From positions 1-59,358 of the forward strand of contig CAXUCZ010000001.1 of assembly GCA_964249675.1 (NCBI GenBank): a DNA stretch of 59,358 nucleotides, given 5' to 3'. The stretch is from an uncultured Acetobacteraceae bacterium. GTDB taxonomy: Bacteria; Pseudomonadota; Alphaproteobacteria; Acetobacterales; Acetobacteraceae. Positions 1 through 59,358 of the stretch are shown here, in pieces. How positions within the stretch are numbered: the stretch's first letter is position 1; the number at the start of each line of letters is the position of its first letter. Below the pieces are notes generated by a model, which made no database searches, was not told the DNA's origin, and saw only the letters and a program-made list of their open reading frames with translations. A program made the translations under genes and the position numbers.

Positions 1-55
1 GCGTCGGACTTGGTGGCGACTGCCTTGACCGCCACGCCCATGATGCTGATCAACC
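1..55. repeat. terminal overlap, identical to 59304..59358 (assembly closure or terminal redundancy)
   Basis: Bases 1-55 (gcgtcggacttggtggcgac...gatcaacc) repeat exactly at the window end. Confidence 0.95.
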
Positions 56-851
56 CGCCTGCGACCGGCTGGAAGTTGAAGATGTCGGCGTTCCCGACGG
101 TAGTGCTGGAATTGAAATCCGACGCCGGGTTCGGTGCCGCCATGCTGACGTTCTCATAGTTCGCGGCGTCGCCGTTCGGCGTGAAGGTCACCTCGGCGTT
201 GCTGATCGGGCGCAGGCATTGCACGCGCACGTCGCCCAGAAATGTGTTCTGCGGGCTCGTGCCGGTGCCGTCGCAGAAATAGTAGTGCGTGGACCAGCAG
301 AACTCGTTGTTGCCCGAGCTGGGACCGTATTGCTGCACGGTGCCGTTGCCCTGACCCTGCGTGTTGATGCCGCTCAAGGTGAGCACTTCGCTGCCATTCA
401 CCAGCACGGTGACGCTGCCGGTGGTCTGGCCGACCGTGGCACCCACTTCGAGGTAGAACCAGCCGGTCGCTGGAAACACGCCTGCAAGCGATGCCCCCAG
501 CTCGTTGCCGCCGCTATCCGTGACGTAAATCTGTCCCCGGTTGACGCTGCAATGCACGGTGAAACAGAGATCTGCGTTCGGCGCGAGGAACCCCATCTGC
601 GCGCCCGAACCGTAATAGGCCCCCGCGCTGGCCGCGCAGTTTATCCGCGCCCCTGCAAAGAACGTCTTGACCGCGACCGGCAGCACTTTCTTGCTAGCTG
701 CCTGGGGGTTGTTCGCAAAATACGGCTCGTTCAGGAACGGGCTGTTGGCATCGTTCATGATCGTGCCGCTAAGCGACAGCCACGCCCCGGAACTGGTGTA
801 GTCGCTGGGATTGGTGGAGAGCCCGAAGCTCTCGCAGTCGAGTAGTGCCAT
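1..851 (-). CDS. virion structural protein (tail/fibre module), 5' part of a junction-spanning gene; continues 59303..59120
   Basis: Hand translation: ATG 851..849 (MALLDCESFGLSTNPSDY...), ATGA-coupled to 851..1498. No stop down to base 1. Frame joins ORF 59120..59356 through the overlap (345 codons). Missing from the ORF track because it runs off the edge. Confidence 0.8.
   Translation of the reverse strand, partial: MALLDCESFGLSTNPSDYTSSGAWLSLSGTIMNDANSPFLNEPYFANNPQAASKKVLPVAVKTFFAGARINCAASAGAYYGSGAQMGFLAPNADLCFTVHCSVNRGQIYVTDSGGNELGASLAGVFPATGWFYLEVGATVGQTTGSVTVLVNGSEVLTLSGINTQGQGNGTVQQYGPSSGNNEFCWSTHYYFCDGTGTSPQNTFLGDVRVQCLRPISNAEVTFTPNGDAANYENVSMAAPNPASDFNSSTTVGNADIFNFQPVAGGLISIMGVAVKAVATKSD
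93..105 (-). repeat. class II element CACTACCGTCGGG (exact)
   Basis: The + strand reads cccgacggtagtg. Sense to the gene, encodes T-T-V-G (ACT ACC GTC GGG). Confidence 0.9.
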
Positions 852-1498
852 CAGCGGGTTCCTACCAGGGTGACGTAGATCTCGGCGAGCGCCGCGTCGC
901 CCGAGCTGACCCAGCGCATCAGGTCGCCGAGCTGGAACGACAGCGGCTGGTTGCCGGCGGTGGTAAAGCTGCCGACCGCACCGGCAAAGGACATTGTGCC
1001 GGCGGGCTGCCAGTTGGCATCCTGGGTCGGGTCCGACCCGGAAGCGCAGCGCTGGATCGAGAAGCTGGGCGTGCCGCTGGCCGCAACGAAGGCACCGGCC
1101 TCGCTGACCAGCCCCGAGCTGATCGCACCGAACCCCGCCGGGAACCCCACTACCGTCGGGAACCGATGGCCGAACACCACGCCCTGGGGCGCTGCCGGCA
1201 GGAAGGCGGTCAGCACGTAGGGGTTGACCACGGCAGCCGTCGTGCCGGACTGGGAGGACCCCGAGCCGCTGGCAGTCTGACCGAACGTGGTCGCAGTCGG
1301 ACTGGTCACACCGGCGACCAGCTTGAGGTTGACCAGGTCGTCGAACGTCACCGCGCGCTGCGTCGTGCTGCCGCGGTTGCCGGCCAGGCTGTCCAGCCCC
1401 TGCTTGAGGCGCGACACCACCGAGACCAGCGACTGCAGGTTCGCGACCGGCTGCTCGGTCTGCGGGACGTTGGCGTTGCGCGACGGGATGCTAGACAC
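851..1498 (-). CDS. virion structural protein (tail-associated), function unknown
   Basis: 215-aa ORF, GTG start, overlaps upstream and downstream genes in an operon-like chain. Natural-looking composition. Confidence 0.75.
   Translation of the reverse strand: MSSIPSRNANVPQTEQPVANLQSLVSVVSRLKQGLDSLAGNRGSTTQRAVTFDDLVNLKLVAGVTSPTATTFGQTASGSGSSQSGTTAAVVNPYVLTAFLPAAPQGVVFGHRFPTVVGFPAGFGAISSGLVSEAGAFVAASGTPSFSIQRCASGSDPTQDANWQPAGTMSFAGAVGSFTTAGNQPLSFQLGDLMRWVSSGDAALAEIYVTLVGTR
1148..1160 (+). repeat. class II element CACTACCGTCGGG (exact)
   Basis: Antisense to gene 851..1498, where it encodes P-T-V-V. Shares the 16-mer CACTACCGTCGGGAAC with copy 93..105 in inverted orientation. Confidence 0.9.
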
Positions 1499-3269
1499 GC
1501 CCCAGCTCCGACATCGTGGTGGCCAGCTCGATCGAGCGCACGCCGACGCGCGAGACGATCTCGATCTGCCAGTCGAATGCCTTGAAGCCGGACGGGAGCC
1601 TAAAGATCACACGCGGCTCGGTGAGCTGCTGCGTCATCACCAGATGCTCGCCGTCGGGGCCGGCATAGATGTTGCAGATCGCGTTGACGCCTGCGGGCAG
1701 CACCAGCGTTGGATCGCCGTTGCCTAGCGGCACCGGGTTGGATATCGGCGCGGGATCGGTCACCGCCGGATCCAGCGATATCTGGCACGCTCCCAAGCTG
1801 ATCGGCTTGGGGTTGTAGAATTGCCGCGAGCGCCAGCGATAGTTCAGCGGCCCGGTGTTCGGGCTGTCCCAGCGATACACCTTCTTGGCAGAGATGATGT
1901 AGGCGTCGCCGGTATAGGGATCGTTCCAGACGCAGTCGGCAGCATCGAAAGTGTTGAGCTGCACGATGCCCAGGCGCGGCTCGGAATAGTCGATCAGGAA
2001 GCCGACGCCGCTGTTGCCGGCTGCCGGCGTGATGGCGAGATACTGCGAGCGGTGCCGGCAGGCCAGGATGCTGGCGGCGTTGAACTCGTTCAGCCAGACA
2101 TTCTTGACCACCTGCTGCTGTGTCTGCACGGTCATGCCGAAGTAGTTCAGCATCACCAGGCCGTTCTGGGAGGCGTAGTAGCAGCCGAGCAGGTCGGTGA
2201 TGATCGAGCCGCGTGCGATGCAGGGTTCGGGCACGTTGATCTGGGTGAACACGAAGCTGGCCGGCGAGGTGCCGGTGCCGGTGCTCGGATAGCCCTCGGT
2301 CAGCACCACCAGCGACTGCTGCCACAAGCCGAGCCCGACGATCTTGTATTGCACGCTCTGGTCGTAGGCAGCCGGCCAGGTATGGGGCCGGTCGACCTCG
2401 GAGAAGTGCACCGTGTTGTCGGTGAAGCCGACCAGCATGCCGCCCGGCAGGGTAAGCAGCCCGTCGAGTGTCGGCAGCGGGTTGGACCAGCTCTGCGACA
2501 TCAGCGTCAGGTTCTCGGTCAGGACATCGTCCTGGGTCGTGTCGTCATAGTCCGCGGGTGGCGGGTTGCTCGCGAACAGGAAGTTCTCGACCTGGTAGAA
2601 CGAGGCACCCGTCGTCGTGCCGGTGATGGTCCGATACAGGTTGACCCCGACCACGGGCGGGTAGTTCAGGCCGGGCGGGTTGGCCGGGGCGCTCTGCGGC
2701 AGGCCCTGGATTTCCCAGTTGCCGTCGCTCGCACCGGTGACGTCGGCACTCGGGAAGTTCGGTGCGCTCTCCTCGCCGTAGGCGTTCACATAGGTCCAGA
2801 GATAGGAGCGCACCACCTCGGGCACGCTCTCGTTCACCGTGCCGCCCGAGGCCGTCACCGTCAGCGAGCTGGTCGCGGGGTCCGGCTGGATGATGCCCAG
2901 GTTATAGGGCGCGGTGCCGGCCTGGATCATGTCGTAGGTGGACCAGAATGCACCCTCACCGGGGTTGGTCCAGTAGAGCCTATGGGTGGTGTCGTTGGCC
3001 AAGGGCGAGCGCATGACGCTCGAGTAGGGCGACGGCAACGGCAGCCATACATCCGGGTCGCCAGCATTCGGGCCAGGGAAGCGGTAGGCTCGCAGCACCG
3101 TGCCGGGACTGGCCGACAGGTCGATCAGCAGCTCGGGGATCGGCAGCCCTTCCAGCGTGCCCGAGGTCAGATCGGTGTTCCATGCGGCCTCGGCCATGTT
3201 GGGTGGCAGCACGCGCGGGCTCGATCGGGGGATCTCGCCACCGAAGTCGTTGATCGCCCACTGCACCAT
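1491..3269 (-). CDS. large virion structural protein (tail tube/nozzle candidate)
   Basis: 592-aa ORF in the structural operon with 1-nt overlap to the upstream gene. No motif I can name. Confidence 0.8.
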   Translation of the reverse strand: MVQWAINDFGGEIPRSSPRVLPPNMAEAAWNTDLTSGTLEGLPIPELLIDLSASPGTVLRAYRFPGPNAGDPDVWLPLPSPYSSVMRSPLANDTTHRLYWTNPGEGAFWSTYDMIQAGTAPYNLGIIQPDPATSSLTVTASGGTVNESVPEVVRSYLWTYVNAYGEESAPNFPSADVTGASDGNWEIQGLPQSAPANPPGLNYPPVVGVNLYRTITGTTTGASFYQVENFLFASNPPPADYDDTTQDDVLTENLTLMSQSWSNPLPTLDGLLTLPGGMLVGFTDNTVHFSEVDRPHTWPAAYDQSVQYKIVGLGLWQQSLVVLTEGYPSTGTGTSPASFVFTQINVPEPCIARGSIITDLLGCYYASQNGLVMLNYFGMTVQTQQQVVKNVWLNEFNAASILACRHRSQYLAITPAAGNSGVGFLIDYSEPRLGIVQLNTFDAADCVWNDPYTGDAYIISAKKVYRWDSPNTGPLNYRWRSRQFYNPKPISLGACQISLDPAVTDPAPISNPVPLGNGDPTLVLPAGVNAICNIYAGPDGEHLVMTQQLTEPRVIFRLPSGFKAFDWQIEIVSRVGVRSIELATTMSELGRV

Positions 3270-3454
3270 TACGGCTCACCTCGCTGAGCAGAGCCCCAGG
3301 TCACGGTCGTCAAGCCGATACCGCCACCCCAGACCGGCTCCTTGGTCACTACCGTAGTGGATGTCGATGACGGATACAGCATCGGAATGGCCGGCTGCAC
3401 CTGCGGCAGCAAAGCGTTCAGCAGCGTGCCAACCGGAGCGAGCAAGCCGCTCAT
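3269..3454 (-). CDS. small hypothetical protein
   Basis: 61-aa ORF, ATGA-coupled to 3451..4305 and TAATG-coupled to 1491..3269. Confidence 0.55.
   Translation of the reverse strand: MSGLLAPVGTLLNALLPQVQPAIPMLYPSSTSTTVVTKEPVWGGGIGLTTVTWGSAQRGEP
3347..3359. promoter_or_regulatory. fully palindromic copy CACTACCGTAGTG inside the small ORF
   Basis: ggtCACTACCGTAGTGgat. Encodes T-T-V-V on the - strand. Confidence 0.7.
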
Positions 3455-4305
3455 GGCACGCCCTGGCTACCGTGGATGGTGTAGCCGTTCCAGTGCATCA
3501 CCCGGATCGCAACGACCGGCTTCCAGATTGCCTCCATGTAGATGTTCGACACGGCGGCGGCGTTGCCGGGAGCGCTGCCGACGACCTCGACCAAGCTGGC
3601 TACGACCTCGGCTCCGAGGCCGCTGTTCTGGCCGATCGCCTCCACGATGACCTGGGACGCCAGCCCCTCGGTGTTGGCGTTGCTCGGCGCGGTGCCCGAC
3701 GAGGCGCCGGTCGATGCTGGCCATCCAGCGGTGTAGCCGGTGGGCACCGCGCCCTGGAACGCGCTCGCGCCGAAATTGGCCGTGACCGGATCGCCGCTGC
3801 CGTTGAACAGCACGCACGGATAAAGCAGCGTGCCGCCGCTCAAGATCGGCGAGACATCAACCCCGCCCGTGCCCGCGACCGGATCGCCGCTGCTGCCCTG
3901 GCCGTTCCAATTTGGTGTCGTCGGGTTCGAGTTGAACCAGATCAGTTGCTTGGTTAAATCGACCGCAACGGCGAGGAACGGCCCGAGCCCGGCGCTCTTG
4001 CCTTGACCGCCGTTCTCGTAGATGCCGTAGCCGTAATACTGGATGACGGCGCTGTAGGCTTCGCTCTCGACGCCATCCCAACCGGCGGCAAGCTGCGCCA
4101 TGCCCTGGCCGCTGGCACTCGCCTGGTTCTGCCCATCCGACGTGAACTCGAAGTAGAACTGCCCAGCCCCTTGGCCGAGACCATTATTGGTGCGAACGCC
4201 CTTGTTGTTGTTGCTGTTGGTGACGCTGACGATCAGGCCGGTCGCGTCGAGGGCGAGGCCGGTGGAGCAGTCAGCCGGGTTGAAGGTGTCGGGCGTGAAG
4301 GCCAC
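3451..4305 (-). CDS. virion-associated protein (possible lectin/SPRY-like fold)
   Basis: 284-aa ORF, GTG start. The G/N/S-rich beta-type composition (GAGQFYFEFTSDG) only suggests a fold. Confidence 0.7.
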   Translation of the reverse strand: MAFTPDTFNPADCSTGLALDATGLIVSVTNSNNNKGVRTNNGLGQGAGQFYFEFTSDGQNQASASGQGMAQLAAGWDGVESEAYSAVIQYYGYGIYENGGQGKSAGLGPFLAVAVDLTKQLIWFNSNPTTPNWNGQGSSGDPVAGTGGVDVSPILSGGTLLYPCVLFNGSGDPVTANFGASAFQGAVPTGYTAGWPASTGASSGTAPSNANTEGLASQVIVEAIGQNSGLGAEVVASLVEVVGSAPGNAAAVSNIYMEAIWKPVVAIRVMHWNGYTIHGSQGVP

Positions 4306-4309
4306 GGGC

Positions 4310-5437
4310 CTAGCTCGCAGGCATCAGGCCGATGGCGAGCCACTGGAAGCCGATCGGGCCGTAGGGCTCGCCGCTCAAGCCGCCATAGGTCTTGGCGGTG
4401 AACCCGTCCGCGGTGACGTTGGTGGGGATCACGTAGCCGCCATCTGCACCGGCTGCGGACCCGGTGCTGCCACCTGGCGTGGCCATGACGGTGGGCGTGA
4501 TCGCGCCGTCGAACGGGATCGGGAAGGTGACGCTGACCACGCCCGAGCCCTGGGTGACACCCGAGCCCCACTGGAATTGCATCCCGGTGGGAAAGTTCTG
4601 GTTGTTGCGCCCGCCCGAGACATCGCCCTGGTCCACCACCAGGTTGCCGTTCAGGTGCAGCGTCTTGGTGGCGGTGTCGTTGTTGACGATGATGTTGGAG
4701 AAAGTGCCGTTGCCATCGACGATTTCGTTGCCGCCGATATGCACGTTGCCCGAGACGGACTGGTCACCGGTGATGACCGAGGCCAGGCTGGCGGTGAGCT
4801 GACCGTTCGAGGGTGTCCAGGCACCCGAGACGAAGGTGAATAGCTGGTCCTGGACCGTGTCGTAGTAGAGCGTGCCCGCCAGCACCGGCGTGATGTTGTC
4901 GCTCATGAACTGCGGTGCGACCGCGAACGCGCCGAGATACACCCCACCCGTGGTGGACGCTGCGGTGACGATGGCCACCCAGGCAAGCCCAGACCACTGG
5001 AACAGCTTGTTCTGTGCGGTGTCGAAATAGAGGTTGCCGTAGATCAGGTTGCCGCCCGACGGTAGTGAGGCTGGCGGAGTGGCGAACGCGCCCAGATAAA
5101 GCGGCGCGGTGGTTGGCACACCGGCGGCGATCTCGGTCAGGCTGCCTGCGGTCAGGCGATGGCTCAGCACCGTGCCGGTCGGCCAGGCCAGCGCCCGCGT
5201 GCCCTCCTGCGCGCGCAGCACCGTCATCTGGTTGCCTACGCGCGAGGTGACCCGCACGATCTCGCGCTGCGGCGGCGACGCTGCCATGTTCTCCAGGGTC
5301 AGCATGAAGCTGTCGCTGGCCAGCACCGGCTGCGGAAACAGCTCGGCATCGAGAGCCGCGCAGAAGATCGTCACCGCCTGCGTGGTGATGGCGCCCAGCA
5401 GCGCCGAGCGGGCGTTGTCGGTGAATAGCAGGCTCAT
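4310..5437 (-). CDS. tail fibre protein
   Basis: 375 aa. Two copies of a fibre-type repeat (LYFDTAQNKLFQWSGLAW / LYYDTVQDQLFTFVSGAW). ATGA coupling. Confidence 0.7.
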   Translation of the reverse strand: MSLLFTDNARSALLGAITTQAVTIFCAALDAELFPQPVLASDSFMLTLENMAASPPQREIVRVTSRVGNQMTVLRAQEGTRALAWPTGTVLSHRLTAGSLTEIAAGVPTTAPLYLGAFATPPASLPSGGNLIYGNLYFDTAQNKLFQWSGLAWVAIVTAASTTGGVYLGAFAVAPQFMSDNITPVLAGTLYYDTVQDQLFTFVSGAWTPSNGQLTASLASVITGDQSVSGNVHIGGNEIVDGNGTFSNIIVNNDTATKTLHLNGNLVVDQGDVSGGRNNQNFPTGMQFQWGSGVTQGSGVVSVTFPIPFDGAITPTVMATPGGSTGSAAGADGGYVIPTNVTADGFTAKTYGGLSGEPYGPIGFQWLAIGLMPAS

Positions 5438-5802
5438 TCCGGCAGCCTCACGAACACCAGGATGTCGACCTGCTTGGTCCGGCCCGACGAGGACCCGGTC
5501 ACCAGCAGGGTGACCTTGTAGGTCAGGCCGGGCGTGCCGACGGCCACGAACAACTGCACGAGCTGGCCCTGCTGGACGATGAACGGACCCGCCGACACCA
5601 CCAGCGGGGTGACGTCCGGGGGCAGCGGCGCGGGCGAGACCACGGCGTTGCCGATCACCCAGCCGGCGGACGGCTCGAGGACCACCAGCGGTACCGACAC
5701 GGTGGCAATCGTCTCGGCGGTGTCGAGCCAGCCGTCGGTGAAGAAGTCCAGGGTGACGCGCCGGACCTCTGCGCTGTCCTTGGTGAGCCGGCCCGCGATC
5801 AT
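5434..5802 (-). CDS. hypothetical structural-module protein
   Basis: Internal ATG 5802 (MIAGRLTKDS...), ATGA-coupled to the upstream gene. The listed 270-aa N-extension is R/P/S-rich junk. Confidence 0.65.
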   Translation of the reverse strand: MIAGRLTKDSAEVRRVTLDFFTDGWLDTAETIATVSVPLVVLEPSAGWVIGNAVVSPAPLPPDVTPLVVSAGPFIVQQGQLVQLFVAVGTPGLTYKVTLLVTGSSSGRTKQVDILVFVRLPE

Positions 5803-6053
5803 GTCATGTAGCCCTTGCCAGGCGGGACGCAGAACGGCGCAGGATCCGGTGCGACCACCCAGTCCGACTGGTCTGCCCCAATGATGAACAGGTCGGTCAG
5901 GCCGAGCACGCCGATGATCAGCAGCACCGCGTTGATGCCGCTCGCGGCACCGTTCACGACCGCCGGCGCCAGCGTGAAGATGCCGGGGATCGACCCGTCG
6001 ATCTCGGTGACGCCGACCTCGTAGGCATTCAGCTCGCCGAGCGTGCTGCTCAC
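5799..6053 (-). CDS. small membrane-like protein
   Basis: GTG 6053 overlaps the upstream stop (GTGA). Hydrophobic stretch GINAVLLIIGVLGLTDLFIIG. Confidence 0.5.
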   Translation of the reverse strand: MSSTLGELNAYEVGVTEIDGSIPGIFTLAPAVVNGAASGINAVLLIIGVLGLTDLFIIGADQSDWVVAPDPAPFCVPPGKGYMT

Positions 6054-6454
6054 GGCGAGAACACGCCGTTGGCGTCGAAGATGAGCTGCGCGGCGACGCC
6101 GTTGGCGATCTGGCCGAAGCCTGCCCCCTGGTCCAGGTAGCAGACCAGCGACGGCACCGTGGCCGGTGCGACCGGGTCGGCCAGGATGGCGATCCCCGTG
6201 ATCGGCGCGGTGGTGTCGAGCGCCGTCCAGGTGACGTTGGCGGCAAAGCAGGCCCCGCCTTCGATCGTCTCGCCGGACAGGCGGGTCGGTGTCGACAGGA
6301 GCTGGGCCATCGCCGGGATGTCGGTCAGCAGCTTGTCGCTGGCATAGTTCGGCGTGTAGCCAGGCCCGACCAGCATCAGGCTGTGCGAGCTGGGGTGCCA
6401 AGTGAAGCTGCCGGCCAGCAGGGCAACCCGGACCTGGGCGTAGAGCCCGCTCAT
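6050..6454 (-). CDS. hypothetical structural-module protein
   Basis: ATG 6454 (MSGLYAQVRVALL...), ATGA-coupled. The listed longer ORF start is spurious. Confidence 0.65.
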   Translation of the reverse strand: MSGLYAQVRVALLAGSFTWHPSSHSLMLVGPGYTPNYASDKLLTDIPAMAQLLSTPTRLSGETIEGGACFAANVTWTALDTTAPITGIAILADPVAPATVPSLVCYLDQGAGFGQIANGVAAQLIFDANGVFSP

Positions 6455-7077
6455 CGCCAGTAAGCCTCGCGCCCGCGGCTGAAGTAGGGGAAGCGCCAGC
6501 GGCCCGGCCCGTCGGTATAGTCGCGCTGGGCAATGTCGCGGGCACGCGAGATGCCGGCCATCCACTTCTTGCCGTGGTAGGCGGCTGCCTGCGGGTTGGT
6601 ATAGGGCTTGGCCGGTGTCGCGTAGAGCCGGAACAGGGTGCCCGACAGGATCGTCTCGAACCAGTTCGAGAACAGCTCCTCGGGCAGGTTGGTGTTGAAC
6701 GACGCCGGCTTGAGCGCCAGCAGCACCCGGCCCACGCGCGCCTGCTCGGGGTTGCACTCGTCCACCAGCACGGCGGGCGGGATGATGCGATGCCGATGGA
6801 TGCCGCGCACCGCCAGCACCCAGGCGACCACCCAGGTCTCGTCGTAGGGGTTGAAGTCGATCCGGTCGGAGCCGATCGGCATGCCGAACTCGACCCAGGC
6901 GCGTCGCGCGGTGGAGCGAATGTAGAACTCCTCGATGGTGTTCCACGCGTCCATCTTGAGCACGGCGAGCGTCACGCCGGGCACGGTGGCCTGGACGTTG
7001 TCGTAGAGCCGGTTCGCGGTCGGATTGGAGCCCAGGAAGCTCGACAGATTCGAGCTGGGGGTGACCGTCTCGCTCAT
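6451..7077 (-). CDS. head-tail joining / adaptor candidate
   Basis: 208-aa ORF two genes downstream of the capsid gene, ATGA-coupled. Confidence 0.6.
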   Translation of the reverse strand: MSETVTPSSNLSSFLGSNPTANRLYDNVQATVPGVTLAVLKMDAWNTIEEFYIRSTARRAWVEFGMPIGSDRIDFNPYDETWVVAWVLAVRGIHRHRIIPPAVLVDECNPEQARVGRVLLALKPASFNTNLPEELFSNWFETILSGTLFRLYATPAKPYTNPQAAAYHGKKWMAGISRARDIAQRDYTDGPGRWRFPYFSRGREAYWR

Positions 7078-7439
7078 GTCAGCGCCATCAGCTCGGATTG
7101 GAACTTGGTCATCAGCACCGCGGCGCGCGAGTTGTCGGCGAAGGTGTCCTCACGCATCTCCGAGCGACCCACGATGTAGTAGACGAAGGCGTTGTAGACC
7201 GAGGTGTCGAGCGGGAAGGCGACGGCCTGGTCGGTCTCGGCGTTGTAGTAGGGCACCGGCACGCGCAGCCCGAGCGGCAGGAACAGGTCGGGACGCTTGG
7301 CGCGCGTCTCGATCATCGCCGCGTTGATGCACTGCATCAGCTCGTCGTCGGAGTAGCGCAGGACGCCACCCGAGGTCGGCGACACGTCCTGGAGCAGGAC
7401 GCGCGCCTCCGCGATCAGGGTGCCCAGGGTCTGTGCCAT
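7074..7439 (-). CDS. head-tail connector / head completion candidate
   Basis: 121 aa, immediately after the capsid gene. Class I element lies 4 nt upstream of its ATG. Confidence 0.65.
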   Translation of the reverse strand: MAQTLGTLIAEARVLLQDVSPTSGGVLRYSDDELMQCINAAMIETRAKRPDLFLPLGLRVPVPYYNAETDQAVAFPLDTSVYNAFVYYIVGRSEMREDTFADNSRAAVLMTKFQSELMALT

Positions 7440-7443
7440 GAAC

Positions 7444-7459
7444 CCCTACCGTAGTGATT
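7444..7459 (-). promoter_or_regulatory. class I element AATCACTACGGTAGGG
   Basis: In the 25-nt gap between the capsid stop and ATG 7439, co-oriented with the genes. Confidence 0.8.
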
Positions 7460-7464
7460 ACGAC

Positions 7465-8412
7465 CTAGCCGCGAACGGCGTAGAGTTCCGTCAGCGCGAT
7501 GCCGTCGAGCACCTTGCTGCCGTAGACCTGCAGGCCGCGCAGCAGGGTGCCGAACGTCTGCTCGGAGCGGATCGTCTCGATCTTGCTGATCTGGCTCGCG
7601 AACGTCAGGCCGTGGCTGTGCCCGCCGAAGATGCGGAAGGCGTTCTGCGCACCCTCGACCGCAGTCGGCAAGAGGTTGCTGGAATACAGCGTGAAGCGGT
7701 CGATCATGCCCAGGCGCCCGTTGCGCAGCAGGCTCACGCCGTCGCCCGAGATGGAAGCGTTGGACAGATCGGACTTCTTGATCATGCCGGCCATCCACGG
7801 CGGCAGCACCAGCCAGCGCCCCGTCTCGGGGATGTTCTGCTCGTCGAGCGTGGTGCCCATGTCGACGATGCTGTCCAGCACGTTGGTCGGCGTCAGCGCG
7901 ACCGGTGCGCCGGTGGCGCCGAGGTTCATATCCTGGCTGATCCTGCCGGCGTTCAGGCCCTTGTTGGCCGCGACCACGCCCGCATCGAGCGTGCCGAGGA
8001 CCGCCGTGTCGATCACGATCTTCATCTGCTCGGACGCGTCGTCGGCCCACATGCTCAGCATGTTGATGTCCGACTGCACCTCGATCACGTCGTCCAGGAC
8101 TTCGTTGAAATACTGGGCCTGGTCGATCGTCAGGTCGATCATGTTGCTCGACGGGCGCTCGACGACGAGCGGCATGTCGATCTGATACTGGCGGATGGTG
8201 ATGGTCGGCTTGGTGCGGATGTGCACCGTGTCGCCCATGTTGCGGATCTCGCCGGCGTAATCGGTGTTCGCAATCGCGCCCAGGACGGTCGCGTTATAGA
8301 ACTTCTCGATCAGCTTGCCCGACCAGATCTCGGGGATGAAGATACCGGAGTAGGCGGGGTTGGCGGAAGTGCCAGCGCCACCATAGGGAGTCGTTGCGAC
8401 AGGAACGGGCAT
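7465..8412 (-). CDS. major capsid protein
   Basis: 315 aa directly after the scaffold-like gene. N-terminus (..SGIFIPEIWSGKLIEKFYNATVLG..) typical of podophage HK97-fold coats. Confidence 0.8.
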   Translation of the reverse strand: MPVPVATTPYGGAGTSANPAYSGIFIPEIWSGKLIEKFYNATVLGAIANTDYAGEIRNMGDTVHIRTKPTITIRQYQIDMPLVVERPSSNMIDLTIDQAQYFNEVLDDVIEVQSDINMLSMWADDASEQMKIVIDTAVLGTLDAGVVAANKGLNAGRISQDMNLGATGAPVALTPTNVLDSIVDMGTTLDEQNIPETGRWLVLPPWMAGMIKKSDLSNASISGDGVSLLRNGRLGMIDRFTLYSSNLLPTAVEGAQNAFRIFGGHSHGLTFASQISKIETIRSEQTFGTLLRGLQVYGSKVLDGIALTELYAVRG

Positions 8413-8436
8413 GTCCAGGGTTGTCCTTGAGAGCGT

Positions 8437-9504
8437 TTACCGAACGCGTCCCTCGGTTGTCGCCGCGATGATATCCCGCTCGAGGCGCAGCTTTTCAGCC
8501 TCGCGCCCGGCATAGGCACCACGGTTCACATCCCGATAGAACGCAGTGATCTCTGGTGGCGACCAGAGCCTCGCTTCTCTCGGAGCGCCGTTGCTGCCCT
8601 GGCCGGTGGCCCTGCCGGGAGCTGCCATGCTTTCCAGTGTGGGCCTGCCCGCCCCGGCATCCGGGGTATGAGCAGGCTGGCGCTGGGGCTGGCCGGTGAC
8701 GGTATGCTCGGCGATGAAGGCGTTGAAGAATGCAGCCGTCCGGGCTGCATCGCCATTCCTGTAGGCGACCCCGAGCATGTCGTGACGGACCTGCCCGGAG
8801 AAGGGATCGACCTGACGAAGCCAATCCAGGAACTCAGGCTCGTTATTGACAGTGCGCCAATTCGGAACCTGCTGATCCAATACTCGCTCAACGTTCTGTT
8901 GTGCAACAGAACTTTGTGCCCGCTGCGCATTTTGTTGCACACTGGCAACCTGCGTGCGCAGCTCCTCAAGCTCGCCGGATACCTCGGCGCGCGCCCAGCG
9001 TCGGGCCGCGTCGATCAGTTCGGAACCGAACGCCTCGGTATCCTCTTTCGGAACCTCGACCTGCTTGCGCGCGGCGGGTGCCGGCGTCGGCTCGGGCTTC
9101 GGCTGCGACTGAAGGTTTGCCAAGATGGTGTTGAGCGACTGCACCTGCGACGACAGCTCGCGAACCTGCCGGTTCAGCGCCGGCACCTCGGCGTTGTATT
9201 TGCCCTGCAGCGTGTCGTGACGCTGCTTCCAGATCGCGTCGTCCACCACCGGCTCGGACTTCGGCTCGACCACCTGGGTCGGCTGGCCGGGCTCGAGCTG
9301 CACTTCGGTGCCACCCTCGGGCGGCTTCCCGACGGTAGTGGCATCGGCTTGTGCGCGCAGGTCGCGCTGGAGCTGTTCCGACCGCTCGGCCTGCCGGCGC
9401 ACGCTGTCCGGCACGAAGTTGTTGAAGTCGGCGACCGGCGCCTCGGGAGGTGCGGGCGCAGATGCGGGTGCAGGCGCCTCGGCGACGGGCGCTGTGCCGC
9501 TCAC
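8437..9504 (-). CDS. scaffolding protein
   Basis: 355 aa, A/E/Q/R-rich coiled-coil-like, between portal and capsid genes. GTGA coupling. Confidence 0.65.
   Translation of the reverse strand: MSGTAPVAEAPAPASAPAPPEAPVADFNNFVPDSVRRQAERSEQLQRDLRAQADATTVGKPPEGGTEVQLEPGQPTQVVEPKSEPVVDDAIWKQRHDTLQGKYNAEVPALNRQVRELSSQVQSLNTILANLQSQPKPEPTPAPAARKQVEVPKEDTEAFGSELIDAARRWARAEVSGELEELRTQVASVQQNAQRAQSSVAQQNVERVLDQQVPNWRTVNNEPEFLDWLRQVDPFSGQVRHDMLGVAYRNGDAARTAAFFNAFIAEHTVTGQPQRQPAHTPDAGAGRPTLESMAAPGRATGQGSNGAPREARLWSPPEITAFYRDVNRGAYAGREAEKLRLERDIIAATTEGRVR
9328..9340 (-). repeat. class II element CACTACCGTCGGG (exact)
   Basis: Sense to the scaffold gene, encodes T-T-V-G. Confidence 0.9.
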
Positions 9505-9764
9505 GCGTCAGCTCCCTTGAGGCCGGGCTTGACCACGGCACGGGCATGCACGCCCTTGGTCGCGGCTTCCAGCGCCACCACCAGGTCGCTCATGCAGCGT
9601 GCGTAGGCGGTCTGGTCGATGCGGTTTTCCGGCGCGCATTCAAGGGACGCGTGCAGCTTGGCCGAGGTCGTGTCGCGTAGGCCGTCAACAAAGATGCGCC
9701 ACTCCGGGGCAGCCCGGAGGGTTCGGATCGCGTCAGTGGCCGCTTGGCCGAGGTTCAGGGACAT
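9501..9764 (-). CDS. hypothetical protein
   Basis: ATG 9764 (MSLNLGQAATDAIRTL...). The listed start is a TTG one codon upstream. Confidence 0.6.
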   Translation of the reverse strand: MSLNLGQAATDAIRTLRAAPEWRIFVDGLRDTTSAKLHASLECAPENRIDQTAYARCMSDLVVALEAATKGVHARAVVKPGLKGADA

Positions 9765-10129
9765 CAATCATCCATTGGAGTTGAGGGCATGGTGGCAGGC
9801 CCATCCTGGAGCCCCCCCTGTCTCGGGCGAGACCGCATGCCACCCGAACCGCCGCGGATCATGTCATTGCTCGAGCCGGCGTGCGCCGTCGGATCGAGGT
9901 TGGTGTCAGGCGAGGACAATCCCGGTAGCGCCGTGGCGCCCTTGCCGTAGTTGCCCATCGACTGGGAGAGGGGATCGCCGCCGGTGATCGACGTCTTTCC
10001 AGCCGGCGGCGCAGCGCCCAGGCCCATCGGTCGCGGCGCGTGCAGGTTCACCGACTTCGCACCCTTGCCGTCGGCAGCACCGAACAGCTTCTCGGCGTGA
10101 CCCGGCTTGCCCACACTCGACTTGATCAT
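9764..10129 (-). CDS. Gly/Pro/Ser-rich small virion-module protein
   Basis: 121-aa ORF between portal and scaffold genes. Confidence 0.55.
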   Translation of the reverse strand: MIKSSVGKPGHAEKLFGAADGKGAKSVNLHAPRPMGLGAAPPAGKTSITGGDPLSQSMGNYGKGATALPGLSSPDTNLDPTAHAGSSNDMIRGGSGGMRSRPRQGGLQDGPATMPSTPMDD

Positions 10130-10142
10130 GGACCCGGTCCCC

Positions 10143-10397
10143 TCAGACGCCGTTGACGCCGTAGGTCGAGCCCTTGCCCTTGGGTACGAAGTCGGCGGTC
10201 ATGCCGACCTTGCCGCCCTTGGGGTAGCTCGAGGTGGACCCGGTCGGACCCGAGCCCGACTTGCCACCGGCCTTGATCATGTCGAGCGACTTGCTCGAGA
10301 TTTCCTTGCTGTCCTTGCCCATCATGGAGCCCTTCTTGCTGTAATCCTGGCGCTGCGTGCCACTCTCGCCGTCGCTGTCGGTCGCGGTCATCTTCAT
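10143..10397 (-). CDS. Lys/Gly/Ser-rich small basic protein
   Basis: 84 aa, ATGA-coupled to the portal stop. Confidence 0.6.
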   Translation of the reverse strand: MKMTATDSDGESGTQRQDYSKKGSMMGKDSKEISSKSLDMIKAGGKSGSGPTGSTSSYPKGGKVGMTADFVPKGKGSTYGVNGV

Positions 10398-12646
10398 GCC
10401 GGTATCCCCTGGTGCTGGAAGCTGTTCACGGGAGGCGCGTTGTCGCTGAGCTGCGCCGGGGCAGGCTGCGGGGCCTGTGCTCCCTGCGCCTGCGCCCCTG
10501 CCGAACCTGGATCCGGCGCTGGTGGCCCGCCCGGCTGGCCCGGCACCGGCGGCGCGCCTGCGCCCGGAGCGCCGCCCTGGTGGGCTGCGGCTGCCATCTG
10601 CATCTGCTGCATGGCCTTCTGCTGCGCCGCCTGCTGCTGGATCTCCATGTCGCCAGGCACGATGTCGTCGGGCAGGCCCAGGTCAGCAGCGATAGAGCGA
10701 AGAACACGGGCACGCCCCACGGTTCCGATGATCGGCGCGTCGATCGGGTTGGCGGTGATCTGCAGGAACTGGAGCTGCTTCTGGCGCTCGGTTTCCTTCT
10801 GCACCGCGACGTTGACGCCGCGCACCCTGATCTCCTCCTCGCCGGTGAGCAGGCCGGACCTGTCGGTCAGCATGATCATGTCGTAGAGGGCATCGAGCAG
10901 CGGACGCATGACGTCGTTGTCGATATTGGAGGCGACGGTTTGCAGCACCTTCTCGGCGTTGCCCATCAGCATCGACAAGCCCGACGCGGTGCGACCGGCG
11001 CCCCCGCTCATGCCGGCGCCCGTCAGGTAGCGTGGGATCGCGCTGACCTCGTCGGCCATGTTGGTGATCTGCGCGAAGATCGCCATCAGCTCCTGGGCGG
11101 TGGACTGCGGCTGGAAGAACGTGATTGGCGGGCCACCATTTGCCGACGGATCAGCGCTGACGTGCCAGCGCTTCCACGGATAAAGGTCATCGCCGTTCTC
11201 GGTGGGGGCAAGCTGGTCGTCGTTCACGACAACCTGTGGCCCGCTCGACATGGCGAGATTGTTCACCATCGAGCGCAGAGTCGCGTTCGCGATCTCCTGC
11301 AGGTCCTCCAGCAGGTCGGGCAGGGCATGGCCCGCGACGGTGCCTGGCACTTTCTCGAAGCTCGTGACGAAATACGGGTGCCGCTGACGCGGGCTCGGAT
11401 TGAGCTGGGTCTTGATAACGTGCTCGCCGATGATCCAGGTCTGAACCGCATAGTCGCGATCGGGATCTGGGATCAGCTTCTTGTCGATCCCCTGCTCGAG
11501 GAGCATGCGCCCCTGGATATTGCCGTGGTATTCGAGCGCGTCGATCATCCCCGTCTGGTTGAAAGTCGGGTTCTCACGGCCCTCGTAGATCGCGCGCTCG
11601 GTGTCGTTGCTGTCCAGCCAGTCACGGTAGCCCGCGCGATAATCCTCTAGCGCGCCGCGTATCGCGTCGTCGTCATACCCAGGCAGACCGAGCAGGTCGT
11701 TGAGGTCCGTCCGGGTCAGACGCTTGCGCTCGATGATCTCGGCGTCCTCGATCCGACTGACGCCGGGCGACCAGTAGATGTCGAACGGGCTCTTGCGCTC
11801 CCAGAACATCTGCGGCTTGGTCACGAAGCTCGGAGTGCCGTCGCTCGACCAGGTCAGCTTGGGCACCATGCGGACCACCGGCCCCTTGATGCAGGCGAAC
11901 GCGAACAGCGGCAGGTCGGTCAGGAAGTCGGTCAGCGCCTCGTAGAAGCCACCCGAGACCAGCAGATCCTCGATCTTGTCCGAGGTGGCCAGCGCCTGCA
12001 TCTGGGCGTTGCGCCGCGAGGCCGCGGTCGCCGCGTGCATCAGGTTCATGTAGCGCATGTGCGCCTGGTCCTCGAGCACCGGCTGGCCGGACTGCTTGAG
12101 GGTGTTCACCTCGGTCGAGACCAGGGTCGCAATGCCGGCCTGGATCTCGGCGGGCACCGGCGGATCCGGCTGCGGCTGGATGTCCCAGGGCCGGTCGGGT
12201 CCCAGGTAGACCTCGCGCAGCAGGCTGGCAGCACCGCGGCACTTCACGCCGACCAGGCGGGAGTAGACCCTGGAACCGCCGAACCGCTCGATCTCGGCCA
12301 GCTTGGACGGGTCGTAGACACCCTCGAACATGCGCTGCGACCGCGTAAGCCGGTCGTTGAGCGCGTCCAGTCCCTGATTGCGGTTGTTGCGGAACACTTC
12401 CCAGCGGTTGCGGACATAGGCAGCAAGCCCGCTGATCTCGATGGTTTTCTGGTTTGCCTCGGCGCGTGCCGATGCCGCGGCGGCATCCTGGCGATCGAGG
12501 TCGGCACCCGAGACCACGCGCAGCAGGCCACCCGCGCGCGAGGTGCCGGACCCGTTGCCGGGACCCCCGCCCATGGTGGGCGAACTCGACGACACACCTG
12601 GGATCGCCTGCGGCAAACCAACCCTCCGGTCAGGGACCGCCCACAA
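10394..12646 (-). CDS. portal protein
   Basis: About 750 aa, divergent from the terminase genes and upstream of scaffold and capsid. True start uncertain: listed TTG 12646, alternative TTG 12616 behind GGAGGG, or ATG 12574. Confidence 0.75.
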   Translation of the reverse strand: MWAVPDRRVGLPQAIPGVSSSSPTMGGGPGNGSGTSRAGGLLRVVSGADLDRQDAAAASARAEANQKTIEISGLAAYVRNRWEVFRNNRNQGLDALNDRLTRSQRMFEGVYDPSKLAEIERFGGSRVYSRLVGVKCRGAASLLREVYLGPDRPWDIQPQPDPPVPAEIQAGIATLVSTEVNTLKQSGQPVLEDQAHMRYMNLMHAATAASRRNAQMQALATSDKIEDLLVSGGFYEALTDFLTDLPLFAFACIKGPVVRMVPKLTWSSDGTPSFVTKPQMFWERKSPFDIYWSPGVSRIEDAEIIERKRLTRTDLNDLLGLPGYDDDAIRGALEDYRAGYRDWLDSNDTERAIYEGRENPTFNQTGMIDALEYHGNIQGRMLLEQGIDKKLIPDPDRDYAVQTWIIGEHVIKTQLNPSPRQRHPYFVTSFEKVPGTVAGHALPDLLEDLQEIANATLRSMVNNLAMSSGPQVVVNDDQLAPTENGDDLYPWKRWHVSADPSANGGPPITFFQPQSTAQELMAIFAQITNMADEVSAIPRYLTGAGMSGGAGRTASGLSMLMGNAEKVLQTVASNIDNDVMRPLLDALYDMIMLTDRSGLLTGEEEIRVRGVNVAVQKETERQKQLQFLQITANPIDAPIIGTVGRARVLRSIAADLGLPDDIVPGDMEIQQQAAQQKAMQQMQMAAAAHQGGAPGAGAPPVPGQPGGPPAPDPGSAGAQAQGAQAPQPAPAQLSDNAPPVNSFQHQGIPA

Positions 12647-12647
12647 T

Positions 12648-12663
12648 CCCTAATGTAGTGGTT
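12648..12663 (-). promoter_or_regulatory. degenerate class I element AACCACTACATTAGGG
   Basis: In the 47-bp divergent gap between portal and terS. One core mismatch. Confidence 0.5.
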
Positions 12664-12693
12664 CTAGAAAGAAACCCGCGCTATAGCAACAAG

Positions 12694-13218
12694 ATGATGA
12701 GTGCTGCAGTCAGCCAGGACGTCTCCGACACGGCGATCGACGCTCTGGTCGACCAGACCCCGACGGTAGTGAAGTTCGACCCCGACGACGAGGTCGCCCT
12801 GCAGCTCATCAACGACGTCGCCGTGCAGATCCAGAGCTACGACACGATCGCCGCGCGGTTCGGGCTGAGCAAGCCGCAGCTCTATGCGTGGATCAAGCAG
12901 CCCGAGGTGCTGCGCCGGATCAAGGCGCGCCGTGCGCAGTGGCAGGCGGACGGCAATGTCGCCGAGCGCAACCGCACGCTGTATGGCCACATCACCATGG
13001 ATGCGGCGCCGGTGCTCGACCGCATCCTGCACGACCCGCAATCGACGGCCAGCGCCAAGCTCGAGGCGTTCAAGATCGCCGGTCGGTTTGCCGGCCTCGA
13101 GGCGCAGCCCAAGGGCCAGGCCGAGAGCGGCCCCGGCAACAGCTTCGCGGTGAACATCATGTTCAGCGGCGGGCGCGTCGAGCGCATCACCCCGATCCTG
13201 GAAGGCACGCCGGAATGA
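12694..13218 (+). CDS. terminase small subunit (candidate)
   Basis: ATG 12694 (MMSAAVSQ...), 174 aa. HTH-like segment (TIAARFGLSKPQLYAWI). Upstream of TerL. Confidence 0.5.
   Translation: MMSAAVSQDVSDTAIDALVDQTPTVVKFDPDDEVALQLINDVAVQIQSYDTIAARFGLSKPQLYAWIKQPEVLRRIKARRAQWQADGNVAERNRTLYGHITMDAAPVLDRILHDPQSTASAKLEAFKIAGRFAGLEAQPKGQAESGPGNSFAVNIMFSGGRVERITPILEGTPE
12759..12771 (-). repeat. class II element CACTACCGTCGGG (exact)
   Basis: Antisense inside terS, which reads P-T-V-V there. Confidence 0.9.
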
Positions 13219-13385
13219 AGGACCGCTGGGATTGGTCGGTGCTCGCCCTTATCCTGGTGATGCTATTCGGCATCGGCTACGCGCGCTGTGACGGCGACCT
13301 CGACGCGTTCGGCTTCTACGGTGGCGGCGGTCTGCTCGGCGTGATCATCGTGCTGGTGGTCCTGGGCTGGATCGGCGTGCTGTGA
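13215..13385 (+). CDS. small membrane protein
   Basis: ATGA-coupled ATG 13215. Two hydrophobic segments (WSVLALILVMLFGIGY, LLGVIIVLVVLGWIGVL). Confidence 0.55.
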   Translation: MKDRWDWSVLALILVMLFGIGYARCDGDLDAFGFYGGGGLLGVIIVLVVLGWIGVL

Positions 13386-13645
13386 GCGAGAGCAAGGTCG
13401 TTCCGTTCGGAAGCACCTACAGCTCACCCGAGCCGGTCGAGAGCGTGATCAAGCTGCTGGAGCGCCTGCTGGAGGAAGCCAGGCGCGGCGAGCTGCGCGG
13501 GCTGGTTGTCAGCACGGTAGATGGCGGCAACGGGCTCACCAGCATCATCGAGTATGGCAGCAGCGCACCGCCGTTTCTGCTCGCCGGGGTCACCCTGCTG
13601 CAGCATCGGATGCTGACAAGCTGGGGCTCGATGCCGGAGGACTGA
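13382..13645 (+). CDS. hypothetical protein
   Basis: 87 aa, GTGA-coupled. Confidence 0.55.
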   Translation: MSESKVVPFGSTYSSPEPVESVIKLLERLLEEARRGELRGLVVSTVDGGNGLTSIIEYGSSAPPFLLAGVTLLQHRMLTSWGSMPED

Positions 13646-13646
13646 G

Positions 13647-13895
13647 ATGAGCACTCTCACATTCTACAAGAACCGCAGCACGCCGCGGGTGTCCAAGTCG
13701 GGCGAGGCGGGTCGCGCCAAGCTGCACAAGGCGGGCGAGGGGCCGGTCACCAGCAAGCGCCAGGCGACGCCCGCCGAGGAGAAAACCATCCGCAACGGCG
13801 GCTGGGTGCGCACGCGCGCCAACGGCATGAGCCCCGACAATCCCAAGGCGAAGTCGTCCAGCCTGAAGGGCCGGCCACGGCTCAAGAAGGACTGA
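13647..13895 (+). CDS. basic hypothetical protein
   Basis: 82 aa, K/R-rich. GGAGGA lies 8 nt upstream of the ATG. Confidence 0.6.
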   Translation: MSTLTFYKNRSTPRVSKSGEAGRAKLHKAGEGPVTSKRQATPAEEKTIRNGGWVRTRANGMSPDNPKAKSSSLKGRPRLKKD

Positions 13896-13898
13896 CCT

Positions 13899-15305
13899 GT
13901 GAGCCTGGATTATTCGCCTCCGGCGACGATCGAAAAGTTTATGATGGACGACAGCCTGGTGCGGGTCATCGTCGGCCCGGTCGGCTCGGGCAAGTCGATG
14001 GGCTGCATCATGGAGATGGTGCGCCGCGCGACGCTGCAGGAACCCGCGACCGGCACCAAGGTGCGCTACTCGCGCTGGGCCGTGGTGCGCAACACGCTGC
14101 AGCAACTACGCACCACGGTGTTGTCCGACATCCAGCAATATATCGGCCCGATGATGCGCTACTTCGTCACCGACAGCACGGTGCAGATCCGCTGCCCGCT
14201 GCCGGACGGCACCACGATCCATTGCGACATCCTGCTGATCCCGCTCGACAGCGCTGACGACCAGAAGCGCCTGCTGTCGATGCAGCTCACCGGCGCGTGG
14301 ATCAACGAGTGCCGCGAGGTGCCGATCGACGTGACCTCGGCGCTGATCGGACGCCTGGGCCGCTATCCGTCCAAGCTGCAGGGCGGGCCGTCCTGGTTCG
14401 GCCTGATCATGGACAGCAACCCGTGGGACACCGACAGCCCCTACCACGACCAGCTCGTGCTCAAGCCGGCGCCGAACTGGAAGCTGTTCCACCAGCCTTC
14501 GGGCGTGGGTGCCGCCGCCGAGAACACCGACAACCTGCCGCCCGGCTACTACGACAACCTCATGCAGGGCCGCGACGGTGAGTGGGCTGCCGTGCATGTC
14601 GAGAGTCAGTGGGGCACCAGCAACGCCGGCCAGGCGGTGTTCCGCCGCAGCTTCCACGCCCCCACCCACGCGCGTGACGTCGCCGCCGTGGTCAACCCGC
14701 ACCGCCCGCTGATCATCGGCATGGACTTCGGGCGCACCCCCGTCGCCCTGATCGGACAGACCGACGTGATGGGACGGCTGGTGGTGTTCGAGGAGCTGAC
14801 CACCGAGGATATGGGCCTGGTGCAGTTCCTGGAGGAACGCGTCAAGCCGCGGCTGTTCGCCGAGCCGTTCACCGGCAAGCGGCACTTCATCGTGGCCGAT
14901 CCCGCCGGCGCGCAGCGCTCGCAGCTCACCGAGCAGACCGCCTTCGACGTGCTCAAGGAACAGGGGCTGCTGGCCTACCCGGCGCCGTCCAACGCGCTAG
15001 GCCCACGGCTCACCTCGGTAGAGCGCATGCTGCGCGGCTCCATCATGGGGCAGCCCAGCCTGCAGATAAGCCGCGCGGGCTGCCCGACGCTGATCAATGC
15101 GCTGGGTAACAAGTATCGCTACCGCAAGCGCCGCGACGGCCAGATGGAGGAGACCCCGGAAAAGCTGCATCCATGGTCCGATGTGGCCGACGCGCTGCAA
15201 TACATGTGCATGGGCGTCGCCGCTGACATAACCGGTCGAGTGATCCGCCGTGACGTGCCTCGGGTTGTCAACCGGCAGCCGGTATCAGCCAAAGGATGGA
15301 CCTGA
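13899..15305 (+). CDS. terL: terminase large subunit
   Basis: Walker A GPVGSGKS, Walker B-like AWINE, nuclease-type FIVADPAG. 468 aa. Confidence 0.85.
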   Translation: MSLDYSPPATIEKFMMDDSLVRVIVGPVGSGKSMGCIMEMVRRATLQEPATGTKVRYSRWAVVRNTLQQLRTTVLSDIQQYIGPMMRYFVTDSTVQIRCPLPDGTTIHCDILLIPLDSADDQKRLLSMQLTGAWINECREVPIDVTSALIGRLGRYPSKLQGGPSWFGLIMDSNPWDTDSPYHDQLVLKPAPNWKLFHQPSGVGAAAENTDNLPPGYYDNLMQGRDGEWAAVHVESQWGTSNAGQAVFRRSFHAPTHARDVAAVVNPHRPLIIGMDFGRTPVALIGQTDVMGRLVVFEELTTEDMGLVQFLEERVKPRLFAEPFTGKRHFIVADPAGAQRSQLTEQTAFDVLKEQGLLAYPAPSNALGPRLTSVERMLRGSIMGQPSLQISRAGCPTLINALGNKYRYRKRRDGQMEETPEKLHPWSDVADALQYMCMGVAADITGRVIRRDVPRVVNRQPVSAKGWT

Positions 15306-15322
15306 TTATGTTGCGTGTCCAC

Positions 15323-15338
15323 AATCACTACGGTAGGG
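15323..15338 (+). promoter_or_regulatory. class I element AATCACTACGGTAGGG
   Basis: Intergenic after TerL, 50 nt upstream of ATG 15389. Confidence 0.75.
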
Positions 15339-15388
15339 ATAAGCATGTCCTTCCGGCCCTCAAGATAGTGCCCTGGTCAGCCCGACTC

Positions 15389-15808
15389 ATGGCACGTCGC
15401 GACAGCATGCTCGCCGGCGCAATCCAGCATCGCGACCGCATGCGCGACAGCCGCCTCGTGCGCGCGCTACTGCATGTGCCCTACGTGCCGGACGTGCTGT
15501 TCGGCGGCACGCTGATGGCCTGGGGCCTGGCCGACATCATCAACCCCGAAGGCACGCTGCACAGCCACGGCTGGGGCGCGATCCGTGATGCGGTCACCGG
15601 CGCCGGTCTGATCTGCTTCGTGTTCGGCCTGGTCCACTTCATCGCCGGCTTCCTGCGCGTGAAGTTCGTCTACCGCGTGCCGGCCTGCCTGCTCGCCGCC
15701 TGGGGCTTCGCCTTCCTCGCCAACGCCTCGGGGTCGCAGACCGGGCATATCGGCTACGGCGGCTACGTGGTCGGCGAGATCCTGATCTGCCTGCGCCTAC
15801 TCGGATAG
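15389..15808 (+). CDS. multi-pass membrane protein
   Basis: ATG 15389 (MARRDSML...). About 4 hydrophobic helices. The listed start at 15296 would run through the element. Confidence 0.6.
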   Translation: MARRDSMLAGAIQHRDRMRDSRLVRALLHVPYVPDVLFGGTLMAWGLADIINPEGTLHSHGWGAIRDAVTGAGLICFVFGLVHFIAGFLRVKFVYRVPACLLAAWGFAFLANASGSQTGHIGYGGYVVGEILICLRLLG

Positions 15809-15814
15809 ACCACC

Positions 15815-16231
15815 ATGCTGCCCGCGCTCCAGGCCATCATGTCCCTGCTCAACGGCTGGACACCGCTCACCCAGAGCGGAGCATGGATCGTGGGCGCCGG
15901 CCTGCTGATCATCTACCTGAACAACAGCCGTTTCGCCGAGAAGAAGTCGCAGGCCGAGTTCAACGACACCCGGCGCAAGGACCTCATGGAGGAAGTCATC
16001 CATGAGCAGGATCGCCGCACCGCGTCGGACGCGCGCGGCGATCGCTGGCGCTCGGCGGCGCGCTGGTGGAACGCCAAGGCGCACGACGAGCGGCTGGACC
16101 GCATCACCGACCGGGTGAGCATCCAGGAGCTGCTGGCTAGCATTCCCGGCGCACCGCGGCTGGTGCTGCCCAACATGCTGCCGCTGCCGCGCATGGTCGA
16201 GGAAGTGGCCGAGACGGAGGGACACCTGTGA
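15815..16231 (+). CDS. N-terminally anchored membrane protein
   Basis: 138 aa. TM segment SGAWIVGAGLLIIYL followed by a charged domain. Confidence 0.6.
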   Translation: MLPALQAIMSLLNGWTPLTQSGAWIVGAGLLIIYLNNSRFAEKKSQAEFNDTRRKDLMEEVIHEQDRRTASDARGDRWRSAARWWNAKAHDERLDRITDRVSIQELLASIPGAPRLVLPNMLPLPRMVEEVAETEGHL

Positions 16232-16461
16232 ACGGCAAGAGGCCCGGCAAGCCGCTGCCCGTCAAAGGCGGGCCGCGCATGACCTACGCGCGCAGGTTCA
16301 CCGCCGAGCGCGCCGCCGGCAAGCTGGGCATCAAGTTCCCCGACGTGCGGCTGGACGACGACAAGCGGTTCTATATCGCCCAGCTCGAGCCGGACTATGT
16401 CGACCCGCAGCACGAGATCCCGTTCACCAGCCCGCGCGGCAGGCCGCGGCTGGACCCCTAG
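16228..16461 (+). CDS. hypothetical protein
   Basis: 77 aa, GTGA-coupled. Its stop overlaps the stop of convergent gene 16458..16661. Confidence 0.5.
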   Translation: MNGKRPGKPLPVKGGPRMTYARRFTAERAAGKLGIKFPDVRLDDDKRFYIAQLEPDYVDPQHEIPFTSPRGRPRLDP

Positions 16462-16661
16462 AGTTCGCGCCGCGGAGCCAGCCAGTCCCGGCCATAGCGC
16501 TTCCTCACCAGCCGCTCGCGGCGTGCCTGGGTGTTCTTGAACCACCGCGCCAGCAGCGCCCAGATCACGCACACCACCAGGGCTGCCAGCACCCAGCATC
16601 CCGCAAGCGTCAGTCCCGCCAGCTCGAGCCAGTCCACGTTCGCCCCCTCGTCCCAGTTCAT
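16458..16661 (-). CDS. small membrane protein
   Basis: 67 aa. TM segment LTLAGCWVLAALVVCVIWALLA. Confidence 0.55.
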   Translation of the reverse strand: MNWDEGANVDWLELAGLTLAGCWVLAALVVCVIWALLARWFKNTQARRERLVRKRYGRDWLAPRREL

Positions 16662-17323
16662 GTCCGCCTCATCTTCGTGCCGGTAATCAGGTAGTAGCGA
16701 CGACGCACGCTCTCGGCCTCGTCGGTTACGGTCTCCTCGAAGCCATCCACCCCGCAGCCGCGAAACCCGGCATGGTTCATGGCGGCGAGGATGGCGTCGG
16801 GGTGATGGTGGTGGGCGTAGGCGAACGACTGGCCGCTGGTGTTGGACGCGATCCCCAGCACCAGCTCGCCGCCAATCTGCAGAACCCGGTGCAGCTCGAA
16901 CATCGCCGATCCCAGCTCATCCCAGTAGTAGGCGACATTCAGCGCGACTGCGATGTCATAGCTGCAGTCAGGCACGCAGAGCTTGCGCGCGTCGCCGCTG
17001 CGCACGCGGAAGCGCCCTGCCAGATCCAGGCCGGCAACACCCCACCGATGCACCTTCTCGGCAGCCTGGCTCACCATCGTCGTGCTCAGATCGAACCCGG
17101 TGTAGCTGTTGATAAGCGCGACGCGCATCTGCTGCATGAAGCCGCCGCCGCCGAACCCGACCTCGAGCACGTCGGCGCCGGGCGGGATCATCGCGGCTAC
17201 CTCGCGCTGCACGCGGTCGTTCAGCCGGTCCATCAGCCTGGCCACCGTGATGCCGAGCGCACCCGACGGGCAGGCCCCGTGCGCCTGGAAGTCCGCCCGG
17301 TCGATGTGAGTGTGGCGTGGCAT
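16658..17323 (-). CDS. class I SAM-dependent methyltransferase
   Basis: Motif I VLEVGFGGGGF. ATG 17323 behind GAAGG (the listed start is CTG). No DPPY/NPPY or PCQ DNA-MTase motif seen. Confidence 0.7.
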   Translation of the reverse strand: MPRHTHIDRADFQAHGACPSGALGITVARLMDRLNDRVQREVAAMIPPGADVLEVGFGGGGFMQQMRVALINSYTGFDLSTTMVSQAAEKVHRWGVAGLDLAGRFRVRSGDARKLCVPDCSYDIAVALNVAYYWDELGSAMFELHRVLQIGGELVLGIASNTSGQSFAYAHHHHPDAILAAMNHAGFRGCGVDGFEETVTDEAESVRRRYYLITGTKMRRT

Positions 17324-17346
17324 CGGACCTTCAGGCACCCTGTCGT

Positions 17347-17360
17347 ATAATACGTATTAT
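17347..17360. promoter_or_regulatory. perfect 14-bp AT palindrome ATAATACGTATTAT
   Basis: Overlaps the stop of the Tad2-like gene, just upstream of the MTase start. Contains TATAAT/TATTAT-like hexamers on both strands. Confidence 0.4.
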
Positions 17361-17599
17361 GCCAACTCGGCCTGCTCCAGGAACGTCCAGTCGGTCGCCA
17401 GCATGTCGGTCTGGCTGGCCAGCCACGGCACCAGCTCGCCCTGCGCCGTGCGCATGTAGATGTAGGCCAGCGACATCTTGGAATGCGCATCGGGCACCTG
17501 CAGAGCGAGCCACATGCCCTTGCCGTTCCACCCCTCGCGGGCTAACCGGCTACCCTGCTTGAGCTGCCGGATCGCCCAGCCGAAATCGCATTCACCCAT
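17357..17599 (-). CDS. tad2: DUF2829 / Tad2-like protein (anti-Thoeris sponge candidate)
   Basis: FGWAIRQLKQG..REGWNGKGMW..YIYMRTAQGELVPWLASQTDMLATDW matches the DUF2829 signature from memory. ATG 17599 behind AGGAG. Confidence 0.7.
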   Translation of the reverse strand: MGECDFGWAIRQLKQGSRLAREGWNGKGMWLALQVPDAHSKMSLAYIYMRTAQGELVPWLASQTDMLATDWTFLEQAELA

Positions 17600-17692
17600 C
17601 GAAATCTCCTGTGCTTCTGTATGCACGACAACGCTGATTATCGTGCCTACAATGCCTTCACGCTCGTTTACCGCGCCTTAGTAGCGGGTGCC

Positions 17693-17968
17693 TTAATGCC
17701 GGCTGCCGGGGTCGATCTCCGACGTCACGCTATCGCCCCCACGGTCCAGGCACACCGCTGCCGCCTGATACCCGGTCTGCATGGTGACGGAGGCACACAC
17801 CTCCGCCATGTGATGCAGGCAGTTCTCGCAGCCACACCAGAAGATGCCGAAGTGCTCGAGCATGAACTCCCGACCGTCGGGATGCCGCAGCACGATGACG
17901 AAGCCCTGGCCTACCGGATCCATCCACGGGATCTCGGGCAGCTCTGCCGGCGGCGTCACCGCGTTCAT
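17693..17968 (-). CDS. hypothetical Cys/His-containing protein
   Basis: 91 aa with a WCGCENCLHH cluster. Confidence 0.55.
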   Translation of the reverse strand: MNAVTPPAELPEIPWMDPVGQGFVIVLRHPDGREFMLEHFGIFWCGCENCLHHMAEVCASVTMQTGYQAAAVCLDRGGDSVTSEIDPGSRH

Positions 17969-18159
17969 CGAAAGCTCACCCCTATCAGCAGCAGTCCCAG
18001 CACCAGCAACGCCCAGAGCTGCATGCGCAGCACGCGCTCCATGCGGTCGGCGTTCTCGAGGATGTGGTGGTGGACCTTGTGCAGCTCGTGCAGGGTCTGC
18101 TCGGCGATCGTCGATTTGTCGTCACGCGGACGCCCGGTAATGAGATCGCTGTCGATCAT
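17965..18159 (-). CDS. small C-terminally anchored membrane protein
   Basis: 64 aa ending LWALLVLGLLLIGV. Confidence 0.5.
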   Translation of the reverse strand: MIDSDLITGRPRDDKSTIAEQTLHELHKVHHHILENADRMERVLRMQLWALLVLGLLLIGVSFR

Positions 18160-18515
18160 TTCAGCTCGCCGGCAATACCCGAGTAGCCAGCCTGGTCGAC
18201 GAAGTGATCGCGCACCGGCGTGCCGCAGTTGGCACGCGCAACCTTCATCAGCACCATCATCTGCGCCACGTCGCGACCGGTGAGCGCCACCCGCAGCACC
18301 CCGTTGCTGTCGCGCAGATAGGTCCCCCAGAAGTCGGCAATCATCTCGAACGACCGTTCCTTATCGCCGTGCGTGGCGTTGCGGTCGCCCTCTACGATCT
18401 TGGCTGCCTCGTGCAGGATGTCCGCCGCCACGGTGCCGGACTTGGCTGGAGGCTTCGCGGACACGCTAGCGCTAGCGCTTCCGGTTCCGAGCGGACCTAG
18501 ATCAAACACGCTCAT
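18156..18515 (-). CDS. DUF6378-like conserved phage protein
   Basis: GDRNATHGD..SFEMIADFWGTYL..DVAQMMVLMKVAR..D..DQAGYSG pattern recalled from small phage proteins. Confidence 0.6.
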   Translation of the reverse strand: MSVFDLGPLGTGSASASVSAKPPAKSGTVAADILHEAAKIVEGDRNATHGDKERSFEMIADFWGTYLRDSNGVLRVALTGRDVAQMMVLMKVARANCGTPVRDHFVDQAGYSGIAGELK

Positions 18516-18793
18516 CCGTGCACCATGGCATCTTGCAGCAACTGGTTCAGCACGCCGACCGGTAGCTTCATCTTCAGGCGCGACGCGAGCGACAGGAACA
18601 GCAGGCGCGACGCATAGGTGTTGCGATGTTCGGCGTCGTAGGCTTCGACGATGCTGATCGCGAGGTCATGCACGTGGCGGGCGTTCATGCCCTCCTGGCT
18701 GTCATCGCCCGGCCAGTGCAGCCCGTCGGCGTCGATCTCGTTGTCCGCGCCGTGCTCGCGGTAGCTACTCGGTGCCGTCTCGCTCACGACCAT
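18512..18793 (-). CDS. hypothetical protein
   Basis: Internal ATG 18793 (MVVSETAPSS...). The listed longer form has an R-rich N-extension. Confidence 0.5.
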   Translation of the reverse strand: MVVSETAPSSYREHGADNEIDADGLHWPGDDSQEGMNARHVHDLAISIVEAYDAEHRNTYASRLLFLSLASRLKMKLPVGVLNQLLQDAMVHG

Positions 18794-19139
18794 CCTCGCC
18801 CAGCAGTTGCTTGTAGAAGGCCCTCGCCACGGAACGAGGCAGCGCCTTGCCGGTGGCTGCCGCCAGCTTCGCCGCCGCGTCGATGCGCTCGCTAATTGGT
18901 GCCACGGGAGCCGGTGGCGGGGCAACATCTTTCACGACGCTAGGGATTGTTGCCAATGGCTCGGGGACCAGTCCGCGTGGTTCGTTGCGCTCGACCTGGA
19001 TCGCCGTGATGATCGCCCGGCCCAACCACTCGCCCTGGCTCATCTGGTTGCGCGCCGCAGCATTGATCGCCGCGTTGCGGGCTTCGGGGGAGACCCCCTT
19101 GATGGTCCACGGCTTGATCTGGTCTGTCTCGTCGGCCAT
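18765..19139 (-). CDS. small putative DNA-binding / regulatory protein (RHH-like guess)
   Basis: N-terminus KPWTIKGVSPEARNAAINAAARNQMSQGEWLGRAI. GAGGAGG SD. First gene of the minus-strand accessory operon. Confidence 0.45.
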   Translation of the reverse strand: MADETDQIKPWTIKGVSPEARNAAINAAARNQMSQGEWLGRAIITAIQVERNEPRGLVPEPLATIPSVVKDVAPPPAPVAPISERIDAAAKLAAATGKALPRSVARAFYKQLLGEDGRERDGTE

Positions 19140-19261
19140 AAAGTCCTACCTCCTCGCTCAAGGAAGTCGGACTTTGGGCGCTCATGGTCAGACCGTCAAG
19201 TCGCCCCGATCGTAGGGTTTGATGGTAATAGCGCGTTAAAAACCGATCTACGCTCTTGTTT

Positions 19262-19612
19262 CTAAGACACCTTGGAGCGCGGTTGCGCGGGTGCTGTCAG
19301 GCTACCGGCGCGTTCCAGCAGGTCGCGGATCAACGCCATCTTGTCTGCCTCGGTATGCGACCGCTTGTCACGCGAGGCGATCTGCTCGGCCTCGGTGAAC
19401 GCCGCGCGCCAGAGCGCCATGTCGCGCCGGCACTGCTCGAAATTCTGGACGTCGATCTGCATCCGTTTGGTCCGTCCGCCCGTAACCCTCCTGGACCTTG
19501 GCCGGCAGTGGCCCCTGGAGGGCTGGCAGCCCTGATCTTCGCCGGACGCCTGGGACGTGTCGTTCGCGGGCGTGTTGGGTCGAAGGGTAACGATCTCGCA
19601 GCCATTGGACAT
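19262..19612 (-). CDS. hypothetical protein (weak)
   Basis: 116-aa ORF. Only the C-terminal 66 aa (MQIDVQNFEQC...) look protein-like. Confidence 0.35.
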   Translation of the reverse strand: MSNGCEIVTLRPNTPANDTSQASGEDQGCQPSRGHCRPRSRRVTGGRTKRMQIDVQNFEQCRRDMALWRAAFTEAEQIASRDKRSHTEADKMALIRDLLERAGSLTAPAQPRSKVS

Positions 19613-19764
19613 CAGGTAGCCCCGCCTCTTAACGAACGAATGGACACAACTTTCCTACCGCCGCTGGAGTGCCTTTCGCAACCAGTATAGCGTTTTGTTG
19701 GAAAGCGATGTCCCGGCAGGCCGGTTCGGGGCCTGCGGCTCACTAAGTTGTTAGTTACATGACG

Positions 19765-20187
19765 TTACGCGGCGACGGTCTCCCCGATGCGGCGGAAGGG
19801 CTTGGCGAGCTGCTGCAGCGCCGGCCCCGGCCTGTAGAACATGCGCCGCACGATGGTCTCCACCCGATTGCGAGGAGCCGTGCTGGGCGCGAGCTGGTGT
19901 TCAATCGTGATCATGTTGCGCATGAGCGCGACGTTGATCGCGTCGTCCAAAGTAAAGACCGAGCAACCGACTGCTCGCGATACCGCGGTTCGATGCGGAT
20001 ACGGTTCGTTTATCCAATCTAGCTGACATATCAGAGCAAGCAAGCGCGCAGCCTTTATGGGCGGACGTCGCGAGTCATAGTGAGTGACGATGTAGTCCTC
20101 GATTTGATCCGCCAAGTCTTGGTTTATAGTAGGCAGATTAACCTCGCTTAATTGTCTTGTAGTATCCCTGAGTGTTGCATTGGGCAT
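19765..20187 (-). CDS. putative HTH DNA-binding protein in a low-GC islet
   Basis: ATG 20187 behind AGGAG (MPNATLRDTT...). HTH-like RTAVSRAVGCSVFTLDDAINVAL. Confidence 0.5.
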   Translation of the reverse strand: MPNATLRDTTRQLSEVNLPTINQDLADQIEDYIVTHYDSRRPPIKAARLLALICQLDWINEPYPHRTAVSRAVGCSVFTLDDAINVALMRNMITIEHQLAPSTAPRNRVETIVRRMFYRPGPALQQLAKPFRRIGETVAA

Positions 20188-20330
20188 CTCCAAGCTCCTG
20201 TAATGCCACGCGCGCGTCGTGCTGCGCACCTTTGCGCACGTGTCGCACCCTAACACGATGACTACGTGCAGGTTCAATATCGGATGTCATAGGAGCTAGG
20301 AATATGCACCGCAGTTGCAAATCGGTTTTG

Positions 20331-20375
20331 CACAAAAAGAGTGGCCCGTTTGCACAGGCCACCCGTTTTTGTTGT
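20331..20375. terminator. bidirectional intrinsic terminator
   Basis: Stem GTGGCC (20341-46) / GGCCAC (20357-62) with T-runs on both strands (CCGTTTTTGTTG on +, TCTTTTTGTG on -). Confidence 0.5.
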
Positions 20376-20397
20376 TTCATGTCAGCGTCTAGACAAA

Positions 20398-20410
20398 CAC
20401 TACAGTAGTA
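20398..20410. promoter_or_regulatory. palindromic copy CACTACAGTAGTA
   Basis: Intergenic, 13 bp from copy 20423..20438. Orientation ambiguous. Confidence 0.6.
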
Positions 20411-20422
20411 TATTGGCGTGAT

Positions 20423-20438
20423 GCCTACCGTAGTGAAT
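20423..20438 (-). promoter_or_regulatory. class I element ATTCACTACGGTAGGC
   Basis: Intergenic between 20445..20903 and the terminator. Confidence 0.7.
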
Positions 20439-20444
20439 GTTTAA

Positions 20445-20903
20445 TCACAGCAGTGTCGGAACCTCACCGGCTTCGATTGCATCCAGGATGTCGCTCTTTC
20501 CTGGGTTGGCGTGCAGGTCGAGCATCAGCAGCACGGCCTTGGCCAGGTCGTTCACACTCGCATAGCTGAGGCCACGCGAGGCGAAGTCGTGCGCCATGCC
20601 GAGGCGCGGATCGGGGGACTGCGGCGCCTCGAGATCGGTGGGTGCCGCGGGGGCGTTCGGAACCAGCGCGGAGGCGGCGGTGGTGGCTTCCCCGAGTGCG
20701 GGCTGGTTGGGGGTGGCGGACTGGGTGGTCTGCTCGGTCGGACCTGCATTGGCTTCCTCGATCTGCTTGGCAGTCAGCGGGGTCGCGGGTGCATCGGAGT
20801 GCCCGAGCTTGGGGTTGGCGTCGCCCGGCTTGGCGACGGGTTGCGCGGTGGCGGCTGCCTGGTTGTCCTCGGCGTCGCCGTTCTGGTGCTTCTTGGTGGC
20901 CAT
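20445..20903 (-). CDS. hypothetical acidic/low-complexity protein
   Basis: ATG 20903 (MATKKHQNGDAED...) behind AAGGAA. The listed longer start runs through the element. Confidence 0.6.
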   Translation of the reverse strand: MATKKHQNGDAEDNQAAATAQPVAKPGDANPKLGHSDAPATPLTAKQIEEANAGPTEQTTQSATPNQPALGEATTAASALVPNAPAAPTDLEAPQSPDPRLGMAHDFASRGLSYASVNDLAKAVLLMLDLHANPGKSDILDAIEAGEVPTLL

Positions 20904-20945
20904 GATCTGCGGGGTTCCTTGCCGGTGATCGGCGGTCCTTTGTAG

Positions 20946-20961
20946 CACTACCGTAGTGATT
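20946..20961 (-). promoter_or_regulatory. class I element AATCACTACGGTAGTG
   Basis: 42 nt upstream of ATG 20903. Divergent partner of 21106..21121. Confidence 0.75.
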
Positions 20962-21105
20962 GTCGAAAGAGTTTCAAAATTGAAGCTCGTGGGAGCGACG
21001 AACCTAACGGCGGGCGGCGGGTGGGGGGGCCTGGGCCAGCACTCCCCCGCGGGTGCGGGGCCGCGCGCACATGCACGCAGGTTCATCTCTGCAACGTCGG
21101 CAATC

Positions 21106-21121
21106 AATCACTACCGTCGTG
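21106..21121 (+). promoter_or_regulatory. element variant AATCACTACCGTCGTG
   Basis: Heads the ORF-poor leader 21122..21382. Confidence 0.65.
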
Positions 21122-21382
21122 GTTTAGACCAAGCCACTAGGTCAGGAGCCGCCTACCACGCTCCGCTCCATCAGGACCGCGAAGCACCGCGGATCAGGCT
21201 AGTGCAAGTCCAGCTAGAGCGAGACCCGGTGATCCCGAGGCGGCTGGATGATGAGGATGCGGGGTAGCAACCGCTCTTGCCGACTACAGTCGGGGTAATG
21301 TTATTCCCCGCACCAACAATCCCGCAAGGGATTGCTTGGTAAGCCACGCACCCACAACCCGCGTGGCTTACGGAGCGATCTT
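21122..21382 (+). ncRNA. candidate structured leader / ncRNA
   Basis: No credible ORF. Hairpins: CCGCG-aagcac-CGCGG, GGAGC..GCTCC, GCGGGG..(CCGACtacaGTCGG)..CCCCGC, AUCCC-GCAA-GGGAU, AAGCCACGC..GCGTGGCTT. Possible long-range AGCCGCC/GGCGGCT pairing. Confidence 0.35.
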
Positions 21383-21562
21383 ATGAAGCTCGGTGAGAAA
21401 TACCCAGACTCCACCACGCTGATTGCCAGCCAATACACTCTGGCAAACAACCACAGCTACAAGAGCCCACAGCGTGCCCAGGCGCCAGGCTTCCAGAAGT
21501 CCGGCGTGACCATCACCAACAAAGGCGACATCGGCCATGCTGTATCTGATCGGTATCGTTAA
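21383..21562 (+). CDS. small hypothetical protein
   Basis: ATG 21383 behind GGAG. GC-rich third positions favour this frame over the antisense 21368..21592. Confidence 0.4.
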   Translation: MKLGEKYPDSTTLIASQYTLANNHSYKSPQRAQAPGFQKSGVTITNKGDIGHAVSDRYR

Positions 21563-21629
21563 GACCGAGCCAGCATGGCTGGGACGGTTCATGGACTACA
21601 TCGTATCCAAGGGTTTCTGAGTCACCATC

Positions 21630-21645
21630 AATCACTACAGTAGGG
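21630..21645 (+). promoter_or_regulatory. class I element AATCACTACAGTAGGG
   Basis: 12 nt upstream of ATG 21658. Confidence 0.8.
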
Positions 21646-21657
21646 AATACCAACATC

Positions 21658-22533
21658 ATGGCCAAGAAGTCGCCGGGTCTCGACGAGGCCCGCGTTACCG
21701 CGATCGCCGATCGCATCGCCGCCACGTTCGGTGCGGTGCTCAGCGCCAAGGACGATGCCGACACGGCACGCCAGGCCGCGCAGGACGCCGCACAGGGCAA
21801 CGTGGGCACCCGAGAGGGAGTATTGGAAGCTTTGGCGCAGGAAGCCGTCCAGGGCGCCTGGAGCGAGGCCGAGATACGCGTCGCTTCCAAGCTCAGCGTG
21901 TCGCGGCGCAACGACCAGTCCACCGCCAAGACGCTCGGCACCTTCGTGTCCGAGGCGCGCCGCGTGATGCAGCCCAGCGTGGCGCCGCACATGTCCGAGT
22001 TCATACGACTGCGTGATGCAGTGTGGGATTTCGAGGAACAGCTGCCCAAGGACCAACGTTCGGTTCGCGGCACCTATGCTCGCAAATACCACGCACTGTT
22101 GTCAGGGCTTGTCGGCGCTCACGAGGCCGGCACCTGGATCACCACGGTCGACGGTTTCGTGGCTCATGCAGTGGCCAATCATCCGAGCAAGTCGGCATCC
22201 AAGGTCGCGGCGCGCATCGAGAGCATCCGTGACGAGCTGGCTGCGATAGCGGCTGGTTTCCCGAGCCCGGATCTCGAGGCGGCGATCACGCATCTGGCGT
22301 GTGTGACCGAAGCGGTCCTGGTGGCATCGAGCACCGGATCTGGCAACGGATCTGGCAACGAACGGCCAGAAACACCGGTCGTTGCCACAAGAGAATCACC
22401 GGTCCCATCAACTACAGTGCCGGAGATTCTCAGCTACAACCATCAGGAACCGCAAGTGCCTGAAATCGCACAGTTCGTTCCCGAGATGGATGGCTGGGAT
22501 GAGGTGCTGAGCAGCCTCGCGGTGGCTGCCTGA
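21658..22533 (+). CDS. hypothetical early protein
   Basis: 291 aa, followed by a strong terminator and the iteron region. Replication or partition role is speculative. Confidence 0.75.
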   Translation: MAKKSPGLDEARVTAIADRIAATFGAVLSAKDDADTARQAAQDAAQGNVGTREGVLEALAQEAVQGAWSEAEIRVASKLSVSRRNDQSTAKTLGTFVSEARRVMQPSVAPHMSEFIRLRDAVWDFEEQLPKDQRSVRGTYARKYHALLSGLVGAHEAGTWITTVDGFVAHAVANHPSKSASKVAARIESIRDELAAIAAGFPSPDLEAAITHLACVTEAVLVASSTGSGNGSGNERPETPVVATRESPVPSTTVPEILSYNHQEPQVPEIAQFVPEMDGWDEVLSSLAVAA

Positions 22534-22552
22534 TACGGTTTGTTACTGCCAT

Positions 22553-22590
22553 TTGGCGGCTGGGTGTATCTCAGCCGCCAAGTTTCTTTT
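22553..22590 (+). terminator. rho-independent terminator
   Basis: 10-bp stem TTGGCGGCTG / CAGCCGCCAA, 9-nt loop, then GTTTCTTTTCT. Confidence 0.8.
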
Positions 22591-22672
22591 CTACAACAGT
22601 GCGTAATTGTGTAAGTCATTGATATATATAACGTTAGCAAGAACTTATCCATCTAGATGCAACGATCTCGGC

Positions 22673-22684
22673 GCGTTGCTAGAT
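22673..22684 (+). repeat. iteron GCGTTGCTAGAT
   Basis: Exact 12-mer, copy 1. Confidence 0.85.
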
Positions 22685-22734
22685 GGAGGCCCGATATAAC
22701 ATATACATATCAATAACTTATAACTTAACTAGTA

Positions 22735-22754
22735 ATCTAGCAATCTAGCAATGC
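22735..22754 (-). repeat. inverted double iteron GCATTGCTAGATTGCTAGAT
   Basis: Reverse complement matches 22848..22865 at 17 of 18 positions. Confidence 0.85.
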
Positions 22755-22847
22755 GTTCTGGAGGATGGACGCAAAGTTTTTGAACCCCGCAGCGGGGCGG
22801 ACGCGCGCACGCGCCGCCACGCCGTTTCGTGGTCTTATCCTGGAAAC

Positions 22848-22865
22848 GCGTTGCTAGATTGCTAG
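22848..22865 (+). repeat. double iteron GCGTTGCTAGATTGCTAG
   Basis: Exact 12-mer plus an overlapping second TTGCTAG. Confidence 0.85.
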
Positions 22866-22907
22866 TTGTGTTAAGCCCATGAAACTAAACACTTTTTCCA
22901 AAAAAAC

Positions 22908-22919
22908 GCGTTGCTAGAT
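22908..22919 (+). repeat. iteron GCGTTGCTAGAT
   Basis: Exact 12-mer, copy 3, preceded by AAAAAAC as at 22848. Confidence 0.85.
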
Positions 22920-23003
22920 GACTGCTAACCACATTACTAGTTAGTGAATTGTCACAGCAATATACCTATGTATCAAAAACTATATCGAATAATAGGTAAA
23001 CCC

Positions 23004-23435
23004 ATGGCTCGTGAGACATTCCCATACTCTATGGATCGTAAACTGATCCGGGATTTCCTGCGCCGGGACGCCACGGCACGCGCAAGCACCGATCATGTGG
23101 CCATGGCGTCGACCCCGGACGGGCTCGCGCTGCGCCTCGTGGACAGCGGCTCAACGGTTGCATGGTTCGCACCGGACGGCACACTACAGTGCATGGTCTC
23201 GTCGGCCTTCGACGGGCTGAGCACCATGCGTCTGATCAACTATATCTGTGAGACGCTGGGGCTAGCTGACCGCGTCGAGATGATCACCGGTCGCGCGCTC
23301 GTCTTCACCTCGCCGCCCACGCCGCGCGAACTATTCCAGTGGCAGGGCTATGATCTGCGTCCCGGCCAGCCGTTCGTGGTGACCGGCCCACTTACAATCC
23401 AGGCATGGCGCGCGGCCAATCCCGCCGCCGAATGA
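23004..23435 (+). CDS. hypothetical early protein
   Basis: ATG 23004 (MARETFPYSMD...). The listed upstream start lies in the AT-rich spacer. Confidence 0.65.
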   Translation: MARETFPYSMDRKLIRDFLRRDATARASTDHVAMASTPDGLALRLVDSGSTVAWFAPDGTLQCMVSSAFDGLSTMRLINYICETLGLADRVEMITGRALVFTSPPTPRELFQWQGYDLRPGQPFVVTGPLTIQAWRAANPAAE

Positions 23436-23487
23436 TCTTTTTGCGTGTTTTTCTGTGGCGCCGCCGCGCGCCCTATGTTCCACTATC

Positions 23488-23503
23488 AATCACTACCGTA
23501 GGG
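23488..23503 (+). promoter_or_regulatory. class I element AATCACTACCGTAGGG
   Basis: 9 nt upstream of ATG 23513. Confidence 0.8.
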
Positions 23504-23512
23504 TAAATCATC

Positions 23513-23695
23513 ATGGACCATGATCCACGCGGCCAACACGATCTCCTGGTCGGTCTCACCTCGGGTCTCCTGTGCATGGCGCTCGGCATCTGGATGCTGT
23601 TCTTCTCGCCGGACGCCGATGCCTGGGCCGCGTTCGTGGCCAGCCTGCGCGACACGCCGCATCAGGCCATCCTGTTCGCGGGCATCAAGCCCTGA
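23513..23695 (+). CDS. small membrane protein
   Basis: 60 aa. TM segment LLVGLTSGLLCMALGIWMLFF. Confidence 0.6.
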   Translation: MDHDPRGQHDLLVGLTSGLLCMALGIWMLFFSPDADAWAAFVASLRDTPHQAILFAGIKP

Positions 23696-23765
23696 ATGCT
23701 TTGACCGTCATCTCGCCAGCGTCCGGGCTGCGCCCGGCTTGCTCGTGACATGCCTCGTAGGAACC

Positions 23766-23781
23766 ATCCACTACCGTAGGG
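23766..23781 (+). promoter_or_regulatory. class I element ATCCACTACCGTAGGG
   Basis: 9 nt upstream of ATG 23791. Confidence 0.8.
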
Positions 23782-23790
23782 ACAATCATC

Positions 23791-24234
23791 ATGAGTCGCA
23801 AGATCTCTGCGGCCGCGGCGCAGGCTTTCGTGAGCGGCTACTGCATGACCGAGCGCAACAACACCCGCGTCGAGATCGGCATGAACGGCACCGAGCTGCG
23901 CCTGCACGGCAACCTGATCGCCTGGCACGAGCCGAACGGATCGGTGCGCGCGTCGCTGTGCGGCTGGGGCACCATCACCACCCGCGACCGGCTGAACGCG
24001 CTCTGCCGGGCACTGCATCAGTCGAGCTGGTTCTATCAGTGCGACGGCGAGCAGTATTGTAACGGATACCGGGTCGACGAGTGGGAAAGCGTCGAGCTGA
24101 AGGCCGGCCTTGGCCCACTGACCCTGCTCGCGATACAGGCCGAGCTGGAGGCGATCGAGGCCGGCATGATGGATGCGGGCGAGCACGCCCATCCACCGGG
24201 CTCCGAGCACACCAGCCTGTCAGTATGTCTTTGA
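23791..24234 (+). CDS. hypothetical early protein
   Basis: 147-aa ORF right behind the element. Confidence 0.7.
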   Translation: MSRKISAAAAQAFVSGYCMTERNNTRVEIGMNGTELRLHGNLIAWHEPNGSVRASLCGWGTITTRDRLNALCRALHQSSWFYQCDGEQYCNGYRVDEWESVELKAGLGPLTLLAIQAELEAIEAGMMDAGEHAHPPGSEHTSLSVCL

Positions 24235-24298
24235 TGCTCATCTCGCTGGCGTCGTGACGCTCTGCGTCCCGCTGGCTCGTGAGCTGCACCCCGCTACC

Positions 24299-24314
24299 AT
24301 TCACTACTGTAGGG
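24299..24314 (+). promoter_or_regulatory. class I element ATTCACTACTGTAGGG
   Basis: 10 nt upstream of ATG 24325. Shares the 20-mer GCTACCATTCACTACTGTAG with 24876..24895. Confidence 0.8.
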
Positions 24315-24324
24315 ATATATTTCT

Positions 24325-24582
24325 ATGACGTGTGAAGTCGAGAACTTGTCAACCGAACACCTGCGTATCGAGTGCAACCGCGACACCGGCTGCGACGACG
24401 CGGTGATCATCAATGCCAACGGTCTCGAGATGATCGAGGGCGTGACCTATAACCAGATCGAATATCTCGAGCACGCCACCCGCGTGTTGCAGGATCGCTT
24501 CTCGCCGGCAGCGCGGCTGCTGCGCGACATCGTGGTTGCACTAGGCCGCAACGAGGTCGTGGTGATCAAGGGAGTTGCGTGA
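24325..24582 (+). CDS. hypothetical early protein
   Basis: 85-aa ORF. Confidence 0.65.
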   Translation: MTCEVENLSTEHLRIECNRDTGCDDAVIINANGLEMIEGVTYNQIEYLEHATRVLQDRFSPAARLLRDIVVALGRNEVVVIKGVA

Positions 24583-24583
24583 C

Positions 24584-24847
24584 ATGATCGAGATGATGTC
24601 GCCCGACGGGTGCAGGATCAAAGGAACGCTCGACATCATACCGGCGGTCGCTGTCGGCACGCCCATGCTGCGATCCGACGGCAAGATCGACGTCGAGTAT
24701 TGCGACCAGACCGACGTCGACTACAACGGTCAGCGCAACGTCGAGCGCTTCAATTTCAAGACGGGCTCCATTGAGCGCGTGTTTCTCGACGACGACGGCC
24801 ACGAATGGCTCGAGAGCGAGCTGGTGCCAGTGCCCGACGCCGAATGA
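24584..24847 (+). CDS. hypothetical early protein
   Basis: ATG 24584 behind AGGGAG (MIEMMSPDG...). The listed start is TTG 24575. Confidence 0.6.
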   Translation: MIEMMSPDGCRIKGTLDIIPAVAVGTPMLRSDGKIDVEYCDQTDVDYNGQRNVERFNFKTGSIERVFLDDDGHEWLESELVPVPDAE

Positions 24848-24880
24848 TCTTTTGACGGCTTTTCACCAATTCGTGCTACC

Positions 24881-24896
24881 ATTCACTACTGTAGTG
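24881..24896 (+). promoter_or_regulatory. class I element ATTCACTACTGTAGTG
   Basis: 35 nt upstream of ATG 24932. Confidence 0.75.
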
Positions 24897-24931
24897 TAAT
24901 ATACTCCAGCAACGAGAGAGCGAGCCTCACC

Positions 24932-26101
24932 ATGGATCTCACTTCCGCCAAGCGCGTCATGCTGCGCACCCACGTCGCGGCGCTGCACGGTGCCCATCGT
25001 GCCAACGCGATCGAGATGGTCGCCGGTCCCGGCATCGGCAAGTCCGACAGCGTGCGCCAGTCATGCGCCGAGCTGGCTGCGTTCATCAACGAGCCGGTCG
25101 GTCTCGTGACTTTCATGCTGGCCACCGTGTCGAGCGTCGACATCCGCGGCTTCATGCTGCCGATCAAGAACGCATCCGGCGGCATGGACAGTCACTTCAG
25201 CGTGCCGCCGTGGTATCCCACGCGGGCCAACGTCACCGTGTTCACGCCCGACGGCACCACCCACCACATGGGCAGCTTCACCGGCGACGTGCCGCGTGTC
25301 GGCGTGCTGTTCCTCGACGAGTTCGCGCAGGCCGAGGACGACGTCAAGAAGCCTGCCGCCGAGCTGCTGCTGCATGGCTGCGTCGGCACCACCAGCCTGC
25401 CCGTCGGCTGGCGCGTGCTCGCAGCGTCCAACCGCATGTCGGATCGCTCCGGTGTCATGCGTGCGATGGCGTTCATCACCAACCGGCGCAACGAGATCAA
25501 GGTCGATGCGTCACTACCGTCGTGGATATCCTGGGCCAACGCGCAGCCCGACGCGACGCGTCCGCACTATCTGACACTGTCGTTCGCGCAGAAGAACCCT
25601 GGGCTCGTGTTCCGCGACGCCGTGCCGCCCGGCTCGGATCCGTTCTGCACGCCGCGCACGCTGTGCCTGCTCGATGCCGACCTCAAGGCGTTGCGCAGCC
25701 CCGAGGAAACTGCTGCTGATCGCATGCCGACCGATGCGATCGCGCGCGAGGTGGCGCGTGGCTGGATCGGCGAGGGCGAGGCGGCGCAGTTCTTCACGCA
25801 TATAAAATATGCCGACGAGCTGCCCGAGATCGACGACCTGGTCGCGGCACCGACCAAGGCCAAGCTGCCGCCCAACAAAGATGCGCAGATGGTCTGCGGC
25901 TACATGCTGGCGCACCACGTCAACGACAAGACTGCCGGTCCGATCATGCAGTATCTCGGTCGCCTGCACATCGAGATGCAGGTGCTCGCGGTCAACGCGA
26001 TCATGTCGCACAAGCCGACGCCGCGCGCCGTGCTCGAGCACCCGCTGTTCAAGGCGTGGCTGATCGCCAACAAGGATCTGCTCATGGCCTCGCGGTCGTG
26101 A
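24932..26101 (+). CDS. MoxR/CbbQ-type AAA+ ATPase
   Basis: Walker A GPGIGKSD, Walker B VLFLDEF. 389 aa. Confidence 0.75.
   Translation: MDLTSAKRVMLRTHVAALHGAHRANAIEMVAGPGIGKSDSVRQSCAELAAFINEPVGLVTFMLATVSSVDIRGFMLPIKNASGGMDSHFSVPPWYPTRANVTVFTPDGTTHHMGSFTGDVPRVGVLFLDEFAQAEDDVKKPAAELLLHGCVGTTSLPVGWRVLAASNRMSDRSGVMRAMAFITNRRNEIKVDASLPSWISWANAQPDATRPHYLTLSFAQKNPGLVFRDAVPPGSDPFCTPRTLCLLDADLKALRSPEETAADRMPTDAIAREVARGWIGEGEAAQFFTHIKYADELPEIDDLVAAPTKAKLPPNKDAQMVCGYMLAHHVNDKTAGPIMQYLGRLHIEMQVLAVNAIMSHKPTPRAVLEHPLFKAWLIANKDLLMASRS
25512..25524 (+). repeat. coding variant CACTACCGTCGTG
   Basis: Sense in the ATPase gene (TCA CTA CCG TCG TGG = S-L-P-S-W). TAG here would be an in-frame stop. Confidence 0.8.
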
Positions 26102-26139
26102 GCAGCGACCACCGGAGGGAGCACGACCTGCTCCCTTCC

Positions 26140-26155
26140 AATCACTACCGTAGGG
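26140..26155 (+). promoter_or_regulatory. class I element AATCACTACCGTAGGG
   Basis: 103 nt upstream of ATG 26259. A possible 19-codon TM mini-ORF (26179..26238, MAGLTGILAILLVVLLVTR) lies between. Confidence 0.8.
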
Positions 26156-26258
26156 AATGCCAGCGCCTCGAACGACGGATGGCCGGTCTCACCGGCATCC
26201 TCGCGATCCTGCTGGTAGTCCTCCTTGTCACCCGTTAACCTCCATCCACGGAGATCCT

Positions 26259-26573
26259 ATGTCCATGGCGTCCAGCTTCGACACCCTGCAGGTGGCCAAC
26301 GACCTGACGGCCAACGGCTTCAGCGACGAGCAGGCGCGCGCCCTGGTGGGCGTGCTGCGGACCAGCCACGAGCGCGACGATCTGGTGACCAAGGCCGACC
26401 TGGAGCTTGCCCTTGGCAGGCTCGGGACCGACCTGCGCAGCGACATTGCCGACGCCAGGTTCAGGCACGGCGGCGAGATCAAGGACGCCAAGGTCGACCT
26501 ACTGAAGTGGATGTTCGGGCAGACCGTGGCCCTCCTGGTGGCTGGTGCGGCTCTCATCCACTACATGAAATGA
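26259..26573 (+). CDS. DUF1640-like coiled-coil protein with C-terminal TM anchor
   Basis: ATG 26259 behind GGAG. FDTLQVANDLTANGFSDEQARALV...KWMFGQTVALLVAGAALI. Confidence 0.6.
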   Translation: MSMASSFDTLQVANDLTANGFSDEQARALVGVLRTSHERDDLVTKADLELALGRLGTDLRSDIADARFRHGGEIKDAKVDLLKWMFGQTVALLVAGAALIHYMK

Positions 26574-26591
26574 CACCCTGACTGGACAAGC

Positions 26592-26607
26592 AATCACTAC
26601 AGTAGGG
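26592..26607 (+). promoter_or_regulatory. class I element AATCACTACAGTAGGG
   Basis: 15 nt upstream of ATG 26623. Confidence 0.8.
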
Positions 26608-26622
26608 CAAATTGGAAACACC

Positions 26623-27552
26623 ATGAACGCGATCTCCTCACCCCAGGTTACCCCCGACGTGCTGACCCAGGCCGACATCGCGGACGCGATCCGGGCCACG
26701 GCGCTGCTGGCCGACGTGTCGATCTCGGTCTGGTCCGCTGAGCGCTCCGATGCCTCCATCATGGAGCGCGCCAAGCGCGATGCCGGTGCCACCGGTCATG
26801 TGGGCCGCGCCATCAAGAACCTGCTCGCCGGCTGCGACGCCGGCCTGAAGGATACCCGGTCGGCCTACCAGGCGGTGCGCGCCACCCACTACGCGCTCAC
26901 CCTGCCCTGGGTGTCCGACCCGCATGCCGAGCGCCAGCGCGGTCCGCGGCTGCTGCCGACGGCGCTGTTCCAGATCTACCTGGACCGTATGTCCAAGGCG
27001 ATCCGCGCTGCCAAGCTGCAGCTCGACGCGTTCATCGCCCAGTATCCCGAGCTGGCGGTGCAGGCGCAGGCCAACCTGGGCCAGCTCGCCGGTGCCGACG
27101 AGTATCCCTCGGTCGACGAGGTGCGCCGGCAGTTCCGGGCCAAGTTCGACTTCGAGCCGATCCCCAGTGCCGCCCTGTTCCAGGGCCTGCCCGACGTGTT
27201 CCGCGAGAAGCTGAGCCGCAGCCTGGCTGCCAAGCAGGCGGTCATGCTCGAGAGCGCGCAGTCCGAGATGTGGAACGAGACCGCGACACGGCTCAAGCAT
27301 CTCACCGCCAAGCTGTCCGACCCCGAGGCGCGCTTCAAGTCCGGCACCGTCGAGAACGTGCGCGAGCTGTTGACCCTGCTGCCGGGCTGGAACGTCGGCG
27401 CCGACCCGCGCGTCACCGAGATCGTAAACGACATCAGCCGAATGATCGGCGGCGTTGACAGCGACGCGATCCGAAAGACCGACGGGGTTCGCAAGGACGT
27501 CGCCGAGCAGGCGACCGGCATCGTCCATAAGCTGGCCGGCTGGGGGTTGTGA
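26623..27552 (+). CDS. hypothetical protein between MoxR and VWA genes (DUF3150-like by recollection)
   Basis: 309-aa helical-looking ORF. Confidence 0.7.
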   Translation: MNAISSPQVTPDVLTQADIADAIRATALLADVSISVWSAERSDASIMERAKRDAGATGHVGRAIKNLLAGCDAGLKDTRSAYQAVRATHYALTLPWVSDPHAERQRGPRLLPTALFQIYLDRMSKAIRAAKLQLDAFIAQYPELAVQAQANLGQLAGADEYPSVDEVRRQFRAKFDFEPIPSAALFQGLPDVFREKLSRSLAAKQAVMLESAQSEMWNETATRLKHLTAKLSDPEARFKSGTVENVRELLTLLPGWNVGADPRVTEIVNDISRMIGGVDSDAIRKTDGVRKDVAEQATGIVHKLAGWGL

Positions 27553-27553
27553 C

Positions 27554-27688
27554 ATGACAATCGACGAGTTTAGGCGTCGCGTGGCGGCGTTGGCAGACGA
27601 AAGCGGACTGCCTGATGCTGAAATCAAGCGAACGCTTGAGGATGTTTCAGACGAATACACACCGATATCTGACGACGAAACCGAGTAG
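27554..27688 (+). CDS. small acidic protein
   Basis: ATG 27554 (MTIDEFRRRVAAL...ISDDETE), lower GC than flanks. Confidence 0.45.
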   Translation: MTIDEFRRRVAALADESGLPDAEIKRTLEDVSDEYTPISDDETE

Positions 27689-27720
27689 CGCAGTGCATTT
27701 AATTCAGTCATCGAGCGAGG

Positions 27721-29043
27721 ATGATCGTTATGACCACCACCGAGATCCCCACCCACGAGCACACGCTGCATGAGCCGACCTTCGAGCAGCGTCAGGCGCT
27801 CGACGTGGCCCGCGTCGGCTTCATGTCGGCCTGCCCGTTCTACGCGCACATGTTCTATTCGATCTGTCGCGAGGTGCTGACCCTCGGCGTGCCGACCGCT
27901 GCGACCGACGGTCGTCACATCTTCATCAACCCCGAGTATGTTGCCAGCCTCAAGCCCGCCGAGCGCATTTTCGTCTATGCCCACGAGATGAAGCACGTCG
28001 TCGATCGGCACCCGCAGCGCATGGCGCATTATGCCCGCGAGGGCAAGCTGGGCGGGCTCGACTGGGACCAGCACCTGTTCAACCAGGCTGCCGACTACTG
28101 CATCAACGCCGAGCTGCAGGCCGAGGGCGTCGGCATGATGAACCCGTCGTGGCTCTGGGACGCGCAGACCTCGCCCGAGGACCTGACCGAGGACACCTAC
28201 GCCCGGCACTTCAAGGCCAAGCCGCCGCAGCCGCAGGGCAGCAAGCCCAAGCCGGCGCCGGGCAAGACCCTCGCCGGATCCGGCCACGGCCCGCGCGGCG
28301 TGCCCGGTGACAAGCAGGCCGACAGCCAGGGCGGCGGCTTCGACAGCCTGATGGCGCCGCCGGTCAGCCCCGTCACCGGCAAGGCCGACCTGCCCGACGA
28401 CGGCGAGTTCAAGGAAGCCGTCGCGCGTGCCGCCACCGCGGCCAAGGCGATGGGCAAGCTGCCGGGCAGCCTGCAGCGCAAGATCGACACCATCCTCGAG
28501 CCGCAGGTCGACTGGCGCGAGCATGTCCGCATGGTGATGACCGGCCATATCGGCGCGCGTCGCGAGACCTGGGACAAGCTCAACCGTCGCCGCCTCGTGC
28601 TCAACCCGATGGTCTGCATGCCCGGTCGCCGCGGCTATGGCGCCGAGCTGGTCGCCGTCGTCGTCGACAACTCGGGTTCTATCACCGAGGCCGAGCTGCG
28701 CGCCTACTTCTCCGAGGTCGCCGGCATCCTGGCCGACGTCCGCCCGCGCGAGGTCGTGCTGATCTGGTGCGACGCCGCCGTGCGTCAGGTCGACCGTGCC
28801 AGCTCGCTCGACGAGATGGAGCATATCCGCGTCAAGGGTTCGCCGGGTGGCGGCGGCACCGACTTCAACCCGCCGTTCGACTATCTCGAGCGCGAGGGCG
28901 TGCGGCCCGAGACCCTGATCTACTGCACCGACATGCACGGTCGGTTCCCGGTCCAGGCGCCCGGCTATCCGGTCGTGTGGGCTGCCACCACCAGCGTCGT
29001 GGCACCGTTCGGCGACACGGTGCATGTCAAGGTGGCGGCGTGA
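27721..29043 (+). CDS. zincin-like + VWA (DUF2201-type) protein
   Basis: HExxH (YAHEMKHV) in the N-terminal half. MIDAS-like VVVDNSGS in the C-terminal half. Partner of the MoxR ATPase. Confidence 0.7.
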   Translation: MIVMTTTEIPTHEHTLHEPTFEQRQALDVARVGFMSACPFYAHMFYSICREVLTLGVPTAATDGRHIFINPEYVASLKPAERIFVYAHEMKHVVDRHPQRMAHYAREGKLGGLDWDQHLFNQAADYCINAELQAEGVGMMNPSWLWDAQTSPEDLTEDTYARHFKAKPPQPQGSKPKPAPGKTLAGSGHGPRGVPGDKQADSQGGGFDSLMAPPVSPVTGKADLPDDGEFKEAVARAATAAKAMGKLPGSLQRKIDTILEPQVDWREHVRMVMTGHIGARRETWDKLNRRRLVLNPMVCMPGRRGYGAELVAVVVDNSGSITEAELRAYFSEVAGILADVRPREVVLIWCDAAVRQVDRASSLDEMEHIRVKGSPGGGGTDFNPPFDYLEREGVRPETLIYCTDMHGRFPVQAPGYPVVWAATTSVVAPFGDTVHVKVAA

Positions 29044-29300
29044 TGGCTGGCAGCATGATGGACGGCACCTGGACCGACAGCTCGGGCAAGATGTTCGACC
29101 CGACTACCGGGGTCTCGTGGCGTGCGCAGCTCGTGCGCGCCATGGGTGGCCGAAACCAGCTCACCGACAAGATCGTCGATGTGATCTACCACCAGCACAA
29201 CTACACCGTGAAGTTCACCAATCGCAGCGAGATGCAGTTCCCGCGACGCGACTGGCTGGACGACACCATGCTGGCACGCATCGCACTCGAGGCACCATGA
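29043..29300 (+). CDS. hypothetical protein
   Basis: TGATG-coupled ATG 29043 (MAGSMMDGTW...). Confidence 0.55.
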   Translation: MAGSMMDGTWTDSSGKMFDPTTGVSWRAQLVRAMGGRNQLTDKIVDVIYHQHNYTVKFTNRSEMQFPRRDWLDDTMLARIALEAP

Positions 29301-29509
29301 TGCCCGGTGCTATTGCGCCGCGCAACCGAGCCCGCATAGACGAAATGTATGCCAAGCTGCCCGTTCGCCTCATGGAACGCGTGCTCACAGTGCGGATGAG
29401 TTTCAGCGGCGTTTATATTATTTTCCGGGGCGAGGGCACGATGTATGTCTCTGACAAGGATTGGCTGACCGAGGCAACCGTTGCACTGATTTGCCTGCAA
29501 GCACCTTGA
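29297..29509 (+). CDS. hypothetical protein
   Basis: ATGA-coupled ATG 29297 (MMPGAIAPRN...). Confidence 0.5.
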   Translation: MMPGAIAPRNRARIDEMYAKLPVRLMERVLTVRMSFSGVYIIFRGEGTMYVSDKDWLTEATVALICLQAP

Positions 29510-29521
29510 GCCAGCCTTATC

Positions 29522-29537
29522 AATCACTACCGTAGGG
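29522..29537 (+). promoter_or_regulatory. class I element AATCACTACCGTAGGG
   Basis: 11 nt upstream of ATG 29549. Heads the polymerase operon. Confidence 0.8.
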
Positions 29538-29548
29538 GAGTTCTTCCA

Positions 29549-30292
29549 ATGCCCAACTACAAGATTACTCCCGCGCTGCGCGCCGAGATCAAGTTGCAGA
29601 TCGACGTGCTCTGCGACCGGCGCATCCAGACCTACAACGCCGGGTTTCCGTTCGACCGCATCCAGCTCGAGACCATGGTCAACGAGCCCGACACGCTGAA
29701 GCTCATGCGGACCCTGGACGGTCTCGGCGTCAACCAGCCAAAGAACCCCCACATCGAGCTGATGTTCGATCGCTCGGCCTGGCCCGGCCTGCAGCGCTCC
29801 TGCACCGTGATCGTGCAAGCGCCCAAGCCGATGCTGATGTCGCGCTGTAGCGCGACCTCGCCGTCCGGCCTCAAGTTCACAGCCAACACGGCAACCACCG
29901 GCATGGTGCTGCAGCACGGCATGACGCCGAATGATCGTGCGGCCATCGTTGCGTGGCTCAACGCGATTGTCCGCGAGCGCCGCATCGTCGTCGAGGTGAA
30001 GGATTTCACCAACCAACTGCTGGCCTACTGCGACACGTCCTGCGACCTGCTGGCTGCCTGGCCGATGTTCGCGACGCTGGTCACAGACAGCACCTGGCGG
30101 CAGCGCATGCGTCGTCCGCCGCGCACCATCGGACGCTACGGCAGCAGAGCGCTTGCGTTCCTCAACACCAGCGCGTTCGCCGCCAAGCGTCGTTCAATCG
30201 TTGAAGCCTATCTGCTGGCGGCGCAGATGCTCGACCGGGCGGTGAGCGACGACACCGTCACGCGTGCATATCTCGAGTGCTGGGAGCACTGA
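29549..30292 (+). CDS. hypothetical protein
   Basis: 247-aa ORF preceding the DNA polymerase. Confidence 0.7.
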   Translation: MPNYKITPALRAEIKLQIDVLCDRRIQTYNAGFPFDRIQLETMVNEPDTLKLMRTLDGLGVNQPKNPHIELMFDRSAWPGLQRSCTVIVQAPKPMLMSRCSATSPSGLKFTANTATTGMVLQHGMTPNDRAAIVAWLNAIVRERRIVVEVKDFTNQLLAYCDTSCDLLAAWPMFATLVTDSTWRQRMRRPPRTIGRYGSRALAFLNTSAFAAKRRSIVEAYLLAAQMLDRAVSDDTVTRAYLECWEH

Positions 30293-30295
30293 TCC

Positions 30296-32227
30296 GTGCT
30301 GGTGACGATAGATTTCGAGACCGCCTACTCCACCGAGTATAGCCTGTCGCGCATGAGCGAGGTGGGCTACATTCTCGATCCGCGCTTCGAGATCATCATG
30401 TGCTCGATTAAGATCGACAACGGCGCGACCGAGATCCATATCGGTTTCAGTGCCGTCGCCGCGCGGTTCAAGCAGATCGACTGGTCGCGAGTCGCGGTGC
30501 TGTCGCACAACATGCGGTTCGACGGCGCGATCCTGTTCTGGATCTTCGGCATCACGCCCAAAGCCTATTGCTGCACCCTGAGCATGGCGCGTGCACTCAC
30601 GCACAACGCAGCCGGCGGCAGTTCGCTGGCCAAGGTCGCGAAGTATCTCGGCCTACCGGCCAAGGGCACCGCCGTAGTCAACGCGCGGGGCAAGTGGCTG
30701 CGCGATTTCTCGGCATCGGAACTTCAAGAATACGCAGACTATTGCGTGCACGATGCAGACCTGTGCCACCAGATATTCCAGCGTTTCGTCGCGGTGTTTC
30801 CGCGCTCTGAACTGTCCGTCGTCGACATCACCATGCGGATGTTCATCGAGCCGCAGACGCGCCTGAACATGGAGGTGCTGGCGGTCCACCTCAACGAGGT
30901 GCGTGCGCGCAAGCAGGCGATCATGGCGAAGGTGGCCGTGATCGACAAATCGGTGTTCTCCAGCAACCAGAAGTTCGCGGCCCTGCTCGAGGCACACGGT
31001 GTTGAGGTGCCGATGAAGGAAAGCCCGGCCACGGGAGAGCTGATCCCCGCACTCGCCCTCGGCGACCGCGAGTTCAAGGAACTGCGCGACGACGACAGCC
31101 AGCCGCTGGATGTGCAGCTGCTGCTGGCCGCGCGTGTCGGCGCCAAGAGCACGCTCGAGGAGACCCGCACCGACAAGATGCTGGCGCTCTCACTACGGTC
31201 GTGGCCGGACGGCACCACCGGCTGGTGTCCGGTGCCGCTGAAATACTACGGCGCGCACACCGGACGGTTCTCGGGCGACGGCGGGTTCAACTTCCAGAAT
31301 TTCAAGCGGCACTCGCGCATCAAGGAAGCGATCGAGGCGCCCGCCGGCATGGCACTGGTGCACCGTGACAGCTCGCAGATCGAGGCCCGCATGGTGGCCT
31401 GGATGTCTGGCTGCACGCACCTGCTGCTGGCGTTCGCCGAGGGGCGCGACATCTACAGCGAGTTCGCGACCGCGGTCTATGGCCGCATCATCACGCGTGC
31501 CGACAAGTCCGACCGGTTCGTCGGCAAGACTTCTATCCTGGGGCTCGGCTACGGCATGGGCGCGGAACGCTTCATGCAGACCCTGTTCATCGGGGCAGGT
31601 GGCATCTCGCGACGCATCGACGAGCAGGAGGCCGTCCGCATCGTTGACCTGTATCGGGCGACCTACCCCGAGATCCCTACGCTCTGGCGGCGTGCCAACG
31701 CCATGCTGCACCACATGGTCATGGCCGCGCGCGAGGCGCGCACACCCCAGGGCATGAACCCGCCGCCGAGCCCGGTGCCGACCCCAGGTCCTGCGCAGCT
31801 CTTTCCGGCGATCGAGTGGAGCGGGGACGCCCTGTGGCTGCCCAACGGGCTGGCCATACAATATCCAGGGCTGGACTACGACACCACCACGCAGGCGAAC
31901 GGCTTGCACGGACACGAGATCCGCTACACGAAGTTCAAGGGGCGGACCAAGCTGTTCGGCGGCAAGGCCGTCGAGAATGTCAGTCAGGCGCTGTCGCGCA
32001 TCGTGATCACCGACGCAATGCGAAGGATCAAGGCGGACACTGGATACTCGCCTTTCCTGACCACGCATGATAGCTTGGACTATTGCGTGCCCGAGGGTGA
32101 CGCAGCGGCGATGAATACCCTCCTGGAAGCCGAGTTCGCGGTGCGCCCGTCCTGGGCGCCGACCCTGCCGCTGGCATCCGAAGGCGGGTATGGCAAGCGT
32201 CTGACCGACGCAGAACTGGGAGTATGA
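30296..32227 (+). CDS. polA: family A DNA polymerase with 3'-5' exonuclease
   Basis: Exo motifs IDFET, HNMRFDG, YCVHDAD. Pol motif A DSSQIEAR, motif B RFVGKTSILGLGYG, motif C THDS. Confidence 0.85.
   Translation: MLVTIDFETAYSTEYSLSRMSEVGYILDPRFEIIMCSIKIDNGATEIHIGFSAVAARFKQIDWSRVAVLSHNMRFDGAILFWIFGITPKAYCCTLSMARALTHNAAGGSSLAKVAKYLGLPAKGTAVVNARGKWLRDFSASELQEYADYCVHDADLCHQIFQRFVAVFPRSELSVVDITMRMFIEPQTRLNMEVLAVHLNEVRARKQAIMAKVAVIDKSVFSSNQKFAALLEAHGVEVPMKESPATGELIPALALGDREFKELRDDDSQPLDVQLLLAARVGAKSTLEETRTDKMLALSLRSWPDGTTGWCPVPLKYYGAHTGRFSGDGGFNFQNFKRHSRIKEAIEAPAGMALVHRDSSQIEARMVAWMSGCTHLLLAFAEGRDIYSEFATAVYGRIITRADKSDRFVGKTSILGLGYGMGAERFMQTLFIGAGGISRRIDEQEAVRIVDLYRATYPEIPTLWRRANAMLHHMVMAAREARTPQGMNPPPSPVPTPGPAQLFPAIEWSGDALWLPNGLAIQYPGLDYDTTTQANGLHGHEIRYTKFKGRTKLFGGKAVENVSQALSRIVITDAMRRIKADTGYSPFLTTHDSLDYCVPEGDAAAMNTLLEAEFAVRPSWAPTLPLASEGGYGKRLTDAELGV
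31191..31203 (+). repeat. coding variant CACTACGGTCGTG
   Basis: Sense in polA (TCA CTA CGG TCG TGG = S-L-R-S-W), same frame as copy 25512. Confidence 0.8.
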
Positions 32228-32243
32228 GCGTGGCTTTGCCAAA

Positions 32244-32259
32244 CCCGACGGTAGTGATC
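32244..32259 (-). promoter_or_regulatory. reversed intergenic copy GATCACTACCGTCGGG
   Basis: Between polA and the nuclease gene, pointing against both. Immediately followed by GCCGAATGATC. Confidence 0.6.
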
Positions 32260-32275
32260 AGCCGAATGATCAACC

Positions 32276-32947
32276 ATGGCTGACGCCAAGTTCGCCTGGA
32301 GCTACAGCGCGCTCAAGAACTTCGAGACCTGCCCGAAGCGTTACTACCATTACAACGTGTGGAAGGACGTTAAGGAACCCGAAAGCCAGCAGTTGGTGGA
32401 TGGGAATAACCTGCACCGGCATTTCGAGAACCGCATCGCCAAGGGCACGCCGCTGCCGCTCGGATACGGCATGCACGAGCGGCTGCTGGCCAGCGTCGTG
32501 AATGCACCAGGAGAGACCTACACCGAGCAGAAGCTGGCGATCACCAGTGCGTTCGAGCCCAGCGTCTATTTCGGGCCGAACGTGTGGTTCCGCACGCAGA
32601 TCGACGCCGCCAAGGTGCGCGGCGATGGGATTGCCGTCATCTTCGACTGGAAAACCGGCAAGCCCGCTGCCGACATCACGCAGCTCCAGCTCATGGCGGC
32701 AGCGATCTTTATTCACATGCCAGCCGTCCAGCGCGTCAAGGCGGCGCTGGTGTTCGTGGGGCACGATGCGACCGAGAAAGCCGAGTTTACACGACAGGAC
32801 CAGACAGAGATATGGGGAGAGATACTACCTCGGGTCCGGCGCGTGGATAACGCTCGACGTTCTCAGGAATATCCACCCACGCCATCTGGACTTTGTAAGA
32901 AGTATTGCGCTGTCACCTCGTGCCCCTATCACGGACGAGGCGCGTAA
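32276..32947 (+). CDS. PD-(D/E)XK Cas4/RecB-like exonuclease
   Basis: N-terminal Cys (ETCPKRY), IDAAK...IFDWKTG core, C-terminal CKKYCAVTSC cluster (Fe-S type). Confidence 0.7.
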   Translation: MADAKFAWSYSALKNFETCPKRYYHYNVWKDVKEPESQQLVDGNNLHRHFENRIAKGTPLPLGYGMHERLLASVVNAPGETYTEQKLAITSAFEPSVYFGPNVWFRTQIDAAKVRGDGIAVIFDWKTGKPAADITQLQLMAAAIFIHMPAVQRVKAALVFVGHDATEKAEFTRQDQTEIWGEILPRVRRVDNARRSQEYPPTPSGLCKKYCAVTSCPYHGRGA

Positions 32948-32948
32948 A

Positions 32949-33230
32949 ATGATGAAGAACGTGAGGCACAGCGACAGCCAGCTTCGCGAAACGATCTGGG
33001 CGCAGTTGCCGCGTGCGGTAAGCGACCGGCTGTATCTGCTGTTGCGCACGGACGCCTATCGGATCAAGCCGCCGGGTGTCACGTTCACCTGGGCGCTCGG
33101 GCTCAGTTTAGACGTGGTGGTGCCTCTTAGCGACCCCGTCGAGTGCGTGTTGGAGCGCGATCCTGTTACGCAGGAATACACACGACTACCGGACGATATA
33201 GTGTCTCTGCTTTGCCTGACAGTAGTGTAG
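32949..33230 (+). CDS. hypothetical protein (low-GC)
   Basis: ATG 32949 (MMKNVRHSDSQ...). Confidence 0.5.
   Translation: MMKNVRHSDSQLRETIWAQLPRAVSDRLYLLLRTDAYRIKPPGVTFTWALGLSLDVVVPLSDPVECVLERDPVTQEYTRLPDDIVSLLCLTVV
33215..33227 (+). promoter_or_regulatory. degenerate element CCTGACAGTAGTG
   Basis: 13 nt upstream of ATG 33241. Two mismatches in the left half. Confidence 0.35.
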
Positions 33231-33240
33231 ATAATACATC

Positions 33241-33555
33241 ATGGCGGCGACAACACCCGAAGGTAGAATTAAGAACCAGGTCAAGAAAGTTCTTGGTAAT
33301 TACAGCAACCTTTGGTTTAATATGCCCGTTCCCACCGGATACGGCACACCCATGCTCGACTTTATTGGGTGCTATTGCGGACGCGGGTTCGCCATCGAGA
33401 CCAAGGTGCCGGGCAAGAAGCCGACGGCGCGCCAGGCCGCGATGATCGAGGACATGAGTGACGCCGGCATGCTGGTGCTGGTGATCGACGGGCCGCTCGG
33501 GCTCGAGACGCTGCGACTTCTACTCGACAACATGCGTGACATTCAGGAGGGCTGA
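33241..33555 (+). CDS. VRR-NUC domain nuclease
   Basis: D...E-x-K arrangement (MLDFIGCYCGRGFAIETK), about 100 aa. Confidence 0.7.
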   Translation: MAATTPEGRIKNQVKKVLGNYSNLWFNMPVPTGYGTPMLDFIGCYCGRGFAIETKVPGKKPTARQAAMIEDMSDAGMLVLVIDGPLGLETLRLLLDNMRDIQEG

Positions 33556-33556
33556 C

Positions 33557-35128
33557 ATGACCTACATCACCAATGACAGCCGGTTCATCGTCACCGCGCA
33601 TCGTTCCGATCTCGCTACCCTGATCCCGCACGCACGCGACATCGACTTCAAGGGCGCCCGCTGGCTGGTGATCCCCAACGGGCGCGACGAGGCCAAGCTG
33701 GCGCGCAACCTGGGCATCGCCATGCCGGCGCCGATCCTGACCAGCTACGACTGGGCTGGCCAGAAGCCATGGGCGATCCAGCGGACCACCGCGGCCCTGC
33801 TGACCGAGAGCCCGCGCGCCTTCGTGCTGTCCACTATGGGCACCGGCAAGACACGCGCCACCCTGTTCGCCATCGACTTCCTGATCGCCGAAGCGGCTGC
33901 CGAGGGGCGTCGCCTGCGTGTGCTGATCACGGCACCCCTGAGCACGCTCACCCCGGTCTGGGAGGACGAGCTGTTCCGCATCCTGCCGCATCGCAAGCGT
34001 CGCGTGATCTATGGCGATCGCGCCAAGCGCCGCCGCCTGCTGGCCGAGGACCCCGACGTGGCTGTGATCAATCATCACGGTCTCGACATGATGAAGGCCG
34101 AGCTGTGCGCGTGGCGTCCCGACATCGTCGTGATCGACGAGCTGGCGGTGTTCCGCAACAAGGGCACCGTGCTGTGGAAGGCTGCCGACACTATCCTGAA
34201 CCGGTCGCACCCGGTCGCGTATGCCTGGGGCCTGACCGGCTCGCCGACGCCGAACGCGCCGACTGACGCCTGGGCGCAGGTCAAGCTGCTGTCGCCGAAC
34301 CGCGTGCCGCGCACCATGACGGCGTTCAAGGACCGCACCATGCGCCAGGTGTCCAACTTCAAATGGATCGCCCGGCCCGGCGCCAACGACATCGTCCACG
34401 AAGCCATGCAGCCATCCGTGCGCTTCGTGCGCGAGGACGTGGCCGAGCTGCCGCCGACCACCTACACCGACCGCCAGCTCAAGCTCGAGGGGCAGGCAGC
34501 GCAAGCCTACAAGATGCTGTCCGACAAGTGCCGCATGCTGTCCGCGTCCGGCGCCATCACCGCGGTCAACGAGGCGGTGCTGCAGACCAAGCTGCTGCAG
34601 GTCGCGTGCGGCTACATCTACACCGATGCGAAGGTCGTGCATGACCTGGGTGCCACGTCGCGCCTGCGCGCACTCGACGAGATCATCGCCGAGACCGACC
34701 GCAAGGTGATCGTGTTCATCCCGTTCATCCACGCGCTGCAGGGCGTGTATGCCCACCTGACCAAGCAGGGCATCGCCTGCGAGATGGTCTCGGGCAACGT
34801 CGCGCGTGGCAGCCGCGACCGGATATTCCAGGCGTTCCAGCATGATCCGAGCGGACCGCGCGTGCTGATCGCACACCCGCAGTGCATGGCGCACGGGCTG
34901 ACGCTGACCGCGGCCAACACCGTGATCTGGTATAGTCCGACGACCAGCCTCGAGATCTATGAGCAGGCGAACGCGCGCATCACCCGGCCCGGCCAGACCA
35001 GCAACACGCTGATCGCGCACCTGTCGGCGACCAATGTGGAGCGCATCACCTACGCGCGCCTGCGCCAGAAGGGCAAAATGCAGGGAACTTTGCTCGCGCT
35101 TTTTCACTCTCAGGAATTGGATTTTTGA
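33557..35128 (+). CDS. SNF2/DEAD-like helicase
   Basis: ATG 33557 behind AGGAGGG. Motif I TMGTGKT, motif II VVIDELAV, helicase-C block VLIAHPQCMAHGLTLT. Confidence 0.8.
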   Translation: MTYITNDSRFIVTAHRSDLATLIPHARDIDFKGARWLVIPNGRDEAKLARNLGIAMPAPILTSYDWAGQKPWAIQRTTAALLTESPRAFVLSTMGTGKTRATLFAIDFLIAEAAAEGRRLRVLITAPLSTLTPVWEDELFRILPHRKRRVIYGDRAKRRRLLAEDPDVAVINHHGLDMMKAELCAWRPDIVVIDELAVFRNKGTVLWKAADTILNRSHPVAYAWGLTGSPTPNAPTDAWAQVKLLSPNRVPRTMTAFKDRTMRQVSNFKWIARPGANDIVHEAMQPSVRFVREDVAELPPTTYTDRQLKLEGQAAQAYKMLSDKCRMLSASGAITAVNEAVLQTKLLQVACGYIYTDAKVVHDLGATSRLRALDEIIAETDRKVIVFIPFIHALQGVYAHLTKQGIACEMVSGNVARGSRDRIFQAFQHDPSGPRVLIAHPQCMAHGLTLTAANTVIWYSPTTSLEIYEQANARITRPGQTSNTLIAHLSATNVERITYARLRQKGKMQGTLLALFHSQELDF

Positions 35129-35343
35129 TGTCTGACCTGTCCGCCGGCGACATGGTGATCACGCCCAAAGGCTTAATCGGCCTGCTATCGCACGTGACGC
35201 CGGCTGGCATGGCCGCTATCCGGTTCGGCCAGAACGTCCAGTTGCACTACCACAAGGCGCATCTTGTGCGCCGTGCTACGCGGGCGGAAGTGGACGCCAG
35301 CTCGCTGCGCGGCGTTGGCTGCAATCAAGCGAACGATCCGTGA
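35128..35343 (+). CDS. hypothetical protein
   Basis: TGATG-coupled, 71 aa. Confidence 0.5.
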   Translation: MSDLSAGDMVITPKGLIGLLSHVTPAGMAAIRFGQNVQLHYHKAHLVRRATRAEVDASSLRGVGCNQANDP

Positions 35344-35365
35344 CTCGTATGAAAGTGCAAAGGTC

Positions 35366-35545
35366 ATGACGGAAACCACGATCTCCGTTAGCGGCGTATG
35401 GCTGCGTCGTGTTGGAGACAATGCTGTCGTCGCGGTCGAGATCGACGGTCGCTGGCGCGACGTGATCATAGAGCGCAGCGAGGGCAATTTCAGCCACATT
35501 GTCGAGGTGAGCGGCATCGCTAAGGCAACAGAGGCGAAGCTATGA
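35366..35545 (+). CDS. hypothetical protein
   Basis: ATG 35366 (MTETTISVSGVW...). Confidence 0.45.
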   Translation: MTETTISVSGVWLRRVGDNAVVAVEIDGRWRDVIIERSEGNFSHIVEVSGIAKATEAKL

Positions 35546-35763
35546 CCGAGGACGCGCAAACCACCGACCGCGCTACTCACGCTCAAGGAGTTGCGGACGC
35601 ACTCCGCGCCCGAGCCGGGCGATCGCGTGCCCGCGTGGAAAAGCAACAAGCGTCGGCATATTTCAGCGACGAAGTTAGGACTGGCTATCTTACCGAAGCC
35701 GATCGCGATGATGCGGCGGCTTTCTACATCGAACTTGGGCTCGCGCGGGGAGTGCTGGCATGA
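35542..35763 (+). CDS. hypothetical protein
   Basis: ATGA-coupled, 73 aa. Confidence 0.5.
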   Translation: MTEDAQTTDRATHAQGVADALRARAGRSRARVEKQQASAYFSDEVRTGYLTEADRDDAAAFYIELGLARGVLA

Positions 35764-36125
35764 GCACCGATCGAACTGAAACCACCCCGCCAGAAGGCTG
35801 GATCGTGCGAGAGACAAACATCGGGTGCGATGATTGCGATGAGACTGGCAGTTGGGACGGGAGGCCGTGTGTGTCGTGTAACGGAACGGCCTTGTGCAAT
35901 GGCGATGGCCTATGTTGGGGGCCGCCTCTCGATCCAGCTAAAACCACCACCTTGGACCTCGATGCCATGCGTCGGGCGTGCTTCGCGGCAGATCAAACGG
36001 TGAGCCTGTCTGCAATCGCCGTGCTGGATGTCATTGATGAGGTCGTCCGACTGCGGAAGGCTCTCGGACAGCTTCAAGTCACACTCTACTCGGCAAATGA
36101 GATCGCGGAGAAAGCACTCTCGTGA
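35760..36125 (+). CDS. Cys-rich (zinc-ribbon-like) protein
   Basis: CDDCDETGSWDGRPCVSCNGTALCNGDGLC cluster. ATGA-coupled. Confidence 0.55.
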   Translation: MSTDRTETTPPEGWIVRETNIGCDDCDETGSWDGRPCVSCNGTALCNGDGLCWGPPLDPAKTTTLDLDAMRRACFAADQTVSLSAIAVLDVIDEVVRLRKALGQLQVTLYSANEIAEKALS

Positions 36126-36172
36126 CAAGCGACAAAACCACAATTCCCGAGCAAACATAGGAGTATATTCCC

Positions 36173-36655
36173 ATGAGTGTTTCCACTACCGTCGGGCAAA
36201 CCAGCATGGCCGACGCCATGTCGGCGCAACCCATCAACCACACGCCGCCGGCCTTCCGGGTCCGACCGGCTGGTCTGACCGTCGAGAAAGCAGTCGCCAA
36301 GTATGTCGAGCTGCGCGACAAGGTTGCGGCAATCAAGAAGCAGCAGGTCGAAGCGCTCGCGCCGTTCAACGCCGCAATGAGTGTGCTCGAGAACTGGATG
36401 CTGGACGATCTCAATCAATCCGGTGCAGAAAGTATGCGGACTACCGCAGGCACCTGCTACAAGGCGAAGCGGACTACGGCGAAGGTCCACGCCTGGAGCG
36501 AGACGTTGCAATTCATCCTCGAGAAACAAGCCTACGAGCTGCTGGAAGCCAGGGTATCCAAGACAGCGGCGCAGGCTATACTGGAGGAGACGGGGCAACC
36601 GGTCCCTGGAGTCGCTATAGAGACCGAAACCACAGTGAACGTGCGCCGCGCGTAG
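36173..36655 (+). CDS. hypothetical coiled-coil protein (recombination/replication accessory?)
   Basis: 160-aa ORF. A class II element sits in codons 4-8. Confidence 0.65.
   Translation: MSVSTTVGQTSMADAMSAQPINHTPPAFRVRPAGLTVEKAVAKYVELRDKVAAIKKQQVEALAPFNAAMSVLENWMLDDLNQSGAESMRTTAGTCYKAKRTTAKVHAWSETLQFILEKQAYELLEARVSKTAAQAILEETGQPVPGVAIETETTVNVRRA
36184..36196 (+). repeat. class II element CACTACCGTCGGG (exact)
   Basis: Sense, encodes T-T-V-G, 9 nt after the ATG. Confidence 0.9.
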
Positions 36656-36665
36656 CGCATCGTTC

Positions 36666-36681
36666 AATCACTACCGTAGTA
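36666..36681 (+). promoter_or_regulatory. class I element AATCACTACCGTAGTA
   Basis: 23 nt upstream of ATG 36705. Confidence 0.75.
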
Positions 36682-36704
36682 TATACCAAAGGGAGTTCTT
36701 GGGG

Positions 36705-37817
36705 ATGTCGAATAACGTAGTGCCGCTTCGCTCGGGTCAGATGCCAGCCGCCTTCGCCGGTCGCAACCTGCCCGACATGGGCCGGGCAATGACCGAGAAC
36801 GTGCAGGCTGGCTTCGCGGTCGTCGGCTACAAGGGCCGCACCTGGCGCATCAAGCACGGCGGCGCCGACACCGTGATCATGGGCGACAACCGCCAGCCGA
36901 TCGGCTCGCTCGAGGTGGTGATCGTAGGCGTCAGCCCGAACATCTCGAAGAACTTCTACGAGAAGCGCTACGCCGAGGGCGACGCGGAGTCGCCGGACTG
37001 CTGGTCGGTCAACGGCAGGACGCCAGACCCCGCCAGCCCCAAGCTGCAATGCGAGACCTGCGCGGCCTGTCCGCAGAACGTGTTCGGTTCGCGTGTCACC
37101 GAGGCCGGCAAGAAGGCCAAGGCTTGCCAGGACTACCGGCGCATCGCCGTGGTGCCCAAGGGCGACCCGAACAACGAGACCTATGGCGGGCCGATGATGC
37201 TGCGCATCCCGCCGATGTCGCTCGCCAACCTCGCGCGCTACGGCCAGGAGCTGACCCGCTACGGTGCCCAGCCCTATGCTGTCGGCACCCGCCTGTCGTT
37301 CGACTACGACGTGGCCTACCCGCTGATCACCCTGGAGGCGACCGGCTGGCTCGACGACGAGACCGCAGTCGAGGTGGCGCCGATCCTCGACGACCCGCAG
37401 ATCGAACGCATGCTCGAGCAGGCCCCGCCCGAGGGTCCCGACTCCGAGGCACCGCCGGCCCAGGCATCGGCGCTGGCCGGCGGCAAGCCGTCCCAGGCCT
37501 TGGCCAAGCCGGCACCGGCGCAGCAGGTCCAGGCGCAGCCCGCGGCCCAGGCGCAACCCCAGGCCGAGCAGGCACCGGTCGAGCAGGTGGCAGCCGCCAG
37601 TCCGACCGCCAGTCCGTCCAGTGTGACCAAGCCGCAGAAGCCGGCGACGGGAGCGGCCTTCGGATCCCGGCCTGCCCAGGCTCAGGTGACCCAGGCGCAG
37701 CCGGCTGCCCAGGCTCAGGTGACCCAGGCGCAGCCCCAGCGACAGGAGGTCCCGACGGTCGTGGCTGCGGCGCCGGATGATATGCAGGCGGCGATCGACG
37801 AGCTGCTGAACGCCTGA
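36705..37817 (+). CDS. ssDNA-binding protein candidate
   Basis: Position just before the primase-helicase. Q/A/P-rich linker and acidic tail (DDMQAAIDELLNA). Confidence 0.45.
   Translation: MSNNVVPLRSGQMPAAFAGRNLPDMGRAMTENVQAGFAVVGYKGRTWRIKHGGADTVIMGDNRQPIGSLEVVIVGVSPNISKNFYEKRYAEGDAESPDCWSVNGRTPDPASPKLQCETCAACPQNVFGSRVTEAGKKAKACQDYRRIAVVPKGDPNNETYGGPMMLRIPPMSLANLARYGQELTRYGAQPYAVGTRLSFDYDVAYPLITLEATGWLDDETAVEVAPILDDPQIERMLEQAPPEGPDSEAPPAQASALAGGKPSQALAKPAPAQQVQAQPAAQAQPQAEQAPVEQVAAASPTASPSSVTKPQKPATGAAFGSRPAQAQVTQAQPAAQAQVTQAQPQRQEVPTVVAAAPDDMQAAIDELLNA
37672..37737 (+). repeat. 33-bp tandem repeat, 2 copies
   Basis: CTGCCCAGGCTCAGGTGACCCAGGCGCAGCC.. repeated, encoding AQAQVTQAQP twice. 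Confidence 0.85.
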
Positions 37818-37838
37818 CCATCAGCCCGGAGCGATCCC

Positions 37839-40835
37839 ATGGATACAGTCGCTTTCCTCGAGAGGATCGTCGCTCCGGGCAACTTCGTCTGCATCAGCTA
37901 CGACAAGGGCGACCGGTTCACCAACCGGTTCTTCCCGCGCGACAAGCTGGGGGACGCGGTCGGCTCGCTGAACTGGGCGGTGCGCAAGGGCTACGAGACC
38001 TACTTCGCGATGGCGTCGTTCATCGTGACGACGCAGGAAACCGGGGACCACGGCACCTACCTGCGCGGCGAGCGCAAGGCACCCAACGTCCATGCGCTGC
38101 GCTGTCTGTGGATCGACCTGGACGTGTCGCGCCCGGGTGACGGCAAGCAGCCCGGCACGACGTTCGCGACGCAGGCCGATGCGATCCGCTGGGTCGCGGG
38201 GTTCTGCGATGCGGTGAGCCTGCCACGCCCGAACCTGTGGGTGTCGTCGGGATATGGCGTGCATGTCTACTGGGTGCTCGACGACGCAATGTCGCCAGCG
38301 GAGTGGTCGATCGGGGCGAAGTCCCTGAAGAACGCCGTTCTGCGCCATGGCTTCACCGGCGACGCCGGGGTGATCGCCGACAGCGTGCGCGTGCTGCGCG
38401 CGCCCGGCACCAAGAACTTCAAGGCCGGCAAGACGGGCAAGCCCGTCGAGGTGATCAGCCAGCTCACCCGAGGCGACTATCCGAACGCCCTGGTGCTCGA
38501 CGCCCTGGTCGGCTACGCGCCGGCAGCATCGTCGGGCCAGCTCACCCTGGTCCCGGCCAGCAGCATGGCTTCACGCCTCGCTGGCGGGCGCCCATCGGCG
38601 GCACTGGCGACACAAGCCGCGATGACGATACCGGCTGCCAGCGCGGCCCAGCCGCGCCACATGGCCAACATCGTGCAGGGCTGCGCCCAGGTGGCCGGCT
38701 CGCTGACACGCGGCGGCGCCGGTGATCCCTACCCGCTCTGGTATCTCGGACACCTCAGCCTCGCGCATCACTGCGCCGACGGCTCTGCCTACGTTCACGC
38801 ACTATCGTCAGGGGATGCACGCTACGATCCCGCCCAGGTGGATGCCGCCGTGGCGCGCATCGCTGGCGAGAAGGCGGTCAAGGATACCGGCCCGCCGACC
38901 TGCGCCACCTTCGAGAGCGCCAACGCCGCAGGGTGCGCGGGCTGTCCGATGCGTGGGCGCGGCAGCACGCCCTGGCATGCCTACGGCTTGCCGCCGACCG
39001 ACCTGCCGGACGGCTATCGCAGGACCGGCACGGCGGTGCAGCGCCGCACGCTGGACAAGGAGGGCAACCCGGAGTGGTTGCGGCTGCTGGCCGGCGACGT
39101 GGTGAACCCCGAGATCTTCGTCGACCGCGCCGGGGTGCACACACTGGAGTTCGACTACCTGGTGAACGGCAAGACCCAGTCGCAGACCGTCGCCGAGAAT
39201 GCGCTGACGCAGGATCCGCGGACCATCTACACCCTGTTCGCGAACCAGGGGCTCGGGCTACGCAACGTCGAGAAGCCATGGAGGGACTTCATCTTGGCTT
39301 GGATCGACAAGCTGCGCCAGGAGCGCACGCCACGCACCGACAAGCCCGCCGCGTTCGGCTGGAACGTGGACCGGGCCGGCAAGCTTACCGGCTTCGCGGT
39401 GGGCGGCACCGTCTATAATCACGACGGTAGTGAAACGAATGCGCTGCACGTCGACCGCGAGCTGCTGGCCAGCTACGAGCCCAAGGGCACGTTCGCGAAG
39501 TGGCAGGCGGCGGCGAACCTGGTGATGGCCGGCAGGCCGGACCTGCAGGTGCTGGTGGCGGCGTCCTTCGCGGCGCCACTGATGCGCTTCACCGGTCAAA
39601 AAGGCATGGTGATCAGCGCCTGGTCACGCCAATCCGGCGTCGGCAAGTCCAGCGCGCTGGAAGTCGGCCAGGGCGTATGGGCCAGCTACGGCACGATGAA
39701 CGCGATGGACGATACCCGCAACGCGGTGGGCAAGAAGATCGGCGATGCGTCGGGCATGCCTTGCTACTGGGACGAGCTGAAGGTCAACCGCGACAACGCG
39801 CGCACCATCGCCGACATGGTGTTTCAGCTCAGCCTGGGCAAAGGCAAGGCGCGCATGGCAGCCGACAGCTCGCTGCGCGCGGTGGCGGAATACGAGACGA
39901 TCCTGGTGGCGACAGCCAACAAGCCGCTCATGGACGCTGTCACCGCAGAGACCGAGAGCACCGACGCCGGTGCGCTGCGCGTGTTCGAGTATAACATCGT
40001 CCGCCCGGTGTCGCGTGCGATGGCCTCGGCGCCACGCATCATCGCCGCGGTCAAGGACAACCACGGCCACGCCGGCAGGGTCTATGCCAAGCATATCGCC
40101 CAGCACTCGGGGATGATCTCGGCGGCGATGGAGAAGCTGATCGCCACGCTGAACACGACGCTCAGCGTGGGTGCCGAGGAACGCTTCCATATCGCCGGCA
40201 TGGCGGCGCTGCTGCTTGGCGCCAAGCTGGCCAACAGCCTCAAGCTGGTCTCGTTCGATACTGCGGCAATCGAACTGTTCCTCAAGGACACCTTCGATCG
40301 GCTGCGCAGCGCGCGGGCGCAGAACTCGGTGGTCTCGCAGGCGACCGGCTACGATCTCGAGCAGGTGTTCGGCAGCTTCGTGGCGGATAACTCCGGGCAT
40401 CGCCTGACCACGTCGCACTTCCAGACCAACAGCCAGTCGTGCGGCTCGATCCTGGAGGAACCCACCCGTCGCGAGCGGGTGTCGATCCATGTCGGCGTGC
40501 TGCCCGATCCGCAGCGGCCCGGCCCGTCGATCATGCGCGTCGATCGCAAGGCGTTCTTCGACTGGTGCAAGGACCACGACTACAGCAAGACGGACGTGCT
40601 GACCGAGCTGGAGGCGCGTTGGGGTGCCACGCAGATCCGCGCCACGCTGGCCGGCGGCACGCAGTGGCGAGCGCAGCGCTGGACCATCGACCTGCCGCTG
40701 GTGGGCGACCTCGAGGCGTATGCGCCGAGCCCGTCGGCACCCACTGGACAGCATCAGGGCGCCGCCAGTTCCCCGGCAAGCGCCCTGGCTGTCCCGGCAG
40801 GTGGCCCGCTGGGGCCGAACCCGCCGCCGCCGTAG
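37839..40835 (+). CDS. primase-polymerase (AEP) fused to SF3/D5-type helicase
   Basis: AEP motifs WIDLDV and SGYGVHVYW. Walker A SRQSGVGKSS mid-protein. 998 aa. Confidence 0.8.
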   Translation: MDTVAFLERIVAPGNFVCISYDKGDRFTNRFFPRDKLGDAVGSLNWAVRKGYETYFAMASFIVTTQETGDHGTYLRGERKAPNVHALRCLWIDLDVSRPGDGKQPGTTFATQADAIRWVAGFCDAVSLPRPNLWVSSGYGVHVYWVLDDAMSPAEWSIGAKSLKNAVLRHGFTGDAGVIADSVRVLRAPGTKNFKAGKTGKPVEVISQLTRGDYPNALVLDALVGYAPAASSGQLTLVPASSMASRLAGGRPSAALATQAAMTIPAASAAQPRHMANIVQGCAQVAGSLTRGGAGDPYPLWYLGHLSLAHHCADGSAYVHALSSGDARYDPAQVDAAVARIAGEKAVKDTGPPTCATFESANAAGCAGCPMRGRGSTPWHAYGLPPTDLPDGYRRTGTAVQRRTLDKEGNPEWLRLLAGDVVNPEIFVDRAGVHTLEFDYLVNGKTQSQTVAENALTQDPRTIYTLFANQGLGLRNVEKPWRDFILAWIDKLRQERTPRTDKPAAFGWNVDRAGKLTGFAVGGTVYNHDGSETNALHVDRELLASYEPKGTFAKWQAAANLVMAGRPDLQVLVAASFAAPLMRFTGQKGMVISAWSRQSGVGKSSALEVGQGVWASYGTMNAMDDTRNAVGKKIGDASGMPCYWDELKVNRDNARTIADMVFQLSLGKGKARMAADSSLRAVAEYETILVATANKPLMDAVTAETESTDAGALRVFEYNIVRPVSRAMASAPRIIAAVKDNHGHAGRVYAKHIAQHSGMISAAMEKLIATLNTTLSVGAEERFHIAGMAALLLGAKLANSLKLVSFDTAAIELFLKDTFDRLRSARAQNSVVSQATGYDLEQVFGSFVADNSGHRLTTSHFQTNSQSCGSILEEPTRRERVSIHVGVLPDPQRPGPSIMRVDRKAFFDWCKDHDYSKTDVLTELEARWGATQIRATLAGGTQWRAQRWTIDLPLVGDLEAYAPSPSAPTGQHQGAASSPASALAVPAGGPLGPNPPPP

Positions 40836-40838
40836 AGG

Positions 40839-41153
40839 CTAGGTCGCCGGCGTGGCCGGCGGCGCGGTGACCGTTGCCGCCGTCGGCGCATTGGCGAACA
40901 CCGGCAGCAGGCTGTTGAAGATGTCGGTCACGACGCTGAGCCCGTGCGTGTTGGCTAGGTTCTCGGCAGCCGCCAGCAGGTCGATGCCGACCGGCACCAG
41001 CTCGGGGTTGTGCTGGGCGAAGGTGCCGAAGCCGTGGCTGACCCAGCTCTCGGCCTTGGACAGCAGGCTCGGATCGGCTGCCTGCACGACGGTGGTGAGA
41101 AGTCCGGCGACGACGCCGCCAAGGCTCGGAGCGGTGGATGTGGTCTGGGACAC
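40839..41153 (-). CDS. hypothetical protein
   Basis: GTG 41153 behind AGGAG, right after the stop of 41167..41490. The longer listed form is S/T/P-rich in its N-terminal half. Confidence 0.45.
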   Translation of the reverse strand: MSQTTSTAPSLGGVVAGLLTTVVQAADPSLLSKAESWVSHGFGTFAQHNPELVPVGIDLLAAAENLANTHGLSVVTDIFNSLLPVFANAPTAATVTAPPATPAT

Positions 41154-41166
41154 TGTAGTCTCCTGT

Positions 41167-41490
41167 TCAGGTGTCGGTGCGGTCAGGCTCGCCGAGGGCG
41201 AGAAGGCTGCCGTGGCTGGCTGCGTCGAGGCCGGCGCCTGGATGGGCGCCGACGTGATCGACGAGGGTGACGGTGTTGCTGGCGTCGGGCTCTGGGGCCG
41301 GCGAGGCGGCGGCATGGCGGACTCCGTGGTGGTAGACGACAAGCGTTTCGCCTGGATGGAGGCGTTCAACGCGCGCAGTTGGATCAGGCAGCTCGCCAGG
41401 TCCGGCGTGGCGGATGTGTGGGGTGCCGCCGATGTTGGTGAGGACAGAGATGCCCACCACTGGGTTATCTTGTTCAGCGTGCTCACTCAT
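41167..41490 (-). CDS. hypothetical protein
   Basis: ATG 41490 preceded by GGGAG and an element-like site. Frame choice versus 40852..41511(+) is not certain. Confidence 0.45.
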   Translation of the reverse strand: MSEHAEQDNPVVGISVLTNIGGTPHIRHAGPGELPDPTARVERLHPGETLVVYHHGVRHAAASPAPEPDASNTVTLVDHVGAHPGAGLDAASHGSLLALGEPDRTDT

Positions 41491-41497
41491 GCGAACT

Positions 41498-41513
41498 CCC
41501 GACCGTCGTGATC
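41498..41513 (-). promoter_or_regulatory. degenerate element GATCACGACGGTCGGG
   Basis: 7 nt upstream of ATG 41490. Overlaps the HNH gene stop. Confidence 0.45.
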
Positions 41514-41772
41514 ATTTGCTGTTGTGCTTGCGACGGTTGGCCGTCGGCGAGAGCACGCCGATATTGCTCGGATGGTTTGACCCGCCTTTAGACAGGCTCT
41601 TGCGATGGTCTATTTCACGAGGGTCGTTCTTGCCCTTGAGCTTGCCGTCCTTGATCGCCTGCGTGCGTGCCTGGTCGCGCTGCACGCGCTTCTTCTTGCC
41701 GGCTTCGGACTTCTCGCGCGCCAGGTAGTAAGCACGGTTCTTCTGGTAGTCGAGCGGATCGTCGCTGCTCAT
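41512..41772 (-). CDS. mini HNH endonuclease-like protein
   Basis: ATGA-coupled ATG 41772. EIDHRKSLSKGGSNHPSNIGVLSPTANRRK fits the H-N-N pattern. Confidence 0.55.
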   Translation of the reverse strand: MSSDDPLDYQKNRAYYLAREKSEAGKKKRVQRDQARTQAIKDGKLKGKNDPREIDHRKSLSKGGSNHPSNIGVLSPTANRRKHNSK

Positions 41773-42350
41773 TTGACCTTCGCCACCTCCGACGCGGGCA
41801 CCGAGTTGTAGATCTGGTTGCGCGCGACACTGAGGTCGTTGGACTTGCGCATGCTCCCCGCACTCGAGCCGACCCAGTAGGTCCCGACTGCAACCATCAG
41901 CACCTTGATGGTCTCGACCAGTCCGATCTGCACCGCGTTCTCGGCGCCTGTCGTGTGCCACGCCAGATACTCGGCATAGACGAACGCACTCAGGATCATC
42001 AGCGAGTAGGCCGGCGCGCCCCAGGCCACGAGGCTGCGCACGGATGCCAGCGCCACGGTCTGCTGGCGGGCGTTCTGCACGTCGTTGAGCTGGGCTACCA
42101 GGCGGGCCTGCATCGCCGCGTCGGCTTCGGTCTGCTTGGCCGCGTCGATCCTGGCCAGCTCGAGGGTCAGCCGCTGCGCCAGTGCCGGATCGGCGTGCAC
42201 CATGCGCTGCGCATCGACAGGATCGGTGGTGCCGACCAGGGTCTGCACTGTCTTGGCGACCTGGGTCTGCGTCGCGTCGCTGCCGTCGCCGAACAACCAG
42301 CGCGCCAGCGTCGGCACCAGGCTCACGACGAGAGGCAGCAACGCGAACAT
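41769..42350 (-). CDS. holin, GTA-type 3TM (DUF3154-like)
   Basis: N-terminal TM, central DPALAQRLTLELARIDAAKQ helix, two C-terminal TMs. Adjacent to lysis enzymes. Confidence 0.5.
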   Translation of the reverse strand: MFALLPLVVSLVPTLARWLFGDGSDATQTQVAKTVQTLVGTTDPVDAQRMVHADPALAQRLTLELARIDAAKQTEADAAMQARLVAQLNDVQNARQQTVALASVRSLVAWGAPAYSLMILSAFVYAEYLAWHTTGAENAVQIGLVETIKVLMVAVGTYWVGSSAGSMRKSNDLSVARNQIYNSVPASEVAKVK

Positions 42351-43864
42351 CAGGCGACGCCGAGCGCGTTCTGGAGCTGGGTGAGCGCTGCCGGGCTTGC
42401 CTTGATCTCGGCCAGCAGCGCGGTGATCGTCGGCGTCGACACCGGGGCAGTGGTCGCCGGCGGCGCGCTGCTGGCTGCGGCCGCGATGGCGATCGGAACG
42501 CTGGCCGACGTGATGTTGGCAGCCGGCGGGGTCTGCTCGATGTAGAGCTGCAGGTCGTAGACGGTGCCTGCCGTCAGCGCGCCGATGGTGGCGACGACGT
42601 TATAGGTGCTGGTGCCGTCCGGCATGTTGTCGACCAGGGTGCCCTGGTAGGTCGTCTTGCCGCCGGTGATCAGGTTGAACTTGACGGTGGCAGCGCCACC
42701 CGTCGCCTTGGTCATGTTGAAGCTGTAGCGGCTGGATCCTGCGGTGCCGTTCGCCGAGTTGATGACCAGCTCGCCGCTCGTGGGTGCGGTGGTGACAGGT
42801 GCGGTGGTGGCGGGCGGTGTGCTCACGGGCGGTGTGCTCACGGGCGGTGCTCCTGTGCTGCTGCCAGACGTGCTCCCGCTGCCGCCGGTCGGGGTCGTCG
42901 CGGTGCTGGTGGTCGCGGCCTGCGCCGCGGTCAGGGTGAACTTCGGCTGCGTGCTGTTGTTGTTCGCAGCCTCCCAGTCGATGCCGCCGATCAACGTGCC
43001 GTCGCTGCCCGAGACGTTCATCCGGTCGTCGGTGCCCATGGTCTGCGCCCAGACCGTCTTGCCGTGCTTGATGGTCGAGCCGATCAGCCCGAGCGAGCCG
43101 GTCCAGATGTTAAGGTTGAACGTGCCGCTCTGGCCGTTCAGACCGACCTCGCCGAGATAGGCCGGGCAGCCCAGGCGCGCCTCGACCGCGGTCAGCTCGG
43201 CCTCGACGTTCTGCCAGCCAGCCTCGTCGTTGTTGTCGTAGTCGTGCACCTGCACGAAGGGCGTCTTGATGCCCGAGGTCAGCACGAAGCCCGAGCTGGT
43301 CGTGTCGCCGATCGAGCCCCAGTTGGTCGCGTTCTCGACGATGATCTGGTCGGTGCCGAGGATGTTCTGCAGCAGCGTGGAGAGCTGGTTGCGCAGGCCG
43401 GGTATCTTGGCCTGCATCGCAGCGGAGGTGCCGGCCCACTCGTTCACCGCGCCGATCATCGCGCGGGTCTTGTCGAAGCCGCGCGCGGCGAAGCGTTGGG
43501 CGCAGAGGGTGACGATCGCCTCGACCGTCGACCACTGGCTCTGGTCACCGTCGTTGAACACGTCCCAGCAGTCGAAGTGCCATTTCTGACCGGCGGCGAG
43601 CACCGCCGCGCCGCAGTCCAGGTAGGCGTCCACGTCGGCGGCGGTTGGCACCCAGGCGCCGGCCTTCCAGTTGGGGATGCCGAAGCTGGCGCCGCCGCCC
43701 GGCCCGACCGTGGTGTTCGGCATGAACGAACGGGTGTGCGTGCATCCCTGCGCGGTGCTCGACTTGATCGCCGAGGCCCAGAAGCTGGGCGTTGCCGAGG
43801 CGGTGCGCTCGATGTTGAACCCGGTCCCGAGACCGTTCGCATAGGCCCAGTTATTGGCAGGCAT
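42350..43864 (-). CDS. GH5-like (clan GH-A) glycoside hydrolase with C-terminal Ig-like/linker region
   Basis: Candidate catalytic pair VNEW... and YLGEVG. T/P/G/S-rich linker then a beta-rich C-terminus. Confidence 0.5.
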   Translation of the reverse strand: MPANNWAYANGLGTGFNIERTASATPSFWASAIKSSTAQGCTHTRSFMPNTTVGPGGGASFGIPNWKAGAWVPTAADVDAYLDCGAAVLAAGQKWHFDCWDVFNDGDQSQWSTVEAIVTLCAQRFAARGFDKTRAMIGAVNEWAGTSAAMQAKIPGLRNQLSTLLQNILGTDQIIVENATNWGSIGDTTSSGFVLTSGIKTPFVQVHDYDNNDEAGWQNVEAELTAVEARLGCPAYLGEVGLNGQSGTFNLNIWTGSLGLIGSTIKHGKTVWAQTMGTDDRMNVSGSDGTLIGGIDWEAANNNSTQPKFTLTAAQAATTSTATTPTGGSGSTSGSSTGAPPVSTPPVSTPPATTAPVTTAPTSGELVINSANGTAGSSRYSFNMTKATGGAATVKFNLITGGKTTYQGTLVDNMPDGTSTYNVVATIGALTAGTVYDLQLYIEQTPPAANITSASVPIAIAAAASSAPPATTAPVSTPTITALLAEIKASPAALTQLQNALGVA

Positions 43865-43899
43865 GATGAACTCCCCAAAAGCGCTCAGCCAGTCAGTGA

Positions 43900-44577
43900 T
43901 TACCCTACCGTAGTGTTTGGTCCTTGCGCTAGCTCCTGCGCATTGAGGTCGTCTGCGGTGAGGTCGTGCACAGGGTCCGGCGCGGGCGCCGCACGCATGG
44001 GTCCGGCGATCTTGGCATAGGCTGCCGCCAGCCGGGCCGAGTAGATCGAGACATTCCGCGGCCCGTTATAGGCCAGCGCGAAAGCGTGCCAGTTCTGCGT
44101 GCGCAGGTCGTAGGCCAGTCCCTGCGCCCCGAGAAAGGCGGCGAACATCGCCACCTGCTTGCCGCCCGAGGCGATGGCGTCGGTCACCATCGCGGTCACG
44201 TTGCGGTAGCCGGCGTCGTGGAAGTTCTCGCCCATGATCTGCCCGCAGCCCCAGCTCGTGCTCATCAGCGCGCCGGTTTCGTTGAACGTCATCGCGCGCT
44301 CGATCAGCGGGTAGCTGTCGTCGGGATACGGCAGCGTGCCGTAGTGCAGGCAGGCGATCTTGTCGGCGATGGCCTGGCTGCGATGATCCCCCGACACGTA
44401 GCGGATGAACTGGCAGGGCTCGAACAGGGCGGTGGGCCGGCCCTGGCTGTCGAAGCTGGCGCCCTGGGTCTCGACCTGCATGACCGCCTGCAGGTGGGCG
44501 ATGTCCAGGCTCAGGAGCTTGGCTGCCGCGGCCAGGTCGGTCAGCGTGTAATGCGTCGCAGATCCGGTGAAGATCAT
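43900..44577 (-). CDS. N-acetylmuramidase-family endolysin
   Basis: ATG 44577 (MIFTGSATHY...). VETQGASFDSQGRPTALFE...SWGCGQIMGENF...FALAYNGP resembles the Muramidase (PF11860) family. Confidence 0.7.
   Translation of the reverse strand: MIFTGSATHYTLTDLAAAAKLLSLDIAHLQAVMQVETQGASFDSQGRPTALFEPCQFIRYVSGDHRSQAIADKIACLHYGTLPYPDDSYPLIERAMTFNETGALMSTSWGCGQIMGENFHDAGYRNVTAMVTDAIASGGKQVAMFAAFLGAQGLAYDLRTQNWHAFALAYNGPRNVSIYSARLAAAYAKIAGPMRAAPAPDPVHDLTADDLNAQELAQGPNTTVG
43903..43918 (-). promoter_or_regulatory. class I element AACACTACGGTAGGG
   Basis: Overlaps the last codons and stop of the muramidase (ACT ACG GTA GGG TAA = TTVG*). 38 nt upstream of ATG 43864. Confidence 0.75.
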
Positions 44578-44582
44578 TCGGC

Positions 44583-47500
44583 TTATCCCCCCACGTTGGC
44601 AAAGCGACCGGCGCTGGTGAGCGCGCTGGTATCGCCGCGAGGCAGCCGCACCCCGAAGCTGCCGGGGTTCGCAGCCGCCTGGCGCGCGACCACCATGCGC
44701 TGGTTCAGCGCCCGCAGCAGGCTCTGATACTGGATCGGCGCGGTCGGGTTCTGCGCATTGTATTGCTGGATCTCGGCCCACACGTCGGTGCGGTCTGCCG
44801 GGTCTGCCTGGAGGAACTTCTGGGTCAGACCCGAGCGTGCCTGCTGCGCCTCCTGCATGGCTTCCTGGACCGCATAGTGCCCCTCGCGGAACTCCGAGAC
44901 CCGGCTCGGCTGGAAGCCCAGCCCCTGGGCGATGACCGAACCCGTGCTGATCTGGCTGGCCGGCAGCTCGACCTGCCCGGTCTTGGAATTGGTCACTCCC
45001 GTAGTGGCGAGGTTCGCCGCCTTCATCATGTCGCGGATGGGACGCGGCACGACGAGCTGGAAACCCGACGGGTCACCCTGTAGCAGCTTGCTGACGCCCG
45101 CCGCCTCGTTGCCGAAGTTCTCGGCGGTGGCGCCCGACATGATCTGCATCAGCGCCGTGGTGTAGCCCTTGGCGTCGAAGGTGTTGATGTCCGGCAGCTC
45201 GAGCATGTTGGACAGGCCGACGCGACGGTGGATGTCGATACCGGCGGCTTCCGGCAGGCCGCGCGCGATCACCTGCCCCAGCTCGGGACCGAACGTGTCC
45301 GACATCCAGCCGCGCACCGAGTTCTCGTAGTCGTGCGGGCTCTTGGCACTCGTCGCCCAGTCGTAGGCGCCGCCGATCAGGCGCAGCGGATCGGCGAGCA
45401 GGGTCAGCGTGCCGGCCATGGCGGCGTGGGTCGCGAGCACGCCGGCAAACGCCTTGCGCGCTTCCCAGCGCTCGGCCTTGGTCGCGCCCTGCATGGAGGC
45501 GCGCACCAGGTTGGCCATCATGCCGTATTGGTGGATGCCGTAGTTCTTGAACTGCATCAGCGGGCCGGCGAACTGCTTGAGCGGCCCGGCGCTGGTGGCG
45601 ATGCGCGCCTTGTTGCTGAAGTTGTAGTTCGGGGTTGCGCGCCGCAGGGTGTCGGTGGCGACGGTGGCTGCGCGGTCCACGTCGCCGCCGTTGCGCCGCA
45701 GTTCCAGGTCGAACGTGGCCTTGGCGATGGCGCTCTTGTTCGCGACGTCGACCGCGTGCGCGCCGGCTGCGTTGAAGTCCGAGAAGCGCTGCCACGACTT
45801 GCCCAGCGTCGAGCGGATCGCACCCGACGGGTTGGCCAGCCGCTGCGTCTCGCGCACCATCGTGTGGTCGATCAGGTTGGCGCGGTCGAGCTGGTCGAAC
45901 AGCGTTTTCATGTGGTCGGCCTTGGCGCCGGCCCGCACGAACTGCTGCTGCGCGTGCTTGGACAGGTCCCAGTCTGCCTGCTTGAGGCGCCCGCCCAGGC
46001 CGGCCAGGCTGTGCGTCAGCCCCTTGCCGGCAAGCCGCGGGGTGACGTCGGCCATCGCCTTGCTCAGCGCCAGCGTGGCGCGCGTGTAGCCGTGCCGGGC
46101 ACCGAGCAGCGCGGACGCGTTGGTGTGGCTCTCGATCGAGCTGGTGACCATGTGCGAGGGCGACATCAGCGACTGGGTGAACGAGAACGAGGTCGCCCGA
46201 CGGGCCAGCGCCGCCATCGCGCCACCCAGATCCTCGTTCGCCGCCGAGCGCTTGACCAGCTCGCGATAGACCTGCTGGGCGCGCACGGTGTCGTCGCTCG
46301 AGCCGCGGCGACCCAGGTCCTCGGCCACCAGGCGCATCATGCTCAGCGCGCTCTGGCGCGCCGCCGAGTGCTCCGCGTAGCCGACCCGCGAGGATGCCGA
46401 CAGGTGCTCCTGCGCCATCACGCGCGACTGGTCGATGCTGGCGCCCTTGACGCCGCGCCGCTTGGCGACCGCCGCCTCGCTCTTGGTGGCGTATTCGAGC
46501 ATGACCTTCTGCATCATCTCGCGCGCCTGCTCGGCCTGCTCGTCGCCGTGCTTCTTGGCGATGGCCATGACGGTGCGGTTGACCAGGTCGCTCTTGCCGG
46601 TGAGGTCGCCCAGCTTGCCCTCGTTGCGAAGCTGGACGGTGCTCAGCCCCTCGACGCCCTGCGCCTTCAGCTCGGCATAGCGGGCATCGGCATCGCCGCG
46701 CTTCTCGAAGCGCTCCATGCCGTAGGTCTCGAGGTTGTCCGGGTCACCGTAGCGGATGGTGTAGTCGCCGAACCGGCGCAGCGGGAAGTAGCCGCCCTCG
46801 ACGAAGCCCATGCGCTGCACCTTGGCGATGCCCTGCGCGATCGAACGGCTGTCCTCCCAGCCCTGGCTGAACGCGCGGGCCAGCGTCGCGTCGTCGCCGG
46901 TGCGGATGAACTCGTCCAGCGTCGTCTTGCTGCGCGTGACCTGGCTCAGCGCCTTGACCTGCTCGGGGGTGGCGTCGGGCAGGAAGTTGCCGATCATGCC
47001 TTTGAGATAGGCGTCGCGCTGCGCCCGGTAGCTCTCGGTGTAGAGCGCCTGCGCGCCCTTGACGGTGTCGCGGTCGGCCTTGCTCAGCCCGGCGAAGCGC
47101 GCCTGCAGCGCCTCGGACGCCTTGATGGCGTCGGGATCGGTGAGGTGCGGGTTGGCCTCGCCCAGGTTCGTCTTGCCGATGGTGGCGTCCACCATGAGCT
47201 GACCGAGATCGTCGCGTCCGGCGAGCCGCTGCCCCAACGTGCCGACGCGGTCGCGGAACTGCCGGTCGTAGGCGTTGCTCGAGTTCTGGATCGCCTCGGT
47301 GGTCTGGCGGAAATACTCGAGCGGGTTGGCGACCTTCAGCACCAGCCCCTTGTCGGGATCGGTGCTGCCGGCGTCGGTGGTGACATGCCGCCCCATCAGC
47401 TCGCGGTTGCGGTCCACCATGTTGTCCAGGTCCTGGCTGGCCAGTGCCGCCTCGCGCACCCGGTCGCCGATGCCGGGCCGGTCCACCAGGTCGAGCGCCC

Positions 47501-50500
47501 GGCCCAGCAGCGGTTTCCCGACGGTAGTGGCCGCACGGAACAGCGGCTCGGCGTGCTGGCGCAGCACCGGGTCGGACGGCGCCAGGGCGTCCATCGAGCG
47601 GTTCAGTCTGACCGCGCTGTCGGTCACGTCCTGCAGCGGGTGCAAAATATGGTCGAGCAGGCTGGTCTCGCTGGCGCTGCCGGACGGACCCAGTCCGACC
47701 GCACGTCGGACCCAGTCCGTGAAGTGCCGCCAGACCGAGGTGCCCGCCGGGCGCTGGCCAAAGCCCAGCTCGGCAAGGCGTGCGCGAAGCTGGTCGCTGG
47801 CCGGCAGGCTGGCTGCCAGCTCCTGCAGCCTGGCACCCGACATCAGGCCGGTATGCAGCTCGTGGATATCGCTCAGCGCATAGCCGAGATCGCGCCCGGT
47901 CTGGCTGGCCTGGAACTCGCGCCCCGCCGTGTTGTAGTGCCGGGACAGCTCCTCCATGATCGCCTGCAGCGCCTGCGCCTGCGGGTTCGACCGGTCCAGC
48001 TTCTCGAGCATGGTGATGTGGTCGGCGGTGACCGAGTGCAGGCCCTCATGCAGCAGGGTCTCGACCATCGAAGCCGGACGCGACGGATTGTTGTGCAGGA
48101 TGATATGCGCGCCGCCGCCCGACGTCGGGTTGTATGACCCGTAGGTATCGCCGCTGGCGTAGTCCTCGTCGTATTCCTTCTGCGACAGCAGTCCGTGGTC
48201 GAGCGCGCTGTCCTGGCTGTGCACCTCGATATCGGGTGCCACCTTGAGCAGGTGATCGGCGAGTGCCGCCATCGGGCGCATGCTCGACTTGATCCGCGCG
48301 TTGTTCGCGATCAGGCGATACAGTTCGTGCGCGGAGCTGGGACGATTGCGGTTCAGCTCGTTGTCGGCGAGCCGGGACGACACCACGGAATTAATGCGCG
48401 GGTCGGCCAGCGCCCGCACATATTCCGACTGCCCGCCGGCGCCGCCAGGCTCCACGTCGCGACGGTAGAGCGGACGCGAGATGCGCTCCGAGCCACTACT
48501 GTCGGCAGATGTCTCACCGCGTCCCTGGCGCTCCAGCTCGCGACGCGCCTCGTAGCCGACCGGGTCGCTGGTGCGATCCTCGACGGCCTGGTCGAGGCGG
48601 TCCTTGAGGTCGCGCAGCCGGTCCAGGTGCTCGGGATCCACCTCGGCCATGACCCGGTCGACGCGGCGGGTGAGTGCGGACATCGCCTGCGTGGTAGGCG
48701 GCTTCAGCGGCTTCTCGCCAGGCTTGAGCGCGCGCCGGGACTGTTCGCGCGCCGCCTGCATGTCGGCCAGCCGGTCGGCCTGCTCGCTCAGCACCTCGCG
48801 CTCGCGGGCCGGCGCGGTGTCGATCTGCTTCTGGATATAGTCGGACAGGTTCTTGTAGGCGCGCGGCCTGCCATCCTCCGACGCATCGCCGAACTCGTCG
48901 TGCGCCTCGGCAAGATCGAGATCGGCGTGGTCGCTCAGCAGGCGACGCATCAGGTTCGCGCCGATCTTGGCGGTGTTGGTGACGGACGCCGCGACCGAGC
49001 TTTCTTCCCTGGGCGCAGTGCCGTAGTCCTGCGTCACCTGGGTGCTGGGGCCGTCCTCGCCGCCAGCCTCCTCGCCCAGCTCGCCGGCGCGCTCGTCCTC
49101 GGTCTGCTCGCGATGCGCCTGGCCGCGCGCCTCGTCGGCATCGTAGCGCGAGCCGCCCTCGGCCAGCTTGTCGGACGCGTTGGCGCGGGCTTCCTCGGCG
49201 GCATCCACCACGCGGGTATCCTGGGTGTCGGCATGCAGCTCGGCCTCGCGCGGCGACATCGCCGGCTCGTCGAGCCCCTTGCCGCGCAGGAGCTGCATCA
49301 CGGTCTGCCCGGCATCGCCGAACTTCACACGCGAGCCGGGGATGTTCTTGCCGGCGTTGCTCTTAAAGAACTCAGCCAGCGCGTCGTGCGCCTCGCTCTC
49401 GCTCGGGCTGTCGCGCACCGCGCCGAGCGCTGCCTGTTTGAGGCTGTCGTGCAGCGCAGGCGGCAGGCCGGCCACGCGTGCCGCGCGCGAGGATGCGTCG
49501 ATGATGTCCTGGCGGACTTCCTGCGGGTTGCGCCCCTCGGTGCCGGCCTCGAGCCCCTTGCCCTCGTCCCCGACGGTGACGACCGTGCCCTTCATGCGTG
49601 CGCCGGGCGGTGCCCACTTCGCCTTGCCGGCGGCGCGCTTGGCGGCTGCCTGGGCGCGCAGGGTGTCGGCGACGGTGAGCGGCTTGGCAGCGGGCGCAGA
49701 TGCCGCCGGTGCGCCTGGCTCACTACGGTCGGGCAGCACGGGCGATGGAGCCGCCCTCTCCTGCGCCGGGAGCGAGCCAGCATCAGGAGAGGACGTCCCA
49801 CCCAGACTACCACCCGCGACAGGTGCGTCCAGTTCTCTTGGGGAGCCCGGCGTTTCTACTACGCTAGTGTTTGGTGCGGTAGCGTCTTGCACCGCTTCCG
49901 GCTGCGGCATGGTCACCGCGGTCGGCTCCTGCGGTGCCATCGGCGACAGCTCGCCGGGCGGACGGTCCACGCCAGCGGGTTCGCTTGGCGCGACAGGCGC
50001 AGGTGGTGGCGGCGGTGCGTTGTCGGGATGCAGCGGCGATAGCGGGCTCGGCGCCCCCTCGCCCGCCGGTGCGCTCGGCGCCTGCGGCGTCGGCATCCCT
50101 TCGGGCACGGCAGGCGCAGGCGCAGGCGCAGGTGCAGGTGTCGACTCGGGTGTCTGCGGCGTTGCTGCCGGGTTCTGCTTGGCCAGCAGCGCGTCGTGCT
50201 GGGCTTTGAGATCCACAAGCTTGAGCCCGGCCACGTCCTTGCGTGCCGCCCCGCCATCCACCAGGGCGTTGATGAAATCCTTGCGGGTCACCGGGGCCGG
50301 CTTCGGTGCCGGCGGTGTGGGCTCTGGCGGGGTGGTGCCCAGTCCCTCGGCCAGTGCCGCGTGCAGATCGGGTGCGACCGGCGCAGTGCTGTTCGGGCCG
50401 TTCTCCGCGGTCGGCACGGCAGGGGTCGCAGCCGGCGCCGTCGCCGCGTCGGTCGGCGCCTTCATCGCAGCGGCAGCCTGCGGGTCGACCGGCTTGGATG

Positions 50501-51821
50501 TGACCGGGTCCGACGCGCCTACGGGAGCCTTGGTCGGATCGAGCGTCTGACCGGTCGGACTGGCCGTGTCGATCGGCTTGTCCTCGCCGGCCTCGGTCTG
50601 GATGTCGCCGTGCGCGCCGCCATGCAGCACGCCGCCCGCACCACCCAGCACCGCGCCACCGATCGCGCCGCCCGCGACCGCCCTGGCCAGTGCCTCGGGA
50701 TCGAACTTCGACTGCGTGCCCAGCGTCTCGTTCTGCGACTGCTGGATGGCGTCGTCGGCGCCCGACTGGGCACCCATGGTGGCAGCGCCCTCGCCGCCGC
50801 CGATCAGCGCACGGATCGCGGTGCCGGCGCCGTCAGCGACACCCGCCGCACCCTTGCCGAGCAGGCCACCGACACCGACCGCACCCGCCGCACCGGCGAT
50901 GTAGTGTCCGAGCATCGGCATCGCGAGCGAGCCCACGATCGACCTCTTGGCGTCGTCCACCGACATGCCGGTCTCGCGCAGATGCGCGTAGGCCGGGCTC
51001 TGCATCATCGTCTTGTCGGAGGCGTTGTCGACCTGGTTGACGGTCTCGTTGTAGGCGGCACCCGCGTCCTGCATGCCGCCGACCTGCGCGGTCGTGACGA
51101 GCCCGGCCACCTTGGCGACGGTCGCGGCGGTGTCGGCTGCCAGCCCGACCTTGCTCGCGATACCGAGCGCCACCTTGCCAGCAAGGCCACCCGGCAGCAC
51201 CATCGTCGCTGCGGTCGGCAGCAGGTTGACAAGCGCCGTCGCCGCGTAGCGGGCGTAGCCGGCCTGGGCGACCGACGGCGCGTTCGGGTCCGAGCCGTCG
51301 CTGAACAGCGAGGCGTGGAACGCCTTCTGCTGCGCGGCGCTCATGTCGCCGATCTGGTTCTCGATGTGGCCCTGCAGGTTCGCCTTGGCCTGCTCGAGGA
51401 AGCGCACCGAGATCGGGTCCGCAGTCAGCTTGCGATCGACCAGCGACGCGGCGCCGACGATGTCCTGAACGCTGCCGAGGGCTGCCGCATTGAAGGTATG
51501 CAGCGCATCCGACGCCCAGCTCGACTTGGGGGTCGGTGCCGGCGGGGCTGGTGGCGGCGTGAAGCCGAAGCTCTGCCCGGCCTGCGGGTCCTCGAACTGG
51601 TTCTGGTCGATCGTCCCGCCGGTCGGGATCGCCTGCTGCGGCTGCTGGTAGGGGTCGGGCGTATTGGCGTAGGGGCTCGGCTGCTGCGAAAGCTGCTGCG
51701 GCGTCGGCGTGTCAGCCTGCGCCATCGGCAGGCCCTGCTGGGGCTGGCTCGGGCCAGCACCCATCATCCGGTCCTCGTATTCCTCCTGGTCTGCCTGGTC
51801 GGACGCAGCGCTTCCCGACAT
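44583..51821 (-). CDS. giant internal virion / DNA-ejection protein with zincin HExxH motif
   Basis: 2412-aa uninterrupted ORF after the SLT protein. HEGLH at 48037..48051. Q/P/A-rich low-complexity N-terminal third. Confidence 0.75.
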   Translation of the reverse strand: MSGSAASDQADQEEYEDRMMGAGPSQPQQGLPMAQADTPTPQQLSQQPSPYANTPDPYQQPQQAIPTGGTIDQNQFEDPQAGQSFGFTPPPAPPAPTPKSSWASDALHTFNAAALGSVQDIVGAASLVDRKLTADPISVRFLEQAKANLQGHIENQIGDMSAAQQKAFHASLFSDGSDPNAPSVAQAGYARYAATALVNLLPTAATMVLPGGLAGKVALGIASKVGLAADTAATVAKVAGLVTTAQVGGMQDAGAAYNETVNQVDNASDKTMMQSPAYAHLRETGMSVDDAKRSIVGSLAMPMLGHYIAGAAGAVGVGGLLGKGAAGVADGAGTAIRALIGGGEGAATMGAQSGADDAIQQSQNETLGTQSKFDPEALARAVAGGAIGGAVLGGAGGVLHGGAHGDIQTEAGEDKPIDTASPTGQTLDPTKAPVGASDPVTSKPVDPQAAAAMKAPTDAATAPAATPAVPTAENGPNSTAPVAPDLHAALAEGLGTTPPEPTPPAPKPAPVTRKDFINALVDGGAARKDVAGLKLVDLKAQHDALLAKQNPAATPQTPESTPAPAPAPAPAVPEGMPTPQAPSAPAGEGAPSPLSPLHPDNAPPPPPAPVAPSEPAGVDRPPGELSPMAPQEPTAVTMPQPEAVQDATAPNTSVVETPGSPRELDAPVAGGSLGGTSSPDAGSLPAQERAAPSPVLPDRSEPGAPAASAPAAKPLTVADTLRAQAAAKRAAGKAKWAPPGARMKGTVVTVGDEGKGLEAGTEGRNPQEVRQDIIDASSRAARVAGLPPALHDSLKQAALGAVRDSPSESEAHDALAEFFKSNAGKNIPGSRVKFGDAGQTVMQLLRGKGLDEPAMSPREAELHADTQDTRVVDAAEEARANASDKLAEGGSRYDADEARGQAHREQTEDERAGELGEEAGGEDGPSTQVTQDYGTAPREESSVAASVTNTAKIGANLMRRLLSDHADLDLAEAHDEFGDASEDGRPRAYKNLSDYIQKQIDTAPAREREVLSEQADRLADMQAAREQSRRALKPGEKPLKPPTTQAMSALTRRVDRVMAEVDPEHLDRLRDLKDRLDQAVEDRTSDPVGYEARRELERQGRGETSADSSGSERISRPLYRRDVEPGGAGGQSEYVRALADPRINSVVSSRLADNELNRNRPSSAHELYRLIANNARIKSSMRPMAALADHLLKVAPDIEVHSQDSALDHGLLSQKEYDEDYASGDTYGSYNPTSGGGAHIILHNNPSRPASMVETLLHEGLHSVTADHITMLEKLDRSNPQAQALQAIMEELSRHYNTAGREFQASQTGRDLGYALSDIHELHTGLMSGARLQELAASLPASDQLRARLAELGFGQRPAGTSVWRHFTDWVRRAVGLGPSGSASETSLLDHILHPLQDVTDSAVRLNRSMDALAPSDPVLRQHAEPLFRAATTVGKPLLGRALDLVDRPGIGDRVREAALASQDLDNMVDRNRELMGRHVTTDAGSTDPDKGLVLKVANPLEYFRQTTEAIQNSSNAYDRQFRDRVGTLGQRLAGRDDLGQLMVDATIGKTNLGEANPHLTDPDAIKASEALQARFAGLSKADRDTVKGAQALYTESYRAQRDAYLKGMIGNFLPDATPEQVKALSQVTRSKTTLDEFIRTGDDATLARAFSQGWEDSRSIAQGIAKVQRMGFVEGGYFPLRRFGDYTIRYGDPDNLETYGMERFEKRGDADARYAELKAQGVEGLSTVQLRNEGKLGDLTGKSDLVNRTVMAIAKKHGDEQAEQAREMMQKVMLEYATKSEAAVAKRRGVKGASIDQSRVMAQEHLSASSRVGYAEHSAARQSALSMMRLVAEDLGRRGSSDDTVRAQQVYRELVKRSAANEDLGGAMAALARRATSFSFTQSLMSPSHMVTSSIESHTNASALLGARHGYTRATLALSKAMADVTPRLAGKGLTHSLAGLGGRLKQADWDLSKHAQQQFVRAGAKADHMKTLFDQLDRANLIDHTMVRETQRLANPSGAIRSTLGKSWQRFSDFNAAGAHAVDVANKSAIAKATFDLELRRNGGDVDRAATVATDTLRRATPNYNFSNKARIATSAGPLKQFAGPLMQFKNYGIHQYGMMANLVRASMQGATKAERWEARKAFAGVLATHAAMAGTLTLLADPLRLIGGAYDWATSAKSPHDYENSVRGWMSDTFGPELGQVIARGLPEAAGIDIHRRVGLSNMLELPDINTFDAKGYTTALMQIMSGATAENFGNEAAGVSKLLQGDPSGFQLVVPRPIRDMMKAANLATTGVTNSKTGQVELPASQISTGSVIAQGLGFQPSRVSEFREGHYAVQEAMQEAQQARSGLTQKFLQADPADRTDVWAEIQQYNAQNPTAPIQYQSLLRALNQRMVVARQAAANPGSFGVRLPRGDTSALTSAGRFANVGG
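47517..47529 (-). repeat. class II element CACTACCGTCGGG (exact)
   Basis: Sense in the giant gene, encodes T-T-V-G. Confidence 0.9.
49722..49734 (+). repeat. class II variant CACTACGGTCGGG
   Basis: Antisense in the giant gene (P-D-R-S). Confidence 0.85.
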
Positions 51822-54800
51822 CAGTTCATCGCCATCGTGGTGGGCGCGTTCTGCTGCGGGATCGCCGAACTCTGCGGCGTGCCCATCAGCGGGTTCGGGT
51901 TGCCCGCGGTTGCCTGCCCTGCCCCGATGCCCTGGGTCGGACGCGCGGTCTGACCGGCCTGGTTACGGGACTGACCATACAGGCTCTCACCCAGCGACGA
52001 CGGGATGTAGGCATGCACGAAACCTGTCTTGGGATCGGCGATGCCGTAGCGTCCCTGGCTGTCGCGCGTCACCTGGAGCTGACCCTTGGCGACGCCCATC
52101 GCCAGGAAGTTGGCGTGCGGCGGCGACATCGCGCCCGCCTGGGCATTGACGCGCAGGCCGGTGAATACCTGGGCGGCGATCGAGCGCGCCTGGTCGACGT
52201 TGGCCGGCGCCTGCCCGGTGACCGGGTCGCGGAACTGGTCGGTCTTGGAGCCCGCGGTATAGTAGTTGGTGGCGTCGCTCTCGGTCTGCCGGGCGAAGCC
52301 GTCGCTCTCCTTCCTGCCCTGCTCGGCCCTGAGCTGCGCTGCTTCCCGGCGCTGCTCGGTAGCGGCAGCGGCCTGCTGGCCGCGCTCGGCGACTGCCTCG
52401 TGTGCCGCCGTTGCGCGCTCGGCGATGTTGTCCTCGACGCCTTGCTGGCGGATGCCGGCAGCCTGGATGCGCTCCTGGTCCAGCCCGCCATAGTATTTCG
52501 CGCGCGCCGCGTTCAGCGCCATGCTCGAGACGTGCTGCTGCTGGGCGTTGACCATCTCGAGGTATTTGTTCGGGTCCGAGGTGGTGATCATCATTTGCTG
52601 GATGCCCTGCTGGGTCACCTGGAACGGTGGCGCCAGCGCCCGGCTCGGGTCGTTCTCGTCGAGCTGCTGCGCCCACAGGTTGCCCGAGGCGTCGGTGCCG
52701 AACCGGCCCACACTACCGTCGGGGAAGAACGCGTGCGCCTTCGCCAGCATCTGGGCGGCACCCGCCATGTTGCCGGCTCCGAACGCCTGGCTCGCCGCCT
52801 GCAGGCTCTGCGTCGCACCCTGCTGGGACATCTGCGTCACCAGGTCGCGCGCCTGACCGACGCCTGCATAGTCGTGGCGCGCGATGGCGGCGACGATCAT
52901 CGAGGTCTCGGCCCGACGCCAGCTATCGGTCATGTTCATGCCCTGCGGGCTGGTGCTGACCATGTATTTCACGAACTGGTCAGGACCCTGCTGGGCTGCC
53001 TGCATCAAGCCTGGGCCGTTGTTGCCGCCACCCGGCGTGAACTTGCCCTGCAGCGGGTCGGACTTGTCATCGACGCTGTCCGAGAGACCCGGCACACGCG
53101 GGTTCACGTCGAGCTTCGAGCGCGTCGGATCGCCCGGCGAGAACTGGTTGCCGTCCGGGTCGTCGGTGATGTTCAGCGCCTTGCGCACGTAGGCCATCGT
53201 CTTGGGGAACTTGCCCTCGGCGTTGCCATAGTCGGTCGCGATGGCATGGACGTTGGCCGGTCCCGCCGTGTAGGCGGCGATCGACGAGACGCTGTTGCGC
53301 CCGAACTCGCGGTCGTTGAGGTTGATGTAGCGCGCACCCAGGCGCAGCGAGCCCTCCATCGTAGAGCCGTCGATCTGGCCACGCGGATCCAGATACTTCT
53401 GGGTGGCCGGCTCGACCTGCATGATGCCCTTGGCACCGGTCTGGCTGTCGGGTGCGCTGTCGTGCAACCCGCTTTCCAGATACCAGTGCAGGGCGAGGCG
53501 GGTCGGGTCGACATCCTCCTCGCCGGCGACCTTCATCACCAGGTTGTAGGCGCCCGGTGCCTGCTGCTTCAGCGCCTCGAGTGGACGTGGGTCGATGGTC
53601 GGCTTGACCACTGCGGGGGTCGGCTCGGACTGCACGGTCGGACTGGTCTGTCCTGGTGCGACCGGTGCGGCGGACGCGGGGATCACGACGGCAGCCGAGC
53701 CCGCCTGCGGGTCCGGCGTCTGGGTCTGCGCCGCCTTCAGCGCGCCGGGGTTGGCGGCACCGGCGTTGACCGCCTTCGCGACCGGGCTGGCCGGGTTGAC
53801 GGCGGGTGCCGCCGCCGGGATCGCCTGCGCAGCCGGGCTGACGGCGGGCGACGTGCCCGTGTTCGGCCCGCCCTTGGGCTCGGCAGCGGCAGCGGACGGG
53901 TTCAACGCCGACATGATCGACGCACCGATGCCGCCACCCTGCGCCGGGGCCGCGGTGGTGCCGGTTGCCATCGGGCCGAGCGGCGCCGCGTTGGGCTGAG
54001 CCGACGCGGTCTGCCCGACAGAGACGGCAGGACCGGTGCTCTGCTGCGCCGTGCGGCCTTGCTGCGAAGCCATCTGCGGCTGCGGCTGGCCGGGCTGGTT
54101 GGGCGACATCGGCGGGATCGCTGGCTGCGCGGACTGTCCCGACGGTAGGGCACCGGGCGGCGGGGTCTGTCCCTGCGGGTCAGGCGCATAGCCGCCGTCG
54201 CTCGAGACCATGCCCTGCGGCGTGCTGGTGTTGGCCTGGTTGACCGCTGCCTGCTGCTGGCTCTGCTGCATGCCAGCCCCGTAGCCGTTGCCGCCGACCG
54301 CGCTGGCAGGCGGGGGTGCGGTCGGCGCTGGCTGGGCGTTGCTGGCCGGGATCGGCGAGCCCTGCATGCCGGGGGTCTGTGTCCCAAAGCCAGGGCGGGC
54401 GCCGCCGGTATAGGCACCGGGAATGCTGGTGCTGGCCTGCATCGCCGGGCTGTTCGGCACCAGCGCCGGGTTGGCAGTGCCCGACGGGGCGACCGGACGC
54501 ACGGGCGGCGGGGCCGAGGTGGGCGCAGGCGCGGACGGCGAGACCGAGGAGACCGGCGTGATGCCGAGCCCGCCGGTGGACGGTGCCGACGGGGCGGCAG
54601 GCGGGGTCGCGCCGAAGCCCGCGGTGTCGCTGGGCACGCTGATCTTGGACGGGTCGGCGAGGCGGGTCGGCGCCTTGCTCGAGCTGGACGCCTGGCTGGT
54701 GGTGTTGTTGGACGGATACTGCACCGTGGTGTCAGTAGAGTCCGTGCCGGCGTAGCCGCCGCCACCTTCCGCCGAGGAGCCGTAGGCGTCGTTGATGTCG

Positions 54801-55030
54801 CCCGAGGTCTTGATGTTGCTCGCGGTCTGCGCAGCCGTGGATCCGCTCGCGCTTTGCGCCGCACCCGCTGCCGCTGCCTTGTTGTCGTTCAGCGCCTTCT
54901 TGGCATCCGACGCGGCGTCGAGATCGTCCTGCGTCTGCTGGATGCCCTGGTAGGCGCCATAGATCGACATGACGGCCTGCGCGCCGCCGAACAAGCCCTG
55001 GGTGAAACTGCCGAGACCGCCTACCGACAT
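51821..55030 (-). CDS. internal virion protein with soluble lytic transglycosylase (SLT) domain
   Basis: LESGLH...GAKGIMQVEP...AAYTAGP motifs (about 53230-53520). Long A/P/Q/G/S-rich N-terminal half. Confidence 0.75.
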   Translation of the reverse strand: MSVGGLGSFTQGLFGGAQAVMSIYGAYQGIQQTQDDLDAASDAKKALNDNKAAAAGAAQSASGSTAAQTASNIKTSGDINDAYGSSAEGGGGYAGTDSTDTTVQYPSNNTTSQASSSSKAPTRLADPSKISVPSDTAGFGATPPAAPSAPSTGGLGITPVSSVSPSAPAPTSAPPPVRPVAPSGTANPALVPNSPAMQASTSIPGAYTGGARPGFGTQTPGMQGSPIPASNAQPAPTAPPPASAVGGNGYGAGMQQSQQQAAVNQANTSTPQGMVSSDGGYAPDPQGQTPPPGALPSGQSAQPAIPPMSPNQPGQPQPQMASQQGRTAQQSTGPAVSVGQTASAQPNAAPLGPMATGTTAAPAQGGGIGASIMSALNPSAAAAEPKGGPNTGTSPAVSPAAQAIPAAAPAVNPASPVAKAVNAGAANPGALKAAQTQTPDPQAGSAAVVIPASAAPVAPGQTSPTVQSEPTPAVVKPTIDPRPLEALKQQAPGAYNLVMKVAGEEDVDPTRLALHWYLESGLHDSAPDSQTGAKGIMQVEPATQKYLDPRGQIDGSTMEGSLRLGARYINLNDREFGRNSVSSIAAYTAGPANVHAIATDYGNAEGKFPKTMAYVRKALNITDDPDGNQFSPGDPTRSKLDVNPRVPGLSDSVDDKSDPLQGKFTPGGGNNGPGLMQAAQQGPDQFVKYMVSTSPQGMNMTDSWRRAETSMIVAAIARHDYAGVGQARDLVTQMSQQGATQSLQAASQAFGAGNMAGAAQMLAKAHAFFPDGSVGRFGTDASGNLWAQQLDENDPSRALAPPFQVTQQGIQQMMITTSDPNKYLEMVNAQQQHVSSMALNAARAKYYGGLDQERIQAAGIRQQGVEDNIAERATAAHEAVAERGQQAAAATEQRREAAQLRAEQGRKESDGFARQTESDATNYYTAGSKTDQFRDPVTGQAPANVDQARSIAAQVFTGLRVNAQAGAMSPPHANFLAMGVAKGQLQVTRDSQGRYGIADPKTGFVHAYIPSSLGESLYGQSRNQAGQTARPTQGIGAGQATAGNPNPLMGTPQSSAIPQQNAPTTMAMN
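52711..52723 (+). repeat. class II element CACTACCGTCGGG (exact)
   Basis: Antisense in the SLT protein gene (P-D-G-S-V). Confidence 0.9.
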
Positions 55031-55040
55031 TGCCTGATCC

Positions 55041-55862
55041 TTAGAACATCGCGGCCATCGAGAGCGCGCCGCCGACTGCCGAGCCGATGCCCTGCATGGT
55101 CTGCGCGTTCTCGGTGTCGAGCATGTTGCCGTAGGTCGCTTCGTTGCTGAACTGGCTGTTCATCGCGCTGGAGCTGGTGCCGAGCGACTGGTTGGCGAGC
55201 GAGCCGTAATTCGTGTTGTCCTCGAGCGCGCCGTAGGTGCTGGCGGTGTTGTTGGACGCATTGATACCCGAAGCGCCCGAGCTGGCGGCACCGCCGTAGT
55301 CGTTGGTGATGGCGCTGGAATAGCCGCGTCCGGTGTTGATCGCGGTGTTCTCGAGGGACATGCCCTCCATCTGGCTGTTGATGCGCGACGACGTGCCGGC
55401 TGCCGCGGTCGCTGCCGCCTGGCTCACGCGGGTGCCGAGATCGAGTGCTCCGAACCGGGTCTGGCTCGGGTCGATGCCGTAGCTCTCCAGCGACGACAGG
55501 CTGGAGCTGCGCGCCGCGTCATACTGCGATGCGACGTCGCCCTCGGCCTGGCCGGCTGCCTGATTGGCCTGCGACGGCGAGTTGTAGTTCGACGCCTGCT
55601 GGGCGAACTGGCCCTCGATCGGCTTGTAGACCGAGTTGTATTCGGACTGGGCTGCACTCGCGTCGGCTGTCTGTGCGTTCGAGTTCGCCGTCATCGAGCC
55701 GAGGTAGCTTTGGACGTAGGGCTCGGTCTGGTTGTATTCCGACTGCGCCTGCGCGAGCTGCTGCTGCTGCGTGGCGTTCTGCATCGTCGCCGCCTGCAGC
55801 GACGCGGTGGCGATCGGCTGGTAGTTCGGGACGGTGACCGCCGATGAACCCTTGCTTCCCAT
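55041..55862 (-). CDS. S/A/Q/N-rich internal virion protein candidate
   Basis: 273-aa ORF upstream of the SLT protein gene. Confidence 0.6.
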   Translation of the reverse strand: MGSKGSSAVTVPNYQPIATASLQAATMQNATQQQQLAQAQSEYNQTEPYVQSYLGSMTANSNAQTADASAAQSEYNSVYKPIEGQFAQQASNYNSPSQANQAAGQAEGDVASQYDAARSSSLSSLESYGIDPSQTRFGALDLGTRVSQAAATAAAGTSSRINSQMEGMSLENTAINTGRGYSSAITNDYGGAASSGASGINASNNTASTYGALEDNTNYGSLANQSLGTSSSAMNSQFSNEATYGNMLDTENAQTMQGIGSAVGGALSMAAMF

Positions 55863-55864
55863 GA

Positions 55865-56356
55865 CTACAATGCCTCGCTCATGTCGTTCGGAACCCGCTC
55901 CCAGCTACGCGAGCGCACGTTCAGCCAAGGGCAGGAGGCACGGGTCATGGTCAGCAGGAACAGGCTGGCCACACGACCGTCGGGAGACTTCACCACGTCG
56001 CGCAGCACCGCCTCGACAAACCAGCCCGCGCGCAGATCCAGCTCCATCGCCTTGTAGTTGTCGCTGGGCACCGGGGCGACCAGCTTGGCGCAACCGAGCT
56101 GGTTGAACCCGTAATCGAAGGCCATCCACATCAGCGTGCGCGAGCACCAGCGTCCCTGGCCCGCCATGTGGACGGCAATCGCGTTGCCCATGTAGTCGCT
56201 GAATACGAAGCCACCCAGCACGCTTCCCTTGGCGTGCCGGGCGATACTGTGGTCGAAGCCCTCGGCGAACCGGCCCCCGGCCTGCTCCATGATCCACGCC
56301 CCGTCGCCGGGATGGTCGATCCTTATGGAGAGATCAGGGGCAGGGGCCGCGTGCAT
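55865..56356 (-). CDS. GNAT-like N-acetyltransferase (tentative)
   Basis: IAVHMAGQGRWCSRTLMWMAFDYGF...NYKAMELDLRAGWFVE resembles the GNAT beta4-alpha3...alpha4 region. Confidence 0.45.
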   Translation of the reverse strand: MHAAPAPDLSIRIDHPGDGAWIMEQAGGRFAEGFDHSIARHAKGSVLGGFVFSDYMGNAIAVHMAGQGRWCSRTLMWMAFDYGFNQLGCAKLVAPVPSDNYKAMELDLRAGWFVEAVLRDVVKSPDGRVASLFLLTMTRASCPWLNVRSRSWERVPNDMSEAL

Positions 56357-56695
56357 TTAGCGCCAGCGGACCCAGCCTGTGCTGCGTCCCAGATAGCGCA
56401 TGACGATTGCAGTCTGCGCCACACCCGCCGTCGGGCTATTCGGGATTGCATTGCCGAAGCGATCGACCACGGTGAGAGCCGTGACAGCAGACTGGAACGA
56501 CAGCTCGACCTTGGTGCCGAACAGCACCTGCGGGAGCTGCACCGTGAGCGCAGCCAGAGCAGCAGCGTTGGCGACATAGAGATCGACCTGGTTCGCAGCC
56601 ATCTTGATCACCGCACCCGTGACCGGGGTGATGACCGTGACCGGCCCGCCATGGGCCTCGTTGCGGAACGACCCCGAGGGGTTCTGGAACGACAT
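56357..56695 (-). CDS. hypothetical structural-module protein
   Basis: 112-aa ORF abutting the GNAT-like gene. Confidence 0.6.
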   Translation of the reverse strand: MSFQNPSGSFRNEAHGGPVTVITPVTGAVIKMAANQVDLYVANAAALAALTVQLPQVLFGTKVELSFQSAVTALTVVDRFGNAIPNSPTAGVAQTAIVMRYLGRSTGWVRWR

Positions 56696-56734
56696 TCTTG
56701 TGTGTCCTATCGGGTTTCGGGGGAGAGCCCGGCG

Positions 56735-56911
56735 CTACTTCTTCTTCAGCGCCTTCTTCATGGAGACCGGCCCGCCGGTGGACTTCGGTCCCTGGATCGG
56801 CTTGGCCGGCATGACCTTGCCGGGACCGCCCGGCACGTCGCCCGACGGGCTCGAGCCGCGAACGGGGGACACGGTGGCCTTCTTGCCGCCGGTAAACTTG
56901 GTTCCAGCCAT
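56735..56911 (-). CDS. small Lys/Gly/Pro-rich basic protein (not in ORF track)
   Basis: Hand translation: ATG 56911 MAGTKFTGGKKATVSPVRGSSPSGDVPGGPGKVMPAKPIQGPKSTGGPVSMKKALKKK*, 58 aa. Class I element with GGGAG lies 12 nt upstream. Confidence 0.55.
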   Translation of the reverse strand: MAGTKFTGGKKATVSPVRGSSPSGDVPGGPGKVMPAKPIQGPKSTGGPVSMKKALKKK

Positions 56912-56923
56912 GGTCGGATTACT

Positions 56924-56939
56924 CCCTACGGTAGTGGTT
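56924..56939 (-). promoter_or_regulatory. class I element AACCACTACCGTAGGG
   Basis: 12 nt upstream of ATG 56911. Confidence 0.8.
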
Positions 56940-56987
56940 ATTATGCACAGGATGACGCGTAAGCACCACGAGGTTCTTTCGATATAG

Positions 56988-57515
56988 TCACAGAATTACG
57001 CACAGGATGGGTAAGGTAGAGGGTGCTACCGTAGCGATTGAAAGGGTGCCGGATGCCGCAAACCCGAAGGCGCCATCGCCGCTCGTATCGTTGGCGGCGC
57101 TGGCGCTGCCCTCGCTACTGGTCTCCAGCTCGCCTGCACCAGTGGCTGGGTCCGCTTGAGACAGAACCCCCTCAGATCTGAACGCCGGCAGCGTGACGGT
57201 CGCGGCCACGTCGTTGGTCTGACCGATCTGGCCCGTGGTGGAGAAGGGCAGGGCGGCAGCGCCCGAAACGGGGTCGGACTGGTCGGTCTCGCCGGTCGCA
57301 CCGAACGCACCGAAGCTGCCAGCGCCCGCGGTGGGCTGCGCCTGGCTGACCTGCCCTACCGTCGTGAACCCGAGCGAGCCCGCGCCCGAGGCGGGGTCGG
57401 ACTGGGTGACCTGTCCAGCCGCCTTGAATGCACCCAGGGTTCCGACACCCTGGGTGGTGATCACCTGGGACTCAAGGCTGATCGGCGCGGTGGAGAGGGC
57501 GAAGCCGCCGAGCAC
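56988..57515 (-). CDS. repeat-containing fibre/appendage protein
   Basis: About six imperfect 20-aa repeats (G.GS.GF...GQV.Q.DP..). GTG start abuts the upstream TAG. Confidence 0.6.
   Translation of the reverse strand: MLGGFALSTAPISLESQVITTQGVGTLGAFKAAGQVTQSDPASGAGSLGFTTVGQVSQAQPTAGAGSFGAFGATGETDQSDPVSGAAALPFSTTGQIGQTNDVAATVTLPAFRSEGVLSQADPATGAGELETSSEGSASAANDTSGDGAFGFAASGTLSIATVAPSTLPILCVIL
57024..57039 (-). promoter_or_regulatory. element variant AATCGCTACGGTAGCA
   Basis: Inside the last 17 codons of 56988..57515, 85 bp upstream of copy 56924. Confidence 0.5.
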
Positions 57516-58691
57516 CTAGAGTTCCGCCGTCGCGGTCCAGTTGCCCTCGAAGATGAACCCCCCGGAGCCTGAGCCGACAGCCGTGTATTGATACTGGTTG
57601 GGGTTCACCATCACGAGTGCGCCGCTCGCGCAGTTGACCGTTCCGGTCCCCACGTAGGTTATCGTGGGCGTGGAGCGCATCGGCTGCACAAGATTTCCGA
57701 TACCGCCGACGCCGATGCCGTTCTGCGTATAACCATAGGCGAGGAAGCTCCCCGATTGCAGGAAGCGGAGGTTCTTCGCACTCTCGGTCGCGATGTCGAC
57801 GTGCTCAAGCGGCGTCGCGAAGGTGCCGGGTTCAAGCTGGACCTGTCCGATCGTCAGCACCGCGTTGCCGGTCGCCCCGGCCTGGGTGCCGTTGATATTC
57901 ATCGACAGGCCGTTGGCAGCGCCCGAGGGCAGCGCGGGGATTGTCGCGAACACGCGCCCCGACGTGGCCGACAACGCCAGCGGATAGGTGCCGATCAGCG
58001 TGTAGTTCGCGCTGCTGTCTCGTGCGCTTGGATAATAGAGTGACACGGAACCCGAGATGGTGCCTGCCGAGGTCGTCAAGCTGCCGGTGACGCTGAACGT
58101 GACCGGCTGGCCTACAAGGTCCTCGACATCGTAGCTTTCGATACGCTGCACCGCCTCGACAAGCGAACCCGAAGTCAGCCCGTTGGCCGTGACCGCCAGG
58201 GTGCGGCCCGTGGCGGTAAGCGCACCGACCGACGCGCTGATGCTGGTTGCGGTGCCGGTGTAGGCGCTGACCCAGCCATCCGCCGTGTAATTCGCGTTGA
58301 CGGTGAATGGACCGAGACCGCGCTGGGCTATCTCGATCTTGGGGTTGCGGATGCGGTTGCGCCCCGGCGCCAGCACCGCCATCGCCTGCGTGTCGGTTAT
58401 GGTCTGCGCGCTGATGCTTAGATACAGCGTCTCGTTGCCCGAGCAGGAAATCGGCGTGGTGCCGCCGACGCTCGATCCGAGCACAGCCGTGCGCGCCCAG
58501 ATGCTGCTGGAGGTCAGCGTGCCGATGCCGCACTCCCAGGCGTTGCCGTCCTCGATCACATAGTAGGCGGTGTTGCCGACCAGGAACGAGCCGAACCCCT
58601 GGGCGTTGGCAAACGCTGCCCCGATCGTGAGCGCACCGGTGCCGACGGTGCTGGACTGCACCTTGACCCGGTCGAGGAACTGCATCGCCAT
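57516..58691 (-). CDS. tail fibre / receptor-binding candidate
   Basis: 391 aa, G/S/T/A-rich beta-type composition. In the fibre-gene cluster. Confidence 0.6.
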   Translation of the reverse strand: MAMQFLDRVKVQSSTVGTGALTIGAAFANAQGFGSFLVGNTAYYVIEDGNAWECGIGTLTSSSIWARTAVLGSSVGGTTPISCSGNETLYLSISAQTITDTQAMAVLAPGRNRIRNPKIEIAQRGLGPFTVNANYTADGWVSAYTGTATSISASVGALTATGRTLAVTANGLTSGSLVEAVQRIESYDVEDLVGQPVTFSVTGSLTTSAGTISGSVSLYYPSARDSSANYTLIGTYPLALSATSGRVFATIPALPSGAANGLSMNINGTQAGATGNAVLTIGQVQLEPGTFATPLEHVDIATESAKNLRFLQSGSFLAYGYTQNGIGVGGIGNLVQPMRSTPTITYVGTGTVNCASGALVMVNPNQYQYTAVGSGSGGFIFEGNWTATAEL

Positions 58692-58701
58692 CGGCGAGGA
58701 C

Positions 58702-59115
58702 CTAGAAGGCCGGAATGTTGTGCTTGAACGTCCCGTTGGTCATCGGCACGCCCGGCTGCAGCGTCAGGCCACCCAGGATGATGTCGGCACCCGAGCCGGC
58801 CAGGCCGACCGTGTAGTCGTTCACCGCGGTCGTGCCGTCGGCCTTCACCCCGCGCGCGAAGCCGACGACGCCCTGGGTCGTCGGACTGAACGTGGTGTTC
58901 ACCCAGTTGGCCACCGCACCCTCGTTCGGGCTGGTGAAGCTGGGCGTGCCGAACGCGGGGTTCGCGAAGGCGTCTGTCGCCAGCAGCGTCTGGGTGGTGA
59001 TCGCCGTCTCGGGCGATGCCGGGATCGAGCCGCTGTAGTATTGCATCGCGCCGCCGTTGAGCAGCGCGTTGCCTCCCACCAGGGCGGCAGAGGCGAAGGC
59101 TTGTCCGGGGTTCAT
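58702..59115 (-). CDS. structural (fibre-module) protein
   Basis: ATG 59115 (MNPGQAFASAAL...) behind AGGA, 4 nt after the upstream stop. The listed longer start is R-rich. Confidence 0.6.
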   Translation of the reverse strand: MNPGQAFASAALVGGNALLNGGAMQYYSGSIPASPETAITTQTLLATDAFANPAFGTPSFTSPNEGAVANWVNTTFSPTTQGVVGFARGVKADGTTAVNDYTVGLAGSGADIILGGLTLQPGVPMTNGTFKHNIPAF

Positions 59116-59119
59116 CGCA

Positions 59120-59358
59120 TCATCCTGTGATCTGGTAGCCAGCGGTGAGGGCATCCACGCCCTGCTGCGTCCATTGCGCACCCGAGTGCGGGTCGTTCTG
59201 CACAATCTCGGACATCAGGGTCAGCGTGGTGCCCAGATTGACCGGCGTGCCTGCCGACGTCGCGCCGTTCGAGTTCAGGTAGGTGGACATCTGCCGCAGG
59301 CCCGCGTCGGACTTGGTGGCGACTGCCTTGACCGCCACGCCCATGATGCTGATCAACC
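59120..59358 (-). CDS. 3' part of the junction-spanning structural gene (see 1..851)
   Basis: The listed M at 59356 is only an alternative-start artefact. The frame continues from base 1 (59304..59358 duplicates 1..55). Confidence 0.8.
   Translation of the reverse strand, partial: LISIMGVAVKAVATKSDAGLRQMSTYLNSNGATSAGTPVNLGTTLTLMSEIVQNDPHSGAQWTQQGVDALTAGYQITG
59304..59358. repeat. terminal overlap, identical to 1..55
   Basis: Exact 55-bp match. Confidence 0.95.

Follow-up and report, generated by a model that had tools for sequence, protein, structure and literature searches.

Short recurrent DNA words have been described in several phage groups. The repressor of mycobacteriophage L5 type acts as a monomer and recognizes more than 20 asymmetric 13-mers, some of them at promoters and others dispersed through the genome (PMC9283540). 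These stoperators occupy short gaps between genes and are active only when oriented one way relative to transcription (PMC9283540). In Cluster K phages, the start-associated sequences (SAS/ESAS) comprise a 13-bp asymmetric word located a few bases before the starts of some non-structural genes, in a single orientation and with associated inverted repeats (PMC3203893). The nick motifs TACTRTGMC and CGACN5CCTACTCCGG of T5, phiKMV-like and tf/LUZ24-like phages occur in 4 to 14 copies, many of them intragenic. In the T7 group, single-subunit RNA polymerases use phage-specific promoter words of about 13 to 20 bp, present at every transcription unit, which carry GGG(A) at the 3' terminus and diverge rapidly among relatives.

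Here, we analyze a 13-mer, CACTACCGTCGGG, with nine exact copies in an uncultivated 59-kb phage (the window, meaning the whole 59,358-nt stretch of DNA analyzed), mostly intragenic and on either strand. Among its nearest known counterparts are stoperators, start-associated sequences and nick motifs. The word resembles the Cluster A stoperators of the L5 gp71-type repressor in being an asymmetric, multicopy 13-bp word found both at promoters and dispersed, and in varying among related phages, as stoperators do in co-evolution with their reader (PMC9283540). A single protein reads stoperators as duplex DNA (PMC9283540), whereas the reader here is putative. Also unlike stoperators, the copies of GTC form (GTCGGG) are mostly intragenic and in either orientation, and the relatives of this phage use true palindromes. 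Among the predicted proteins we found no gp71-like protein, repressor, integrase or lysogeny module; the phage looks lytic, so an immunity-type silencer is not expected. The SAS/ESAS pattern matches the intergenic GTAGGG copies in the window. However, SAS contain a Shine-Dalgarno core and are almost never intragenic or on the other strand, in contrast to the coding-embedded copies on both strands reported here. Nick motifs share an exact short word, similar relative positions across relatives and drift of the word between subgroups, but the known ones lie on one strand only and have no tie to gene starts. The palindromes of the relatives, with centers of 1 to 4 nt, recall the hairpin promoters of the N4 virion polymerase. 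Unlike in T7 or N4, no polymerase gene is detectable here, antisense orientation accounts for half of the coding copies, and the 13-mer cannot form a hairpin.

Exact copies of the 13-mer and their codons

Gene contexts and reading frames were taken from our own gene calls. The nine copies of CACTACCGTCGGG are interleaved on the two strands, six on the minus and three on the plus strand:

93..105, minus: sense in the junction gene (851->1/59303->59120, minus); ACT ACC GTC GGG
1148..1160, plus: antisense in a 215-aa gene, 851-1498 (minus); CCG ACG GTA GTG
5055..5067, minus: sense in a 375-aa gp53-like fiber gene, 4310-5437 (minus); CTA CCG TCG
9328..9340, minus: sense in the variable linker of a scaffold-like gene, 8437-9504 (minus), 164 nt into the gene; ACT ACC GTC GGG
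12759..12771, minus: antisense at the 5' end of an HTH (small-terminase-like) gene, 12694-13218 (plus); CCG ACG GTA GTG
32244..32256, minus: intergenic, in a 48-nt spacer after the DNA polymerase gene, opposing the flanking plus-strand genes
36184..36196, plus: 5' end of a gene of about 155 aa; ACT ACC GTC GGG
47517..47529, minus: sense in a 2412-aa giant virion-protein gene, 44583-51821 (minus); ACT ACC GTC GGG
52711..52723, plus: antisense in a 1069-aa transglycosylase-containing gene, 51821-55030 (minus); CCC GAC GGT AGT GTG

The first-pass annotation counted eight copies, all with exact coordinates and strands, but overlooked 5055-5067 (minus). It also placed seven of the eight within genes; copy 32244 is intergenic and copy 36184 is ambiguous, covering codons 4 to 8 if the start is 36173 and otherwise preceding an in-frame ATG (36206) by 9 nt. 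With 5055 included, seven of nine are intragenic. Copy 12759 points at the leftward portal/late operon, 98 nt before a gene-start copy at 12648.

Copies of CACTACCGTCGGG fall in three reading frames and on both strands. The suggestion that sense copies always encode TTVG holds at 93, 9328, 47517 and 36184 but fails at 5055, while antisense PTVV is confirmed at 1148 and 12759. The codons involved are rare, as the annotation had noted for ACT (4.3% of Thr codons) and GTA (3.2% of Val), and as also applies to CTA (2.3% of Leu) and AGT (3.8% of Ser). All occurrences of TTVG and PTVV in the proteome derive from words of this family and use rare codons. The A-to-C change at motif position 10 is indeed synonymous toward a preferred codon in seven of nine copies, and in one it avoids a TAG. 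TTVG and PTVV would recur as by-products; the word fits most easily with its variable positions 4, 7, 10 and 13 at third codon positions.

No copy of CACTACCGTCGGG arose in 100 dinucleotide shuffles. We also permuted synonymous codons within each gene in 300 genomes, keeping proteins and codon usage and leaving intergenic DNA unchanged. This control, which the annotation had proposed, yielded a mean of 2.02 and a maximum of 3 copies versus 9 observed; only the two copies outside gene calls remained, and the expectation for the seven coding copies is approximately zero. All 13 positions are identical in 15 copies (nine in the window and six in the closest relative, L003), including a central C that coding pressure does not explain; the idea that only the left half is constrained must therefore be dropped. 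Flanks show no conservation beyond the 13-mer, except for a preferred A at +1 (9 of these 15 copies). The 13-mer alone does not fold (z = 0.19), which suggests that it is read as duplex DNA. The codon shuffles, the use of three frames and both strands, and two changes in relatives described below (an inversion in L003 and a frame change in L213) bear out the earlier claim that selection acts on the nucleotide word rather than on the peptide, and they demonstrate DNA-level selection.

The word family and its distribution

CACTACCGTCGGG is a member of one family, C[AC]C[TG]AC-N-GT[AC]G[GT]G, which occupies 34 positions against about 0.15 expected (0.3 matches over both strands under a third-order Markov null). 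GTA forms are intergenic in 13 of 14 cases and GTC forms coding in 16 of 20 (Fisher p = 6e-5). The proposed division into coding and intergenic forms is thus real as a bias but does not give clean classes: one form stands in for the other at sites orthologous in the window and L003, and GTCGGG occupies promoter-like intergenic positions in L003 and in another relative, L001. Coding GTC copies are about evenly oriented (approximately 7 sense versus 8 antisense). Each of eleven CACTAC-N-GTAGGG gene-start copies is directed at its downstream gene, and most finish 1 to 15 nt before the ATG. Members other than the exact copies are as follows:

21633..21645, plus: representative gene-start copy, (CAAT)CACTAC-N-GTAGGG, given as context outside the 13-mer set
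7444-, 15326+, 21633+, 23491+, 23769+, 24302+, 26143+, 26595+, 29525+, 43903-, 56924-: the eleven gene-start copies
49721..49733, plus: CACTACGGTCGGG, one-mismatch variant with central G, antisense in the giant gene
37751..37763, minus: CACGACCGTCGGG variant, antisense, 54 nt before the stop of a 370-aa gene
55972-55984, plus, and 41498-41510, minus: CACGAC-S-GTCGGG type, as at 37751
25512..25524, plus: CACTACCGTCGTG variant within an ATPase gene
21109, plus, intergenic, and 39420, minus, in the primase-helicase gene: CACTACCGTCGTG type
31191, plus: CACTACCGTCGTG type with central G, at the SLRSW codons of the DNA polymerase
17869..17881, no strand: CCCGACCGTCGGG, perfect palindrome with both halves of GTC type, within gene 17693-17968 (minus)
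20946..20958, no strand: CACTACCGTAGTG, perfect palindrome in the divergent early control region
3347-3359 and 24884-24896: two further perfect palindromes

The variants listed by the annotation are present, although its position 49722 should read 49721-49733. The copy at 31191 may be maintained at the protein level, since SLRSW is conserved in the DNA polymerase of L213.

Conservation and turnover in relatives

L003, the closest relative (capsid 92% and DNA about 75% identical), carries six exact CACTACCGTCGGG copies in 21 kb. Only copy 12759 is exactly orthologous (L003 5636-5648), with diverged flanks. In the scaffold gene of L003 the word occupies the equivalent slot in inverted orientation; the two copies share 11 of 13 alignment columns, and NPDGSE replaces ATTVG. 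Its ortholog of the 215-aa gene has a copy about 35 nt off and opposite in orientation to 1148. The slot of copy 93 reads CACTACGGTAGG-A and retains TTVG with other rare codons; no counterpart of copy 5055 was found in L003. At an intergenic site that directly follows the large-terminase gene, the window has GTAGGG and L003 has GTCGGG. Between these two genomes, the comparison establishes conservation of the word with turnover and with indifference to orientation.

L213 retains two landmarks of the replication module, the sites of 36184 and 37751. At the gene start of 36184 it has the family word CCCTACAGTCGGG on the other strand, with TTVG retained, and at 37751 it has CACTACGGTCGGG, likewise 54 nt before the stop of the approximately 370-aa gene and on the same strand but in a different reading frame. 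As the annotation had asked of relatives, the word persists while the peptide changes, both in the L003 scaffold gene and in this L213 gene. In L001, both CCCTACNNGTAGGG and CCCTACNNGTCGGG precede ribosome-binding sites. L124 retains the GTA form inside genes, unlike the window.

More distant relatives place palindromic words of their own at common landmarks, namely upstream of the portal gene, in the scaffold-gene linker and after the capsid gene. The linker slot holds such a version in L124, L122, L133, L145, L160 and L212. The landmark words are:

L124: GGCACTACSGTAGTGCC
L122 and L211: CCCTACTGTAGGG
L133: TTACGACWGTCGTAA
L144: CACTAGCTAGTG
L145: TTACTACSGTAGTAA
L005 and L123: TTTACTACSGTCGTAAA

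Landmarks that are kept while the word changes are as expected from co-evolution of a protein and its site.

Candidate functions of the word

The DNA-level role proposed earlier is supported, although binding, pausing, nicking, recombination and packaging are not separable by sequence alone. No reader protein emerged when essentially all predicted proteins were scanned against Pfam and PHROGs; the hits were limited to the HTH of small-terminase type, a wHTH (weak, E = 0.04) and an HNH, also weak. Transcription from the word itself is an unlikely but serious alternative, in which the family is the promoter of a candidate phage RNA polymerase or specificity factor that starts in GGG(A), and the coding copies are internal promoters, some of them antisense. 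The family word resembles T7-group cores (CACTA...TAGGGA), the base following GGG is preferentially A, and rapid change of the word among relatives is also typical of polymerase-promoter pairs. All gene-start copies face the gene downstream of them, terminator-like hairpins precede some of them (e.g., 26143 and in L001), and no sigma-70 consensus stands out at these sites or in the rest of 19-37 kb (3 matches versus 3.8 expected). Late-region copies 93, 5055, 9328 and 47517 are sense, and 12759 likewise points along the late operon. However, the same scans revealed no RNA polymerase or sigma domain in any predicted protein, a PDB sequence search with the giant protein gave no match, and its N-terminal 1500 aa has only two detectable homologues, unlike a conserved enzyme. 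Roughly every second coding copy is antisense, the scaffold copy has opposite orientations in the window and in L003, the perfect palindromes of relatives are directionless, and the next gene start lies 280 to 2900 nt from the sense coding copies.

Less probable still are nick sites, at which a phage nickase would cut one strand within the asymmetric word and leave localized single-strand interruptions in virion DNA. An exact short word in about 10 copies, many intragenic, with rare near-miss variants, would fit, as would the parallel with tf and Rembedalsseter, in that a close relative has the same word at similar relative positions and distant relatives another. The phiKMV nick word CCTACTCCGG was the sole detectable intergenic motif of that phage and showed no link with transcript abundance, and in a later RNA-polymerase survey a word containing CCTACTCCGG is the phiKMV entry in a table of polymerases and sequences. 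In all described nick cases the copies share one strand, in contrast to the interleaved strands here and the flips between the window and L003, and the word is interchangeable with gene-start copies of fixed orientation and start-codon spacing, which argues for a function in expression. A small HNH-like ORF at 41512-41772 would also fit nicking, but it is weak and falls below the Pfam threshold (E = 0.005). We consider it improbable that the copies are packaging or replication landmarks, with the small terminase binding them as pac-like sites or the DUF927 primase-helicase as iteron-like sites. The sole exactly orthologous copy lies at the 5' end of the small-terminase-like gene, a frequent location of pac sites, and four family copies in inverted orientation cluster at 36.2-39.4 kb around the primase-helicase gene, where L213 keeps its two landmarks; but the genome-wide spread and the ties to approximately 14 gene starts fit neither a pac site nor an origin, and a tandem iteron array is absent. 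There is very little room for an RNA-level hairpin (in processing, stability or translation) or for a by-product of conserved peptides or codon usage. Palindromic words of relatives do fold, most clearly in L129 after the capsid gene (-11.4 kcal/mol, z = -4.3), gene-start copies occupy the ribosome-binding-site position as in Cluster K, and peptides are kept at copy 93 in L003, at 36184 in L213 and at 31191. Yet four of the nine copies would be transcribed only as the complement of CACUACCGUCGGG, and peptides differ where the word persists in the scaffold, 215-aa and 370-aa genes. For the coding copies, this reading is largely refuted by the codon shuffle, the scaffold inversion and the lack of folding.

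Most likely, the encoded peptides are not what the proteins need, and the word is a protein-docking site on DNA. We tentatively favor the view that bound copies of CACTACCGTCGGG add occupancy sites that modulate transcription, although we put this at somewhat less than an even chance. Mere tolerance at position 10 would leave the invariant central C and the complete lack of intragenic GTA forms unexplained, and stoperators need one orientation, which the coding copies here disregard. CACTACCGTCGGG is the GC-rich, coding-compatible form of the lineage's quasi-palindromic control word CACTAC-N-GT(A/C)GGG. Its putative reader would be a phage-specified, sequence-specific protein on double-stranded DNA, probably binding asymmetrically, as a two-domain protein or a heterodimer, and derived from a homodimer that reads the perfect palindromes of relatives. 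Intergenic GTA copies, in fixed orientation a few bases before start codons, would serve as promoter or operator elements, and coding GTC copies as extra occupancy sites at conserved landmarks, in either orientation, where intergenic room is absent. The stretches concerned would be the approximately 30-kb late operon, including the 7.2-kb giant gene, and the replication module, across which the bound protein may modulate transcription by roadblock, pausing, silencing or local re-entry.

The 13-mer and its word family

The word CACTACCGTCGGG is the commonest 13-mer of the window and is present in nine exact copies, at 93(-), 1148(+), 5055(-), 9328(-), 12759(-), 32244(-), 36184(+), 47517(-) and 52711(+). 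All eight copies listed in the first-pass annotation were recovered, and its count fell short by one, the copy at 5055 having been overlooked. The copies are split between six on the minus strand and three on the plus strand, interleaved, and dinucleotide shuffles of the window contain none. Genes were called with a codon-usage model, and the copies were then placed on the calls: seven of the nine lie within genes, the copy at 32244 falls in the spacer after the polymerase gene, and that at 36184 sits at the very start of a gene. Together, the exact copies use three reading frames and both strands, and their flanks show no conservation beyond a preference for A at +1.

The first-pass annotation had proposed that the DNA or RNA word, rather than the peptide, is under selection, with a codon-shuffled control as the check. 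When synonymous codons were shuffled within each gene, keeping proteins and codon usage, all coding copies were lost in 300 trials, and selection at the nucleotide level is thus favored. The accompanying codon observations also hold. The word forces disfavored codons (ACT, GTA, CTA and AGT, each 2-4% of their codon families), and wherever the proteome contains TTVG or PTVV, a family word encodes it. As had been suggested, C rather than A at position 10 suits the coding context, occupying a third codon position and giving a preferred codon (C, or G on the other strand) in seven of the nine exact copies; in one exact copy, A would give a stop codon. Coding pressure does not account for the central C, which is invariant in the nine window copies (binomial p = 0.004) and in all six copies of L003, the closest relative locus, and is variable in the intergenic form. 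Motif positions 4, 7, 10 and 13 are third codon positions in 7/9 copies, and 13-mer sites arise through synonymous change in Thr/Val/Gly/Pro-rich linkers, where the copies are found.

The exact word belongs to a family, C[AC]C[TG]AC-N-GT[AC]G[GT]G, that matches 34 positions, against 0.3 matches over both strands under a third-order Markov null. Family words occupy two contexts. The form CACTAC-N-GTAGGG occurs 11 times, ten of them intergenic and one in the last codons of the muramidase gene; CAAT usually stands just before it, and each of the 11 is oriented toward the gene that follows and, in most cases, ends 1-15 nt short of its ATG. These gene-start copies link the family to expression. The perfect palindrome CACTAC-N-GTAGTG is present three times. 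GTC at positions 8-10 characterizes 20 further copies, 16 of which are in coding sequence, and the base at position 10, A or C, is associated with an intergenic or a coding location (Fisher p = 6e-5). The coding GTC copies show no orientation preference (about 7 sense and 8 antisense).

Two side observations concern individual copies. Genes behind the gene-start copies at 21633-21660, 23491-23515 and 23769-23793 begin with ATCATCATG and have no Shine-Dalgarno sequence, and eight gene starts of the relative locus L001 carry CATCCCCATG, which suggests an unusual, conserved translation-initiation context. The variant CACTACGGTCGTG at 31191-31203(+), in the DNA polymerase gene, encodes SLRSW, a peptide conserved at 1197-1209(+) of L213, a replication-module relative whose polymerase is 62% identical; protein constraint, rather than a DNA signal, may maintain this copy.

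The phage genome and its clade

The first and last 55 bases of the window (1-55 and 59304-59358) are identical, showing that the assembly closes into a circle of 59,303 bp, with a G+C content of 66%. Its gene content is of the podophage type.

Genes of the window referred to in the text
851->1/59303->59120, minus strand: junction gene, about 345 aa
16658-17323, minus strand: SAM-dependent methyltransferase, leftward early operon
17357-17599, minus strand: Tad2-like (anti-Thoeris) gene, same operon
18156-18464, minus strand: DUF6378 gene, same operon
44583-51821, minus strand: giant protein, 2412 aa; the lysis genes (muramidase and a neighboring ORF) are next in the genome
Podophage genes: N4-gp56-type capsid protein and GP4-like fiber parts
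Portal: SU10-type, a name taken from the annotation of the L003 ortholog
Replication module: family A DNA polymerase, PD-(D/E)XK nuclease, SNF2 helicase and DUF927 primase-helicase

The methyltransferase, Tad2-like and DUF6378 genes look like an anti-defense cluster. Conservation of the giant protein is limited to its C-terminal ~900 aa; the N-terminal 1500 aa have only two detectable homologs, and a sequence search of the PDB returned no match. Isolated-phage records label the matching region variously as a DarB-like antirestriction protein, Snf2 helicase, DNA methylase or PLxRFG protein. In the divergent early control region, the motif copy at 21109(+) is followed directly by about 260 nt (21121-21380) with many hairpins and no credible ORF; this stretch matches neither Rfam nor tRNA models and could be a phage noncoding RNA. 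Across the whole window, Rfam at the families' own score cutoffs gave no match, and no tRNA was found. The variant copy at 37751 is closely preceded by tandem repeats of 31-48 nt (37510-37735), which encode the QAQP-rich low-complexity tail of a 370-aa protein.

A megablast of 20 kb against isolated phages returned no match, and none of them is close. Among isolates, Rhizobium phages RHph_TM27A and relatives come nearest, with 59% identity in the capsid and 35% in the polymerase; the word family is entirely absent from RHph_TM27A. The capsid search found more than 7,000 metagenomic homologs, and the window comes from a large clade of uncultivated, soil-type podophages.

Conservation and turnover of the word in relatives

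The closest relative, L003, is a contig of the NCBI metagenome assembly GCA_020064025.1, and the public run SRR15568738 contains it. It shares 21 kb with the window at about 75% DNA identity, and its capsid is 92% identical to that of the window. Its six exact copies are on mixed strands. The replication module of this phage was not found; the best relative by DNA polymerase reaches only 62% identity.

Sites compared between the window and L003
5' end of the HTH small-terminase-like gene: exact copies at 12759 in the window and 5636 in L003, orthologous, with diverged flanks
Scaffold-like gene: sense and encoding ATTVG in the window, in the opposite orientation and encoding NPDGSE in L003; the two overlap in 11/13 alignment columns
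215-aa gene: copy at 1148 in the window; L003 copy about 35 nt away and flipped
Copy at 93: CACTACCGTCGGG in the window, CACTACGGTAGG-A in L003
Spacer just after the large-terminase gene: CACTACGGTAGGG in the window, CACTACCGTCGGG in L003

These site comparisons show that the word is conserved and its copies turn over locally, that coding sites are free in orientation, and that one form can take the place of the other.

Beyond L003, about 90 loci around the capsid gene were collected. Many of them carry their own repeated palindrome on a (C/G)TAC-N-GTA(G/C)-like core.

Repeated words of more distant relative loci
L124: GGCACTACSGTAGTGCC, four copies, all within genes
L122 and L211: CCCTACTGTAGGG
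L133: TTACGACWGTCGTAA
L144: CACTAGCTAGTG
L145: TTACTACSGTAGTAA
L154 and L160: CACTACSGTAGTG
L005 and L123: TTTACTACSGTCGTAAA
L001 and L129: CCCTACNNGT(A/C)GGGAA

The A and C forms of L001 both lie between terminator-like hairpins and ribosome-binding sites. Copies in the relatives recur at the same landmarks: the region upstream of the portal gene, the postcapsid spacer and the region before a ~590-aa tail gene. Within the scaffold-like gene, a further landmark lies in the variable linker, some 0.93 kb from the capsid gene that follows; it is occupied in the window, L003, L122, L124, L133, L145, L160 and L212. This scaffold landmark is recurrent and not universal, since an automatic search of 51 loci for words common to the scaffold linker and the postcapsid spacer yielded mostly noise, and a histogram of palindrome positions has only a modest peak at -1000 to -900 (11/48 loci, baseline about 5). 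L213 carries family words at two window landmarks, the start of a ~155-aa gene, on the other strand relative to the window, and 54 nt before the stop of a ~370-aa gene, on the same strand and in another reading frame.

Two of these loci, L005 and L123, also contain a second, unrelated repeated word, ATACCGGGTTGTGAACYYGGTT (L123 542-553 and 9054-9065; L005 333-344, 3963-3974 and 9026-9037), one copy of which lies in the scaffold-gene linker exactly at the place of CACTACCGTCGGG in the window. L001, an IMG/VR contig, starts with four tandem copies of a 9-nt unit, GAACGGCAC (1-40), which may be a genome end or an assembly artifact.

Candidate readers and significance

The family words have the hallmarks of DNA sites bound by a sequence-specific protein that would co-evolve with them: relatives differ in the word but share its positions, most lineages have a palindrome where that of the window has an asymmetric word, and the orientation of the word is fixed at gene starts and goes either way within genes. 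The inability of the 13-mer to fold into a hairpin speaks against the coding copies acting as RNA or cruciform elements, and the hairpin or cruciform idea was dropped. The coding copies would be extra occupancy sites of the same system as the gene-start copies, as they lie in long stretches without intergenic room; their codon-phase preference supports this reading. We tentatively place first, as possible rather than probable, the view that the words are regulator-binding sites similar to the stoperators of Cluster A phages, which are likewise asymmetric words of about 13 bp, with more than 20 copies found at promoters as well as scattered elsewhere (here 34 family positions, including 9 exact and 11 CACTAC-N-GTAGGG copies). 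However, stoperator orientation follows transcription, as do the gene-start copies (11/11), whereas the coding copies do not, and the scaffold copy is inverted in L003. The Cluster A system also comprises a cognate repressor (HTH plus stoperator domain) in a temperate phage; Pfam and PHROGs detected neither such a repressor nor an integrase in the window, and many small ORFs match nothing. Across the predicted proteins, the same searches found no domain of an RNA polymerase, a sigma factor, ParB or a repressor, and the only DNA-binding candidates are the small-terminase-like HTH protein and weak matches to wHTH and HNH. A Pfam search of the small early ORFs at E values of up to 1 produced only the weak wHTH as a possible reader. 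Promoters of an unrecognized polymerase would fit the gene-start copies and leave the antisense and inverted coding copies unaccounted for. Promoters of the single-subunit type would call for a matching polymerase, encoded by the phage or carried in its virion; with no polymerase or sigma domain among the predicted proteins, although a novel fold is possible, we regard the promoter explanation as unlikely. A cryptic RNA polymerase was also sought and set aside, with Pfam and PHROGs negative and the giant protein lacking a PDB match and poorly conserved over its N-terminal 1500 aa. Scans for sigma-70 promoters (19-37 kb) and for the sigma-54 pattern were not above chance.

Nick sites, as in T5, phiKMV and tf, would account for the copy number, exactness and coding location, the nick motif being an exact short word repeated, including in genes. 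The published nick words, however, are strictly one-stranded and not tied to gene starts, while the word here is on both strands of the window and mixed in L003, so that this interpretation appears improbable. Also improbable is a reading in which the word, recruited from the phage's own gene-start control motif, would mark site-specific single-strand interruptions, or another strand-specific DNA transaction such as clamp or helicase loading, in the virion or replicating genome and on both of its strands. If true, nicks and expression signals would share one reader, linking the long-unexplained localized nicks of phages to transcriptional control. An 86-aa ORF at 41512-41772(-), the last gene of the late operon, has a weak HNH endonuclease match (E = 0.005) and would be a candidate nickase under a nick reading. 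The start-associated sequence of Cluster K, which stands closely ahead of start codons in a single orientation, resembles the GTAGGG copies, which are mostly 1-15 nt from the ATG, but seven of the nine 13-mer copies are in genes and both strands are used. parS sites are palindromic, often in genes and accompanied by a ParB gene, whereas the window word is no palindrome and no ParB domain was found. Chi-like signals are 5-8 nt long and polar in orientation with respect to DNA ends or replication. The word here has 13 nt, and no division of the circle into two arcs fits its strand order, - + - - - - + - +, which also led us to reject DNA entry driven by transcription in one direction.

A full-text search of the searchable literature for the words returned no match, and a scan of IMG/VR for CACTACCGTCGGGA gave, among 80 contigs listed of 115, only single, chance-level matches and no multicopy feature. 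Phage-specific genome-wide words are a known kind of feature. The combination described here, of gene-start and coding-embedded forms, indifference to orientation, inversion in place and a palindrome-to-asymmetric series across a clade, is undescribed. To our knowledge, few groups of cultivated phages have genome-wide short words read by a phage's own protein, the examples being stoperators, start-associated sequences and nick motifs, and we know of no function for two of these three. Nicks on both strands or new transcription machinery, if found, would be of high interest. For annotation, the warning is that a short peptide that keeps recurring, as TTVG and PTVV do, can be the by-product of a DNA signal. 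The gene-start and coding forms of one family, the landmark-conserved and freely inverting copies, and the graded series from palindromic to asymmetric words in close relatives make this clade a natural system for studying the co-evolution of DNA-binding specificity with its sites and the writing of regulatory DNA into coding sequence at synonymous positions.

Follow-up and report, generated by a model that had tools for sequence, protein, structure and literature searches.

A near-palindromic repeat at cistron boundaries of a 59 kb phage genome as a possible stoperator-like DNA site

Stoperators of phage genomes overlap stop codons or adjoin start codons (PMC9283540), and the SAS/ESAS elements of cluster K provide a precedent for start-associated sequences (PMC3203893). 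The window analyzed here, the whole stretch of 59,358 nucleotides, is a 59 kb phage genome with about 35 copies of a near-palindrome of 13 to 16 bases, most of them directly 5' of genes and some within coding sequence. The non-coding copies resemble stoperators because they are enriched, are co-oriented with genes and overlap stop codons or adjoin start codons. We tentatively favor a site in duplex DNA at which a putative phage-encoded factor marks cistron boundaries, comparable to a stoperator or a global operator.

Matches were counted over the whole window. The consensus AATCACTACNGTAGGG with up to three mismatches matched 27 times against 0.16 expected, and the degenerate 13-mer core CMCKACNGTMGKG matched 34 times against 0.14 expected. 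With at most one mismatch, the core CACTACSGTAG gave 52 matches against 0.71 expected, a count that scores most near-palindromic sites twice, once per strand. The element, CAC[T/G]AC-N-GT[A/C]GGG, is a pseudo-palindrome with built-in asymmetry, and gene-adjoining copies are extended by (c)AAT at the 5' side. Its information content is unbroken over about 19 bp including the conserved 5' AAT, and a T is conserved directly 5' of the palindrome. Similarity between the flanks of copies ends about 3 nt outside the motif on either side; local duplication of one segment, considered in the preliminary description, is therefore excluded. Copies are spaced more evenly than random (CV 0.67, P=0.006), with a spacing of about 1.6 kb, both strands and the insides of long genes included. 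The largest copy-free gap is 3.9 kb (P=0.008) and none exceeds 4 kb. The early region holds about one copy per gene.

Table 1. Copies of the repeat in the window, with their sequence class and surroundings.
Position	Strand	Sequence	Context
7444..7459	-	AATCACTACGGTAGGG, 0 mismatches	25-nt gap; 5 nt past stop of capsid gene 7465-8412(-), 4 nt before ATG 7439
12648..12663	-	AACCACTACATTAGGG, degenerate	56-bp divergent gap between portal gene (-) and TerS-like gene (+)
20423..20438	-	ATTCACTACGGTAGGC	between 20445-20903(-) and terminator-like hairpin 20339-20364
20398..20410		CACTACAGTAGTA (+ strand reading)	inverted partner of 20423 copy in shared gap; 17 nt before ATG 20380
20946..20961	-	AATCACTACGGTAGTG, perfect palindromic arms	heads leftward block; 42 nt before ATG 20903; divergent from 21106(+)
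41498..41513	-	GATCACGACGGTCGGG	overlaps TGA stop of HNH gene; 7 nt before ATG 41490
43903..43918	-	AAACACTACGGTAGGG	last four endolysin codons ACT ACG GTA GGG, then TAA; 38 nt before ATG 43864
56924..56939	-	AACCACTACCGTAGGG	12 nt before ATG 56911 of 58-codon ORF 56735-56911
57024..57039	-	AATCGCTACGGTAGCA, weak, 3 mismatches	within 3' end of gene 56988-57515(-)
15323..15338	+	perfect copy	directly after TerL; 50 nt before ATG 15389
21106..21121	+	copy	heads rightward early block; then ~260 nt structured non-coding up to ATG 21383
21630..21645	+	copy	12 nt before ATG 21658; no separate SD
23488..23503	+	copy	9 nt before ATG 23513
23766..23781	+	copy	9 nt before ATG 23791
24299..24314	+	copy	10 nt before ATG 24325
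24881..24896	+	GTAGTG-type copy	35 nt before ATG 24932 (MoxR-like ATPase); copy at same junction in L066
26140..26155	+	copy	directly 3' of 10-bp GC hairpin; ~103 nt before probable true start ATG 26259
26592..26607	+	copy	15 nt before ATG 26623 (DUF3150-like gene); same junction occupied in L066, L067, L150
29522..29537	+	copy	11 nt before ATG 29549; same junction occupied in L066, L067
36184..36196	+	exact 13-mer CACTACCGTCGGG	9 nt before in-frame ATG 36206, the probable true start
36666..36681	+	AATCACTACCGTAGTA	23 nt before ATG 36705, which has a separate SD
32244..32256	-	CACTACCGTCGGG	intergenic, reverse orientation; 19 nt before ATG 32276 (+)
9328..9340	-	CACTACCGTCGGG	codons 55-58 (TTVG) of scaffold-like gene; syntenic in relatives
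93..105	-	exact 13-mer	probably within gene spanning circular junction
1148..1160	+	exact 13-mer	antisense to gene 851-1498(-)
5055..5067	-	exact 13-mer	sense strand of tail-fibre gene 4310-5437(-)
12759..12771	-	exact 13-mer	antisense to TerS-like gene (+)
47517..47529	-	exact 13-mer	sense strand of 2412-aa virion protein gene
52711..52723	+	exact 13-mer	antisense to 1069-aa SLT-domain gene
3347..3359		CACTACCGTAGTG, symmetric	coding
25512..25524	+	CACTACCGTCGTG	coding, ATPase gene
31191..31203	+	CACTACGGTCGTG	coding, DNA polymerase gene
39420..39432		CACGACGGTAGTG	coding, primase-helicase gene
49721..49733	+	CACTACGGTCGGG	coding, antisense to 2412-aa gene

Non-coding DNA makes up 9% of the window yet holds 16 of the 34 core copies, a more than 10-fold enrichment. 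The orientation of the nearest gene is shared by 21 of 25 non-coding copies (p=0.0009) and follows local gene direction, as for the copy at 15323(+) in a small plus-strand block; this co-orientation is limited to non-coding copies. Each of the four transcription blocks is headed by a copy (12648, 20946, 21106), and co-oriented copies precede early genes of unknown function as well as replication, packaging/holin-like, head, lysis and tail genes. In the early region most cistron boundaries have a copy; another follows the capsid gene, and long genes, which offer no intergenic DNA, carry copies internally. For the minus-strand copies of the preliminary description, every coordinate, distance and geometry proved correct, and so did their co-orientation with genes and their presence before every functional class; its statement that the element is not stage-specific holds for position only. 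A start codon follows 4-17 nt downstream of 11 of about 20 non-coding copies, and the AGGG/GGGAG of the motif is the sole SD-like sequence of these 11 starts, whereas several good copies lie 35-260 nt from a start codon. Several annotated start codons need correction, and the motif-to-start distances shift with them (26140 to ATG 26259; 15323 to ATG 15389). ATG 43864 has its own SD (GGGGAG), the 58-codon ORF has a GC3 of 0.90, and the inverted pair at 20423-20438 and 20398-20410 could form an 11-bp stem.

The remaining 18 of the 34 core copies are in coding DNA, so that the earlier proposal, in which tight gene packing places the element inside coding sequence instead of eliminating it, is now more strongly supported. 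Most of these copies match the 13-mer CACTACCGTCGGG exactly; nine are identical 13-mers placed in several reading frames, and sense and antisense positions are about equally frequent (9/18). Exact conservation regardless of frame and strand therefore argues for a DNA site and not an mRNA element. The pseudo-palindromic nature of the repeat and the either-orientation coding copies had been overlooked in the preliminary description.

We compared the syntenic junctions in more than 570 related IMG/VR stretches and in Rhizobium phage RHph_TM3_14A. Many relatives, among them hundreds of uncultured ones, carry lineage-specific versions of the motif at the same places, especially directly 3' of the capsid gene, with arms that differ between relatives at the same junctions. 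Of 66 distinct junctions at the 3' end of the capsid gene, 23 had a perfect AT-containing palindrome, compared to 3.5% of control windows. The syntenic scaffold-gene copy follows the intergenic motif of each lineage through synonymous Thr/Val codons (ACG ACN GTC GTA versus ACT ACC GTA GTA), and one relative (L125) retains it in a different reading frame. Because relatives keep their own versions at the same places, the repeat is a genuine regulatory signal.

The reader of this signal would be a protein that binds DNA and not RNA, and the output of the element would be transcriptional. However, nearly all ORFs were searched against Pfam, PHROGs and NCBIfam, and none matched an HTH, RHH or repressor family, which counts against DNA binding. 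The spacer also varies, with identical arms separated by 1 nt or 2 nt within one genome (L185, L187) and by 0 to 5 nt between lineages, and a hairpin loop tolerates such variation more easily than does a rigid dimer on duplex DNA. This flexibility suits action in the mRNA, where the palindrome would border the ribosome-binding site on its 5' side as a "start-associated" sequence or a small hairpin; we regard this as a possible but rather doubtful explanation. The mRNA palindrome would be bound or cut by a phage factor, in the manner of T4 RegA and RegB or coat-protein operators; alternatively, it would itself influence how accessible the SD is, how translation is coupled or how stable the 5' end of each cistron is. 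The short distances to starts lacking another SD and the co-orientation of non-coding copies are consistent with such a role. The arm nearer the gene, or the loop, doubles as the SD in several lineages: in the Rhizobium phage it is the right arm AGGTAAC, 4-8 nt before ATG and more conserved than the left one, the motif of L185/L187 runs directly into GGAG, and AGGT/AGGA lies within the loop of L203. Sense-strand-specific asymmetries track this overlap (Rhizobium phage, L202, L203, L185/187), which points to mRNA and against duplex DNA. The same holds for the ordinary GC-rich hairpins that replace the palindrome at equivalent syntenic positions in some lineages, and for L145/L154, where the palindrome is the top of a terminator stem. 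The CAC/GGG mismatch of the window could further be selected for SD accessibility; lineages with perfect CCCTAC..GTAGGG arms have a separate downstream SD. Against RNA, arm covariation was looked for among the copies of this genome and not found: positions 4/10 combine as if independent (14/16/4 observed versus 14.2/15.5/4.2 expected), and at positions 2/12 the non-complementary CAC...GGG is in excess (25 versus 16.6 expected, p=0.003). Minimum-free-energy folds rarely formed the palindrome, the stems being too weak, and by inspection mismatched sites showed no G-U wobble preference. The hairpin is thus not selected in this genome, and the site is read as an inherently asymmetric sequence. The exact 13-mers that lie antisense to genes, about half of the coding copies, and the good copies far from start codons also speak against an RNA role.

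A phage-specific promoter, with (c)AATCACTACNGTAGGG as an oriented 16-mer and transcripts starting at or near GGG, seems unlikely to us. Recognition would fall to host polymerase, through the TANNNT-like TACNGT, or to a phage RNA polymerase or sigma-like factor not recognisable as such. About 18 co-oriented copies precede all gene classes and stand at each block head, the information is contiguous and includes the 5' AAT, the leaders after copies are short, AU-rich and without SD, and a terminator stands directly before the motif in relatives A, B and C. T7-type promoters are similar in number and spacing, and the T7 class III promoter bears a superficial likeness to CACTA...TAGGGAG. Canonical sigma-70 promoters were not above chance (3 versus 4.3 expected), in keeping with this idea, but the phage genes yielded no sign of a single-subunit RNA polymerase, a sigma factor or a virion RNA polymerase. 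The DNA polymerase is the sole protein with polymerase motif B, and the 2412-aa virion protein neither bears a polymerase signature nor matches a PDB entry. Moreover, the perfectly symmetric palindromes of relatives would fire both ways, antisense transcription would arise from eight coding copies, and an SD inside or abutting the motif (Rhizobium phage, L066/L067, L185/L187) leaves no room for a start site past the -10. In L125, L139 and L088, a genuine terminator follows the post-capsid palindrome within a few nt. Somewhat less probable still is a DNA transaction other than gene expression, either lagging-strand priming by the AEP primase-helicase, likened to RepB' and its ssi hairpins, site-specific nicks as in T5, phiKMV and LUZ24-type phages, or DNA modification/condensation. 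The even spacing on both strands and inside long genes, the conserved T 5' of the palindrome, the genes for a 998-aa primase/DUF927 helicase, an HNH nuclease and a methyltransferase, and a putative origin with iterons at 22.6-22.95 kb are consistent with it. However, non-coding copies follow gene direction and no plausible fork direction (15323(+), 41498/43903(-)), one copy per early gene is far above priming need, and copies systematically adjoin SD/start codons across lineages. Known phage nick sites are also confined to one strand.

With no phage polymerase or sigma factor detected and sigma-70 promoters at chance level, host polymerase must be steered somehow. In the duplex-DNA reading that we favor, the putative phage-encoded factor would read the cis-acting site as sequence, its specificity co-evolving with the site, and the bound protein would control host RNA polymerase. 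At block heads it would be an operator at a promoter, and at other sites a polar roadblock or punctuation site, for which the L5-type repressor at its stoperators serves as a model. Relatives occur in Bradyrhizobium isolate assemblies as ~60 kb contigs and also inside larger bacterial contigs, which makes a persistent or temperate state that requires genome-wide silencing plausible; no integrase or partition genes were found when nearly all ORFs were searched (Pfam, PHROGs, NCBIfam). If true, this mechanism would give the phage a switchable, genome-wide control of read-through.

The element, a near-palindrome CAC[T/G]AC-N-GT[A/C]GGG, is strongly over-represented in the window: AATCACTACNGTAGGG with up to three mismatches occurs 27 times against 0.16 expected, and the degenerate core CMCKACNGTMGKG 34 times against 0.14. 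It is pseudo-palindromic, its central base being free to vary, and its conserved part spans about 19 bp. Because conservation is limited to this length and the flanks are unrelated, local duplication was ruled out as the origin of the copies. A preliminary description had listed minus-strand copies before structural and lysis genes; its coordinates, distances and overlaps were all correct on re-check in the window sequence, and its copies are present, although those at 12648, 41498 and 57024 (copies are named by start coordinate) are weak. Non-coding copies read (c)AATCACTAC-N-GTAG(G/T)G, and 21 of 25 are co-oriented with the nearest gene (p=0.0009). Copy 15323(+), within the small rightward block, is also co-oriented, indicating that orientation tracks genes and not one direction of replication. 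A start codon follows 4-17 nt after eleven non-coding copies, and AGGG or GGGAG is the only SD-like sequence there. Others lie 23-261 nt upstream of starts; start-distant copies (20946, 24881, 36666) mostly end in GTAGTG or GTAGTA, and the gene following copy 36666 has a separate SD.

Of the 34 core copies, 18 are coding, mostly as the exact 13-mer CACTACCGTCGGG, which is present nine times in the window, seven of these in coding DNA. Coding copies lack AAT, occupy several reading frames and show no orientation bias (9/18 sense, the rest antisense). They sit in long genes or in gene blocks devoid of intergenic DNA. Sixteen core copies are non-coding, though only 9% of the genome is. The spacing of copies is more even than random (CV 0.67, P=0.006), with a largest copy-free gap of 3.9 kb (P=0.008). 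All four transcription blocks carry a copy at the head, copy 41498 overlaps a stop codon and copy 43903 directly adjoins one. Regions for packaging, head, tail and lysis all contain copies. One copy lies in the 56-bp gap that separates the divergent portal and TerS genes, so that promoters there must overlap it.

The window represents the entire genome, ~59.3 kb with 66% G+C, of a circularly permuted phage: positions 1-55 are identical to 59304-59358, and such an exact overlap of the termini (55 bp) is what the assembly of a full-length circular or circularly permuted genome leaves behind. The circular junction probably falls within a minus-strand gene. The gene content is podovirus-like, with genes arranged in four transcription blocks.

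Principal genes and transcription blocks of the phage genome, in window coordinates
Feature	Coordinates	Strand	Basis
Major head protein	7465-8412	-	gene content searches
Portal	10394-12646	-	gene content searches
TerL	13899-15305	+	gene content searches
Internal virion proteins, including the 2412-aa protein	44583-51821	-	gene content searches
SLT-domain protein	51821-55030	-	gene content searches
Endolysin	43900-44781	-	gene content searches
Family A DNA polymerase	30296-32227	+	gene content searches
SNF2 helicase	33536-35128	+	gene content searches
Primase/DUF927 helicase	37839-40835	+	gene content searches
MoxR-like ATPase and VWA/DUF2201 pair	24932-26101, 27721-29043	+	gene content searches
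Transcription block 1, rightward, early and replication genes	~21.1-40.8 kb	+	
Transcription block 2, leftward	20.9-16.5 kb	-	
Transcription block 3, small, rightward, packaging	12.7-16.5 kb	+	
Transcription block 4, long, leftward, structural and lysis genes	portal through circular junction to 41.2 kb	-	

The small-gene leftward block encodes a Tad2-like (Thoeris anti-defence 2) protein at 17357-17626 (-) (Pfam E=1e-25), a DUF6378 protein at 18156-18515 (-) and a methyltransferase-like protein at 16658-17338 (-) with weak PHROG hits, of which the Rhizobium relative also encodes one. The 2412-aa virion protein at 44583-51821 (-) has a long Pro/Ala/Gln-rich N-terminal half and a HEGLH zinc-metalloprotease-like motif near residue 1258; over 1421 aa it shares 35% identity with a protein of 2654 aa from contig B, a related IMG/VR stretch. 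Two stretches near the head of the early block are also of note. Positions 22590-22950, directly 3' of a strong intrinsic terminator (22551-22583), are AT-rich and non-coding (G+C ~58% in the surrounding 2 kb) and carry (ACGC)GTTGCTAGAT three times and inverted ATCTAGCAA twice; we regard the region as a candidate origin of replication or control region for early genes, separate from the palindrome family. The ~260 nt at 21122-21382, between copy 21106(+) and an SD-led 59-codon ORF (21383-21562), are ORF-free and rich in short hairpins, one of them, CCGACTACAGTCGG, motif-like; the stretch had no Rfam match and may be a structured leader or small RNA.

The element is also useful for annotation, as it points to operon heads and supports the 58-codon ORF 56735-56911, which is absent from the gene list. 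Three starts are probably corrected by it. The true start of the ORF at 36173 is probably 36206, 9 nt 3' of a copy, and that of the ORF 3' of TerL is probably 15389. For the ORF at 26157, the true start is probably ATG 26259, which is preceded by the SD GGAG; the first 34 residues of the longer ORF are junk-like and the PHROG match starts at residue 40. A second conserved start context, (A)TCATC-ATG or CACC-ATG without an SD, precedes many starts in the window (21658, 23513, 23791, 33241, 43864) and in relative A, where the 10-mer CATCCCCATG is present eight times. In two other related stretches, L185 and L187, the conserved unit exceeds the palindrome, reading CACTAC(N1-2)GTAGTGGAG-nn-CTGAC(A)-ATG, a whole repeated translation-initiation cassette of ~35 nt.

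Within the window, the arms of the element do not covary: at positions 4 (T/G) and 10 (A/C) the observed combinations (14/16/4) equal those expected under independence (14.2/15.5/4.2), and positions 2 and 12 combine as the non-pairing CAC...GGG more often than expected (25 vs 16.6, p=0.003). When the sites were folded as RNA, the palindrome rarely formed. The absence of covariation and the rarity of the palindrome in folds argue that no hairpin, be it of RNA or of single-stranded DNA, is under selection here; the element is recognized by its sequence, which is asymmetric in itself.

The element was also compared among related phages. An INPHARED megablast with the window found no DNA-level similarity, the window capsid protein gave no record in the assembly index, and no IMG/VR contig carried several copies of the exact motif. 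Cultured relatives are limited to four Rhizobium phages (RHph_TM3_14A and kin), which have the same genome layout and share 59% capsid protein and 35% DNA polymerase identity with the window; a literature search on them found nothing published, and a search by motif sequence returned unrelated primers only. RHph_TM3_14A carries GTTACCT-N4-AGGTAAC in ~40 copies vs ~2 expected, and its right arm acts as the SD, 4-8 nt upstream of the ATG. The IMG/VR contigs A and B share 74% capsid protein and 48% DNA polymerase identity and carry TTCCCTAC-NN-GTAGGGAA upstream of early genes and directly 3' of the capsid gene. A capsid-protein scan gave 578 related IMG/VR stretches, the best 80 of which yielded 66 distinct capsid-gene 3' junctions. 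A perfect AT-containing palindrome lies within 32 nt of the capsid stop at 23 of these 66 junctions compared with 3.5% of control windows, and imperfect palindromes occur at many further junctions among the best 80. Arm types differ by lineage (CACTAC/GTAGTG, TTACGAC/GTCGTAA, TTACTAC, TTACTCC/GGAGTAA, CCCTAC, CCCGAC, CTATAG, CCACTAG, TTGTTTCC, TTACAC and TTACCT), giving more than ten arm and spacer types at syntenic positions. The preliminary description had proposed comparing syntenic junctions in related genomes, and in many of these genomes lineage-specific palindromes stand at the same junctions, for example 3' of the capsid gene. Closer relatives keep the window's own type at early junctions before the ATPase, a DUF3150-like gene and a 247-aa gene. 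Relatives also occur as separate ~60-kb contigs in two Bradyrhizobium isolate assemblies and twice, 62 kb apart, in a 465-kb Pseudolabrys MAG contig. The Bradyrhizobium contigs and the occurrence inside larger bacterial contigs make a persistent or temperate state possible, and hint at a carrier, plasmid-like or temperate lifestyle with Hyphomicrobiales hosts.

One coding copy, 9328-9340, forms codons 55-58 (TTVG) in a linker of a scaffold-like gene. Many lineages have a counterpart that is placed alike relative to the capsid stop, at -1850 to -1880 nt, and the Thr and Val codons there track each lineage's intergenic motif. Lineages with TTACGAC-N-GTCGTAA (L070, L076, L079) use ACG ACN GTC GTA, and those with CACTAC or TTACTAC (L069, L104, L108) use ACT ACS GTA GTR; for L076 and L079, two of the three lineages of the TTACGAC type, agreement with the intergenic copy extends to the central base. 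In the related stretch L125, ACACTACGGTAGTGG is kept in a different reading frame and encodes HYGS. These codon choices indicate that the codon-embedded copies are under selection, and they lend direct comparative support to the earlier proposal that the element, instead of being lost, is accommodated within genes. Such copies are a clean example of nucleotide-level selection prevailing over codon choice. In CTATAG lineages, a GC hairpin with 12-bp arms replaces the palindrome at the scaffold-gene position. Such a perfect GC-rich hairpin with 12-bp arms, GGTGGGGACGGG-ACGCC-CCCGTCCCCACC, is carried by four stretches (L097, L099, L101, L117) in the scaffold-like gene at about -1854 nt from the capsid stop, the very position of the embedded palindrome in other lineages.

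We searched the window for a putative phage factor recognizing the element. Profile and motif searches found no single-subunit or virion RNA polymerase and no sigma factor; there was no PF00940 or PHROG polymerase hit, and apart from the DNA polymerase the polymerase motif R..K..YG turned up in just two ORFs, both irrelevant. The 2412-aa virion protein had no PDB, Pfam or polymerase-motif match. No HTH, RHH, repressor, integrase or partition protein was detectable with Pfam, PHROGs and NCBIfam across nearly all ORFs. Homologues of ParB/KorB and C1 were likewise not found in the window, nor were a Y1 or HUH transposase, a RAYT, known RNA families or tRNAs. Sigma-70-type promoters in the window were not above chance, and no canonical -35 element is conserved 5' of TACNGT. 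Mimicry of the 16S rRNA 3' end was rejected, since matches of 7-8 nt are expected by chance for a 1.5-kb target and an 11-nt match occurs in one variant only. A 309-aa early protein was considered as the sole protein in common with contig C, which has a similar motif. Its AlphaFold model, though confident (pLDDT 86), has a DUF3150-like fold with no PDB match and was uninformative. The Rhizobium phage appears to have no such-sized ORF at the corresponding position yet has palindromes, and the candidate was dropped. When early proteins were examined for covariation with the type of motif, the 36 loci from the early region offered too few independent lineages per type; GC skew was too weak to indicate fork direction, and short metagenomic contig ends were uninformative as a proxy for transcript ends.

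Among known systems, the element is most like stoperators and the SAS/ESAS of mycobacteriophages. Stoperators of cluster A phages, bound by an L5 gp71-type repressor, are 13-bp asymmetric sites in more than 20 copies genome-wide, located at promoters and in short intergenic spaces and overlapping start or stop codons; their orientation correlates with transcription direction and their specificity varies among related phages (PMC9283540). The window likewise has an asymmetric ~13-bp site, with its 34 core copies at block heads, in short intergenic gaps and on or against stop codons; co-orientation holds here for 21 of 25 non-coding copies, compared with 9 of 18 coding ones. Unlike stoperators, the element is pseudo-palindromic, with half of its copies coding and without orientation bias. 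Cluster A phages are temperate and encode a cognate HTH/stoperator-domain repressor, whereas no repressor, HTH protein or integrase is detectable in the window, and host and phage type are unrelated, the window phage being a podovirus with probable alphaproteobacterial hosts. The bound cluster A repressor stops elongation in an orientation-dependent manner. The cluster K SAS is a repeated, oriented 13-bp sequence just 5' of starts, on or overlapping the SD and sometimes with the upstream stop codon, and the inverted repeats associated with SAS and ESAS have a consensus that differs by subcluster; their function is not known (PMC3203893). The SAS is non-palindromic, 3-7 bp from the start with an SD core, and confined to the non-structural arm, whereas the element is pseudo-palindromic, lies 4 to ~260 nt from starts, occurs also in structural and lysis regions, and is found in genes both ways. 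On the basis of these differences (no detectable cognate repressor, palindromic form, structural-region copies and coding copies in both orientations), the element does not qualify as a member of either group.

Other families fit less well. The RK2 KorB OB sites and phage P1 C1 operators are 13-17 bp long, present in 12-20 copies over a 60-90 kb replicon, some at promoters and others distant or within genes; the element differs in its higher copy number and tight association with cistron boundaries. It resembles REP/BIME and T4 PeSL cassettes as a short repeated palindrome at gene boundaries, often near terminators, and REP elements carry a GTAG head. However, REP elements are 20-40 nt and RAYT-associated, and the element is 13-19 bp, half coding, in part codon-embedded and lineage-specific in sequence. 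No scanned intrinsic terminator (GC-rich stem plus U tract) coincides with a copy, and the motif stems are AT-containing without a T run. The element does not qualify as a REP element or an intrinsic terminator, nor as a T7- or N4-type promoter. Like T7-type promoters, it is a lineage-specific conserved sequence before genes of several classes (16-23 bp in T7-type promoters), but the window encodes no phage RNA polymerase, some coding copies are antisense and the SD overlaps the motif in relatives. Those of N4 fold into hairpins in which a stem of 5-7 bp closes a 3-nt loop, unlike the element with its non-covarying arms and excess of non-pairing combinations; the 2412-aa virion protein is not polymerase-like, and no giant virion-packaged RNA polymerase was found.

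What the element does was considered against four explanations. We tentatively favor, as possible though short of probable, a duplex-DNA site for a phage factor, which would act as an operator at block heads and as a polar roadblock elsewhere. This explanation accounts for all copies, including the exact antisense coding ones, as well as for the absent covariation, even spacing and block-head positions, and it is strained by spacer flexibility and by the lack of an identified binder. On this explanation the site would work in the manner of the cluster A mycobacteriophage stoperators (PMC9283540). An element that acts in the mRNA, bordering the ribosome-binding site, is rather unlikely given the antisense coding copies and non-pairing arms, but would explain the start association, SD overlap and loop flexibility. 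Several observations in relatives point the same way. Spacers range from 0 to 5 nt across lineages, and the same arms occur with 1- and 2-nt spacers within the single genomes of L185 and L187; the SD is often the gene-proximal arm or loop, and sense-strand-specific asymmetries track it. The GC hairpin substitutes for the palindrome at the scaffold-gene position in CTATAG lineages, the palindrome caps a terminator stem in L145 and L154, and a terminator lies 5' of the palindrome in the early regions of contigs A, B and C. At the capsid gene, the stop codon is usually followed in turn by the palindrome, a GC hairpin that may have a T run, the SD and the ATG (L083, L111, L125, L139). Spacer flexibility, SD overlap and the hairpin and terminator context are more in keeping with an RNA or structural role than with a rigid dimer on duplex DNA.

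A phage-type promoter would explain the orientation and block-head positions of the copies, but is improbable considering that no polymerase was found, that relatives have symmetric palindromes, and that the SD lies within the motif and terminators directly 3' of it. Slightly less probable still is a priming, nicking or modification signal, to which even spacing and copies on both strands would be suited but gene-linked orientation and the single copy per gene in the early region would not. Beyond the duplex-DNA site itself, and with somewhat less confidence in it, we suggest that this clade of ~60-kb podoviruses may use a new pairing of a phage factor, with no detectable known DNA- or RNA-binding domain, and a 13-19 bp pseudo-palindrome. 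The pair would be fast-co-evolving, placed at every cistron boundary, fixed even within genes via synonymous codons, and would serve genome-wide expression control, by protein-dependent transcriptional punctuation or mRNA processing, outside the stoperator, SAS and phage-promoter families.

Genome-wide repeated regulatory sites are already known in phages as a kind, and the phenomenon appears to be undescribed in this clade. The clade is large and almost entirely uncultured, comprising widespread soil phages with no regulatory biology known, in which the element is a conserved 'punctuation mark'. Its arm and spacer types are natural specificity variants; covariation with them could expose the protein that reads the element, and they could be a source of orthogonal regulator-site pairs.

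Follow-up and report, generated by a model that had tools for sequence, protein, structure and literature searches.

Stoperators offer the closest functional analogy to the repeated element described here. Like stoperators, the sites in this phage are numerous and scattered, fall partly inside genes and keep an even spacing, whereas stoperators are asymmetric and polar and the present sites are symmetric and orientation-independent; a stoperator-type model was one of those put forward in a preliminary description of this DNA. The genome is that of a 59-kb phage of soil alphaproteobacteria, and the window (the whole stretch of 59,358 nucleotides analysed) is a complete circular assembly, with bases 1–55 identical to 59304–59358.

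Size and distribution of the site family

Nineteen matches to AATCACTACNGTAGGG with at most two mismatches were found in the whole window; 100 dinucleotide shuffles put the expectation at 0.02. The exact 16-mer has seven copies genome-wide. The degenerate family C[AC]C[TG]AC-N-GT[AC]G[GT]G rises to 34 sites because a degenerate intragenic class is added (Markov models of order 2 and order 3 predict about 0.2), and five near-consensus extras bring the total to about 39, spread around the whole genome. The enrichment persists under both kinds of background. We agree with the earlier view that the element is genome-wide and phage-specific, with a conservation far beyond that of host sigma70 or Shine-Dalgarno signals. 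The 11 near-identical plus-strand copies reported earlier, from 15323 to 36666, were all found. The element is real, but that account understated it: seven minus-strand copies and the intragenic class are also present, so that heading units of the plus-strand block and lying between genes are properties of the listed copies and not of the family.

Six of the minus-strand copies (7444, 12648, 20423, 20946, 43903 and 56924) head minus-strand genes. The seventh, GATCACTACCGTCGGG at 32244–32259, lies in a plus-strand 5'UTR, 19 nt upstream of the gene and inverted to it.

The variant CACTACCGTCGGG has nine exact copies and, together with CACTACGGTCGGG at 49721–49733 (plus strand, antisense within the gene for a 2412-aa protein) and relatives, makes up an intragenic class that occupies all three codon phases and both orientations. 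Minus-strand copies of CACTACCGTCGGG lie at 93–105 (near the 5' end of a minus-strand gene crossing the window ends), 5055–5067 (within 4310–5437(-)), 9328–9340 (within the scaffold-like gene 8437–9504(-)), 12759–12771 (about 62 nt into a divergent plus-strand gene) and 47517–47529 (deep within the 2412-aa gene), and plus-strand copies at 1148–1160 and 52711–52723 are antisense within 851–1498(-) and a 1069-aa gene, respectively. A further plus-strand copy at 36184–36196, 9 nt from the likely start 36206, shares 81% identity over 27 nt with the 23767 copy (family D5). Other sites within genes are the perfect palindrome CACTACCGTAGTG at 3347–3359 in the small gene 3269–3454(-) and, on the plus strand, CACTACCGTCGTG at 25512–25524 in the ATPase gene, CACTACGGTCGTG at 31191–31203 in the DNA polymerase gene and AATCACGACGGTAGTG at 39417–39432 in the primase-helicase gene. 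Weak variants comprise the symmetric CCCGACCGTCGGG at 17869–17881 within 17693–17968(-), which is individually uncertain, CACGACCGTCGGG at both 37751–37763 (minus strand, 75 nt ahead of the primase-helicase start) and 55972–55984 (plus strand, within 55865–56356(-)), and three on the minus strand: CACGACGGTCGGG at 41498–41510 in a convergent region, CCCTACCGTCGGG at 54138–54150 within the 1069-aa gene and CACGACGGTAGGG at 57354–57366 within 56988–57515(-).

Spacing between the sites is more regular than chance would give (CV 0.58, P 0.0004), and the largest site-free gap is 3940 bp versus a simulated mean of 7167 bp (P 0.001). Copies are kept within long genes, and every stretch longer than 4 kb therefore has a site. 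The analogous palindrome of the TM27A clade is also spaced evenly (CV 0.71, P 0.003). A replication or segregation signal is a rival reading of the element.

Symmetry of the site and its conservation in relatives

The two halves of the element core are related by dyad symmetry about a central base that is free to vary. The full site is a 13- to 19-bp palindrome, (AAT)CACTAC-N-GTAGTG(ATT), of which one half must be near CACTAC and the other tolerates A or C at core position 10 and G or T at core position 12. The degenerate twelfth copy described at 33215 exists, but CACTAC, the better of its halves, is found on the minus strand (CACTACTGTCAGG, 33215–33227, 13 nt ahead of the ATG at 33241). Asymmetry and orientation with transcription, emphasised previously, hold at the listed copies but are secondary features; the intragenic sites point both ways and one syntenic site is inverted. 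The GGG may be selected as a ribosome-binding site (Shine-Dalgarno) at gene starts, and inside genes the tolerated positions may drift to G or C under GC and codon pressure.

A translational operator acting at the RNA level is another rival reading. No stable hairpin is predicted from the core, with folding energies of only −0.6 to −1.8 kcal/mol, and no compensatory variation is seen among the sites: A and C halves are combined in 10 sites and A and D halves in 4, and the paired form CACGAC-N-GTCGTG occurs in none.

Conservation at syntenic positions was found in the relatives L024 and L149, amid diverged flanks. The 93–105 site aligns with a perfect palindrome, GGCACTACCGTAGTGCTG, at 17918 of L024. 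The L149 counterparts of the copy in the portal operon 5' leader (AACCACTACATTAGGG, 12648–12663) and of the sites at 12759, 20398 and 20946 lie at 9105, 8996, 2750 and 2167, and at 20398 the flank CATCACnnCAATATACTAC is also conserved. The scaffold-gene site at 9328 occupies the same alignment columns in L149 but is inverted (CCCGACGGTAGTG), and in L024 a perfect palindrome lies within a few nt of that place. In L104, a CTACCGTAG site lies about 30 nt upstream of the homologue of the gene behind the 26592 copy. The symmetry reaches 17–19 bp in L024 (GGCACTACSGTAGTGCC) and L058 (CAATCACTACCGTAGTGATTG). Other relatives have palindromes of their own, for example TATAGG-NN-CTATAGG upstream of the portal gene in L077, L078 and L151, TTCCCTAC-NN-GT[AC]GGGAA in L125 and GTTACCT-N3-4-AGGTAAC in the TM27A clade. 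Palindromes that occupy syntenic places yet differ between phages are what a protein and its operator would be expected to leave if they co-evolved. Central spacing shifts by 1 bp within single relatives (1 or 2 nt in L062, L080 and L152, 3 or 4 nt in TM27A), which is unusual for a rigid dimer and counts against the operator reading.

Placement at gene starts and the proposed mode of action

Most early genes have a copy of the element lying over their ribosome-binding site. The gap from GGG to the start codon is 4–16 nt in nine copies, compared with the six at 9–15 nt counted previously. Five of these are exact plus-strand 16-mers, at 15323–15338 (5 nt from the ATG at 15344, behind the large terminase gene), 21630–21645 (12 nt from the ATG of a 291-aa gene), 23488–23503 (9 nt from the ATG at 23513), 26592–26607 (15 nt from the ATG at 26623) and 29522–29537 (followed by GGGGAGTTCTT and then the ATG at 29549). 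The others are ATCCACTACCGTAGGG at 23766–23781 (plus strand, 9 nt from the ATG at 23791), ATTCACTACTGTAGGG at 24299–24314 (plus strand, 10 nt from the ATG at 24325), the exact 16-mer AATCACTACGGTAGGG at 7444–7459 (minus strand, 4 nt from the ATG of 7074–7439(-), directly downstream of the major capsid gene) and AACCACTACCGTAGGG at 56924–56939 (minus strand, 12 nt from the ATG of the 58-aa basic ORF 56735–56911(-)). Gaps of 35–41 nt occur in three copies: AATCACTACGGTAGTG at 20946–20961 (minus strand, 39 nt from the ATG of a 153-aa gene), ATTCACTACTGTAGTG at 24881–24896 (plus strand, 35 nt, 389-aa ATPase gene) and AAACACTACGGTAGGG at 43903–43918 (minus strand, 38 nt from the ATG of 42350–43864(-)). 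The plus-strand AATCACTACCGTAGTA at 36666–36681, which precedes the AGGGAG Shine-Dalgarno of gene 36699/36723–37817, has a gap of about 23 nt from the start used earlier or 41 nt in our gene list. The longer gaps noted before stand, at about 103 nt to the likely true start codon for the exact 16-mer at 26140–26155(+) and about 262 nt at 21106.

Four sites cluster in the divergent early control region, 20395–21121. CACTACAGTAGTA at 20398–20410(+) has gene 20445–20906 on one side and a bidirectional terminator on the other, and lies 25 bp, centre to centre, from ATTCACTACGGTAGGC at 20423–20438(-). The 20946 copy heads the leftward early operon and AATCACTACCGTCGTG at 21106–21121(+) heads the rightward operon with its leader of about 260 nt.

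The start-associated sequences proposed as another model fit the position of about 12 copies, with GGG as the Shine-Dalgarno, and fail for about 19 intragenic or antisense sites. A T7-type promoter is unsupported: the core is palindromic, sites lie within genes in both orientations, one is inverted at a syntenic position and, as also noted before, no RNA polymerase gene turned up when ORFs were compared with Pfam or PHROGs. Every ORF of at least 440 aa has a non-RNA-polymerase identity except 42350–43864 (504 aa, no hit). The 2412-aa product is a virion protein and belongs to the "large polyvalent protein" or internal virion protein family. A factor-dependent promoter is a further rival reading. 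No consistent −35 or −10 is found beside most copies, and "operator at a promoter" is for this reason documented at only one or two sites. One such case is upstream of the portal gene, where a putative sigma70-like promoter, TTGCTA-N17-TAGAAC (12661–12689, minus strand), adjoins the palindrome; its hexamers are kept in L149 (TTGCTA-N17-TAAGAC; jointly TTGCTA-N17-TA[GA][AG]AC) and its spacer is not.

The element is most likely the binding site of a putative phage regulator. We give a probability of about 45% to the specific reading that the sites are operators for a phage-encoded, dimeric, sequence-specific protein on duplex DNA that overlap compact promoters and 5'UTRs, with a further role as dispersed sites. 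Each site in the early and middle blocks would belong to a compact expression unit, and at best a −10-like hexamer adjoins the palindrome. Both the predicted transcription start and the 5'UTR would fall within the palindrome, whose 3' arm, GUAGGG, would serve as the Shine-Dalgarno; at nearly all units RNA polymerase would therefore be occluded or roadblocked by the bound protein. Away from the one or two promoter sites, roadblock action would be needed.

Candidate readers and comparison with known networks

In line with the preliminary description, which named no reading factor, we offer candidates only. MarR proteins are homodimers that bind pseudo-palindromes, and a MarR-like, 140-aa winged-helix protein is encoded in the leftward early operon (19765–20187, minus strand). 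It is 66% identical to its counterpart in L149, which carries the same motif, and has 45 unannotated homologues in metagenome assemblies and phage-like contigs. Its AF2 model (pLDDT 82) matches MarR, MexR and MepR best among PDB folds (probability 0.97–1.0, TM about 0.4). That this protein binds the element is a tentative suggestion and on balance doubtful. The recognition helix does not track the motif cleanly, as one and the same ACTAC core is accompanied by very different helices, and different motifs by similar ones. Iterons are present at 22.6–22.95 kb, and the protein might read these instead, because its fold is generic and DnaD-type replisome organisers match it too. An alternative candidate is the 153-aa early protein (20445–20906, minus strand), which has sites on both flanks, shares 59% identity with its L149 counterpart over the whole length, rising to about 75% in the C-terminal third, and gave no family hit.

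The ORFs scanned yielded no integrase, partition system or CI/Cro pair, which weighs against a lysogeny-type repressor role, so such a role is only putative. The outcome of the proposed operator system would be genome-wide control of the stoperator, P1 C1 or KorB type, and if this is correct, the phage joins the known genome-wide networks of repressor sites in phages and plasmids.

Two classes of site in a complete phage genome

The preliminary description had placed a near-palindromic element with the 13-bp core CACTAC-N-GTAG[GT]G at the head of the transcription units of a plus-strand early block. All 11 plus-strand copies that it listed are present and the copies in this block are real, but those on the minus strand and within genes had been overlooked. 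The 16-mer form AATCACTACNGTAGGG, which adds AAT on the 5' side, occurs in seven exact copies, and 19 copies are found at two mismatches or fewer where 0.02 are expected. Minus-strand copies at 7444, 12648, 20423, 20946, 43903 and 56924 head minus-strand genes, and the copy at 32244 is inverted within a plus-strand leader. The second class is made up of intragenic sites, which lie in all three codon phases and both orientations and comprise nine exact copies of CACTACCGTCGGG, CACTACGGTCGGG at 49721 and four copies of CACTAC-S-GTCGTG. Order-2 and order-3 Markov models predict about 0.2 sites for the family C[AC]C[TG]AC-N-GT[AC]G[GT]G, which numbers 34; every one of its sub-classes is enriched, and five near-consensus extras bring the total to 39. 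Non-coding DNA, about 10% of the genome, holds roughly half of these, while about 19 copies are intragenic and many of them antisense. The 34 strict sites are spaced more evenly than random: the largest gap measures 3940 bp, where simulation gives 7167 on average (P ~0.001), and the spacing has a coefficient of variation of 0.58 (P ~0.0004). Two strict sites lie inside the 2412-aa gene and two inside the 1069-aa gene, and four sites are crowded together in the divergent early control region, 20395–21121. Among the matches listed for the exact 16-mer in IMG/VR and the JGI metagenomes there were only single chance matches. Judged from the sequence, the element is most likely a genome-wide operator network, and we would put the probability that a phage-encoded dimeric regulator binds the palindrome at about 0.45.

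Window bases 1–55 are an exact repeat of 59304–59358, and this 55-bp terminal overlap indicates that the window is a circular assembly and a complete phage genome of 59,303 bp, with a G+C content of 65%. Its podovirus-type virion module encodes a portal/adaptor (PHROG 332), a major head protein, internal virion proteins, a 1069-aa protein with a lytic transglycosylase domain and the 2412-aa protein; the replication module encodes a family A DNA polymerase, an SNF2 helicase, a PD-(D/E)XK nuclease, a DUF927 primase-helicase and a DUF2201 VWA-like protein. The GenBank phages included no near-identical genome or near relative. The window is syntenic with Rhizobium phage RHph_TM27A, to which its portal protein is 55% identical, and is distantly related to the HMO-2011-type phages. 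Capsid relatives are very common in IMG/VR (>578 loci). Contigs of roughly 60 kb were also seen in IMG/VR and JGI, among them Ga0065705_10001790, Ga0376683_0000231 and UViG_3300025931_000006. Capsid relatives occur in bacterial assemblies too: two Bradyrhizobium isolates, Rp7b (NZ_PSRT01000042.1) and sp. 139 (NZ_JADPKS010000067.1), each have a whole-phage contig of about 60 kb, and further copies lie inside long contigs of other bacteria. One 465-kb Pseudolabrys MAG contig has relatives at two places, 61.9 kb apart. The Bradyrhizobium and Pseudolabrys cases together hint at episomal or tandem-integrated prophage states in the phage family. No integrase, partition gene or CI-like gene was found in the window ORFs scanned, and Rfam and tRNA scans of the window gave no matches. 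The leftward early operon includes an 89-aa Tad2-like (anti-Thoeris) protein, 17357–17626 (-), matching PF11195 with an E-value of 1e-25. An 11-mer, GCCGAATGATC, is present in six copies that always run along transcription, at 23427, 24839, 27437, 29926 and 32261 (+) and at 44572 (-). In two of them the 11-mer overlaps a stop codon (GCC GAA TGA) with a T-run behind it, two lie within genes, one is directly past the stop of the 2412-aa gene, and another is in the 5'UTR beside site 32244.

Even spacing with no gap above 4 kb, and orientation-independent sites conserved within long genes, are also what a DNA-transaction signal would produce, whether for primase-helicase loading and priming, for nicking, or for parS-like segregation or condensation of an episomal prophage, a lifestyle that the ~60-kb whole-phage contigs in the Bradyrhizobium assemblies would fit. 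Intergenic placement would then arise only because a 13-bp word is cheapest to keep there. We regard this as decidedly improbable given the strong concentration of sites at gene starts and in the divergent control region, the confinement of the best-conserved, extended 16- to 19-bp form to gene starts, and the finding of no ParB, KorB or nickase domain in the ORFs scanned. There is, moreover, a better candidate for the origin than the dispersed sites. Just past a strong terminator at 22551–22583 lies an AT-rich non-coding region, 22590–22960 (58% G+C locally), with a second set of repeats: the iteron (A)ACGCGTTGCTAGAT, which stands in direct orientation at 22669, 22844 and 22904 and inverted at 22737–22757, and a 19-nt inverted repeat at 22612/22702. 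The region is a candidate replication origin or a second regulator's array.

Anatomy of the element and its counterparts in related phages

In a position matrix built from 17 strong copies, CAC-TAC and GT-G are invariant and the central base is free; the 5' AAT is conserved, with A at -3 and C at -1, positions 17–21 are A/T-rich, and further upstream there is only a faint TG at -26/-25. The 13-bp core extends to a 19-bp form, AATCACTAC-N-GTAGTGATT. In related phage sequences the symmetry of this core is perfect over 17–21 bp, as GGCACTACSGTAGTGCC of L024 and CAATCACTACCGTAGTGATTG of L058 illustrate, and the ancestral shape of the element is therefore a dyad. The GGG of the 3' arm lies 4–16 nt ahead of the start codon in nine copies, and about 12 of the 39 sites end 4–19 nt before a start codon with this GGG at the Shine-Dalgarno position, so that the site includes the ribosome-binding site; several other copies are 35–260 nt away from any start codon, and the units at 29522, 36666 and 43903 use a separate Shine-Dalgarno sequence, GGGAG(TTCTT). 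It is plausible that the asymmetry seen at gene starts arises because the GGG arm doubles as ribosome-binding site, which would also be the reason why gene-start copies run in the direction of their gene. The distance from ATG to GGG (4–16 nt) is too variable for leaderless mRNAs, and that model was rejected. At the intragenic sites the tolerated positions have turned to G or C, with A to C at core position 10 and S at the centre. Of five same-sense sites just one needs the GTCGGG variant in order to avoid a stop codon, and stop-codon avoidance was discarded as its cause on that ground; pressure from codon use and GC content at the tolerated positions is a plausible and better fit. The same alternation of A and C is present in intergenic copies of another relative, L125.

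The closest relative with the same motif is L149, a 32.6-kb NCBI metagenome contig (JAIQCS010040205.1) reached via early protein P0002. It carries both classes of site, with copies syntenic to window sites 20946, 20398, 12759, 12648 and 9328. In L149 a GIY-YIG homing-endonuclease gene is inserted at 1385–2225, just upstream of the 153-aa early gene (20445–20906 (-) in the window), and is preceded by its own palindrome copy and a similar leader, so that the element behaves like a piece of a portable expression cassette. More distant relatives have the same architecture with a different word. L125 has 12 copies of TTCCCTAC-NN-GT[AC]GGGAA, which in L125 and L126 stand 20–45 nt before start codons and at two units directly follow an intrinsic terminator; in L125 and L104 the element is apart from the Shine-Dalgarno sequence. 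The word is TATAGG-NN-CTATAGG in L077, L078 and L151, at three syntenic places including one upstream of the portal gene, TTACTAC-N1-2-GTAGTAA in L062, CACTAC-N1-2-GTAGTG in L080 and L152, and GTTACCT-N3-4-AGGTAAC in the TM27A clade. RHph_TM27A itself (MN988461; L001+L002) has 61 palindrome copies against 1.5 expected. In about 14 of these the 3' arm contains the Shine-Dalgarno GAGGT and an annotated start codon follows after 3–7 nt; the remainder are intragenic, only in frames that avoid TAA; the MN988461 record has no annotation of these repeats. The TM27A palindromes fold at -6.6 kcal/mol. The feature is real and far from random; across a large phage clade its position is conserved and its sequence varies. 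A word that is private to each phage yet stands at conserved positions is what a co-evolving protein-operator pair would produce, and it argues against a conserved host factor. The motifs resemble what we take to be the 3' domain of 16S rRNA (CCGTAGGG, AGGTAAC); this likeness was judged coincidental, as the central base is free and the Rhizobium 16S sequence, as we presume it to read, differs from the TM27A motif.

One intragenic site, in a scaffold-like gene, occupies identical alignment columns in the window (CACTACCGTCGGG) and in L149 (CCCGACGGTAGTG) with its orientation inverted, and in L024 a perfect palindrome lies only a few bases from this position. An inverted syntenic site indicates that selection holds the site there regardless of strand and encoded peptide, and such strand-independent selection speaks against a promoter, an RNA signal or a protein-coding repeat for the intragenic class. 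By its sequence pattern this class points to a factor that would read duplex DNA.

The same site bears on whether the element is instead read in RNA, as a translational operator or start-associated sequence in the 5'UTR that a phage RNA-binding protein or the ribosome would recognise. Such a signal would govern how fast or when each cistron of a polycistronic mRNA is translated, and in the relatives would be a hairpin sequestering the Shine-Dalgarno sequence. The dozen or so copies in which GGG serves as Shine-Dalgarno sequence agree with this, as do the start-codon palindromes of TM27A with their GAGGT and the variable central spacing, which is like that of a hairpin loop. In the window, on the other hand, the core folds at no better than -0.6 to -1.8 kcal/mol as RNA or DNA and its pairing is not maintained: mismatched half combinations (A+B, A+C, A+D) dominate, and the compensated D+D (CACGAC-N-GTCGTG) has no site at all. 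An RNA or single-stranded DNA hairpin in the window was rejected on these grounds. With about half of the sites intragenic and in both orientations relative to the mRNA, one syntenic site inverted, several copies far from any start codon, and the element separate from the Shine-Dalgarno sequence in L125 and L104, an RNA-level role is quite unlikely.

Promoters and candidate reader proteins

Host sigma70 promoters were discarded as the identity of the element, since sigma70-type promoters are not enriched in the early block and there is no fixed -35; most copies have no recognisable -35 or -10. This last observation, together with the 1-bp variation in central spacing within some relatives, is a weak point of the operator reading. 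The clearest case of a host-type promoter with the palindrome as its putative start region is upstream of the portal operon, where TTGCTA-N17-TA[GA][AG]AC abuts the palindrome in both the window and L149 and the spacer has diverged. Between site 21106 and a 59-aa ORF lies an untranslated leader of about 260 nt (21122–21383), possibly a structured or regulatory RNA, for which Rfam gave no match.

The lack of sigma70 enrichment would equally suit a self-contained phage-specific promoter, at which an early phage factor, sigma-like or an appropriator, redirects host RNA polymerase to start within the element or at its 3' end, near the GGG, making nearly each early or middle gene a separate transcription unit. 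Consistent with this, the element is near-invariant over 16–19 bp and gene-oriented at all start-proximal copies, its 5' flank is asymmetrically conserved (A-3, C-1, AAT) with a weak -10 look and a weak TG at -26/-25, two units in L125/L126 have terminator, element and leader in succession, and the homing-endonuclease insert of L149 has its own copy and leader. Such a promoter cannot explain the intragenic copies, many of them antisense, or the inverted syntenic site, and the palindromic core also speaks against it. In the nine copies with a start codon 4–16 nt past the GGG, the transcription start would fall inside the element. When the large and early ORFs were scanned against Pfam, PHROGs and NCBIfam, no RNA polymerase or recognisable sigma factor was found, and the 291-aa first early protein has no family match and a single-sequence AF2 model too poor to be informative (pLDDT 46). 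We therefore consider a factor-dependent promoter unlikely; if the element were one, it would be an unrecognised way of redirecting host RNA polymerase.

All ORFs of at least 440 aa have an identity other than RNA polymerase except 42350–43864 (504 aa), which has no match. The 2412-aa virion protein, 44583–51821 (-), has a low-complexity N-terminal half and an HExxH motif that is invariant at residues 1258–1262. Alone it gave no Pfam or PDB match and no polymerase motifs, and a search for homologues of its C-terminal half was uninformative. It belongs to a family of "large polyvalent proteins" with 1873 clusters at 50% identity, in which LPD39 was found in 11 of 16 sampled homologues and some carry ART-PolyVal, pyrophosphatase or SNF2 domains, and the only significant PDB match of the family profile is an internal virion protein (9sfn_G). 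A cryptic RNA polymerase in this protein was rejected, library search and profile both describing a polyvalent internal virion protein. The same result tells against a hairpin promoter of the N4 type, which an RNA polymerase delivered with the virion would read and for which the geometry is right on paper (CACTA/CNG/TAGTG, a 5-bp stem and 3-nt loop) and a giant virion protein is at hand. Neither a stable, compensated stem nor a virion-packaged RNA polymerase was found and the sites are genome-wide, not at early genes alone, so that this reading is barely conceivable and already largely refuted.

The preliminary description had also suggested proteins that might read the element. One of them, the ribbon-helix-helix-like ORF 18765–19139, fell away, as it has no family match and no counterpart in L149. 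It is a 124-aa ORF, one of two overlapping ORFs in 18512–19139 (-), and its N-terminus (KPWTIKGVSPEARNAAINAAARNQMSQGEWLGRAI) has the ribbon-helix-helix-like character. Another, the 140-aa product of 19765–20187 (-) in the leftward early operon, is the only early protein that was found in many of the relatives that make up the clade. Its L149 counterpart is 66% identical, with a nearly identical putative recognition helix, and there are 45 unannotated homologues in metagenome assemblies and phage-like contigs. In its AF2 model (pLDDT 82) further helices flank a winged helix. Against the PDB, the MarR-family repressors MexR, AdcR, MepR and SlyA come out on top with probabilities of 0.97–1.0, but with E-values of 0.01–0.05 and TM scores of about 0.4; DnaD-N and TFE match likewise, viral matches are generic winged-helix proteins that include repressors and replisome organisers, and there is no Pfam MarR match. 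MarR proteins are homodimers that bind pseudo-palindromes at promoters, and the element, with its core of 13 and extended form of 19 bp, has the size of a MarR-type operator (a pseudo-palindrome of ~16–20 bp). Across relatives the correlation between helix and motif is ambiguous. This protein is a tentative candidate for the reader of the element, and it could instead read the iterons at 22.6–22.95 kb.

A putative operator network and its known counterparts

If the sites are the operators of one regulator, they would form a "one protein, many sites" control network in alphaproteobacterial podophages. Gene-start sites would overlap the start region, the 5'UTR and the DNA coding for the Shine-Dalgarno sequence of compact units, sites elsewhere would act as dispersed auxiliary or roadblock sites, and both together could provide genome-wide control, either as lysogeny-type silencing or as a temporal switch of the lytic cycle. 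We extend this, as a rather doubtful proposition, to a very large and mostly uncultured clade of soil and marine podophages, delimited by the capsid relatives (>578 IMG/VR loci) and the giant virion protein (1873 clusters): each phage might carry its own fast-evolving grid of 30–60 palindromes, at most ~4 kb apart even in essential genes and fused to the ribosome-binding sites of early genes, and a single small protein of the winged-helix type would read the grid, which would serve to silence the whole genome or to confer immunity. Should this be true, the stoperators of mycobacteriophages and the KorB networks of plasmids would have a symmetric counterpart, arisen by convergence, in phages that lack an integrase and a classical CI/Cro switch and that may live on as episomes. 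Literature searches found no description of a comparable element or network in this phage group, and we know of no such network in alphaproteobacterial podophages. The element would open a way into the gene-expression programme, and into any lysogeny or episomal carriage, of a soil phage clade that is abundant, almost uncharacterised and related to RHph_TM27A and the HMO-2011 type; the palindrome private to each relative suggests a route by which immunity specificity diversifies, and the operator and its repressor are potentially a compact, portable, orthogonal pair for the genetics of Bradyrhizobium and Rhizobium.

A T7-type promoter, which the preliminary description had considered, shares with the element a conserved stretch of ~18 bp, a TA..GGGA end and the heading of many genes. 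The comparison does not survive the lack of a single-subunit RNA polymerase gene, the palindromic core, the intragenic copies in both orientations and the inverted syntenic site. The "mobile regulatory cassettes" (PeSL) of T4-type phages reportedly consist of a repeated module flanking small early ORFs (Arbiol et al. 2010). They recall the GIY-YIG endonuclease gene of L149, an inserted gene that brings or acquires its own copy; PeSL, however, combine a host-type early promoter with a stem-loop, whereas the element has no evident host-type promoter and copies also in late genes. The phiC31 conserved inverted repeats and the P1 C1 operators are present in many scattered copies at early promoters and are bound by a phage repressor. 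The element differs from both, these phages being demonstrably temperate with identified repressors and the P1 operators asymmetric, and neither has an operator over the Shine-Dalgarno sequence or evenly spaced intragenic copies, both of which the element has.

In the ~60-kb plasmid RK2, copies of the KorB operator OB are found at promoters and also far from promoters or within genes. This network resembles the element in placing a short palindrome at promoters as well as distal and intragenic places of one replicon. KorB is a ParB-family CTPase clamp, whereas no ParB-like domain was found in the window ORFs scanned, which were all but a few small ones; the sites of the element are about three times as many as those of OB and, unlike OB, many overlap ribosome-binding sites. 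The OB sequence of IncP plasmid RK2, TTTAGCSGCTAAA, is palindromic over 13 bp around a central S (PMC11790492).

The stoperators of Cluster A mycobacteriophages (L5 gp71 type) allow genome-wide silencing by one small repressor (PMC9283540, PMC6550527). Like the element they are tens of near-identical 13-bp sites spread over short intergenic regions and genes of a 50–60-kb genome, with a phage-specific consensus that diverges between relatives, and the 34–39 sites in the window, about half of them intragenic, exceed the at least 20 dispersed near-identical sites, coding regions included, by which stoperators are recognised. Stoperators are, however, asymmetric, bound by monomers and oriented with transcription, whereas the element is a dyad of free orientation without that transcription-tied asymmetry. 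Their reader is gp71-like, while the candidate here is predicted to have a MarR-like winged-helix fold, and their carriers are mycobacteriophages, as against a podovirus of an alphaproteobacterial host that is known from sequence and for which a temperate lifestyle is only possible. The start-associated sequences of Cluster K, 13-bp words a few bp upstream of many start codons that include the ribosome-binding site (PMC3203893), share with the element a reader yet to be named, and about 12 of the 39 sites have their gene-start placement; they are asymmetric and described as confined to gene starts, whereas half of the element's family is intragenic or antisense and its core is a dyad.

By function, then, the closest systems appear to be the Cluster A stoperators, the RK2 KorB OB network, the P1 C1 operators and the phiC31 conserved inverted repeats, and by position the start-associated sequences of Cluster K. 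As it has neither the asymmetry and orientation of stoperators, nor a ParB reader among the ORFs scanned, nor a restriction to gene starts, the element is a member of none of these families. A ribosome-binding-site-fused dyad combined with evenly spaced, conserved intragenic copies is a design not reported for stoperators or KorB, and by analogy the element would work most like a symmetric, ribosome-binding-site-fused variant of these families.
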